Shown here: positions 1-40,656 of the stretch, piece by piece
Layout: the number at the start of each line of letters is the position of its first letter
Position numbering within the stretch: the first letter of the stretch is position 1
Assembly (NCBI GenBank): GCA_001275005.1
Contig: JWZX01003128.1
Coordinates: forward strand, 1 to 40,656
Direction: 5' to 3'
Length of the DNA stretch: 40,656 bases
Origin: Chrysochromulina tobinii
Taxonomy: Eukaryota
The notes under the pieces: generated by a model
The model's input: the letters and a program-made list of their open reading frames with translations, nothing else
Database searches by the model: none
What the model was told of the DNA's origin: nothing
Program-made: the position numbers and the translations under genes

Positions 1-185
1 CCATACATTAACGAAACACATAATTGCATGTGAGTTCAGTACACACACAATTCCTCCCAGCTGTACGTCCCTCCCAGCTGTCCGTCATTGGGGATGAGGG
101 GGTAGGTCTGACCTACCCCCTTATTGGGGAGCCCCTCCCTTGAGGATTCTGTCGAGGAATCTGTTTTGCGTGCGCTGCCGTCGGC

Positions 186-818
186 ATGACGCTCATGCTC
201 GCCGTTCTGACGAGCTTGTCGTGGAGCCCATCTGCCCACTCTCACTTGATCGTCAGCAGCGCACGCAGCCCACAGACGGCGGCGCCCACGATGCGGTTGC
301 CCTTCTTCAAGGGCGATGAGGAGGCCGTGAAGCCTAGGAAGCAGCCAACAGCGCAGCGAGGCATGGTTATGCCAGTCGCACGCTTTGGGTTCGGCAAGGC
401 GGCTAAGGAGGAGATCGCGGAGGCGAAGGAGGAGAAGGAGGAGATGAGCATCAAAGCCTTGCTCAGCGAGTACGGCCTCATCGCACTCGTCTTCCACTTT
501 AGCGTCTGGTGTACCTCGCTCGCTACTGTGTACGCGCTCCTGACGCTCGGCCTGGCGGACTCACTCGCGGGCGTGCTCGGTCGACTCGGTCTCGACGGGG
601 GGGCGCTGAACGGTGCGGCGGGCCTGGCAGGCCGTGCGACCGCCACCTTCGGCATCGTCGAGGCGATCGGACCTGCGCGCCTCGCCCTCACCGTCGCTGC
701 GACTCCCAAGGTGAGCGAGCGCGCGCGCCAGTACGCAGCGGTGCGTGACGCGGAGGCGTGGGTTCAGTCCCAAATCGAGACGATCACCGCCAAGCTCGGG
801 GGCGGCAGCAAACAGTGA
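186..818 (+). CDS. DUF1279/FAM210-like membrane protein with N-terminal signal and probable plastid transit peptide
   Basis: Intronless 210-aa ORF. Motifs KALLSEYGLIALVFHFSVW and EAIGPARLALTVAATP resemble DUF1279. Hydrophobic N-terminus followed by an S/R-rich stretch. Confidence 0.7.
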   Translation: MTLMLAVLTSLSWSPSAHSHLIVSSARSPQTAAPTMRLPFFKGDEEAVKPRKQPTAQRGMVMPVARFGFGKAAKEEIAEAKEEKEEMSIKALLSEYGLIALVFHFSVWCTSLATVYALLTLGLADSLAGVLGRLGLDGGALNGAAGLAGRATATFGIVEAIGPARLALTVAATPKVSERARQYAAVRDAEAWVQSQIETITAKLGGGSKQ

Positions 819-1371
819 AGCGGGGCGGGGTCCTACGTTTCTCCTTTGGCCGTACCGCCTTTCCAGCATCCGCCCTTCGAGACGTTGCTTCGCCGTCCTC
901 CCTGCTCGCGTCCTCTGAGATTTTCGTTGAGTTGTTTGACTCGTTTCGCATGTGTCATATACACACCGCGGCACCTTCCACGTTCCACCTCCTAGAGCGC
1001 CGGGGGATCGGGGTCATGACTTAGTCATGACTCACCAGACCCCGCTCTTCTAAAGCTTCGAACCCCATCCTTTTCTGTCACGCTGTGGCTGTCGAGGCGC
1101 GCCATGAGGCGCGCAGGCGCACGACCGGCCCCGTGTTCGCGCGCGGTGGAAGCTGCAGGTTATTGGGGGAGCCTTGCGTGTCGCGGGTTCTCACGGCCCG
1201 CCCCGTGAGTGGGGCGTCGTATCAAAGGATGCAGAGTCATGTCCTTTGGGGCTTTTGGGACCTTGTTTCCAAAATTAGGCAACTTTGAGAACCGTTTTTG
1301 GTTCGACAACAAAATCTGCGGAAAACCTGTAACCCTGCTGCAGGACGGAACGAAGCGCTTCTTCAACCGAC

Positions 1372-3906
1372 ATGCCCTGGGTTGACTCGTTGGAGGTGGC
1401 CCTCCTCAAGCGGGGCTCCCCGACCGGGGTTGCCGCCTACGTCCGCCTCTTAGCCCTGAACCTGCAGGAGCAGACGCTGGCCGTCGTGCCCATCACCCTC
1501 CAGCTCGTCCTCACAATCGCCATCTTCTTCCGGCGCGCGCCCAACGCCCCGGGGGAGCTGGTCGGGGGAATGCTGTGCGCCATCGTGGGGCTCACGCTCT
1601 TCACCGACTCCTTGCGCATCTGCGTCATGCCCCTGGCGGAGCTCATCGGCCGCGAGATGCCCCGCAAGCTGCCCCAGGCTGCGACGCTCTTCATCGCCCT
1701 GTGCCTCGGCATCCTCTGCACCTACGCTGAGCCCGCCCTGGCCTCCCTGCGGCCCCTGGCGCGCCTCGTCGAACGAAGCAAGACGCCCTACCTGTACATC
1801 GTGCTCAACGACTTCCTCGAGCCCCTCATCTTCTCCATCGGCCTTGGCGTGGGCGCTGCAGCCATCATTGGGATCCTGCGCTTCCAGAACGAGTGGAACA
1901 TGAAGAAGGTCATCTTAGCCGCCATCACCCCCTGCCTCATCTGCAGCTGCTACATGCAGTGGGGAAACCCGGAGCTCAAGCCCATCCTTGGGCTTGCGTG
2001 GGATTGCGGCGCCGTGACGACGGGCCCCGTGTCCGTGCCCGTCCTCCTTGCCCTCGGAATCGGCGCGATGAAGACGTCCAAGGAGAAGAAGCTCGCCCGC
2101 CGTATGCTCCAGCAGGCCGTCCTGGGGGGCGGGCAGAAGCCCGCGCTCGACGGCTTCGGTATCGTCACGCTCGCCTCCCTCCTCCCCGTCCTCGCGGTGC
2201 AGCTCCTGGGCATCGTCCTCTCCTTCATCTACACCCACGACGACATCGTCAACCGGCCCGAGGCGGCAGTCGTAGAGGATTCGCCAGACGAGATCAGCCC
2301 CCTGCGCGAGGTCGTCTTCGCCGTCCGCGCCATCCTGCCCCTCAACGTCGCCATGGTTTTCCTCGTGCTCTTCATCATCCGGGAGCCCATCCCTCTCCTG
2401 TCCATATGTCCGGCCATCGACATTGTACCGGCCAAACGGGCGGTTGGAGGAGGAGGACGAGGCACGTCCTCCAGCGCCGCGGCCACCCCCGTCGTGACAG
2501 CGGAGGACGCTGACCAACCAGCCCTCAACAAGGAGGGGGAGCTGCACCTCAGCCGCCACTCTAGCCGCCACTCTATCACCATCTGCGATGAGAAGCCCAG
2601 CACCTCGGAGGAAGGCACCTTGGAGGAAGGAGGCGAGATTGCCATCTCCCGACGCGAGATTTCGTCGAGAGCTGCGACCTCGGAGGAAGGAGGCGAGGTG
2701 GAACCTCCGGAGAAGCGCGGCCCCTCCGCCAGATCGATCGGCGGGGAGGAGAGTTCGGTGGGGGCAACAGCTGCTGCGTCCTCTACTGCCGCACCCCGCT
2801 CCCCTGACGGCTCGCTAGCCCACCCCAACGGCGGACAGCCCGCCCAGTCCTCATGGGCGAACGCCAGGCCCCTCCTCTTCGGCATCTTCATGGGGCAGAT
2901 CGGCATGGTGCTCTTCAACCTCGGCCTCACGTACGGGTTCACGGCTATCGGGTGAGTCTTATCAAGGGGATCGGCGGCGTTGTGATTCCAGCCCAACCCA
3001 ATCAGCATTTGGACCTCCCCCCACTCGCGCCGACAGCGACACATCCTTCGTCCCAAAGCGCATGGCCCCTCTCCGCCCCGCATTTTCATCACACTCGCCA
3101 ACCTCCGCCTGCGCCATGAAATCGCCTTGCCCCCCTCGCCTTGCCCCCTCGCCTTGCCCCCATCGCCCTTCGCCCCCCTCGCCCTTGCCCCCCTCGCCCT
3201 TCGCCTCCCCTCCGCCTTCGCCCCCTCGCCTTGCCCCCCTCGCCTCGCCCCCGTGCACACCCCACATCCCCTCTCTAAATCTGTAGATTGCGGGCGTTGC
3301 AGTGACCAGGTGGGCCTCCTTCTCCCCGCGGCCTTCATGTCGGTGTCCGGCGAGCCGTCCTCACCCTTCTACCCCTACGGCGGGGGGGTCGCGCTCACCA
3401 TCATCACCGTCTTCATCCTCGGCTTCCTCGCCACCCGCGCCGAACCGGCCCTCAACGTGCTGGGCAAGACCGTGGAGAAGCTGTCCGAGGGGGCCTTTTC
3501 CCGCAAGCTCCTGGTCTACTCCGTGTGCGTGGGCGTCGCTGTCGGCATGTCGGCCGGGGCGACAAAGATTCTCTTCGGGGCGAGCCTCATCGGGTTCATC
3601 TTGGGCAAGTATGGTAGCGCGCTCGCCCTCACCTACTTCTCCAGCGAAGACATGGCGACCATCGCCTGGGACTCGGCCGGAGTGACCACGGGCCCCGTGA
3701 CGGTGCCATTTGTGCTCTCCACCGGCATCGGCTTCTCCAAGGCGGTCGGCGCCGAGGAGGGCTTCGGCATGCTCACCTGCGCGTCGGTGTCTCCCATTAT
3801 CACCGTGCTCATCGTCGACATCCTGCGGAGATGGAGGATGGCCCTGGCCCCGAGGGCCCCGGGCTCTGCGCCGATCGTGGCCGTTTCGGCAGAACTGAGT
3901 GGGTGA
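1372..3906 (+). CDS. Tandem DUF1538-domain multi-pass membrane protein, 2 exons (1372-2951, 3303-3906)
   Basis: Repeated motifs AEPAL and AWDxxxVTTGPVxVP in both halves. Intron 2952-3302 (GTGAGT...TGCAG) joins FTAIG to DQVGLL in frame. Confidence 0.85.
3122..3255 (+). repeat. Intronic pyrimidine-rich tandem repeat, unit approximately CCCCCTCGCCTTG
   Basis: About 9-10 imperfect 13-14-nt units inside intron 2952-3302. Confidence 0.85.
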
Positions 3907-4841
3907 AGGCAATAATTCGGCACCCAGGCACTTAGGAGGTGATCCCAGGGACCGGAGGTGATTCCCAGGAAGGTGAATCCCAGGAATACCAGAGCTGCGA
4001 GCGTGGATAGAGGTCCTGGGGAGATTTCCCCGGGGACGCGTCGGTCCCGTGCATGCTTTTAAGAGGAGGGACGGCGGGACGAAACCCGTGATGAACTCAG
4101 TACACCGGTACCTAAGTCTTCGTCTGCCGTCGGCGCTTACATGTAGCGAGATTCCCGTCGGCTGTCTTACGTGTTACGAGTCTGGATGTGGATCGAAAGT
4201 GTGCGTGACCGAGTGAAAGTCGTAAGCATCGATATTCGATTACGGTCCGGTCAGTCCCGAAGGAGTTCGTCTCGGTGGTCGGGTCGGTCCGTCTGCGTCC
4301 GTGACGTGAAGCTTGAGCCTACAGCCTTGACGACTCGCGAGGGTCGCGTGATCTCTCCGAAGTCCGCGTGATAATGGTAATTTGTGTGTACGGTTCTCGG
4401 TACCTAGTACATCCGAGTCGTACTACGTGTACACCCTACACCGCAGGAAATATAATAAAGGTGCGGCTCCGCGGCTGCGGGCACGAAGCCGGAAGGTAGA
4501 ACGGCACGGATAAGCGAAGGTTGCTGGTGGCGGCGTGCGCCATGCGATGTCTATTTATGGCCATCTCTATGGTTCCGGGTCCTGTGTGCATATGCCGGTA
4601 TGCGTATGGGGTCATGTTCGACAGTCCTTTGAGAATGTGCACTCCTCCTATGTGTATGCTCCGTGCTCAGTGCACATGCCGCGTGTGCCTTGGCCGCATC
4701 TTAGCATGTGCTTCCACATCCTTGTGGTTCCACACCATCCTCTCATCATCGAGCCATCAGCGTTGCCGCATGCCTGTGGTTCCATACCCTTGCGGTTCCA
4801 CTCCATCCTCTCCTCTCATCATGAGCCATCAGCGTTCCATA

Positions 4842-7380
4842 TCAGGCAACAAGAGGACGCGCGGAGCCTCTCTTCTCGACCCTCTTCTCGACCGTTCCGA
4901 CGAGGGCACCGGCGAGGGTAGCGAGCACGAGGAGCGCCGCCCAAGCCAGCTCCCCGAGGCTTGCATGCACGAGCAGGGCTCGAGCGGCTCGGACTGACGA
5001 AACCAGCTCCCCGAGGCTTGCATGCATAAGCAGGGCTCGAGCGGCTCGGACTGACGAGAGGGCGCTTCCAAAAAAGGCTCGAGCTGCAGGGAACACCGTT
5101 TTCGAGCTCGGCTCCGGCGAGGGCGCGGCGGCCGACAGCCGCAGCGACACGTTCGAGAGGTCGATCTGACGAAGCTTGGAGCTCTCGATCTGGTGGTCGA
5201 TCTGACGAAGCTTGGAGCTCTCGATCTGGTGGTCGATCTGACGAAGCTTGGAGCTCTCGATCTGGTGGCGCGCCGGCGTGCGCGGCTCAAAGATGGATTC
5301 GGGAGATGTCTCCGAGATCGGAGACACGTCCGAAGCAGACGAAGCCGGCGTGAGCACGATAGGCGTGGGCGCGGCCGGTGGGCGCACCTTGTCTCCCTTA
5401 GGCGGAGGCGAGCACACGGGCACGCCCACCGGTACGCCCATATTAGGCACACCACCTACCATATTAGGCACATCACCTCGCTCGGCCGATCGGTGGCCCA
5501 ATCTCGCATCGGGAGATGACAATCTCGCGTCGGGAGATGACAATCTCGCGTCGGCCTCGGCCCGGAGCGCGTCGGCCATCTGCGCCGCCACGTCAGCAGC
5601 CAGGGCACCATGGAGCCGTTGGGACGGTTGGGCACCATCGATCCAAAACGGCTCGGCGCGGCAGTTGCCTTCCTGCGCGTCCGGCCGAAGGGCATCGACC
5701 ATTGTCCAAGGGGCGGCGCCGCCGCTGGCGACGGCGGCGGCGGCGGCGGCGGCGGCCGTCGCTTGACGAACCGCCGCGTCGAGGGCAGATTCCTCGGCGG
5801 CGACGGACGCGCTGTCGAGGATGCGCTCGATCGCGGCGGCTTCGTCAATCACGAGCCCGAGGCGCAATCTGCCCGGCATCTCGAGCTCCACCCGCCGCAG
5901 AGCCCGTCGCATGGCCGTTAGCACCGCCTCGTTCGAGAGGCGCATGAAGGCCGTGCAGACGCTCAGCTCGGCGCGAGGGCCTACCAGCTTTGCCGGTAGG
6001 CCGAGCTGCGCGACCGCTCGGGGGATGAGGGGCATGCGCGCGGTGAGAGGGACGCCTGCCAAGACGACGCGACGCACGCCGAGCTGGAGCAGCCCGAGCA
6101 GCAGGGCGTGCAGATGCGCTGAGAGCGCGCGGAGCGGCGCCGAGATTGCAATCTCGATCTCGAGATCGCTCAGCGCATGCGTGAGGTCATCAACGGAGCC
6201 GCCCGGAGCTCGTGCGGAGATCGGATCCAGATCGGAGCTCGTGCGGAGATCGGAGCTCGTCAGCAGCGCGGCGAGACGCCGCACTCCGACGCGGCTGGCG
6301 AGCTCCGATCTGGCGAGACGGAGGGCGGCGTGGCCGGCGGCGCTCGCGACGGCGCTCGCACCGCCTGCGGCGGCGCTCGCGACGGCGCTCGCACCGCCTG
6401 CGGCGGTGACCGACAGCTGATGGAGCAACGAGGAGACGTAGAGGTCATTGCCGCCTGTGCGGATGGGGGCCGTCACATATGAGAGAGAGGCACTCGGAGG
6501 CACTCGGAGGCACTCTGAAGGCACTCGGCGCTCCGACTAGCACTCATTAGCACTCATTAGCACTCATTAGCACTCAGTAGCACTCAGTAGCACTCATTAG
6601 CACTCATTAGGACTCATTAGCACTCATTGGCACTCATTAGCACTCATTAGCACTCATTGGTACTCATTGGCACTCAATGGCTCTCCGCACGGACCGGTAT
6701 GGATGATCGCAGTCGCGTCGTCGTGCAACCCCCCCGGGGCCCGCCTTGATCGCAGCGATCGCTTGCTCGAGCTGCTCGAGCAGCGAGGCGGAGGTGGAGC
6801 TTCCGATGGCGACGTTGACCGTCTGGCCGCCCTCGGCCCACGCCAAAGTCTCAGGCCACGTGTTCAGCATCTCGCAGTACGCCCACGAGTCGCCAAAGAT
6901 GAGCCACTTGACGCCCTCGGAGCTGCGCGAGAGCTGCGGGCGCTGCGTGTCTTCGGCTGCGCTTCCTGCCAGCTCGGAGGCACTCGCGGCGGTGCCACAC
7001 TTCGAGGTAGGCCGAGAGAGGCGGAGGCGCCACAAGATGACGAAGGTGAGAGCGACGAAGACGCCTGCGGCAGCCGGCGCGATCCACCAAGGCAGCTCCT
7101 CGACGATCACAGCCTCCGGAAGGAGGGAGTGCAGATTCCGGAGCGCAGCCTCTGGAACGACGGACACAGCTTCCGGTTCCTGGGTGGGTTCAAGTTCCTT
7201 CAAACCCCGGAGGGCGCTCTTGCGCCGTCCGCTGTCGACGAGCTTTCGCAGCCCGGGCGCAACGACCCTGAGCACGCCGAACTGAGCCAGCGTCAAGTCA
7301 ACGACACCCTGCTTAACCGCGTCAATGGCTCCCATCGTGTCGAAGAGGTGCAAGGAAGCTGCAGAATTACTAGAGTGCAT
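4842..7380 (-). CDS. SGNH/GDSL-like hydrolase with N-terminal TM segment; intron 6455-6694; one-base frameshift at C-run 6729-6735
   Basis: Block I IFGDSW, block II NVAIGSS. Block III AIIHTGGNDL appears after removing one G and splicing GTCCGT...CACAG. Block V reads WIDGAQP. Repetitive low-complexity C-terminus. Confidence 0.7.
6490..6680 (-). repeat. Intronic 10-nt tandem array (CACTCATTAG)n with (CACTCGGAGG)n variant
   Basis: About 14 consecutive decamers at 6541-6680 plus related decamers at 6491-6530. Confidence 0.95.
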
Positions 7381-7675
7381 CTTCGACTTGTGGGAAACCG
7401 ATTAATCGAAGGAAATTTATACTGAACCAATTGTTCCGACTACAACACTTCGCATACGGGTCCTCACCCAACCCGAGGACCAGGATTCCAATCTGGCAAA
7501 CATTTGACAGTTGTCCTTTGCGTACCCGTAGGAGCGCCTCACGCGAAACCCACGCCGACACGCAAGCAACACGCGCGACGCGGGCTGGCGAAGAGCAGGG
7601 GCTCTGAGGGTCAGCTGAGGGCGTCCAGTGCAGCGGCGGCGCAGACGCACGAGGCTACAGACGTAGGTACAGTCG

Positions 7676-8544
7676 ATGCTGCATGTTGCATCTGCGACGG
7701 CGACGATCGCAGTTGCTCCGTTTCAAAACATGCTGTGCGCCCTAGTTTGCGGCTCTCCGATACAAAGCAAGCTCCGCTTTCTGGCCCAGCATAACATCAG
7801 CACCGACTTGGAGGTTCGCGTGAAATCCAACTGGAACCTAAACCACCAGAGGCTCGAGCACTTGATCGCTGCCATGAATCACGTGCCATGAATTCCATGA
7901 ATCACATGGAATACGGCACGCGTGAAGGCCTCATGCTTCGCTTCTTGGCCCAGTATGAACTTCGGTCACCACTGCGTGGGCTCCCCTGGCATGCCTTTGA
8001 CTCCTTTGAAGGCCTGCCTGACGACCTTGCTGGAGGCGACCTCCGCAAAACTCGGAATGTGCGCTGGAGAACCGGCGCATATTCCACTAACGGCCAGCTA
8101 CCGAACATGACGTGCTGCCCAAATGTGCAGCTGCACAAGGGTTGGTTCAACGACACCGTGGGGCCCTTTCTCGACGCACACGTTGGCACGCCGGTCGGGT
8201 TCGCACACATGGATGCTGATATTTACTCGTCGACCATGACCGTGCTCGAGGCGATCTTCTCGCGTTGTGCACAGCGCATAGGCACCGTCTTCGCCTTCGA
8301 CGAGTTGTTCGGGTCGCTCGAGCAGGAGCAGCACGAGCTTCGCGCGCTCGAAGATAGCGCAACCAAGTGGGGCATTAAGTGGCGGTTCATTACGTACGCG
8401 CTAACGCGGGGGTCGACAGTTGCACGTGCCGCGGTCCAGGTGGTGGAGCCTGACGTGCGCGGGCGATGTAGGACGAGCTCAAGGTCCGTGGCGCCCAGCA
8501 CATCGGGGGAGGCAAAGCGATTTAAGTTCAATCTGTTCCAGTAA
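7676..8544 (+). CDS. TylF/MycF-like class I SAM-dependent O-methyltransferase; 5' part 7676-7891 is in a different frame from 7888-8544
   Basis: Motifs MEYGTREG, HAFDSFEGLP, LHKGWFNDT, FAHMDADIYSST and FDE are typical of the TylF/Methyltransf_24 group. Confidence 0.75.
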
Positions 8545-9271
8545 TTAGGGCAGATATACGGCAAGTGGTGGTGGAGTCGGGGTTCGCCGGTTGGGACGAC
8601 CGCTCCGCTCACCGGGTTGCGTACTTGCGTTGCCGTTGGCGGCCGCACCCTCCGGCCGAACGTAGAGTGAAGCTGAGATCAGGTCGCGCACCTGGCAGAA
8701 GTGGACTTTTTTTCGGAGCGCGCCGCAGGCGAGGAAAATTTACATGTTATGCGGCAACCTATGTTAAATAGGATCTACACTACTTACACGAGAAAATAGT
8801 CAAGTGCGTCAGTCTGTGCAATAATGAGATACGAGTAGACATAAGTCATAACGTACAAATTTTATCGCCTCCGGGTCGCGTCGGGGGGGCTCAGCAGCAC
8901 ATTCCCGTCCGCGCCTAACTCGCGCGCCGCATGGACGCACCACGCCATGGCAACGATAAAACAGCTCACACACGCGCGCCTAGCCAATTCTGAACCGCCC
9001 CGCTTTCGAGTCGCTCGTGGTCACTTGCGCATGAACCATCATTCCATGGTGCATCATTCGGTATCAGCGTCTGATTACTGATTTCATTCGGATTCGGATC
9101 GAACATGGCGCGACGCGCGCGCAACCATAGAACGGCCGCCGTTCTCCCGTCTCCGCTCCCTCTCAAAAGCCGAGCAGAACGGGAGATGGAGTTGCTGCGT
9201 CACAGTAGGTGGCACGGCATCTCCGACAATCTCGTCCTGGCGCTCGACATGGCGCCCGGTACCCTGCCTAA

Positions 9272-10423
9272 TTAGGCCGCGCTCACCGCAGCGCTCACCG
9301 GAGAGGTGAGCAGCGCCTGGCGCACGATTCCCTGCGCAATGTGCTCGCCCCACACTGTATACCCCTTGTCGTTCGGGTGGATGCCGTCGCGCGCCCAGTA
9401 CTGCACCTCGTGCCAAAACGCAGCGTCCTCGGCCGGCTGATTGCGGACAAACGAGATGCGACCTCCCATATTAGGCAGCTTGCAAAGGGCTTCTTTCTGC
9501 TCATCCCACAGCGCAGCAATGTTGGCGAGCAGCATGCGCATCGTCACGGTCACTGGCCAGTCGCCACCGAAGACGGGCGCGTAGGTAATTGGCAGCGCCG
9601 GTAGTACCACAGGGCAGGCCGTGCCAGTCTCTTGATGGATACTGTCCACTAGGGATGACAAGGTCGCACGGAATCCGCTCGCGGTGCGCCCGAGGCCCTG
9701 GTACGCGTACTTGAAGTCGTTCAGACCGCAGATGACCACGACCAGGTCGATCCGGTCGCCCACCGCCTGCGCCTGCCTGACCGCCGACCCCACCGCTGGA
9801 AGCAGCTGCGCCAGCCCTGCCACGTCCTCACCGGTCTTGCCGATGGCGGTCCACTGGACGTCGACGTGGAGCGTGCGCGCGAGGAACTCGGCGCACGCGC
9901 GCGGCATCGCCGGCCCGGTCTCGCGATCGCACCCCACGCCCGTCACCAGTGAGTCACCTATGAAGAGGATGTTCTTGCGCGGGCGAGGAGCGGCCGGCGA
10001 TGCTGACGGTTCGTGCGGCTGCGGCTGCTGCTGCTGTTGCCGCGACGGCGGCGGCTCGATTAGTGCGGTGCCGTGCGATATGAACGGACGACGGAGGCCC
10101 GTTATCGCTGCCGCACCCTGCTGCCGGCGCTCTCGCCAGTATGCGGCCACCCCCTGCATCGGCCCTGAAGGCTCCTGCAGCGGCTCGTACTGGCTATGTA
10201 GGTACTTGAGCTGCGCGAGCGTACCGGCAAGCGTCGCGCACGACCCGCCCACGGCTATTCGCGCCAGGCGATGGCGGCTCGGGATGAAGCCCCAAAGAGT
10301 GCGCATTTCTCCGATGGCGAAGGCTGTCGTTCGTTTGGAGAACGCGATCGACGAGCGACGTGCGGATTCTGTTTTCATCTCCATACGGGTCGACTCGACT
10401 ACATGTACCGGGTACTCACTCAC
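9272..10423 (-). CDS. SGNH/GDSL hydrolase (Lipase_GDSL_2-like), intronless; true start may be ATG at 10384
   Basis: Complete catalytic blocks: FIGDSLVTGVG, GKTG, CGLND, DGIHP. Confidence 0.85.
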   Translation of the reverse strand: MSEYPVHVVESTRMEMKTESARRSSIAFSKRTTAFAIGEMRTLWGFIPSRHRLARIAVGGSCATLAGTLAQLKYLHSQYEPLQEPSGPMQGVAAYWRERRQQGAAAITGLRRPFISHGTALIEPPPSRQQQQQPQPHEPSASPAAPRPRKNILFIGDSLVTGVGCDRETGPAMPRACAEFLARTLHVDVQWTAIGKTGEDVAGLAQLLPAVGSAVRQAQAVGDRIDLVVVICGLNDFKYAYQGLGRTASGFRATLSSLVDSIHQETGTACPVVLPALPITYAPVFGGDWPVTVTMRMLLANIAALWDEQKEALCKLPNMGGRISFVRNQPAEDAAFWHEVQYWARDGIHPNDKGYTVWGEHIAQGIVRQALLTSPVSAAVSAA

Positions 10424-10700
10424 GACATTGTACAGTACGTCAGTACCGGTACAATTGAACCAAACCAGCTCGTGCGTGCGCGCCTCCGCTTGGGCGCGTT
10501 TACTGTAATGACTACATTGTATTGGTAAGACGCCCCGTAAACATCTTTACTGAAGTTGAGAGGGTATGCAATCGCCGGGGTCGCGCGTGCATGGTGGTCG
10601 CGAGCGGTCGACTCTGGTGTGCGGTCCACAACATGCCGACACTGTCTGCCGACTCGGCCGTTGCACACTGAGGCTGCCCCTCTTTCCCGCCAACTGGACA

Positions 10701-11174
10701 ATGTCAACCTTCTCGATGAACTCGGCGCTGCCCAACCTTCTCGTGACGTATGCCGTGTGCACGGTTGTGTTGTTCTTCGTCGTGAAGGTGTGTAACTTCT
10801 ATGGCGCTAACATGGACGACCACCCCCCCGAGGACGCGCTCCTCGGAACGCAGCCCCCCGTCCCTGACGACATCAAGCGTCGCATGCGTCTCATCATGAA
10901 TAACTTGGAGAATGCGCCGATGGACCTCGCGCTTTTTTGGGCGGCGTTCATCTCCGTGCTCGTGCAGTCGTCCAGTGGCGGAAAGGAGGAGGCGCTTGCG
11001 CTGAACGTGCTTCTGCCCATCTACACGGCCGGGCGCCTCGTCTATGCTGTTGCGTACGCGCGCGGACTCCAGCCCCTCCGCACCATCTGCTTCGCGACGT
11101 CCACCAGCTGCACCGTCGCAGCGGCGGGCGTTTTGCTCTCGTCGGCGTCAAAGGCCTACATGATGACTACATGA
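10701..11174 (+). CDS. MAPEG family membrane protein (microsomal GST/PTGES-like)
   Basis: Four hydrophobic segments. RRMRLIMNNLEN and YTAGRLVYAVAYARGLQPLRT match MAPEG signatures. Confidence 0.85.
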   Translation: MSTFSMNSALPNLLVTYAVCTVVLFFVVKVCNFYGANMDDHPPEDALLGTQPPVPDDIKRRMRLIMNNLENAPMDLALFWAAFISVLVQSSSGGKEEALALNVLLPIYTAGRLVYAVAYARGLQPLRTICFATSTSCTVAAAGVLLSSASKAYMMTT

Positions 11175-11415
11175 TGTACATGTAGTAGGGAGGCAAAGGG
11201 CAAGACAATGCTACCGGTAATGCTAAGCGGGGCTTGTTGAGGGCATTGTGAAGTATTGCGGGGGAAATATGGTCCTTGACATTCACACACCGTTCCTCAC
11301 ACCTCGCCCCTTCGTGTGAGCCGATGCGTGCGTGCGTGCGTGTGAGCCTGCACGGACCTCGTGCACGTGTTCGCCCACATTGGAAATTGAGAACTCGGGC
11401 GCCACGTGGCCCCAC

Positions 11416-12066
11416 ATGGTCTTGGCCTCTGCGGCCCTATCGGCACGCTCTCAAACCGGCCGCAGAGACGTGCAGCCGAAGATCACGCTGTACACGCACA
11501 CAGCGTGCCCTTTTGCGCAGCGTGTGTGGATAGCGCTCGAGGCTTCAAGAATTCCGTTTGAGAAAGTGGATGTGAACTTATATGGTTCGGGTGGCTTCGA
11601 TAAAGCTCGGCTGAAGGAGGTCGAAGAGGCGGGTGGCCTCTCACCCAAGGGTTACATCCCGGTCATGCGAATTGACGATGAGGTCATCCGCGAGTCCAGC
11701 GTGCTCGTTGAGCGCATCGCCGACCTGAGCGAGGAGCTTTCTGGTGCAATCTCCCTGACTCCGGAAAACGCTGAGGCAGCCCAGGCGCTGGTGCAGCTCT
11801 GCAACACGCTGCCCAAGTGTGAACGCTCGCGTGAACTCGATGTGCTCCTGCACAAGGCGAATGAGGCCATTGCCGCCTCAGGCGGAGAAGGGTTTCTTGC
11901 CGGCATGACCTTTTCAACCGCGGATGCGTGCCTCCTGCCCTTCTTGCAGCGCGTGGAGGACAGTATTCCGGGCGATGCTACACATTTGCGAGCTTACATG
12001 GAGCGCGCTCACAAGCAGACCGCATTCGCGAAAACGGTCGTCGCCAACACCTGGTGGTGGTGGTGA
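11416..12066 (+). CDS. Soluble glutathione S-transferase, Cys-type (omega/lambda/DHAR-like); start could be 11332
   Basis: Active-site CPFAQR, cis-Pro loop GYIPV, RES motif, C-terminal FSTADACLLPFLQR. Confidence 0.85.
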   Translation: MVLASAALSARSQTGRRDVQPKITLYTHTACPFAQRVWIALEASRIPFEKVDVNLYGSGGFDKARLKEVEEAGGLSPKGYIPVMRIDDEVIRESSVLVERIADLSEELSGAISLTPENAEAAQALVQLCNTLPKCERSRELDVLLHKANEAIAASGGEGFLAGMTFSTADACLLPFLQRVEDSIPGDATHLRAYMERAHKQTAFAKTVVANTWWWW

Positions 12067-12082
12067 CCTCGAAACTGGTGAC

Positions 12083-13455
12083 CTACGTGAGCGAATATGT
12101 GAATCCGTGTCCCGGCTCCCTGCCGCGCGAAGCCCGCAGTCGCCGTTCGCAAGCCGCGCAGGCCTGCTGCAGCATCCGCGGCACAAAGGCGCTCGCTGGC
12201 ACGCCGTGGTAAGGGTCGCCCTCGCTCCCTCCGTGGCCGTCGGCATCGGCTTGACGAAAGCCTCGGGCCTGGATCCCCATGAGGAGGGGCGTCGTCTCGA
12301 GCACTCCGATGCCGTGCTGGCGGGCGAGCGCACCCGAGATCAGGTTGATCCAGTCGTGGAAGCCTCCAACGATGGACGGGTGGTGGGGTCCCGTCCCGTT
12401 ATGCTGAGCGGTGATCTGCATTGGACGCCAGAGCACGCACACTTTAGAGGGCATCGATGCCGGCGCAAAGAAGCGAAACAGCGCGGCTGTCTGGTTCACA
12501 TAGTCGTCGATCCAGTGCTGTGGGAAGACAGTCCCTTTGGGTACCTTGTTCGAGAGTCCTCGTGGGTAGTCTGCGTGTGATGAGCGCGTGATGAGCGTGG
12601 AATGAGCGTGACGTTAAGTGACGAGCGTGTGCAGATGCGGCTGTGATGCGGGCTTATAGATGCGGGCGCTCACAGACACTCAGCGTGAGGCACTTCGCAC
12701 AGAGGCACTCACGGAGAGGCTCAAATCAGGCTCGAATCAGCCAGCAACCAGCAAGCAACCAGCCCACAACAAATCAGCATCACTCTGATCTCTGTGTGTG
12801 TGCATGTACCTGCAAAGCGTGTAAAGTGGGCGACACCGCCGCCGAGGATGAGGATCGTGGGCCGAGCGGCCGAACGCCGCTCGACCAGGGCGCGCAAGCT
12901 GGAGTCGTGCCGCTGACTGAACATATCCGTCTTCCATCGAAAATCGAGTGTGCTCGTCGCAAAGTACGTCGCGTTGAGCTCTCGGTTGACTGCCGACGCA
13001 TCGGGCCCAATCAAGCCCTCACATTCGGCGTGGTACGGCTGCTCGGTGTATAGATCCTGCTTGCACGTGGCCGTGAATCGAAAATTGCTCGACTTGCGCG
13101 AGCAGTGCTTGAAGCGCGAGACGAGCCGCAGCCCCCGGTGACAGCAGCGCAACGCCGACATGAGCCACTCGAGGAGTTCGATCGTCTCCGAGTTGCCCAC
13201 AAAGATGGCGCTCGTGCCGTTGAGGCACCGTGCATGCTCAGTGATTGTTGCGGTCCGAGCCGCCGACTTTGGGTGGCAGGATGTGCGATTCTCGCTCACC
13301 ATCCATGGATTCAAAACTTTGAAAAGGAAACGAGCCAAGGAGCGAGCCCGACAACGGGAGGAGCCGCAAGTGATCGGCTCACACAATCCCCGAGGGTTGC
13401 GTGAGAACACCCGAGAGTTGCTTGCATGCATTTGCGTCTGAGTTTCTTGCAGCAC
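12083..13455 (-). CDS. Hypothetical protein, probable SGNH/PC-esterase-like fold; intron 12571-12809; start uncertain
   Basis: GTACAT...CGCAG intron joins HFTRFA to DYPRGL and continues into ORF 12083-12499. Motifs IFVGNS, ILILGGGVAH, VLWRPM and DPYH. Confidence 0.55.
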
Positions 13456-13609
13456 ACTGTGTGCATATCCTCATAACATAACGCCTCGGCTGAGGTCATG
13501 TGTGAACTGCACGTGTGAACTAAAGTTCATCAGCCCGGAGGAACGTGCCGCGAACCTTTTTTGCCGCGATTGCGCGCATCGACGGCGCGCCCACTTCGCC
13601 CCACGGAAC

Positions 13610-15223
13610 ATGTCACTCCCACCTGCGGCACCTGTGCCTCCATCGCCGCTGCCCGACAACCTCGCCACACGCAACTTCCCCTCCGCGGGCGCGGATGCCG
13701 AAGAGAGCTTTGACGCTGCCCTCGACGAGTACGTCAAGTTGAAGCCGCACTTGCAGCACGGATACGATCTCCTGACCGACAGGCTCGCCGCACTTTCGAC
13801 TGATGAGAAGAGGGCCGTGTACGACACATTTGCCGAGCTCAAAGCGCACAACTCACAGCATCCGCTCGGGGGTCCACAGCACCTCGAACAGAAGTTCTGC
13901 ACGTTGCTCTTCGGCGCGAGTCCATCGACCCAGGAGGCGGAGGCACTCGCCTTTGCGAAGGGTGCTTGCAAGGAGAGCACGCTCGCCCAGAGCGAAGAGG
14001 CGGCAAAGGAGCGAGTTCTCGACGCAGCCGCAAAGGAGGAGGCGCATGAGGAGGCGCTGTGCACCATCTGTTTCGACGTGCCGCGGAACGTGCGCTTCCG
14101 ACCATGCCATCACTCGACCATGTGCGACGGCTGCGTGCTGAAGTTGATCGCCCGGTCGGAAAACCGCAAGCTCATCTGCCTGACGTGCCGCACGCCGGTC
14201 GAGCGCCTGTGCCGCGAAGGTAGCGCTGACGTGGACGGCGCTGGGTCAGCAGTTACAGATTCAGCCGATGGCGCGCCGTTGAAGCCCGTACGCAAGCCAA
14301 CCTTCGAGCCGCCGCGTGAACTGCCGTTGAAGCCCATTCGCAGGCCAACGTTCGAGCCGCCGCAAGAATTGCCGTTGAAGCCAGTTCGCATGGCAACGTT
14401 TGATCAATCGTCAACCGTAGACGGCCTGCCCGTCGACGCGTTCATCACGTCGCTCAAGAGCATCCCGACCCTGCGCGAAGATGCAGAAAAGGCTGATGAG
14501 GCGTGGAATGTGGAAGTCGACCTCACCGAAGCGGTATGCGAAGACGACCTCTGATGACCTCTGATGACCTCTGATGACCACTGATGACCTCTGATGAGGC
14601 GTGGAACGTGGAAGTCGACCTCACCGAAGCGGTGTGCGAAGACGATCTCGAGGAGGCGAGATTTGGAGTGCCTGTGGAGTGCGACTGATGAGCCGTGATT
14701 GCCTCCCGATATGGCAGGTTGCGCGATGACGATCTTGAGGAGGCGAGAGCGCTGCGTGCCCGTGGCGCGTCCGTCACAAGCCCTAATGAGGAAGGCGAGC
14801 TGCCGTTGGTGCTCGCGTGCATAAATGGGAATCTCGAGATGGCGAGATGGCTCCGCTCCGAAGGCGCAGATGTGAGTGCCACTGACGAACCTCTGAGTGC
14901 CACTGACGAACCTCTGAGATGGCTCCGCACCGAAGACGCAGCTGTGAGCGCCACTGACGCCGAAGGCAACTGCCCCGCGCATGCTGCATGCATGTGCTCA
15001 CCACGGCGCTCGCTCTTCCCCACAGGTGAACGCCACCGATGCTGAAGGAAACTGCCCCGCGCATGCTGCATGCATGGCGGTTTCGTTGCCGTTATGCGAG
15101 TGGCTCAAGGCGGAAGGCGCGCGCTTTGACACAGTCGACTCATTCGGAGTCGGCTCGCTGCTCATGGCCATCGAGGGGCAATACGCTGATGAGGATGATG
15201 ATGATGACGACGAGGACGAGGAC

Positions 15224-15255
<32 letters not shown>

Positions 15256-18200
15256 GGACGAGGACGACGATGACGAGGACGACGACGAGGAGGACGTGGA
15301 CGAGAATGCACAGAATGGTGAAGGTATTCGGAACGAGGTAGCAGAGGACGATGAGGAGTTGCCTAATATGGACGATGATGCGATTGAGGCGAGGCGATTG
15401 AGGCGCGAGGCGCTGGCCGAGGCGACGGAGGCGAGGCGGGCTGCCCATGCGCGCCGTCTCGAGCGGCGCACCGCTCTCGAGGAATCCAAGCTTGCGCTCT
15501 GCCGCTGGCTCCTCGCCGAGGGAGTGCGTGTGAATGGTCGGGAGGGGGGTGTGAATGGTCAGGATGGGGGTGTGAATGATCAGGATGGGCAGTCTGCCAG
15601 ACAGCAGGAGAGCAACGGGAGCGTGGAGGGGCCTCGAGCGGTCAGCCGCTCGGGCCCTGACGACGGTTTGACGCCGTTGCACATGGCATGCGGGATGGGC
15701 TTTGTGCGCATGGCACAGGTGAGATGCGCACATGGCATCTGGGGGCATCTGATGGCATCTGAAGCACGTCGATGGCACGTGATGACATCTGATTGCGTCT
15801 GATTGCGTCTGAGTGCCTGCTCCTCGTGATGGCATCTGATTGCATATGATGGCATCTGATTGCATATGATTGCGTCTGAGTGCCTGCTCCTCGATCCAAC
15901 CCTGCCCCCAGCTGCTGCATGCAAGTGCTCACCACGGCGCCCGCTCTTCCCACAGCTGCTGCATGAGCATGGCGCTCCTCTCGATGCGATCGCGGAGGGC
16001 GATGGAGGCGCGACGCCCTTCCTAACAGCGTGTTCCAACGGCAAGCTCGAGATTCTGATCTGGCTCAAGCAGGCCGGCGCGAATCTCAAGGCGACGGGCG
16101 ACGAAGGGCAGGATGGTCTCTCGATTGCCGCGCGCGAAGGCTACCTCAAGGTGGTCAAGTGGCTGCATGAGGTGAGTGCCAATGAGTGCATACGAGTGCG
16201 GCTGATGGCGCTCTGATTACGCTCCGGTTGCGTCTCCGATTGCATGCAGGGGCTGATTGCGCTCTGATTACGCTCCGGTTGCGTCACCGATTGCATGCAG
16301 GAGGGAGGCCTCGATCTTGAGCTCACTGATTGCCGCTGATTGCATGCTGGAGGGAGGCCTCGATCTCGAGCTCACTGATTGCCGCTGATTGCATGCAGGA
16401 GGGAGGCCTCGATCTCGAGCTCACTGATTGCCGCTGATTGCATGCAGGAGGGAGGCCTCGATCTCGAGCACAAGGATGAGGACGGCCAGACTGCCGTGCA
16501 TGCGGCCGCTAGCGAGGGTGAAGTGAAGGTCCTCGAGTACTTGCATGCTCATGGCGCTTCCCTCACCCGCCCTGACGAGGACGGCGACACCCCCGTCCAC
16601 TTTGCATGCTCCAACGGTCAGCTGGAGGCGGCGAAGTGGCTGGTGGCGCACGGCGCGAGCCTGGTGGCGAGGAATGCGGCGGGGTACGCGCCACTGACTG
16701 CCTCTGATTGCCTCAGATTGCCACTGACTGCAATCAGAGGAATGCGGCGGGGTACGCGCCGGTCCATCTGATGCTCCTTGATGAGCACAGATGGCCTCGC
16801 TGATGACCTCTGATTGCCTCCCTCCTCAGGTACGCGCCGGTCCATCTGGTGCTCCTCGCGGATAGCGTCGAGAATGCCGCCTTGGATGGGATCGGCGACG
16901 ACGACGAGAGCGACGACGAAGACAGTGATGAGGATGATGACGACGATGAGGAGGAGGGGAGTGGCTCGGAGCAGCGCGCGCATCGTGCGCGCATGCGGCG
17001 CCTGACAGAGCTGATGCCTATGCTCGCATGGCTCTGTGAGCAGCCCGGTGTGAACGAGCTCACGTGCCGCCGCCAGCCCCCTCCTCCTCCTGGAGGCTGG
17101 CGGCTGATCCGCCGCCTGGCCGCTCTGGGCGAAGAGGCGCAGGCGGCTCGTTCACACCGGGGAGGCGATTCGTTCACACCGCGGGAGGCGCACGCGGCTC
17201 GTGATGCGGATGCGATGATGGCGGAGGTCACTCGCCTGGTCAGCTCCGCCATTGCCACCGCGGTAGCAGAGGGGGGAGAGGGGGAGGGGCTAGCCGACGC
17301 GATGGCCACGCTCAACATGAACAAGGGTACGCTCGAGGCGAGATTCGATGACGAGACTCTCGATGACGAAACTCTCAATACGCTCGAGGCGCAATTCGAT
17401 TAGCACTTGGAGCGCGCCGTGGCGCAAGGCAGGCTGAGTGAGGCCGAGGCCGATGCGATGACGGATCAGATCGCCTCCAAGCCTAACAACGCCGCGCGGT
17501 GCGAGGCGATGCGCCGAATCATAAAGGGGGAGATTGGGGAGATTGGGTTGAAGGGCGGGCAGGGGGGGGGCGAGGACGAGCCGAACCGGAGCGAGGGCGA
17601 CGCCCGGGATGACGACGGTGCCCGGCACGGCGCGCCCGAGCTTACGCTGCTCCAGTTTATGGAGGAGATTGACCGGGATCGTGCAGAGCATGCCAGCAAA
17701 GCGCCCGAGACGGCGCCCAATTGGTTCGGCCTCAACCGCCGCCGACCGCCGCCGCCGCCGCAGCAGCAGCAGCAGCAGCAGCAGCAGCCGCCGCAGCAGC
17801 CGCCGCCGCAGCCGCCGCAGCAGGCTGTGCTCGCCAAAGGCCCTTCGCCATTTGCGCGCCTTTTGCGTCTGGAGCCATCGGAGCGCGGGAAAGTCGTCGA
17901 CGCGCTCTCGTCACTGCCCACATGGGGTGGTGGCAACATAGAAGGTTTGACACTCGTCGCCGGCCGTTGGGAGCCGAGCTCGTTTAGCGGTGAGACGCTC
18001 GACGTGGCACTCTTCAACTCCGAGGTGCAATCGAAGACCTTGGTCGACTGATGACCTCTGATGATCCTTAATGACCCTTGATTGCGTCCCCCATCAGGTG
18101 CAATCGAAGACCTCGGTCGCGATGCTTCGCGTGCTCGATGATGACCTCCGATGATCCTTAATGACCCTTGATTGCATCCCCCATCAGGTGCAATCGAAGA

Positions 18201-19306
18201 CCTCGGTCGCGATGCTTCGCGTGCTCGATGATGACCTCTGATGATCCTTAATGACCCTTGATTGCGTCCCCCATCAGGTGCAATCGAAGACCTCGGTCGC
18301 GATGCTTCGCGTGCTCGAGGGCCACGCCGACGGCGTGTGCGCCGTGTCGAGCTGCACCGTCGGCGGGCGCGTGCTCGTGCTGAGCGGCTCGTATGACCAC
18401 ACGGTCAAGATGTGGGACGCGGCGGATGGAACGGAGCTCCGCGAGCTCGAGGGGCACACGGACGCTGTGCTTACCGTGGCGAGCTGCACCGTCGACGGGC
18501 GCGTGGTCGTGCTGAGCGGCTCGGTTGACCAGAAGGTGAAGATGTGGGACGCGGCGGACGGTACGGAGCTCCGCGTGTTCGAGGGGCACACGGACATCGT
18601 GTACGCCGTGACGAGCTGCACCGTCGACGGGCGCGTGGTCGTGCTCAGCGGCTCGGCCGACAAAACGGTGCGCATGTGGGACGCGGCGGACGGCAGGCAG
18701 CTTCGGGTGCTCGAGGGGCACACGGACGACGTCTTCGCCGTGACGAGCTGCACCGTAGAAGGGCGCGTGGTCGTGCTGAGCGGCTCGGAGGACCGCACGG
18801 TGCGAATGTGGGATGCGACGGACGGGACGGAGCTCAGAGTGTTCGAGGGGCACACGGACGCCGTATACTCCGTGGCGAGCTGCAACGTCGACGGGCGCGT
18901 GGTCGTGCTGAGCGGCTCGGTTGACAAGACGGTGCGTCTGTGGGACGCGGCGGACGGCAGGCAGCTTCGGGTGCTCGAGGGGCACACGGATGATGTGTGC
19001 GCCGTGACGAGCTGCTCTCTCGACGGGCGCGTGCTCGTGCTCAGTGCCTCGGACGACCGCACAGTACGCATGTGGGATGCGACGGAGGGGAGGTGTGAAG
19101 AGGGAGGTGTGAAGAGGGATGCGACGGATGGGACGGAGCTCAGCGTGCTCTGGGGACACCTACGCGACGTGAACGCCGTGGCGAGCTGCACCGTCGACGG
19201 GCGCACGCTCGTGCTAAGTGGTTCGTGGGACCACACGGTACGCATGTGGGACGTGGGACGCGCCGTCAACGTGGCGGCGGCGGCCGCCGTTGCCGCCGCC
19301 GAGTAG
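13610..19306 (+). CDS. Large multi-exon protein: RING finger, ankyrin repeats, acidic tracts, poly-P/Q and seven WD40 repeats
   Basis: RING CTIC...CHH...CDGC...CLTC; ankyrin motifs GELPLVLAC, GLTPLHMAC, GATPFLTAC, GQTAVHAA, GDTPVHFAC; GH...WD repeats. In-frame introns 14872-15025, 15719-15955, 16172-16447, 16684-16829 and 18025-18277. Less certain GC-donor introns ~14501-14598, 14656-14742 and 17338-17403. Could be two genes split at TAG 17401. Confidence 0.7.
14276..14400 (+). repeat. Coding 48-nt tandem repeat, about 2.6 copies (PLKPxRxPTFE)
   Basis: CCGTTGAAGCC recurs at 14276, 14324 and 14372. Confidence 0.9.
18050..18318 (+). repeat. Three near-identical 90-nt units, each comprising an intron 3' end plus the first ~40 nt of the next exon
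   Basis: CCCCATCAG|GTGCAATCGAAGACCTCGGTCGCGATGCTTCGCGTGCTCGA with acceptors at 18097, 18187 and 18277. Confidence 0.95.
18317..19262 (+). repeat. Seven highly similar WD40-coding repeats with 132-nt period
   Basis: xGH codon groups start at 18317, 18449, 18581, 18713, 18845, 18977 and 19151 (last interval is 132+42). Confidence 0.95.
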
Positions 19307-19800
19307 GGCGCGTGCTCGGCACAGCGCCGAAGGCGGCCGCCGAGTAGGGCGCGTGCTCGGCACAGCGCCTGGACACGGAGCCATGGCCGAGTGCGGCGGC
19401 GCAGACGATGGCCGAGCGTCAAGCCGAGCGTCAGCCGAGCGGGGGCTTGAGCTCGAGAGATTCCGCCCAGTGCTAAAAGACGCATATTCGCAGATGCAGA
19501 GACGAGAGAGCGGGCGTGCAGAGAGACTCATGGTTGACAGTTCGATGGTACCTACGGGCGTGTAGAATCGACATGTGGAAATCGAGCGTGGGGTTTGAGG
19601 CTGTCCGAGCGGAGACAATTGCGATATTGCGTTGCGTCCAATATCGGCGGTCGATTCCGCTCGGCGGTCACGATGCATTACGTTATATGGTATATCATTC
19701 GGACATCGGAGTGTATATCCGTACCGGAAGAGTGAAGTTGTAGACGGACGGTATACAAACGGAACCCGTGTCAAACGGAAATGACCTCACACACTCTCGT

Positions 19801-22397
19801 CTAGCTGCACAAGCGGCCGCAGCGTGGCTTGTACGCGTCGTACGCCTCCAAGGCCGCGGGGCGTACGTACTCGCTCACCACGGCGCTCTGGTCATCCGAA
19901 TCCGAGGCACGAGCGCCGTTTTGAGCAGCGGCTTGAGCGCCGTCACGAGCACCGCCCGCCTCGGGCGCTGTCACGGGCATGCCGACGAGGCAGTAGCGCC
20001 GCTCGTTGGCATGCAGGTGGACTTGGCAGTCCAACGGCCCGAGCAACGAGGTATAGTTGAGGATAGACGGGCCGAGGGCTCCCTTAATCACGCCCGCTCG
20101 GTGCCCCACAACGGTCGAGAGCAGCTGACGTGGCGTTGGTGCGTGCTCGTTGAAGACGGCGCACAGCGATCGCTCCCTGGCAATCAGTGGCAATCAGTGG
20201 CAATCAGTGGCAATCAGTGGCAATCAGTGGCAATCAGGCTCGTTGAAGACGGCGCACAGCGATCGCTCCCTGGCATGGGAGCACGAGCTCATGCCCCTTT
20301 CAAGACTGGCAATCAAGGGCAATCAAGGGAGATCAAGAGCAATCAAGGGCCTTCAAGGGCAATCAAGGGCAATCAAGGGAGATCGCACCTGGCATGGAGC
20401 ACGTGTGCACGTCCCTTCAAGACTGGGGTGATACGCGGCTTGCGACCGCCATCGCCGCTGCTTTTACTGCCGCCGCCGCCGCCGCCGTCGCCGCTGCTGC
20501 TGCTCACTATGTTTTGGAACGCGGCGCCATACGATGGATGGATCTTTCCAACTCGGAGGGAGCCATCGAGGCCCCTCGAGATGCGATCTCCCACCGAGAT
20601 GCGATCTCCCTTCGGCAGCTCGTCCAGCGCGAGCTTCTCGGCGAGATGGGCGCGCAGCTCGGCGAGGTGAAGTGTCTTCTGATCGTCGGCACCCACACCC
20701 TGCGGCCAGCAGAGGCATACAGCGGCCTTCAGCGGTCAGCTGTCGTCAGCAGTCAACTGTGGCAACCAGCGATCCTCCGAGCTCCTCCGAGCTCCTCCGA
20801 GCTCCTCCGAGCTCCTCCGAGCTCCTCCGAGCTCCTCCGAGCTCCTCCGAGCTCCTCCGAGACCCTTCTCCGAGCTCCTCCGAGCTCCTTCTCCGAGCTC
20901 CTTCTCCGAGCTCCTCCGAGCTCCTCCGAGACCCTTCTCCGAGCTCCTCCGAGCTCCTCCGAGCTCCTCCGAGCTCCTCCGAGCTCCTTCTCCGAGCTCC
21001 TCCGAGATCCTTCTCCGAGCTTCTCCGAGCTCCTCCTTCTCCAAGGCAATCACAGGGCACACCTGGCGCATCGAGAGCAGCAGCCAGTCGCGCATGAGCG
21101 CTGCGCTGGGCGCGGACCATCGCACAACCAAGTTGAAGTTGTGAGGGTACATCGTCTCCGTCAACACGTTCTGGGAGGCATGCGCGATATGCAAGCCCCA
21201 CAGCTGGCTACGAAGGGCGGCGTCGAGGAACTTCGACGCAGCACCCGGCGTGCAGCTCACCTGCCATCAGACGCAAGCAGAAGCCATCAGCAGCTGGATT
21301 GCGCTTGATTGCGATGGATTACTCTTGATCGCAGAGGCCATCAGCAGCTCGCCACGTTCGAGTCGAGCGCCCAGGTGAGTGCAATCAAGAGCAATCAAAC
21401 GCACTCCACTGCAATCAAGAGCAATCCATTGCAATCCATTGCAATCAAGCGCACTCCAGTGCAATCAAGAGCAATCCATGCAGCTCACCACGTTCGAGTC
21501 GAGCGCCCACGTGATATGATATGGAGATTGGGCGAGATAGTAGAGGCGCGTGAGCCACTGCCGAGGGACCTTGTCGCTCCGGTTCTGATCGTTCTCGCCC
21601 GCAAAGAGAAGGTCGGCGCGTGGCATGATGTGCGTCGTGAAGATGCGCCGATCGACCGTCTCATTGTTCGTGACGATAGCGATGGGCAAGGTGGGGTTGT
21701 GCTCGCGGAATGAGGCGGCAGCGTACTGCGCCTCGCGCACGAAGTGCTGCAGCGTCTTGCGCCCGCCGTACGCGAAGAGCAGCAGCCCGGCGCCCGACTT
21801 GGCCGACTCGCCCTCGACCGCCCACGACAGCGGTGTGACACGGCGAGGTCGGTGCACCGGGAGCGCCGTGTCGGGGTCTGTCACCTCGGCGCTGCTGCTG
21901 CGGAGGCTCTTGCGCATGGTTGTAATGATGGTACGCTGCGCGTCGATGATTTTTTGCTGCATCTCCACCACGGCCAAGCTGTGCCCCAGTGTCCGACGCT
22001 GTGCGTCCGCGGTCTCCAGCTGCTTCTGACGCGCAGTGATGCTCGAGGACAAGTTGCTCTCCATCGTGGGAAGCTCCTTTTGCAACTCCTCATCATCTGA
22101 GTCGAGATTGCGCAGCCAGCTCCGCAGCGCCGTTCTCGCACGCAAGACCTCCTCTCGCACAGCACCGCGCAATAGCACCATCGACGGCGTGTCTGCGGCC
22201 TCCACGGCGCCATCTCGCACATCGCCTCGTCGGCGGGCCGACGCCACAGCTGCCGCAATCGATTCACCGCTGTACGGGACGGCTGCGATGCGGGGCGGCA
22301 GACCACTCGAGTCCTGCAGCTGCGCGTTCATGAGCACGACGAACATCACGGCGACGCACAGCAGCGCGATGAAGGCTTTTCGCATCGTGTCCGTCAT
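19801..22397 (-). CDS. Type II membrane GT-A-fold glycosyltransferase-like protein; introns 21261-21488, 20700-21062, 20177-20388
   Basis: N-terminal TM and coiled-coil stem. SPYHITWALDSN resembles the SPF..TLFLDxD motif of nucleotide-diphospho-sugar transferases, followed by a DDQ motif. All three GT-AG introns restore frame. Confidence 0.65.
20773..21036 (-). repeat. Intronic 10-nt array (GCTCCTCCGA)n with CTT insertions
   Basis: About 260 nt of decamer-based repeat within intron 20700-21062. Confidence 0.95.
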
Positions 22398-22662
22398 CAA
22401 AACTCTTCGAGTTCACACACCGAAGTGTGCATGAACTCATCGTTTTCATGTACCAAAATTACATCTCAAGGTGGGGCCAGAAGGCCGTCTTGACTCTTGA
22501 GCGCGACTCAACTTTCACTCCATGTACTCCATGTATTTGGTGGTGAGGTGGTTGCCCCGCCCCCACCTTCTGCCGATTTACGGCCAGTATATAGATAGCT
22601 GGTTGTGTCGGCCACACCTCCGCCCGTACATGTACCCTTGTGTTTGTCTTTGAATTGCGCAG

Positions 22663-24631
22663 GTGTTTCACAGCTCTTCGATCGTCGCGACGAAGACGGC
22701 CGAGGTGTTCTTTCTGACCCCGCACCTCATGTCGTTCGGCGCGTCTTCGAAGGACAAGCAATTGCAGGCAAACTTCGAAGCGGTGGTCGAGTTACTACGC
22801 GAAAGCGAGACCGAGCGTGAGAAGCTCAAGGCGGAGCTCAAGGCGATTCGCAAGGAGCAGGCGGAGGCCGAGAAGCGGTGGGCATCGGCGACCGATGCCT
22901 TCGAGGAGCAGCTGGCGGAGAGCGAGCAACGCGAGAGCGAGCGGCACGCCGCGCTCACAGTGGCGCTAAAGGAGGCGCAGCAGGCCGCGGCAGATTTCCA
23001 GGATCGTGCCGAAGGAGCCGAGGAGCAGCTCGTGGCCGAGGCGGCGCGCGCGTCAAACGCGGAGGATGAGTGCGCTCGCCTGTCGGCGGCCGTCGAGGCG
23101 CTCCAGCAGCAGCAGCAGAGCGCGATGGCGGCGGCCGTGGCGGACAAGGAGCGAGAGCGCGCGGCGCTCGAAACGGCGCTCAAAGAGCTTCGGGCGGAGC
23201 TGGCGACGGTGGCCGCCGCTGCGAAGGATGAGGCGGAGGCAGCAGCCGCACGTGAGCGTACACTGAGCGAGGAGCTTGAGACGGCGCGTCAGCAGGCGAA
23301 TGAGCTCGAGGCGAAGGCGACGCTGGCCAAGGCCTCGGTCGCCGACCGGGTCGCCGCGGCCGAGAAGGCCGAGAACAGCCTGCGCGACGAGATGCGAAAG
23401 ACTGTCGGGGTCGAGCGGCAGCGCGTAGCGGGCATGCTGTACAAGGAGGCGCTCCAGACCCACACTCTCGAGGAGCAGGCACGTTGATTGCCACTGATGA
23501 CCTGCCTTGCATGCAAGTGCTCACCACAGCGCGTTCGGCTCTCGAGGAGCAGGCGCGCCAGCTCGAGGAGCTCAACGCCGAGCTCGCCGACACGCGCGAG
23601 TCGTTGCGCGAGAGCCAGGAAGAGGTGGCCGAGGCCAAATCGCTCGCCGCCGAGCTGCTCACTGCGCTGCATGCAAGTGCTCACCACGACGCCCTCTCCT
23701 CTCCCCACAGGTGGCCGAGGCCAAATCGCTCGCCGCCGAGCTGCTCACTGCGCTGCATGCAAGTGCTCACCACGACGCCCTCTCCTCTCCCCACAGGTGG
23801 CCGAGGCCAAATCGCTCGCCGATCGACGAACGTCCGAGCTTGCACGCGTCCAGGTGATTGCATGCTGGCACGTGAATACATGCTGGCGCGTGAATGCATG
23901 CTGACCGAACGTCCGTGCTTGCACGCGTCCAGGTGCAGCTGACCGCGCTGCAAGACTCGCAGCATAAGAGCTTGCGTTCGGTCGAGCACCTCGACGACCA
24001 GGTGCGCATGCATGCATGCTGATTGCCCACCCCATTTGCATGCTGACTACCCCTCTGCGCGCCTCGACGACCAGCTCGCCGATGAGCAGCAGAGGCGCGA
24101 GCAGGCGGAGGAGCAGCTCAAGACGGTGCAGGTGACGGCGGAGGCTGACGAACCTGAAAGCCTCCCTCTTGGTGCCTCTGACGAACCTCTGAGTGCCTCT
24201 TGACGAACCTCCTGGTGCCTCTTGACGAACCTCGGAGTGCCTCTTGACGAACCTCCTGGTGCCTCTTGACGAACCTCGGAGTGCCGCGGGTGGCTTCTCT
24301 CTGATCTGAGAGCCTCCCTCATTGACGAACCTCTGAGTGCCTCCCTCATCAGGCGACGCTGAGCACGATCGAGAAGAAGCATGCAAGGGAGTTACGCATT
24401 GCCTCAGGCGCGAGCCGCCTCAAGACCACGGCGGCAGCGTGCCAGACGGAGAGGGGCCATCTGAACCCGGAGAAGGCGCTTCAGACCGACTGGTGCGCCG
24501 TGCACATGCCGCTGCCCTCTCCGAGCATGCATGTGCTCACTACGGCGCCCTCGCCTCCCCACAGGTGCGCCGTGCACATGCCGCTGCCCACGCTGCCGCA
24601 CGGTGGGTGCATCCTTCCCAAGATACCCTAG
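22663..24631 (+). CDS. Long coiled-coil protein, 5' exon unresolved; introns 23479-23552 (GC-AG), 23625-23796, 23854-23932, 24002-24074, 24132-24352, 24493-24564
   Basis: E/A/L/Q/R heptad-rich sequence. The splices give one continuous frame ending ...GCILPKIP-TAG. An acceptor GCGCAG at 22662 implies an upstream exon. Confidence 0.7.
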
Positions 24632-25754
24632 GGGGATCAGCATGCAATCAGCATGCATGCACGGTGGGTGCATCCTTCCCAAGATACCCTAGGGGATGCG
24701 AGCGCCGTAATGACCGCTACCCCATTCATGGGACTCGACGAGCGCCGCGCCGAGCGCGATACAGTTATGGACGGCCTTTATGACCGACGAGCGCCGTGAC
24801 GAGCGCGATACAATTATGGACGGCCTTTATGATATGCCCGGATGAGCGCCGTGACGAGCGCGCGTGCTATGGGTTGAGCGATGCGTTTGCCGAGCGACAC
24901 GCCAGACCGAATCACGGGGCAAGCAGTCACTCGCTGCGGCGCGCTTCCCCGCTTCGCTCCGGATCTGCCGTGCGGAGTACAGCTGTCTCTTCCCCCCGCC
25001 ACAATAAATCTCATTCGGGTGATTCACAGCTGTCTCTTCTCGCCCCCGCCACAATGAATCTCGTTCGGGAGATTCGTTCAGTAGGCCGCCGCAGGCGCAG
25101 GCGGCCAGGCGCGGCAGACGGCAACGAGCCCGGCATACCTTTATCTACTTCTATCACCGTGGGGTCGCGAGAAAACGCGACAGTGGCCTAACACGCGGTG
25201 CTGATTATGCATCGCACGGATATTCGCACCCACCGCGACGGATGGGTCGTCGTTGAGCGGCACAAGGACACCGCACACACGACGCCGCTCTTGACACTTC
25301 ACACGTTGACTTCACACCGGTCGTCTGTCACCGCATACTGGTATTCGCCACGATGCGGGCGGCTCCGAGGCGGTAACAATTGCATACCGACGATATTACG
25401 TTACGTCGTTACTAAGAACGTTACTGAACGTGTTGAGCCGCGGCTCTCGCCCCCGTTCGCGGCTCGGCCGCCCGCCCTGTCGGCTGGAAAGTCTTCACGA
25501 CGAGACTGCCGCCGCCTGACGCTCAGGCCCCACACGCACTCCCAACCACGCACGCCCTTCACCCACCCACAGCACCTTGATGGCCACTGATGAAACCCCG
25601 CCGACTTGAGCGCCGTACTGAGCGCCGCTCTGCGCAAACCACGGCGCAGACCACGCGCTCGTGGCATGCTGCTAAGTGGGCGGGATTGCGAGCGCCGTAC
25701 TGGGCGACTCCAGAATTCAGACGCTCCTCATTTGGAAGCTCAGCTGGGCGAAGC

Positions 25755-26520
25755 TCAGCTGGGCGACCCCCCGGGCGACTTCTTCTTGGGTGAGCCGCTG
25801 CCCATGCGTGGCGGCGACACAGACGATTCCGTATTGCTCCACTGGCCCACCCCATCACGACCCCACCCGTGATACGTGGGGCGGCAGTGGATGCCAGTGG
25901 CGTTGTCCCACTGGCGGCCCGTCCACGCTTGCCCTACAAACGAGCGGGTGGAGTGGTCATCAGCGCAGTGCGGGCGCGGAGCAATCATCGAGGAGAGGGC
26001 TCTCAGCACACGGCTCTCAGCACACGGAGCTGCGCGCGGGCTGGTGACGCGCGGGCTGGTGTGCGCGCGTACAGGTGTTCGAGTTCTTGCTCGACCAGGG
26101 CGGAGCCGCGCCCTCGAGTTGCATGCATTTGTGCTGCCGGTCGTCGTGCCACGTGGTGTACTGGGCGACCACCCAGCCGTCATTTCCGTCGATCTTGGCG
26201 CACGCGATGCAAAGGTCCGCATCGACGTGCTTCCACATCGGGTAGCCGTTGGTTTCGCGGTTGGGCACCTTGGCGTACACGCCAAGGCACTGCACCTGCG
26301 ACTTGAGTGTCGCGCAGTTCGATTCCGGGTTCTCACCCACCAGGCAGATCTTCATGGGGATGTGCTTGGACGAGGTCGCCACCATCTCTGTCGGAAGGTA
26401 ATCGTACATGGCCTTCAGCTTGGATGGCGGCGAGCGCTCGTAGCGGCCATCAGTCTTGTAGTGGTGGTCATCGTACACCAGACCGAGCTTCTGCTGTTCC
26501 TTACCCACGATGCTCGACAT
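25755..26520 (-). CDS. Hypothetical protein, 2 exons; intron 25934-26072
   Basis: GTACGC...TGTAG splice gives SSKNSNTWQAWTGRQWDNATGIHC. Globular-looking sequence with GVY...NGYPMW motif. Confidence 0.65.
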
Positions 26521-26847
26521 GGTCGACCGTCACCTCCAGGGAGACAGGCACGAGAGTCCGGCGCAAGCAAAAGTTGCAAAAAAAGTTTTCGAAATGGTTT
26601 CCAAACTTGCTTAAAATATCCTCTTCACACTTACAGTTCACAACTCTTCACAACCAGCACTCGACGTGCGATGATGCGTCAACGATCGATCCCATTGCGC
26701 GCTTAGTGAAACTCGTGCGTGGTCGTGAGATTTGCGCGAGAAATGAAACCGTCACCACTCTCCACTCAGAACTCGAGAACCCTCTGCTCGTGAGTTTGTT
26801 GCGTGCGGACGGTCCCGCACCACGCACGCGAGCACTCTCCGCACGCA

Positions 26848-28116
26848 ATGGCCGACACCTGGCGCGTGCCAGGCAACTGGATGAAACATGTTGAGATGGT
26901 CAACGGGCGTGGCGAGTTCATTTCCAAGTGGCTCGGCCGAAATGGCTTGGACGAGGCCCCGCCTTCGCAAGTGTCTCGGCACTGGTTTGGCAAGGACCTC
27001 GGACTCGAACGGCAAATGGCGCTGCAGTATGGACGCCGCGAAACCGATCTCAAAGATTGCACGCCTGGGGCTACTCGGCACGCCCCTGACGCGGGCCAGG
27101 TCGCCCATTCCGGCGTGGTCGGGGCGCACCGTCACATCCATGGTGACCCACAGCAGGTGCGCCTTCCTGCCGACCGCGTCCTGTACGGTGACTACGTGGC
27201 CCACCCGGTGCCGAGCGAGTGCGGCCGCTTGCCCGCCCAGCTGCCATGTGTAAACGACAGCTTCTACCTTGGGGGTGGCGCTCAAGGGTCGCACGCCCTA
27301 CCACGCAACCCGTCGAATTCGGACTGGCGAAAAGGTGCCGACGCCGACACAGGTTGGATGTTTGGGCCTCGCGGCGGGGCCAAGGCACCCACGTCGCCTC
27401 CGCGTCGTGTCGAAGAGCGGCCGGCCGAGTGGGGGTCGATTAGGAAGCAGCCCGTGCCGGGTGAACTTGGCCTGCGGCTCACGGACATCCACGAGGGCAC
27501 ACTGGCGAGGGCACGAGCAGACCCGCCCGACCCTGCGCCGGGCAAATTCCGACGCGTGGCCTCGGACGTCACCTTGGATCGGACGCCCTATGCCCAGAGG
27601 ATCGCTGAGTTCTCTCGCGCTGAAGCCGCAGCGGCTGCCCTGGGCAGTGGCGCACGAGGCGGCAAGTGGCTGCGGCACATGAACTCGAGCGTCGATAGTA
27701 TTGTCTTCGGCCGTGATCTTGACGGATCGGACGATCCGATCGAGCTCGTGCGGCGCGGTGAGAGCAGTGGGCCCCCAGCGCCGTCTATGAGCGGCCCGAT
27801 AGATCGCTCGACAGCTGGCAAGTCGAGTGAAAACTTTGGCCGCGAAAACTTGAAACAGATCGCCCTCGCCGACTATGAGCTCGCACAACGCGACCGCGAC
27901 CGCGGCCACTGGATCCACAGTCGCTTCAGCGCCGACTACCGGCACACGCCCACGGACATCCACACGACGTCGTACGATGAGACCAAATTTCGGCAGCAGG
28001 ATGCCATCGAAAAGTACGGCGAAGACGTCATCATGATCGATGGGCGGCCAAAGTATGGTCGCAGGAGGTCAGCGGCGCTCTTGCCGGCGGACCGCGACTT
28101 GCTTCCGCTGTACTGA
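26848..28116 (+). CDS. Hypothetical protein, intronless, divergent from the 26520 gene
   Basis: 422-codon ORF from ATG 26848 with natural amino-acid composition; AT-rich 3' flank. No family recognised. Confidence 0.6.
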   Translation: MADTWRVPGNWMKHVEMVNGRGEFISKWLGRNGLDEAPPSQVSRHWFGKDLGLERQMALQYGRRETDLKDCTPGATRHAPDAGQVAHSGVVGAHRHIHGDPQQVRLPADRVLYGDYVAHPVPSECGRLPAQLPCVNDSFYLGGGAQGSHALPRNPSNSDWRKGADADTGWMFGPRGGAKAPTSPPRRVEERPAEWGSIRKQPVPGELGLRLTDIHEGTLARARADPPDPAPGKFRRVASDVTLDRTPYAQRIAEFSRAEAAAAALGSGARGGKWLRHMNSSVDSIVFGRDLDGSDDPIELVRRGESSGPPAPSMSGPIDRSTAGKSSENFGRENLKQIALADYELAQRDRDRGHWIHSRFSADYRHTPTDIHTTSYDETKFRQQDAIEKYGEDVIMIDGRPKYGRRRSAALLPADRDLLPLY

Positions 28117-28210
28117 CGCGGTCATGTTGGTAGCTATAAAAAGTTAAAGGGAGACTAGTATTTAGTAACAGAATAGACACGCTTCAACAGAAACTTCGGG
28201 CGCGTGTCCC

Positions 28211-31002
28211 TCACGTCAACGGCGGCTCTGCGACAATGGTAGCCGCGCCTCGGACGACATCCGCATCAGCCACCTCCTTGCCCGAGCTCGAGCTCACGGT
28301 CATGCCGAGCTCAGCGCGGGTCGAGCAGTCGCCGCCGAGCCGGCCCATTTCGAGCTGGGCCTTGCTGCAATCGTACAGCCGGTGCGCTACCCGCATCTTT
28401 GGGCTCAGATCGGGCGGCTCGAGCAGCACCGTCTGCGGTGCGGGCGGTTCGAAGCGCTTCGCGGCGGAGGGGGGCAGCTCGGCAGGCGGCGCGGGCGGCT
28501 TGAGGCGCCGAGGGCGCCCAGTTCGGGGATCCAAGGTGGCGGCTTGCTCAAGGATGGCCGAGAGCATCAGAGCCCCTGCAGCACGCCGATGAGGGGTGTC
28601 ATCAAACGGTAATCAGAGGCAATCAGAGGGCGCGATCCCCTCACCTGGCACATGAACCACCACGGACGGGAGAGTCGACGTCGCTGCTTCGAGTCGCTCT
28701 ACGGGCCTGATGCCGAGCGCCGTCTCGCCAAGGGCCGCGAGGCTCTCCAGCCCGAAGACGCACGGCGGCTTGAGGTCACGCCCGGTTTCGTCACCCCCCG
28801 CCTGCAGCCGCACCGCGCCCGAGAGCAGCACGAACAAGCCGTCGGGGCGCGCACCCTCGTGATAGAAGGCATGGTACCGGTCGCGCCGCTGTAGCCGGCC
28901 GAGTCGAGAGAGGCGCACCTGAGGAGGGAGGCAATCAGCATGCACTCAGCACGCAATCAGCATGCACTCATCACGCAATCGTCATGCACTCAGCATGCAC
29001 TCAGCATGCACTCAGCATGCAGTCATCATGCCACCCCGATGCATTAGCATGCCGCGTACCAAGGTCTCGTCGGGCAGAAGGTCGAGCGCCTTACAGCCGC
29101 GCAGTGCCCGGGACGCCGCGTCAGCAAGTGGACAAATCCCCATATCGACGCCACGGCTCCCACCTGATGAGGGATGCAATCAACATGCACTCAGCACGCA
29201 ATCAGCATGCAATCCCCATATCGACGCCACGGCTCCCACCAGAGACGAAAGCGTCCGCAATGCGCCGCCCGAGCGAAGAAGGTGCACCGAGCTTGCGCGC
29301 CAGCAGAACTGCCTGTAGAGTCGCCTCCTCCTCTCGCTCACTCTCGCTGAGTACCTGATGAGGGAGGCAATGACGGGTGTCCTCAGCGGCAATCAGCGGC
29401 AATCAGCGGCAATCAGCGGCAATCAGAGGCAATCAGATGCAATCAGATGCAATCAGATGCAATCAGATGCAATCAGCTAAGTACCCGCTCCGTCGGGCGG
29501 CCGTAGAGCCGCCTACTGGCCATCACGCCGTGCAGAGGAGTGTCAGATCTCGCGAGATTTAGAGCTGCCTGGACCTCTCGCCGAGATCGGATCTGCGCCA
29601 GCCGCGCCTCTGCCACCTCGACCAGATTCGTCCGATTCGTCAGATTCGTCAGATTCGTACCCGGCGACACGTGCCCAAGCACCTCCGCCAGCATCGTCTC
29701 GGCCGCATCGAGCTCCGCCCTGCTCAGCCGCCCCTCTGCAAACGCGACAGCCGCCGCCGCCGCACGCCCCGAGGCCGCCCTCAAAGTGGCTTCGTCGGTT
29801 TCGTCAGTTTCGTCCACCGATCGCCCCGAGGCCGCCCTCAAACTGCTGTTCACAGGCACGCTGTTCACAGGCATGCTGTCCACAGTCCCACGCGGCTCCA
29901 CCGCCAGTGAACGGTGGTTCACAGCCAGTGAACGGTGGTTCACAGCCACACGCGGCTCGACTGCGGGCGAGCGCTCCGCCAGTCGCCAATCGGCGAGTGC
30001 TCGCCAATCGACGTCGGTGGCCACTGCATCCACGTCGGCATCTGCCTCTGCGTCCGCCTCCGCGTCTGCGTCTGCGTCCGCGTCTGCGTCTGCGTCTGCA
30101 TCCGCGTCCGTGTCGGTCAACACCTTGCTCGTGGCCGACGATCTCCTCTCGATCTCGATCTCCTCTGATCTCCTCTCTCGCGGAGCCCCACCCGTATTGC
30201 GTGCCACTGCCGCAGTGGCCGAAGCGGGCCGCCGCGACCCTGAGCCCTCCGCTCGCCGCTGGGCGCCCAACGAGGCCGACCACGGCCGCGCCGCCCCCCC
30301 CGAAGCGCGAGCAGGTCGCGCGGCGGCAGACTTGACTTGACTTGACTTGACTTGACTTGACTTGACTTGAACTGCGGCGGCGGACGGGGCTGCCGCTGCT
30401 GGCGCAGCACGATGCGGTGGCGGCGGAGGAACCACCCACGGTGCGGATGCGTTTGCGCCAGGGAACAAGACGGATTGCAAGAGGGTGGTCGGACGAATGG
30501 CCGGTGCTGACGCGACTCGACTAAGCGCCGCCACATCCATTGGCCCAGGTCCGGCATGCACAGCGTAGAGGGGGCTCTGGCCGGCCGCTTTGCCCCGTGA
30601 CACGTGTTGCGAGTGCACAAAGAGCCGACGAGCTGCGATGAGTGCGGCGGCGGACGGATGTGCACCAGGATCTGGCTTCCACAGGACTCTACCTTCAAAG
30701 TGCTCGAAGGTTCTGGTCGCGCGCAGCTTCTCCGTGTTCATGCTTTGTTGCCGATTTGCCGACCGCTCCGGTGGTGGCGTTGTCGCAGACTTGTGCGGCC
30801 TGCTGTCGAATGGAGCGATCGACAACAGAGAGCTGGCCGATTGGGCTGCGCGCGGATTCCCAGGCAATCTTGCGAGTCGTGGCTGCACGTGGGCATCCAT
30901 CCTTGGCGCCGTAAAAAATCTGCCGCCTTCACGAACCGCTTCATGGGGCCAGAGCGTGAGCGTGCGTTGTGTTGAACCAGCATCGAACAGCCCACAAGCC
31001 AA
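28211..31002 (-). CDS. Low-complexity protein with C-terminal cyclic-nucleotide-binding-like domain; introns 29355-29484, 29164-29239, 28919-29059, 28576-28644; start uncertain (ATG 30900)
   Basis: FYHEGARPDGLFVLLSGAVRL...VFGLESL...RLEAATST follows the cNMP beta-roll pattern with a degenerate phosphate-binding cassette. Four GT-AG introns keep frame. Confidence 0.65.
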
Positions 31003-31560
31003 GTCAAGTCTAGTCTACGCTTTTATCGCCGATTCTCAGAGTCGGCGCGACCGCGTAAACGCAGGAATCGATGAACCGTAATGCGCTCCCGCCAGCCGCC
31101 ACGCCCCCCGCGCGCGCCGCGCGGCGCTTTACATGCATGTTTACATGTAAACGTTACGCCGTGCTCGCCGCGGGTCGGACCTCGCTTCTACCTTCTTTGG
31201 GTTATCGTTTCATATTTGTGCACCCGGGCTACAGTTTCACACACACATGTCTAGAAGAGACTAGAGAGCGGAGAGGTAGACAATACCTCTCTCGTCGAGT
31301 CTGCACGGCGGGAGGTCCCTAAGTTCGTTCCTTCCAACGTAGCTCCAGTTGCGAGTTGCGCCATTCATGTACCGCTCAGGCCTCAGCTCGTCGCGTGTAC
31401 TCTTTACAGTTCGTCAGTGTCCGTTTGTATCTCGCTCCTTAATTTCGTAAGGAGGTCGTGCTCATTCGTCATTGCCCGCCATTTCTGAGACGTCACGCAG
31501 ATTGCGCACCTATTGACCTCGTGTCGTAACTCACCTGCCATGTCCTGTCATGCTGATGTC

Positions 31561-31742
31561 ATGAAGGGGCTTCATCGGTCTCGTTAATGAAGGGGCTTCA
31601 TCGGTCTCGTTAATGAAGGGGCTTCATCGGTCTCGTTGCAGACGGCCGCCACAGCCACATGCAGTGGCAGCCACATGCAGTGGCAGCCACATGCAGTGGC
31701 AGCCACATGCTGTGGCAGCCACATGCAGTGGCAGCCGCATGC
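31561..31742. repeat. 3'-flank repeats: 26-nt unit x3 (ATGAAGGGGCTTCATCGGTCTCGTTA) then 17-nt unit x5-6 (GCCACATGCAGTGGCA-like)
   Basis: Directly visible just downstream of the stop of the minus-strand gene at 31743. Confidence 0.9.
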
Positions 31743-32572
31743 CTACTCAGGAATCCCATGAGGTGCGCCCAGGAACAGAAGCTCATGGGCAGCCATCCGC
31801 GTGTCCCAGTCGAACGGCTTCTGGTCGGCGGGGGCGTGGGCGGTGGGCAGCGGCACGTGGGGGGATTGCGCTCGGTACGACGCGTCGCGTGGTGAGCTGG
31901 CGGTCCCGAGCGGCGTGTTGCTGTGGCTGGACGCGTTCGTGGTCTCACTGGTCGCGGTGCGTGAGAGGGGACGCTCGACTGAGCACGACGCGAGCACCAC
32001 CTCGGCGTCCTCGTCCCCATCCAGAGATGAGGTGTCGACCTGCCAAATCAGGGAGATGTCGTCCTCATCGCGGCGCCCGAGACGGCGCTGCTGCGGCGGT
32101 CGCGGCGGCGGCTGCCGATCCCGCGGTTTCCTGGCAGACGCCCTTGCGCATGCAATCAGCGCCGTATCGGGCGCCTCATCCGTCGCGATCATCTCAAGGC
32201 TGCTGGTGGACTCACACTCTTCGCGTTCACACTCGCTCACGTCGTAGTCGGCGAAAGTCTCGATACGCGAGCCCATGTTCAACCCCATGGCTTCCGCGTG
32301 CTTACGCAGCCACTTGCGAACCTGCACCGGCTCGACGCCCGGATGCGCACGCGCAGTCGGCTTGATTCGATTCGACTCGGGCAGACGGAGGGCGAACTGG
32401 ACGACCCGCATTTTGAACTGGGCCGTGTACACCTTGCGGGAGCGCGGGATCTGCACAACAGGGCGGCGTGCGAGCGGTCAGTGTCGTACGACGCCACGTG
32501 CGGGGCGGCGTTCCCATATGCTTGCTGGAGGTGGCTCGGGACGCTCAAGGGGGATACTGTTCCGCAGTCCAT
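31743..32572 (-). CDS. Brinker-type HTH DNA-binding domain protein; main exon 31743-32450, short 5' exon probably from ATG 32572
   Basis: RSRKVYTAQFKMRVV...PTARAHPGVEPVQVRKWLRK resembles BrkDBD. Acceptor TTGTGCAG at 32451; donor unresolved. Confidence 0.6.
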
Positions 32573-33172
32573 GGCGGGTCGGGACGCGCAGGGCTTTGCG
32601 CACCGACTCCGCACGCGCGCTCGAAGCAGTCTGTCGGACGGCCCGTTGGCCCTTGGTCACAGCGCCTGACGCCCGCGAGGTGGTTGCAGGCATGACGCCG
32701 ACGGCCGATTGAACCGGGAGATCCGAGACCCGGCCAATGGTCACGAAGCCGCGGCCCCTCCCTGTTGCCGTCGGCCGACGGCGTTTCCGAGTGTAACTTT
32801 CGACATCCGCCCCTCTAGAAAATCTCCGTGTGAGGTGCGACCTCCGCGATCCCAACCCGAAAGTGAAGACGAAGGGTGCCCACGTTTCCTCGTGACCTCG
32901 AGCGCGCGCCATACGCTCGTGCCAGACGTAGGTGAGCTGGGACTCCAGAGACCCGTGTGCTGTGCCCATCCGAATTATAACCCGCACCCTCGTCAACACG
33001 TCACACCACGGACGAGAAACAAAAGACAACCTACATGTATGCATACAAGAACTTGACTAGACTTTTTGTCTCGACGCGTCTAACTTGACTTGACTGGACT
33101 TGACCTCGTGACGAAGCGCTCGGTGACGCCGAACGAATCAATGCCAAAGATCATCACGACGACCGCCCTACC

Positions 33173-33970
33173 ATGGTACCCTCTCCCATGAAGGTATTGC
33201 TGTTGCTCCTCGCCAGACCCTCGTTGGCGGTCAGTCCTGGGAAGGTGCATCTGATCGATACGTACCCGCGCAATCAGCCGCACAATTACCTCTTCCGAGG
33301 AAACAACCCCGTGGTCGATGGCACCTTCAACTTGACCGCCCTCGTCGATGTGATGCGGCAAAAGGCTGCAGCAGAGTGCGGCGTGACGTTGCCTGCAGCG
33401 TTTCGCTTCGTTGACCTCAGCTTGGAGAACCCAACCGACCCTGGCTACTTCCAGGAGAAGGCCTTCTGGGACGCCAATCCTCGTGCTGGCGAGCTCGACT
33501 CCTACCCGACGCTCGGCTCGCTCCAAGACGTCAAGCACCCCGTAGGCGATGCGGATGAGCTCGTGAAGAGCGGCGACTGGGCGATCCAAGGGCACGCCGA
33601 CTACCTGCCAGAGCGCCTCGCGGCGGTACACGCCAGCCTCACCAACACATCAGGGCCTCCGACCATTTTCTACGCGCACTGCAACGCCGGCTGCGACCGC
33701 ACCGGAGAGTTTTTCGGCGCGTACGCGATGTCGTACCTAGGTTACAATGTGACGACCGCGATGGGCGAGGCCTGCAAGCAGTGCGGCCGCTGCCCCAACT
33801 ATTACGCCACGAACTCGATCGGGTGGTGGTGCCTCACGCTCGAGGCTCAAGGGCGTACCGACGTCGGTCCGTGCATGGACTTTGCGAGCTGTAAGCCTTT
33901 GGGCGACTGCACAGCTCACAACGCGACGCCGCTCGAGGACGACTGCCCGCGACTGGGGCTCGGTGTGTAG
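33173..33970 (+). CDS. Signal-peptide-bearing, Cys-rich protein of the PTP/dual-specificity phosphatase superfamily
   Basis: Signal MKVLLLLLARPSLA, LFRG motif, P-loop HCNAGCDRTG (CX5R), Cys-rich C-terminus. Confidence 0.8.
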   Translation: MVPSPMKVLLLLLARPSLAVSPGKVHLIDTYPRNQPHNYLFRGNNPVVDGTFNLTALVDVMRQKAAAECGVTLPAAFRFVDLSLENPTDPGYFQEKAFWDANPRAGELDSYPTLGSLQDVKHPVGDADELVKSGDWAIQGHADYLPERLAAVHASLTNTSGPPTIFYAHCNAGCDRTGEFFGAYAMSYLGYNVTTAMGEACKQCGRCPNYYATNSIGWWCLTLEAQGRTDVGPCMDFASCKPLGDCTAHNATPLEDDCPRLGLGV

Positions 33971-34364
33971 GTTCTAGTTTGGTGTAGATCGATGTGCGCC
34001 GCAGGGGGCAGGGCGCGCTGCAGTGCCGGCCGGTACACAGGGGTAGATTTAAGGATCCTGAGCGGGCGCGGCGCCCCGCGCTGAGTCTGTGGGCACGCTT
34101 CGTACAGGTGTAGCTCTATCACACGCCTCACACAACTTTCAATATATGTCGTTCCAAATTTTGTGCACAGCTTCCACAGCACATATCCGCAAGAGACTTG
34201 CCACAAGGCTGTCATGAAATTTCGTCGAAATGGTAGGTTGCATGATGGTGCATACGTGTATCAACGGGTGGGGGACGGGGCACCGGCGGCTCGAAAAAAG
34301 GGCCTTCACACAGTCGCCTTCACACAGCGTCTCGAGCCTTCCTGCACGACCACAAAATCGGGCC

Positions 34365-36382
34365 ATGGTCGTGCACGACAAACTCTCGAGCGCGCTGCGC
34401 ACCTTTGCGACTGCCAACCCGTTCTCCACGCTCGAGGAGAGCGGCCGCGTGCTCTCCACGCTGCTCAGCAACCTGGCGCGTGAGGACACGCCCAAGTTTC
34501 GCCGCGTCAACCTGACGAATGCCAAGATCAAGGCCGCCGTGCTCGGCGCGGCGGGCGCCCGCGAGGTGCTCATCGCCGCGGGCTTTTCGGCTGTCGAGGA
34601 CGGTTCGGCGCTCGAGATGACCGGCGACGGCGCCTCGGCGCGCGCCGCCGCCGCCTCCGCTGCGCTCGACGAGGCGCTCGTCGCCGCCGGTGGCCCGTTC
34701 GCGCTTCGGCAGCGCCTGGCGCACGAGGCGCGCTGCTGCTGTGGCGGCGCCCCCGGCGAGGCTGGCACGGTGCTCACCGGCGGCATGGACAACCTGGTCA
34801 AGGTCTGGTCAACCGCGCTGCCGCTGCAGGGCGCCGCAGAGCCCTTGCGAGTCTTCGTCGCGCATGAGAATGCGCGCGGCGCGGCGGGCGTGCTGGCGCT
34901 GTGCTCGCTGCCAGGCGGCGCGGTCGCCTCGGCGGGCCGCGACGGCAAGGTCGTGGTGTGGGATGCCTCCGACGTGGCGGGAGGCGGCGGCGCGGGCGGC
35001 GCAGTGCCGCTCGCAATCCTGATCACTCACGGAGAGCCGCCAGGAAAGGAAGTCTCGAACAAGCAGGTGGTGACTTGCCTGGCGGGAGAAGGCGGAGATG
35101 CGGGCGGCGCGCTGTGCTCCGGCGGCTGGGATCAGACCGTCCGGGTCTGGCATCCGCTCCCCGGAGGAGCAACCCCGACCCCGCGGCGCTGCTCCATGAG
35201 CAAGCCGTGCTCGCCATTTGCGTGCTGCCGGACGGTCGACTGCTCAGCGGCGCGGGCGATGGCACCGTTGGCGTGTGGCGCCGGCCCGTCTCGAGCGCCG
35301 TCTCGAGCGCCGGTTTCGTCAAGGAGGCGGAGTGCAGGGTGCAGACGGTCGTCAGAGGCCTTGCGCCGTACGCCGGCGGCTTCGCGCAGGCACGCTGATG
35401 ACCTCTGATGACCACTGATTACCACTGATGACCTCTGATGACCACTGATGACCTCTGATTACCGCCGTACGCCGACGGCTTCGCGCAGGTCGGCAACGAC
35501 GGCGTCCTCCGTCTCTGGGCGCTCGACACGGCGCTCGTAGCTGGCGCGCCGCGTCTCGCGTGCAGGTGCGCTGATGACCTCTGATGACCACTGATGACCT
35601 ATGATGACCTATGATGACCTCTAATGACCACTGATGACCATTGATGACCACTGATGACCACTGATGACCTCTAATGTGCAGCACGCCCTCGGTCGGCTGC
35701 TACCTCTTCGCCGTCGTCAACTGCACGCCCGACGGCGCCGCCCGATACGGCGCGCCCGAGCAGCTCGCCGTCGGCGGTGATGATGGCTGCGTGCGCATCT
35801 GGCGCGCTGCCGGCCAGGGCGCGGCGATGCCCAATACGGCGCCGGGCGCGATGCCGACGGCCCTCGAGTGCATGCAGACCGTGCGCGTCCCGGGCGAGGT
35901 CTTCGGGCTATGCCTCCTATCCGACGGCGACCTGATCGCGGCGTGCGATGCCGCCGGAGCCGTCGTCTTCACGCGGGCTCCCGGCCGCGCCGCACCACCG
36001 GCCGCCCAAAAATCACTCGCCACCGAGGCGGACGCCTTCGCGACGCCCGCGACGAGCGCCGCCAGCGCCGCTGGCGCCGCTGGCGCCGCTGGTGCCGCTG
36101 GCGGCGGCAACTTGGCGCGTCCGAAACAGATGGCCGCGGATGGCAAGCAATATGACTTCGTCTTTCCGGTCGAGATGGGTGGCGGCAAGGCACAGATCTT
36201 TTGGAACGTCGGCGACGACATACGGACCGTCGCCGCACAGGTACGCTGATTACCACTGATCACCTCTGATACCACACTGATTACCCTCCGGACCGGCCCC
36301 GCACAGTTTGCTCTGCGGAACGGCGTCGGTCTCGATGAGCTCTCCTCCATTGAAGAGTTCATGCGCATGGCGGCTGGCGGCA

Positions 36383-36421
<39 letters not shown>

Positions 36422-36591
36422 TGCCCATGGAGCAGGCTCCGCCGCCGCCCGCGCCCCCGCTCGGCGCGGCTGAGATGCAATCTCGCGTGCAGCAGCTGGT
36501 GACCATGGGGTTCGATGCACAGCGGTCACTGGCGGCCCTGCAGAAGGCGGGTGGGGACGTGGAGGTGGCACTCGGCGTGCTGCTCGGCTGA
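34365..36591 (+). CDS. PUB-WD40-PFU-UBA protein (PLAA/Doa1-related); introns 35390-35488 (GC-AG), 35566-35681, 36241-36306; frameshift near 35180
   Basis: PUB LLSNL...PKFRRVNLTN...VLIAAGF; WD motifs TGGMDNLVKVW, SGGWDQTVRVW; PFU-like DGKQYDFVFPVE...WN...AAQF; UBA QLVTMGF...AL...GGDVEVAL. Confidence 0.75.
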
Positions 36592-36700
36592 GCGCGTGAC
36601 CGCGCAACGTGGAAGGCGATGGTTCAGTGTTGGGAGTCAATTGCGGATTCGTAGTGCACAGTACGGAGAGTTCGCTCATGACGACGCGGGAAATAAATAA

Positions 36701-37201
36701 ATGAGATTCAGCTTGTGGGCGCTGCTCGCGCTCGACGTCCACGCGTTCGGTTCGAGCTGCCAACTGTCGACAGCGAGCTCCCGAAGCAGGCGAGCCGCGA
36801 CGAGGCTCTCGGATTCAGCAGCTCCACCTGGGTCGTATGTAGGCTTCGTGCAATCTAAGCTCAGGGCGGGTATTCCAGGGGTCGTGCATTGCCACGTGCG
36901 CGATTGCAGCGACGGCCACACGGTCACGGGCTTTTCGGATGGCAGCAAGCGGGCGCTGGCCAAGGATGGCATACAGCTCGAGGTGCTCATCGTCGCGAGC
37001 GCCTTTGAAGGTGTGAGCACGATGAAGAGGCACCGGACCGTCCACGCGTGCCTCGACGAGGAGTTCAAGCGCAACGCCATACACTCAATCGAGCTCAAGA
37101 CGCTTACCGCCGAGCAGTGGGAGGACATGGGGGGACCTCCCACCTACGCGGCGATGGCGGCCAGCCAAAGGCAAGCGGCCTTCAAGATTGAGACATCTTG
37201 A
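36701..37201 (+). CDS. bolA: BolA family protein with signal peptide and probable plastid transit peptide
   Basis: IVASAFEGVSTMKRHRTVH...IHSIELKTLTAEQW is the BolA signature. N-terminus MRFSLWALLALDVHA-F followed by an S/R-rich stretch. Confidence 0.85.
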   Translation: MRFSLWALLALDVHAFGSSCQLSTASSRSRRAATRLSDSAAPPGSYVGFVQSKLRAGIPGVVHCHVRDCSDGHTVTGFSDGSKRALAKDGIQLEVLIVASAFEGVSTMKRHRTVHACLDEEFKRNAIHSIELKTLTAEQWEDMGGPPTYAAMAASQRQAAFKIETS

Positions 37202-38000
37202 CGTCTAGATGCCCCTGTGGGCGCCACAGAGCCCTGCTGTATCTCTTTGGCCGCGTGTGCTGGGGCGCAGGGACCGCGCGCGAGTCGCGCGCATTCATGG
37301 TAGCGGAGGTTTATAGTTTTGTCGTGTTGCGCGCGGCTAGGTTACGTTACTCGACTCAGGGTGCCGGGAGACGGCCGGGCAAACTTCCGGGCACGGGTTC
37401 GACGATTAAAAAGTTGAGAACCCCGCTCCCCGGGGGACGGTAGCGCCCGTGAACGGTCGTGAGCGAGCCGGACCGGACGGTACGCCGGCTCTACGCAACG
37501 CGAACACGGCGTGTCGCTATCGGCTTCTGTATTGAGTATTCGTTTTGATTATTTCTTGAATTGACTCCTGTGTCACGCGGGGGCGTCTACGGGTCTTACG
37601 GTCCGCGGGCGCTCGGGACGGGATTTACGGGAAGCGCTCCCGGCAATTGGGTATTGGCTCCCGCCCTCCCGGGCGCCCGGACCACAGGGCGCCCCCCTCG
37701 ACCCGGGCAGGAGGTAGAATTGCAATACCATCATGCCCCATGGTAGCTGATCCTGATCGGTTTGCCCCAATCTATGCCACGCGTCACAAATGAATGCATG
37801 AGATCCCCGATGCCGGCTGCTGCATGCTGCGCCAGAGCTTTTCCCGTGGTGCGCAATCCAGTTCCGCCAAGAGTTCGCCCATCACAGCGCCCGCCCATCA
37901 CAGCTCCCACCCATCACAGCGCCAGCCCACCACAGCGCCTGCCCACCACGGCGCTCGTCCATCACACGCCCTAGTGGCGTTTAGGTAGGGGGCTCCCTAA

Positions 38001-40391
38001 TTAGGTAGGGGGCTTCCACTCAGTGTCGGCGAAGGGCGCCGTCCCGGCAGGGATGCGCATCTGCGCGTCAAAGAGTCGCAGAGCGGCCCTCCACTTGCCC
38101 TCGCGGTTGGTCGTACCCTGCGGCGTCGCGAGATCGACCGTCTCCACCTTAATCATCCGAGATCATACGAGATCATACGAGATCATACGAGATCATCCGA
38201 GGCAATCAGGGCACACCTTCGGCGTCGCGAGATCGACCGTCTCCACCTTGATCATCGTCTCGTTGTTGTCGGCGGCCAGCTTGTTGAGAGTGATGTACCT
38301 GAAGAAGGAGGCAGCGTCAGATGCGATCAGCCGCCGTCATCAGCAGTCGTCACTAGCAGAATGTGTGGTCATCAGATGTACCCGTCGGTGCCATAGCCCT
38401 CCATCGGAGCGAGGTGTAGCGTGCCGCCAAAGTACTTTGCGTATAGTCGCGCGAGCGGCAGCCCCAGCCCCACCTGAGATGATGAGATGCGATGAGATGC
38501 AATTAGATACGATGAGATGCGATGAGATGCGATGAGATGCGGCAGCCCCAGCCCTACCTTCCAATTCGCACCGCCGACCTTAATCATCCGAGAACATCCG
38601 AGATAATCCGAGATCATCCGAGGCAATCAGGGCACACCTTCCAATTCGCATCGCCCACCGAGACCGGAAGGACTTTTCGGTCAGTCGCCACCTTCCAATT
38701 ACGGTCCGTGTGCATGCTGCGATAGGACCAGATGTCCGCAAGACCCGAGCGCGGCATTCCGCCAGCCTGGTCCGCCACTTTGATGGTCACATTCGCGTCG
38801 CTCACCTGAGGATGGAGGCCAACCGATCCCAAATTAGGTCATCATCGGGCGAGATCAGGCGAGATCCACCGCTCACCGCCACGATGACGCGGATGGGGAC
38901 CGATTCCAAATCGACAGTGCGCCCAGAGCCAGATTGTGACGAAACGTGACGAAGCGTCGCTTTGGAGGCGTTCGAGAGCAGCTCGCCCACTACGAAGCGC
39001 AGGTGGCTCGGCACGTACCTGATGGCGGACGCAATCAGATGCCATCAGAGCTCATCAGAGCTCATCAGAGCTCATCGGAGCTCATCGGAGCTCATCAGAG
39101 CTCATCAAGCGCAGGCGAATCGGTGCTTACGTGAAGCTATGCGAAGGGTCGCCGTGGACGTGAATGGGAGGCAATCAAGGAGTTTCGTCAAGATGCGTAC
39201 GTGAAGCTATGCGAAGGGTCGCCGTGAACATGAATGGGAGGCGCGGCCCCAAACTGGGCACGAGTCCATTCACTCATCTCGTCGGCGAGCTCCTTGCACA
39301 CGGCCACAGGCGAGCACGCGAGCTCGATGATACCAGCGTACCTGATGAAGGAGGCCATCAGGGAGGCCATCAGAGGGCATCAAAGGCCATCCATGGCCAT
39401 CAGAGCTCATCAGAGCTCATCAGAGCTCATCAGAGGCCATCAGAGCTCATCAGAGGCCATCGGCGCACCCCTCCCTTGGCTGCCGCGCGCCCAAATTAGG
39501 GAGGCAATCAGAGCTCATCAGAGGCCATCGGCGCACCCCTCCCGCGGCTGCCGCGCGCCCAAAAAATGCTCCGTCAGAAACCGGAGACCCAATCTGGCCG
39601 AGAAGATCGCGTCCAGATGCCGGTCGATCGCGAGCTTCAGGGCCGCGTCGAGCCCCGACGAGCCGTTGGCCTCTGATGAGCTTTGATTAAGTGACTCCTC
39701 CACACGGAGGTGTGAAGGAGACTCCTCGGTGTGAAGCGACGTGAGCGCCTCGGCGAACGTGCGTCGCGTCTCGCCCTCCTACTCCGCAACACCGCAGGAG
39801 CTCCACCAATCAGTGTGGCCATCGGACGCAATCAGGCGCAATCAAGGGGAAGACCTCCACCTGCTCCTCAAAGCGCAGGCGCAAGCGGCCCGCGAACTCC
39901 AGCTCGTCGCCCGCGTTGGTCATGCGCGGCTGCTCAAGGAGAAAGAGGAGGCGCTGCCAGTAGGCCGTCGTGAGCAGCTGCACCGCGGGCTGGCGTGCCA
40001 GCTCCGAGGGCACCGCCAGGAGCAGAGAGAGGATGTGCGCTCTGCGTGCCAGGAGCTCACGCCGCACAAACTTTGCGTTGAGCAGCGCTTGCTCCGCCGA
40101 GCGAGCCTGCATCTCGGCCGCACGTTGCAGTGTGCGGATGGACACCGGTGTGGGCGGCAGGAGCTCTGTGAGCCTCGCGATGGTCTCGCGACACGGCGGT
40201 GCATGGCGCATCGCAAGCAGCTGGCTCGTGAGCTCGGGCAGCGCCAAAGTGCTGCTGCTGCCGCCGCTGCTGCTGCCGAGCTGCCGCACGGCGGCACGGG
40301 CCGAGCGATGGCAGTCGAGACTGCTGCTGCCGAGCTGTGCTACACGGGCCGTACGATGGGGAGCCAAGAGCAAGGTGCGCACGGTAGCCAT
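38001..40391 (-). CDS. PDK: Mitochondrial pyruvate dehydrogenase kinase / BCKD-kinase family protein; introns 39779-39860, 39342-39536, 39019-39200, 38806-38876, 38474-38637 (possibly split by microexon 38558-38578), 38299-38381, 38118-38216
   Basis: Spliced product contains [26 protein letters not shown]...[15 protein letters not shown] and [16 protein letters not shown]...MEGYGTD. R/S/A-rich presequence. Confidence 0.85.
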
Positions 40392-40579
40392 CCTCCTCAG
40401 GCCCTCTCGTCTTACTCATTGTTTTTGTTCTCGATTCCGGAGAATTACGAAAAATTATAAAAAAGTTGAATCAGCGACCCGCCACCCTTACACCGCTGGG
40501 AAAGCACCGACACTTTTGTGACTCAATACGAAGCGCACTTGCGCATCGTTTTCGAGACACGAGTGAGGGGGGAGCACGC

Positions 40580-40656
40580 TTAGTACTCCTCGCCCTCCTC
40601 CTCGCCCTCGCCCTCGGCCGACTCGGCGCCGACCTCCTCGTAGTCCTTCTCGAGGG
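40580..40656 (-). CDS. TUBA: Alpha-tubulin, 3' end only
   Basis: Reverse strand reads LEKDYEEVGAESAEGEGEEEGEEY-TAA. Confidence 0.97.
   Translation of the reverse strand, partial: LEKDYEEVGAESAEGEGEEEGEEY

Follow-up and report, generated by a model that had tools for sequence, protein, structure and literature searches.

Introns that echo their flanking exons in six genes of Chrysochromulina tobinii

Echoed exon ends and their controls

The window, contig JWZX01003128.1 of the haptophyte Chrysochromulina tobinii (40,656 nucleotides), contains six genes in which half of the predicted introns open or close with a copy of an adjoining exon's edge. The genes at the locus include those for a coiled-coil protein and a pyruvate dehydrogenase kinase-like protein (PDK), together with RING/ankyrin, cNMP-domain and PLAA-like genes (Table 1). 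An echo is a copy, within the intron, of the start of the next exon (5′ echo) or of the end of the previous exon (3′ echo). The set comprises 33 introns, 28 in the six genes and five elsewhere, which were modelled by hand on splice motifs and reading frame by an analysis already aware of the echoes; homologues independently fix the junctions of only seven of these, all in the PDK gene. The region 14493–14717 is excluded from every count.

Table 1 Introns and duplications of the window, with their echoes
Feature	Position	Strand	Observation
59-nt duplication around filler of 10-nt repeats, followed by a second echo of 26 nt; putative intron, RING/ankyrin gene	14493–14717	+	pairs 14493/14591 and 14636/14723
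Predicted intron	14872–15025	+	internal 79-nt echo (8 mismatches); shared 3′ end module
Predicted intron	15719–15955	+	re-duplicated 3′ splice end, 13-nt echo
Predicted intron	16172–16447	+	next exon start echoed three times serially, 23–24 nt
Predicted intron	16684–16829	+	9-nt 5′ echo; 42-nt internal echo
Predicted intron ahead of WD40 repeats	18025–18277	+	22-nt 5′ echo; two 43-nt serial echoes
Predicted intron	20177–20388	-	internal 41-nt echo; 3′ end re-duplicated
Predicted intron	21261–21488	-	10-nt 5′ echo; 35-nt internal echo
Coiled-coil intron 1, GC donor	23479–23552	+	14-nt 3′ echo; uninterrupted in 12/12 near-identical relatives
Coiled-coil intron 2	23625–23796	+	two serial 5′ echoes, 25–27 nt; uninterrupted in 12/12 relatives
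Coiled-coil intron 3	23854–23932	+	27-nt 3′ echo; entered by 1/12 relatives (P0102), 11/12 without
Coiled-coil intron 4	24002–24074	+	13-nt 3′ echo; common to all 11 relatives reaching the site
Coiled-coil intron 6	24493–24564	+	25-nt 5′ echo; shared 3′ end module; P0068 fits the junction
Predicted intron, cNMP-domain gene	29164–29239	-	perfect 29-nt 5′ echo; filler closest to same-gene intron 28919–29059
Predicted intron	29355–29484	-	9-nt 5′ echo; 10-nt repeat filler
Intron, PLAA-like gene, GC donor	35390–35488	+	26-nt 3′ echo; filler closest to intron 35566–35681
Intron, PLAA-like gene	36241–36306	+	18-nt 3′ echo
PDK intron	38118–38216	-	40-nt echo; filler module also in 38474–38691
PDK intron	38299–38381	-	7-nt 5′ echo; homologues fix the junction
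PDK intron	38474–38691	-	nested echoes; donor choice uncertain, homologues 2 residues longer here
PDK intron	38806–38876	-	7-nt 5′ echo; homologues fix the junction
PDK intron	39019–39200	-	internal 66-nt echo across the junction (8 mismatches)
PDK intron	39342–39536	-	33-nt duplication over the donor; filler closest to 39019–39200
PDK intron	39779–39860	-	decayed 3′ echo only, 9/11 matches, below threshold

The echoes are real. At a score of at least 7, a junction-anchored echo occurs in 14 of the 28 six-gene introns (14/33 overall), whereas the null, 994 intron/exon pairs formed by swapping, shows one in 0.9% of cases. A score of at least 10 is reached by 11 of the 33 introns and by none of the 994 pairs. 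Introns of other genes carry no echo (0/5), and the seven PDK introns show anchored echoes in three cases and internal ones in six. The initial annotation had described most introns of the six genes as echoed, which holds at a score of at least 6 (17/28) or with internal echoes included (20/28), but at a score of 7 the proportion is exactly half. All nine introns it named have GT/GC...AG ends and an echo where one was described; the lengths, given there as 26, 30, 30, 27, about 40, 16, 13, 7 and 7 nt, measure 25, 29, 27, 26, 40, 14, 13, 7 and 7 nt. Removal of the introns leaves one open frame in five of six genes, as had been claimed, with the gene at 19790–22390 outside that count.

Echo mismatches mostly number 0–1. 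Junction echoes are 6 to 40 nt long and those inside introns reach 79 nt, and the 6–40-nt spread of the anchored echoes is also found among introns with the same end module, without a fixed duplication length. All 17 echoes anchored at a score of at least 6 are one-sided, the opposite side scoring at most 3, and both mirror-image types are present (9 and 8 of 17). Ten of the 28 introns contain an internal echo made at an existing junction, and not every echo therefore marks the birth of an intron. None of the 15 RNA joints listed splices an echo junction; the two introns listed as spliced in RNA contigs lack an echo and lie in other genes. Plain direct duplications are also frequent outside introns, two of them missing from RNA run X12.

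The filler between the copies

Filler is present in every case and supplies one ready-made splice end. Only five of the 17 echo targets hold the full AG|GY motif, so the other splice site comes from the filler, which in 12 of the 17 ends exactly on GT/GC or AG with no AG|GY in the target. In the window the filler consists of related 10–11-nt units, distinct from TTAGGG, always in sense orientation and identically so in both echo types. Read et al. in 2013 reportedly described oriented intronic repeats of 10–11 bp in Emiliania huxleyi without connecting them to exon echoes or to the birth of introns; the likeness lies in the period and the orientation bias.

The best filler match falls in the same gene for 15 of 28 introns, against 4.3 expected (p = 0.0001), in a test with exon-only flanks; heavier masking of neighbouring introns gives 10 of 28 (p = 0.014), and later gene conversion could also produce this likeness. 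Between genes, sense matches beat antisense in 28 of 28. End modules, both 3′ and 5′, are shared among introns, including those of unrelated genes, and the filler motif occurs 61 times inside introns of the window and five times outside. DNA contigs stack several hundred-fold on filler bins. The motifs have no match in the viral contigs; searches elsewhere returned two bacterial matches and one unrelated viral match.

A filler seed can be traced at 25 of 33 joints, where the mean overlap of echo with filler is 2.3 nt, compared with 1.2–1.4 nt under the null (p ≤ 0.001); trivial AG overlaps are dropped from this test (42 joints when included). The harshest setting gives p = 0.013, and seven of the 25 joints have no overlap.

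Intron positions in relatives

For the coiled-coil gene, intron absence is read from gene-caller read-throughs at the protein level rather than from DNA. Twelve clustered gene calls, up to 91 of 94 residues identical (about 97%), read through introns 1, 2 and, with one exception, 3, yet enter intron 4; introns 1–3 thus appear to be missing from these near-identical relatives. Two of the calls lie on 62 and 22 contigs, reaching 7.8 and 23 kb, and seven begin within an interruption that is missing from the window. P0076, whose contigs reach 12.9 kb, shows no break in its alignment over any of the six coiled-coil sites, and neither outgroup, P0076 or P0067, has intron 1 or intron 2. P0067 (45% identical) appears interrupted at the intron 3 site (23854), and the alignments of P0077 and P0082 part from the window gene just past the intron 1 site, so some sites are possibly old or were struck in parallel. 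The relative P0097 has only weak matches among viral sequences.

Six of 38 PDK loci were modelled. Near-copies (L011, L012 and L036), the window's own gene (L023 and L024), and loci that are distant or intronless in the match were left aside; three of 16 automatic boundaries at other loci were corrected by hand. No intron position is shared among the modelled loci (0/26), and P0001, the closest PDK relative, reads through five of the window's PDK sites. Two loci with 98.3% protein identity, L010 and L026, differ by two whole introns, the empty sites being visible in DNA, and a partial L026 intron occupies the IK|VAD site, the same as an L037 intron. Other haptophyte loci display the same echo design with unrelated filler, which in L010, L013 and L037 holds many TTAGGG/CCCTAA units (18, 13 and as many as 24, respectively).

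Direct repeats also permit precise loss, so absence in relatives alone leaves the direction of change unfixed. The read-through of three sites in near-identical relatives, combined with the absence of shared PDK positions, favours recent gain; the orthologue comparison called for in the initial annotation points the same way, with the apparent interruption in P0067 among the contrary hints.

Origin of the introns

On balance, the echo introns are probably young spliceosomal introns formed by template-switch repair, in which an exon is duplicated and half of a nearby intron is copied. A repair polymerase would leave the exon, copy half of an intron already present, often in the same gene, and rejoin the exon slightly upstream, so that 6–40 or more exon bases would be duplicated around the copied filler. 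From the copied half would come either a functional 5′ end or a 3′ end with its branch point, and the duplicated exon would provide the remaining GY or AG. The product would then be spliced precisely, and in coding exons selection would retain only such events. The copied template is presumably DNA. Every new intron would become a template for another, and the same event would also hit existing junctions, lengthening introns.

An RNA template is rather unlikely. Excised, debranched intron RNA would be reverse-copied into a staggered nick, 3′-end priming with an early stop giving the 5′-echo type and internal priming with 5′ run-off the 3′-echo type. The variable duplication length and the ragged, overlapping inner joint seen here are hallmarks of target-primed reverse transcription, and filler ending exactly on splice dinucleotides without a target AG|GY, along with the enriched same-gene donors, fits such a template. 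In the window, however, neither a reverse transcriptase nor a poly(A) tail was found, nor any filler copy dispersed between genes, and internal echoes cross junctions with free ends, which DNA switching accounts for; exon-end consensus also offers a DNA switch a hidden homology of 2–4 nt.

Still less likely is an origin from a mobile element, short and non-autonomous (introner or SINE-like), whose target duplications vary and whose decayed copies would be the filler modules. Recurrence of end modules across unrelated genes and the contig pile-up on filler speak for it, as do the introners with 4-bp duplications in a marine Chrysochromulina MAG, described in the available part of bioRxiv 10.1101/2022.06.06.494994. 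It is opposed by whole-length identity, which reaches 80% in none of 378 intron pairs (best 72%, in this one window), and by inverted matches between filler ends of at most 2–6 nt across 28 introns, with none of the terminal inverted repeats that many, though not all, introner families have. Both mirror types occur, a dispersed element would not predict the same-gene bias, and other haptophyte loci combine unrelated fillers with one design.

It is very unlikely that the introns are old, the echoes being duplications over existing junctions followed by decay, and that relatives lost them by repeat deletion or cDNA conversion. Internal echoes at existing junctions, the adjacency of the three missing introns (as in cDNA-mediated loss) and the P0067 interruption are compatible with this, but not the unshared PDK positions, the P0001 read-throughs, the outgroups without introns 1 and 2, or echoes so little mismatched.

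De novo addition of filler to broken ends by telomerase or a similar enzyme before rejoining is highly improbable. The haptophyte telomere repeat, which may not be this alga's, abounds in filler at three other loci, and in several introns a G-rich part precedes a C-rich one, as two healed ends would leave; half-intron copying explains the telomere-type polarity too. End-addition predicts opposite strands in the two echo types, and since the window's filler keeps one orientation in both, telomerase alone is rejected as its source there. An assembly artefact is scarcely credible: the data all come from assemblies of short reads, and perhaps from a single culture, but two others carry the same echoes (L023, 99.992% identical over 28337–40656; L024, 100% over 35470–40623), ten DNA runs contain 0.92 of sampled 31-mers from 22500–32400, the echo copies carry mismatches, and introns 3 and 4 are entered in relatives as well.

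Template-switch repair as proposed here lies close to the neointrons of Daphnia pulex, attributed in the available part of PMC4202315 to staggered double-strand-break repair. There too the exon end is directly repeated at the new intron's opposite end, repeat events occur within young introns, parallel gains are seen, and presence varies among close relatives, for which the counterpart here is the protein read-throughs and the empty DNA sites of L010/L026. The Daphnia set differs in its 33 repeats of 4–12 bp and in its AT-rich inserts, whose origin is for the most part unknown, whereas here echoes span 6–40 nt (79 inside) and the filler is common to introns, sense, locally enriched and equipped with a splice end. 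Introner families, known from the Chrysochromulina sp. MAG and as classes in Polarella (available part of bioRxiv 10.1101/2020.10.14.339549), likewise carry one splice site, obtain the other from target duplication and place related sequence in unrelated genes. Their duplications, in the portions at hand, are class-specific at 3–8 nt and their copies alike end to end, unlike the variable lengths, both mirror types and lack of an end-to-end family or inverted ends found here; the supplementary family lists of those papers might contain these fillers.

In tandem AGGT proto-splice duplication, the duplicated exon also supplies splice dinucleotides and the protein is unaltered, but that route, as given in the available part of PMC3443670, requires a target AG|GT and involves no filler. 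The echo introns do not belong to that class, with AG|GY at only 5 of 17 targets and filler in all. Alternative end joining or patch-mediated repair yields partial tandem duplications, nearby-DNA inserts and short joint homology; the available part of PMC7407515 does not link it to intron creation, and the enzyme here is only putative. Within the literature searched, mostly outside subscription journals and excluding supplements, haptophyte introns with exon echoes are the subject of no paper.

The closeness to the Daphnia neointrons makes this a variant of break-repair intron gain, not a separate category. The initial annotation had seen no clean fit to any proposed route; AG|GY duplication and, with their fixed duplications, introners do fit poorly, and recent gain and a filler-supplied splice end are supported, but a wholly new category is not. 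More tentatively, and as a possibility that we rather doubt, haptophytes might sustain a transposon-free chain reaction in which half-introns, possibly as excised RNA, are copied into nearby exons with variable duplication and their products seed others. The filler alphabet would be lineage-specific (10–11-nt units here, telomere repeats elsewhere), and intron positions would be entirely replaced within gene families.

Many recent intron gains match none of seven proposed routes, according to the available part of the review PMC3443670, and almost no insert could be traced to a source in the Daphnia study (PMC4202315, likewise in part). The source of new-intron sequence is thus an open question, and both parts are still visible here, a copy of the local exon and a stretch that looks like another intron. 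Gene models in such algae are liable to miss many introns. Introns appear to vary among near-identical lake relatives of a culturable freshwater alga, so that population sequencing and induced breaks could test from what source, in which direction and at what rate introns are gained.

Echoes at the edges of modelled introns

Manual modelling gave 33 introns, of which 28 belong to the six genes and five lie elsewhere; the stretch 14493-14717 is excluded. With these introns taken out, a single open frame remains in five of the six genes, those for which the frame was computed, in keeping with the initial annotation, in which deleting one exon copy plus the repeat-type filler restored the frame. 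The seven junction regions of the pyruvate dehydrogenase kinase-like gene (PDK) agree with homologues, and the spliced coiled-coil model aligns to its protein relative P0068 over all six junctions. Among the joints listed for RNA contigs, 25934-26072 and 32451-32603 are introns seen spliced, both without an echo; the echo introns are predicted from sequence to be spliced out. GC content in the window is 58-68%, the sequencing runs containing its DNA derive from mixed cultures and fresh water, and a protein of Chrysochromulina parva falls into one cluster with the intronless gene at 26848, at 90% identity. The source is therefore a haptophyte of the Chrysochromulina type, living in fresh water.

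Swapping introns and exons within the window supplies the shuffled control, which bears out the echoes: an anchored echo, lying at the junction, scores at least 7 in 14 of 33 introns versus 0.9% of 994 swapped pairs, and at least 10 in 11 of 33 versus none of the 994. All nine introns named initially are confirmed. The claim that most introns of the six genes echo holds when internal copies, deeper in the intron, are included (20 of 28, and none of the five elsewhere) and for anchored echoes scoring at least 6 (17 of 28); at a score of 7 the share is exactly half (14 of 28). In the homology-fixed PDK introns, the counts are three of seven anchored and six of seven with internal copies. Echoes of at least 13 nt carry 0-8 mismatches, mostly 0-1. 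An internal echo scoring at least 20, found in 10 of 28 introns, marks a later event at an already existing junction.

Several features bear on individual models. Serial echoes at 16172-16447, 18025-18277 and 23625-23796 form two to four near-identical consecutive 3' splice sites; the frame needs the last, which implies distal acceptor choice or decay of other products. An in-frame TAG at 17401-17403 breaks an otherwise continuous frame into an ankyrin part of 623 open codons and a WD40 part of 549; this may reflect separate genes, an allele with a nonsense mutation or an intron absent from the model. In PDK, a 54-nt in-frame stretch (38637-38691) flanked by two copies of one 9-nt exon end may be coding or intronic; homologues accept inserts there. 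Near 35178 the window lacks one base relative to L023, a locus from another assembly in which the first exon of the PLAA-like gene stays in the reading frame of the later exons; a one-base assembly error in the window is therefore likely. Single gaps also occur in the contig comparison.

Anatomy of echo and filler

All 17 anchored echoes scoring at least 6 are one-sided. Nine copy the next exon start, with the intron ending in a shared 3' module; in the other eight, filler comes first and the intron end copies the previous exon. AG precedes the donor in only two of the nine and GY follows the acceptor in only three of the eight; the second splice site therefore comes from the filler, upholding the proposal of a process that supplies its own splice signals. 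The filler consists of 10-11-nt units and short CTGAY-rich modules (CTGAY 101 sense versus 9 antisense), the CTGAY resembling the branch-point consensus. It is nearly restricted to introns in the window.

The simplest account, which we hold to be somewhat more probable than not, is repair with two template switches. The strand being extended would depart the exon, copy one half (5' or 3') of an intron already present on the same strand, often a nearby one, and rejoin upstream, duplicating an exon stretch. Splicing would take the insert out precisely where the copied half stops at its own splice site and the duplicated stretch opens with GY or closes with AG; other events within coding exons would be purged, and those at existing junctions would be tolerated and accumulate. 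Filler follows the transcribed strand in 28 of 28 cases, with genes on both strands, and for 15 of 28 introns the closest filler match comes from within the same gene, versus 4.3 expected (p=0.0001; 10 of 28 when over-masked). At the 25 of 33 joints with a traceable seed, echo and filler overlap by a mean of 2.3 nt versus 1.2-1.4 by chance (p<=0.001; p = 0.013 at the harshest setting), the overlap being absent at seven. An excised RNA as the template of these fillers is unlikely.

A mobile element as the source is less likely again. Set against introners, as far as the available source portions describe them, the window shows no end-to-end family (0/378 intron pairs at 80%), inverted ends were not found and duplication length is not fixed. 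The introns also fall outside the AGGT duplication model in the portion available of PMC3443670. Daphnia neointrons, with 33 repeats of 4-12 bp (PMC4202315, in part), work alike, although the echoes here are longer and the filler is traceable and splice-competent. The claim that echo introns fit none of the proposed routes cleanly survives for introners and AGGT duplication, and yields to the likeness with Daphnia break-repair neointrons. The available parts of the papers on the genomes of C. tobin and Phaeocystis give no account of echo introns, nor was a description found in the main-text literature searched.

Filler-free plain duplications are common elsewhere in the window. Two duplicated stretches, 24784-24843 (60 nt) and 31664-31711 (48 nt), are missing from RNA run X12, from a slightly diverged population. 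A 37-nt duplication at 24598-24696 spans the stop codon of the coiled-coil gene. Its filler runs in the opposite orientation, consistent with an overlapping minus-strand transcript, which an RNA contig covers down to 24663.

Intron positions in relatives

The coiled-coil relatives, compared as translations, are 12 gene calls that cluster together, drawn from public assemblies (identity to the window up to 91/94 residues). Two members are represented by 62 and 22 contigs of up to 7.8 and 23 kb, therefore too long for mRNA. At introns 1 and 2 all 12 read through the site, and at intron 3 eleven do; these eleven then enter intron 4, continuing in the peptide that reading through yields in the window itself (VRVHA versus VRMHA); the twelfth, P0102, enters intron 3 (VIACWHVNAC versus VIACWHVNTC). 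Seven of the 12 begin within an interruption absent from the window, its end copying preceding exon residues. The outgroup P0076 is unbroken across all six sites. These translations favour recent gain of introns 1-3; counter to it, P0067 shows an apparent interruption where intron 3 lies, and divergence sets in immediately past the intron-1 site in P0077 and P0082. In P0084, a distant relative, the translation enters a PNPNPN tract beside the intron-1 site, as expected of telomere-type filler.

Remodelling alone is improbable. The check for conserved positions found none shared among 26 in PDK from nine sources (7 in the window, 16 from six loci covering gene parts, 3 from read-throughs); on the other side, a partial L026 intron, outside the 26, coincides with an L037 site. 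L010 and L026 have 98.3% protein identity, yet two whole introns differ, each accompanied by a short duplicated stretch of the empty site. In the other PDK loci, anchored echoes score at least 6 in 7 of 16 introns versus 0.4% of 240 swapped pairs.

Telomere-type-repeat introns in PDK loci from other assemblies
Locus	Intron	Filler of the locus
L010	1548-1681	TTAGGG/CCCTAA tracts
L013	289-647	TTAGGG/CCCTAA tracts; donor-like repeats
L037	241-1487	TTAGGG/CCCTAA tracts
L026	354-444	donor-like repeats

Several of these introns are G-rich, then C-rich, which gives the telomere-type repeat a likeness of its own to donor and branch signals. The haptophyte telomere repeat is TTAGGG (PMC3622300, PMC11347835, in the portions available). 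Telomerase-type synthesis is very improbable. The window and the other loci, whose organisms are known by PDK likeness alone, share a common design with a differing filler alphabet.

Nature of the echo introns

Two separate assemblies match the window, L023 across 28337-40656 and L024 across 35470-40623. Their agreement over these overlapping parts makes an assembly artefact very unlikely. In conclusion, the echo introns are real and likely of recent origin, and probably represent a variant form of intron gain by break repair.

Follow-up and report, generated by a model that had tools for sequence, protein, structure and literature searches.

Exon copies in the introns of Chrysochromulina tobinii: silent differences probably reflect change in both exon and copy

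Introns in a 40,656-nucleotide stretch of Chrysochromulina tobinii DNA (contig JWZX01003128.1; hereafter the window) contain sequence that repeats the flanking exons. The original prediction held that these echoes differ from the exons mainly at synonymous positions, a preference that a neutrally decaying copy should not have. It proposed that the echoes were templated from another allele or a paralogue, remained coding for some while by the use of alternative splice sites, or result from an assembly that concatenates haplotypes. The locus raises the question of what these copies are and whether their differences from the exons call for a special mechanism.

The window has a GC content of ~62%, and its genes are split by short introns with GT/GC-AG ends and a filler of 10–11-nt repeats. 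We modelled 32 introns across 10 gene pieces of the window, and the spliced models of genes A–F yield one open frame each. Pfam matches to exon open reading frames (RING/ankyrin/WD40, PUB/WD40, and BCDHK_Adom3) confirmed the frames that encode these domains. One member (P0100) of the protein cluster that includes the first exon of gene A bears the source label Chrysochromulina parva (Haptophyta). Pfam had no match for genes B and C, and the frames of B, C, and D are those of the open reading frames alone. Two single-base errors in the window, an extra base at 14719 and a base missing after 35178, were evident from the reads. Genes A, E, and F and a WD40 part are placed as follows.

13610–17403, forward strand: gene A, RING finger and ankyrin repeat protein, with 5 modelled introns; open spliced frame and Pfam match.
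17404–19306, forward strand: WD40 part, downstream of an in-frame stop after gene A; the same or a separate gene.
34365–36591, forward strand: gene E, protein with PUB and WD40 domains (and a weak PFU); open spliced frame and Pfam match.
38001–40391, reverse strand: gene F, pyruvate/branched-chain ketoacid dehydrogenase kinase-like protein, with 7 modelled introns; open frame and match to PF10436.

RNA joints cover two of the 32 introns, the other 30 being modelled. The joint 14533->14718 (X19) makes 14534–14717 one intron (A1), and joints 14871->15026 (X14 and X15) remove intron A2. Between 28600 and 40450, RNA contigs yielded no usable splice joints, as repeats dominated the matches. It follows from the joint of A1 that 14591–14661 is a single junction-spanning copy within that intron. 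All 13 silent differences listed in the original prediction are present at the places given, and the frames hold in the spliced models and by Pfam. However, two of them (GTA/GTG and GAC/GAT, 14493 vs 14591) set one intronic copy against another, because the RNA joints place 14534–14717 in the intron. The true exon-versus-copy differences at A1 are AAT/AAC and CTT/CTC, which are silent, and CGC/TGC and GAT/GAA, which are replacements; both replacements had been overlooked. The list was selective.

Each intron was searched for copies by alignment with 120 nt of spliced junction sequence. The cut-off lay above the 99th percentile of the values from 866 cross-gene controls. By this search, 20 of the 32 modelled introns contain a copy of a flanking exon, 13–79 nt in length; 12 are without a copy above threshold, and short copies in those are left out of the count. 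The copies total 13–108 nt within introns of 66–276 nt, and non-exonic filler is also present in every copy-bearing intron. The copies and their differences from the exons are as follows.

14534–14717, forward strand: intron A1; short 5' copy (14534–14551) and junction-spanning copy (14591–14661) with 2 silent and 2 replacement differences; RNA joint.
14872–15025, forward strand: intron A2; junction-spanning copy (14916–14994) with 4 silent and 4 replacement differences; RNA joints and strain variants.
16172–16447, forward strand: intron A4; 3 tandem copies of the acceptor and downstream exon start, 1 silent difference retained; modelled.
16684–16829, forward strand: intron A5; junction-spanning copy (16737–16778) with 1 replacement; modelled.
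18025–18277, forward strand: intron A6; 3 copies of the downstream exon start arranged in tandem units of 90 nt, with 1 replacement; modelled.
20177–20388, reverse strand: intron B3; copy (20238–20309) with 2 indels and 2 silent and 3 replacement sites; modelled.
21261–21488, reverse strand: intron B1; junction-spanning copy (21344–21378) with 1 silent and 1 replacement difference; modelled.
23479–24564, forward strand: gene C introns C1–C6; copies in C1, C2, and C6 identical to the exon; modelled.
23906–23932 and 24059–24074, forward strand: copies in C3 and C4, respectively, with 1 replacement each; modelled.
29164–29239, reverse strand: intron D2; 29-nt copy of the downstream exon start, 0 differences; modelled.
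35390–35488, forward strand: intron E1, GC donor; 3' copy (35463–35488) with GGC/GAC; an RNA contig ends at 35390.
36241–36306, forward strand: intron E3; 3' copy (36289–36306) with 2 replacements; modelled.
38118–38216, reverse strand: intron F7; 40-nt 3' copy (38118–38157) with ATC/ATT and AAG/CAG.
38474–38637, reverse strand: intron F5; junction-spanning copy (38539–38579) with 2 silent and 1 replacement difference; 5' filler common to F7.
39019–39200, reverse strand: intron F3; copy (39107–39172) with 2 silent differences in the upstream part and a decayed downstream part.
39342–39536, reverse strand: intron F2; copy of the exon end and donor (39463–39495) with an adjacent GC/AA change that leaves both codons synonymous.

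Several copies bring their own splice site: a donor in, for example, C2, C6, D2, and A6, and an acceptor in C1, C3, C4, E1, E3, and F7. Whole-unit tandem expansions occur at A4, A6, and C2. The downstream part of the F3 copy has a stop-making change and three replacement codons; the upstream part seems young, yet it differs from the exon at two neighbouring silent sites and by no replacement, which counts against the explanation favoured below. The adjacent GC/AA change in F2 is possibly a single event, and GC to AA is described as a known class of tandem mutation in humans in the accessible text of PMC4158752.

CTRAY motifs occur at 23.9 per kb in the sense strand of introns, compared with 2.1 in exons and 2.1 in the intron antisense strand. 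After copies were masked, 25 intron pairs scored at least 50, mostly through microsatellite filler, with 23–92% of the shorter intron covered. The 3' element near 14990–15025 has a depth 10–19 times that of single-copy sequence. The filler pattern of F5 and F7 was found at four loci in metagenome contigs, all in gene F, and at none in viral contigs; as all matches lie in one gene, this filler is gene-local, and the scan yielded one new allele (L004) and no genome sample. Only one of the 32 introns reached 7/8 complementary bases near its ends, and that intron is without a copy.

A uniform scan of the 32 modelled introns gave 45 exon–copy differences, of which 19 (42%) are silent. Three replacements were excluded as alignment or donor-copy artefacts (two at A4, gap-forced or at an alignment end, and one in the F2 donor copy), leaving 42 differences: 19 silent (45%) and 23 replacement. 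The silent share is 16/39 by codon and 15/38 by event. Across the 32 modelled introns, codon positions 1, 2, and 3 account for 6, 16, and 20 differences, respectively (third position vs 1/3, p = 0.038). The differences are not mainly synonymous: a silent share of 75% is rejected (p = 4e-5), the observed value being 45%.

Decay of the copy alone predicts 25–31% silent differences, and this is exceeded by site (p = 0.003–0.04) and marginally by event (p = 0.03–0.18). The silent excess over copy-only decay is moderate, real by site and marginal by event. The premise that a neutral copy should not prefer third positions fails, as an exon-versus-copy comparison sums the changes of both lineages. 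Because both lineages are summed and exon changes are mostly silent, 36–43% silent differences are expected without a special mechanism. This is the range given at omega 0.2 by a two-lineage null that combines copy decay with silent drift of the exon (observed share, p = 0.13–0.45); over omega 0–0.4 the null spans 32–48%, with omega assumed and n small. When 8 differences at splice-signal positions are set aside, 18 of 34 (53%) are silent (two-lineage null, p = 0.03–0.17), which speaks against the two-lineage account. The pN/pS is 0.40, compared with 0.5–0.6 expected. Of 17 silent GC/AT differences, 9 have A/T as the exonic and G/C as the intronic base. Mutation of the copy alone would give 21% (p = 0.004), so many of the changes are exon-side. 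The silent share is homogeneous among copies (permutation p = 0.91), and silent divergence between exon and copy is 0.10. Clustering of silent changes into tracts was considered and rejected, like changes being unclustered (p = 0.76).

We consider it probable that the echoes are intronic exon copies, likely non-coding, whose ~45% silent differences come from decay of the copy at all sites together with mainly silent change of the exon. The 19/42 silent differences lie within the two-lineage expectation and above copy-only decay, and most of the silent excess is what evolution along two lineages ordinarily produces.

Gene calls running across introns provided a protein-level population sample, in which single-contig calls may contain errors. 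Up to 15 members per cluster were among those listed, larger clusters being sampled in part. Guessed open reading frames were without an entry in the protein collection in about 2–3 of 10, 5 of 10, and 1 of 3 cases by batch, and the sample leaves out exon states for A2 N/S, A6 S/L, C3, E3, and F5. Both parts of A2 are visible in 23 of the 34 members listed. The exon end is invariant in all 23, while the copy occurs in three nested states (GAD in 4 members, GAA in 8, and DAA in 11) with further replacements, and is frameshifted in one member. The A2 copy decays stepwise under a fixed exon. Over its whole length, its variable residues (6/26) are not in significant excess of those of the exon (6/50; p = 0.18), a point against the favoured explanation. 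At A1, 14 of 15 listed exons are identical, and 2 of 3 copy members have replacements. At F5, the copy in the gene call P0016 has the exon's D, so that the window's G is copy-side. The upstream part of the F3 copy appears to be absent in 5 of 8 members, as judged by the translated intron start. Among 15 members listed for gene E, 7 have an extra intron with a 5' copy and 7 do not. Strains likewise differ in having intron F7, and the direction is unpolarised in both cases.

It is possible, though on present evidence unlikely, that copy and exon come from different alleles, through unequal crossing-over or homologue repair in an occasional diploid phase, and that their differences are polymorphism filtered by selection. 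Intron F7 speaks most directly to this. The exon of L004, an allele with the same intron, agrees with the copy in the window at both positions (ATC/ATT and K/Q), and the F7 copy of L004 itself has one private silent change; P0016, which is without intron F7, has the same residue as the window's copy. The exons of the window and L004 have three differences in about 290 nt, two of them within the 40 copied bases (p about 0.05, hand calculation). The idea that ATT in F7 is mere filler was rejected, since ATT is exonic in L004. Searches for a gene F outgroup gave no matches among longer proteins, and elsewhere one close relative and nine weak, unrelated-looking matches; with nothing usable among these, K/Q and ATC/ATT are unpolarised. 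At E1, the copy's D variant is exonic in P0067, one of 8 members. These F7 and E1 matches count against the favoured explanation. The F7 match would also arise if the exon had changed since it was copied, or if conversion in the other strain had carried the copy's sequence into the exon. The F7 and E1 patterns together are compatible with an intron copy that retains an earlier form of the exon, but also with allele mixing or copy-to-exon conversion.

The direction test, which favours exon-side or allelic changes, and the report of C. tobin as haploid with meiosis genes (PMC4580454, accessible text) are also consistent with different alleles. However, 23 of the 42 differences are replacements, those in A2 and F5 arose in the copy, and the F3 copy carries the window's own S, whereas 5 of 8 members have T. 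Silent divergence between exon and copy also exceeds that between the exons of the window and L004 (2 silent differences in about 290 nt, from one allele only). The expectation in the original prediction that an echo variant would equal another allele's exon held at F7 (2 of 2 sites), which lends real support to templating from another allele at this one intron, where other processes fit too.

Exchange between exon and copy by slippage or gene conversion, in which harmful variants are purged, the copy is under indirect selection, and contraction removes the intron exactly, is a rather improbable account of the bias. The tandem whole-unit expansions, the presence of copy variants in the exons of P0067 and L004, and P0016 without F7 are in keeping with it, as is the A2 copy that continues directly into the last exon in P0028 and P0042 (2 of 23 members). 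These contracted forms are single-contig gene calls, though, and may be assembly collapses of 27–40-nt repeats. Among strains, the A2 copy varies freely, with replacements and a frameshift both segregating, and the tally is explained without extra selection. A broader proposal is conceivable but also unlikely: exon ends and intronic copies in freshwater Chrysochromulina populations would trade sequence, by conversion or slippage, so often that the copy serves as an allele reservoir. The copy would pass variants to the protein, stay partly codon-faithful through indirect selection, and permit exact gain and loss of introns, making intron turnover observable within a single species.

Coding use of the copies for a time through alternative splice sites is very unlikely. 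Such use would suit intron A2, whose frame stays open as far as its last element, its read-through in P0028 and P0042, and the copies with their own donor or acceptor. However, RNA joints from three runs pass over the copies (at a depth of ~3–5, which leaves room for rare isoforms), and a second donor at F3 or A1 would bring in an in-frame stop. Temporary coding is also at odds with the indels of the copies, the stop-making change, and the replacements acquired step by step among strains, which likewise leave lasting coding use unsupported.

Joining of two haplotypes by the assembly is highly improbable despite the two single-base errors in the window, because SNP-free contigs at single depth bridge copy and exon and the species is reported to be haploid. 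DNA contigs of 459–3673 nt from two DNA runs have no alternative letters and an even depth of 34–51. A 455-nt contig (depth 36.7) bridges 14569–15024, so that exon 2 and the copies of A1 and A2 all lie on it, and a 301-nt record bridges the F3 copy and exon. Three assemblies equal the window at 99.99–100% over the copies covered; they are probably of the same strain and so independent in assembly only. Other strains have the same introns and copies. The cultured strain is without a second haplotype, and any other allele would be one met in an earlier mating.

The favoured explanation, copy decay combined with mainly silent exon change, starts from direct observations: copies in tandem with their exons on one molecule, the removal of two of them by splicing, the tally, and the replacements gained step by step in one copy under a fixed exon. 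We propose that local duplication and insertion of branch-point-like 10–11-nt repeats, by slippage or break repair, recurred and thereby created or enlarged introns. A second duplication across an existing donor would produce a junction-spanning copy with no need of cDNA; a cDNA origin as a necessity for such copies was rejected, as F3 members show that the second half of the copy is the old intron start. Afterwards the copy would decay and the exon drift, giving ~40% silent differences, with the copy retaining an earlier version of the exon. Sporadic exchange, either between alleles or between copy and exon, probably contributes.

Among known systems, as described in the accessible parts of the sources, tandem-duplication intron gain (PMC4974935, PMC3443670) likewise places an exon duplicate in the intron to supply a splice site, and junction duplication also occurs. 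Direct duplicates of the adjacent exon that give a splice site are found here in, for example, C2, C6, D2, A6, C1, and E1. In contrast, the original form, in which the whole intron is a duplicated exon between two AGGT sites, was not seen, filler always being present. The introns described here further differ in having branch-point-like filler between copies of 13–79 nt, in the occurrence of copies in 20 of 32 introns, in recurrence within one intron, and in needing no AGGT core. In Daphnia pulex, new introns with flanking direct repeats have been ascribed to staggered double-strand-break repair (PMC4202315, accessible text). As here, the end of the exon recurs at the opposite intron end, later events have left internal repeats, and strains differ in whether they have the intron, but the exon-shared repeats of D. 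pulex are 4–12 bp in length, whereas those here reach 79 nt, long enough for codons to be read, and fillers are shared across genes.

Introners, in the portions of the literature available, have 4-bp target-site duplications in Chrysochromulina sp. (PMC9860276), and introner-like elements of Polarella and Symbiodinium have classes of 3–8 nt (bioRxiv 10.1101/2020.10.14.339549). They resemble the present introns in having one splice site on the insert and the other from duplicated exon, and in related fillers in several genes. The duplications here are, however, long (13–79 nt) and vary per intron, in contrast to the short, class-specific 3–9 bp of Introners (PMC9860276), and terminal inverted repeats, a feature of some Introner families only, are lacking, the nearest approach being one intron of 32, which has no copy. 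Introner curation also excludes similarity by simple repeat (PMC12130899), which is what most similarity between introns consists of here. Mutually exclusive duplicated exons do not fit, given that RNA joints (at low depth) skip the A1 and A2 copies and that copies have a stop-making change and indels. A literature search that covered few subscription papers listed no work on copied exon sequence in the introns of haptophytes, or on codon bias in such copies.

The silent-site bias is ordinary once both lineages are counted. As the copies are long enough for codon reading, each intron keeps a dated relic of the exon beside it. Few source sequences of gained introns are known, according to the accessible text of PMC4974935. 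Introns and copies vary among wild strains, so that where introns come from, how old they are, and in which direction they are gained or lost would be testable within one species. The allele match at F7 keeps exchange possible and is the part worth following: if copy variants do return to exons, the intron would feed protein variation.

Among the related proteins listed for gene E (PUB and WD40 parts), whose gene calls read through introns, 7 of 15 end or enter repeat filler at one position, and in four of these seven a copy of the exon stretch that comes next, 11 residues long, precedes this point. It is likely, as judged from the sequences compared, that some strains have an intron at this site and that the window lacks it. 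The site and two other features discussed below are as follows.

~35069, plus strand: candidate strain-variable intron site in gene E, 3' of the N-K-Q codons, from related gene calls
14990–15025, 15915–15955, 23668–23710, 23754–23796, and 24525–24564: ~40-nt 3' intron element, with the acceptor at its end
17401–17403, plus strand: TAG, in frame, where gene A passes from its ankyrin part to its WD40 part

In the related-strain protein P0016 (a single-contig gene call), exon is joined to exon without intron F7 of the BCDHK-like kinase gene F (38118–38216, minus strand), reflecting either exact presence or absence of the intron or a collapsed repeat. A 55-nt filler is common to F7 (38158–38216) and intron F5 (38580–38637) of the same gene; a metagenome scan found matches to it in gene F only, and by sequence it looks like an intron copied within one gene. 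Across all modelled introns, branch-point-like CTRAY motifs form tandem arrays as filler, at ~11 times their exon density and on the sense strand only. In intron A2 (14872–15025), the reading frame is open across a 21-nt repeat of two to six units, depending on strain. GC donors occur in two modelled introns, C1 (23479) and E1 (35390).

The TAG in gene A adjoins a 22-nt direct repeat (17328/17379), and may be a stop, part of an unrecognised intron, or the divide between two genes. Two single-base assembly errors, each resembling a frameshift, were also observed: an extra base at 14719 (DNA run X12) and a C missing after 35178 (all four runs). Positions 40580–40656 (minus strand) hold what resembles the end of an alpha-tubulin C-terminal tail.

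The ~40-nt 3' intron element is common to several genes and has a DNA read depth 10–19 times single-copy. It is a candidate mobile acceptor element.
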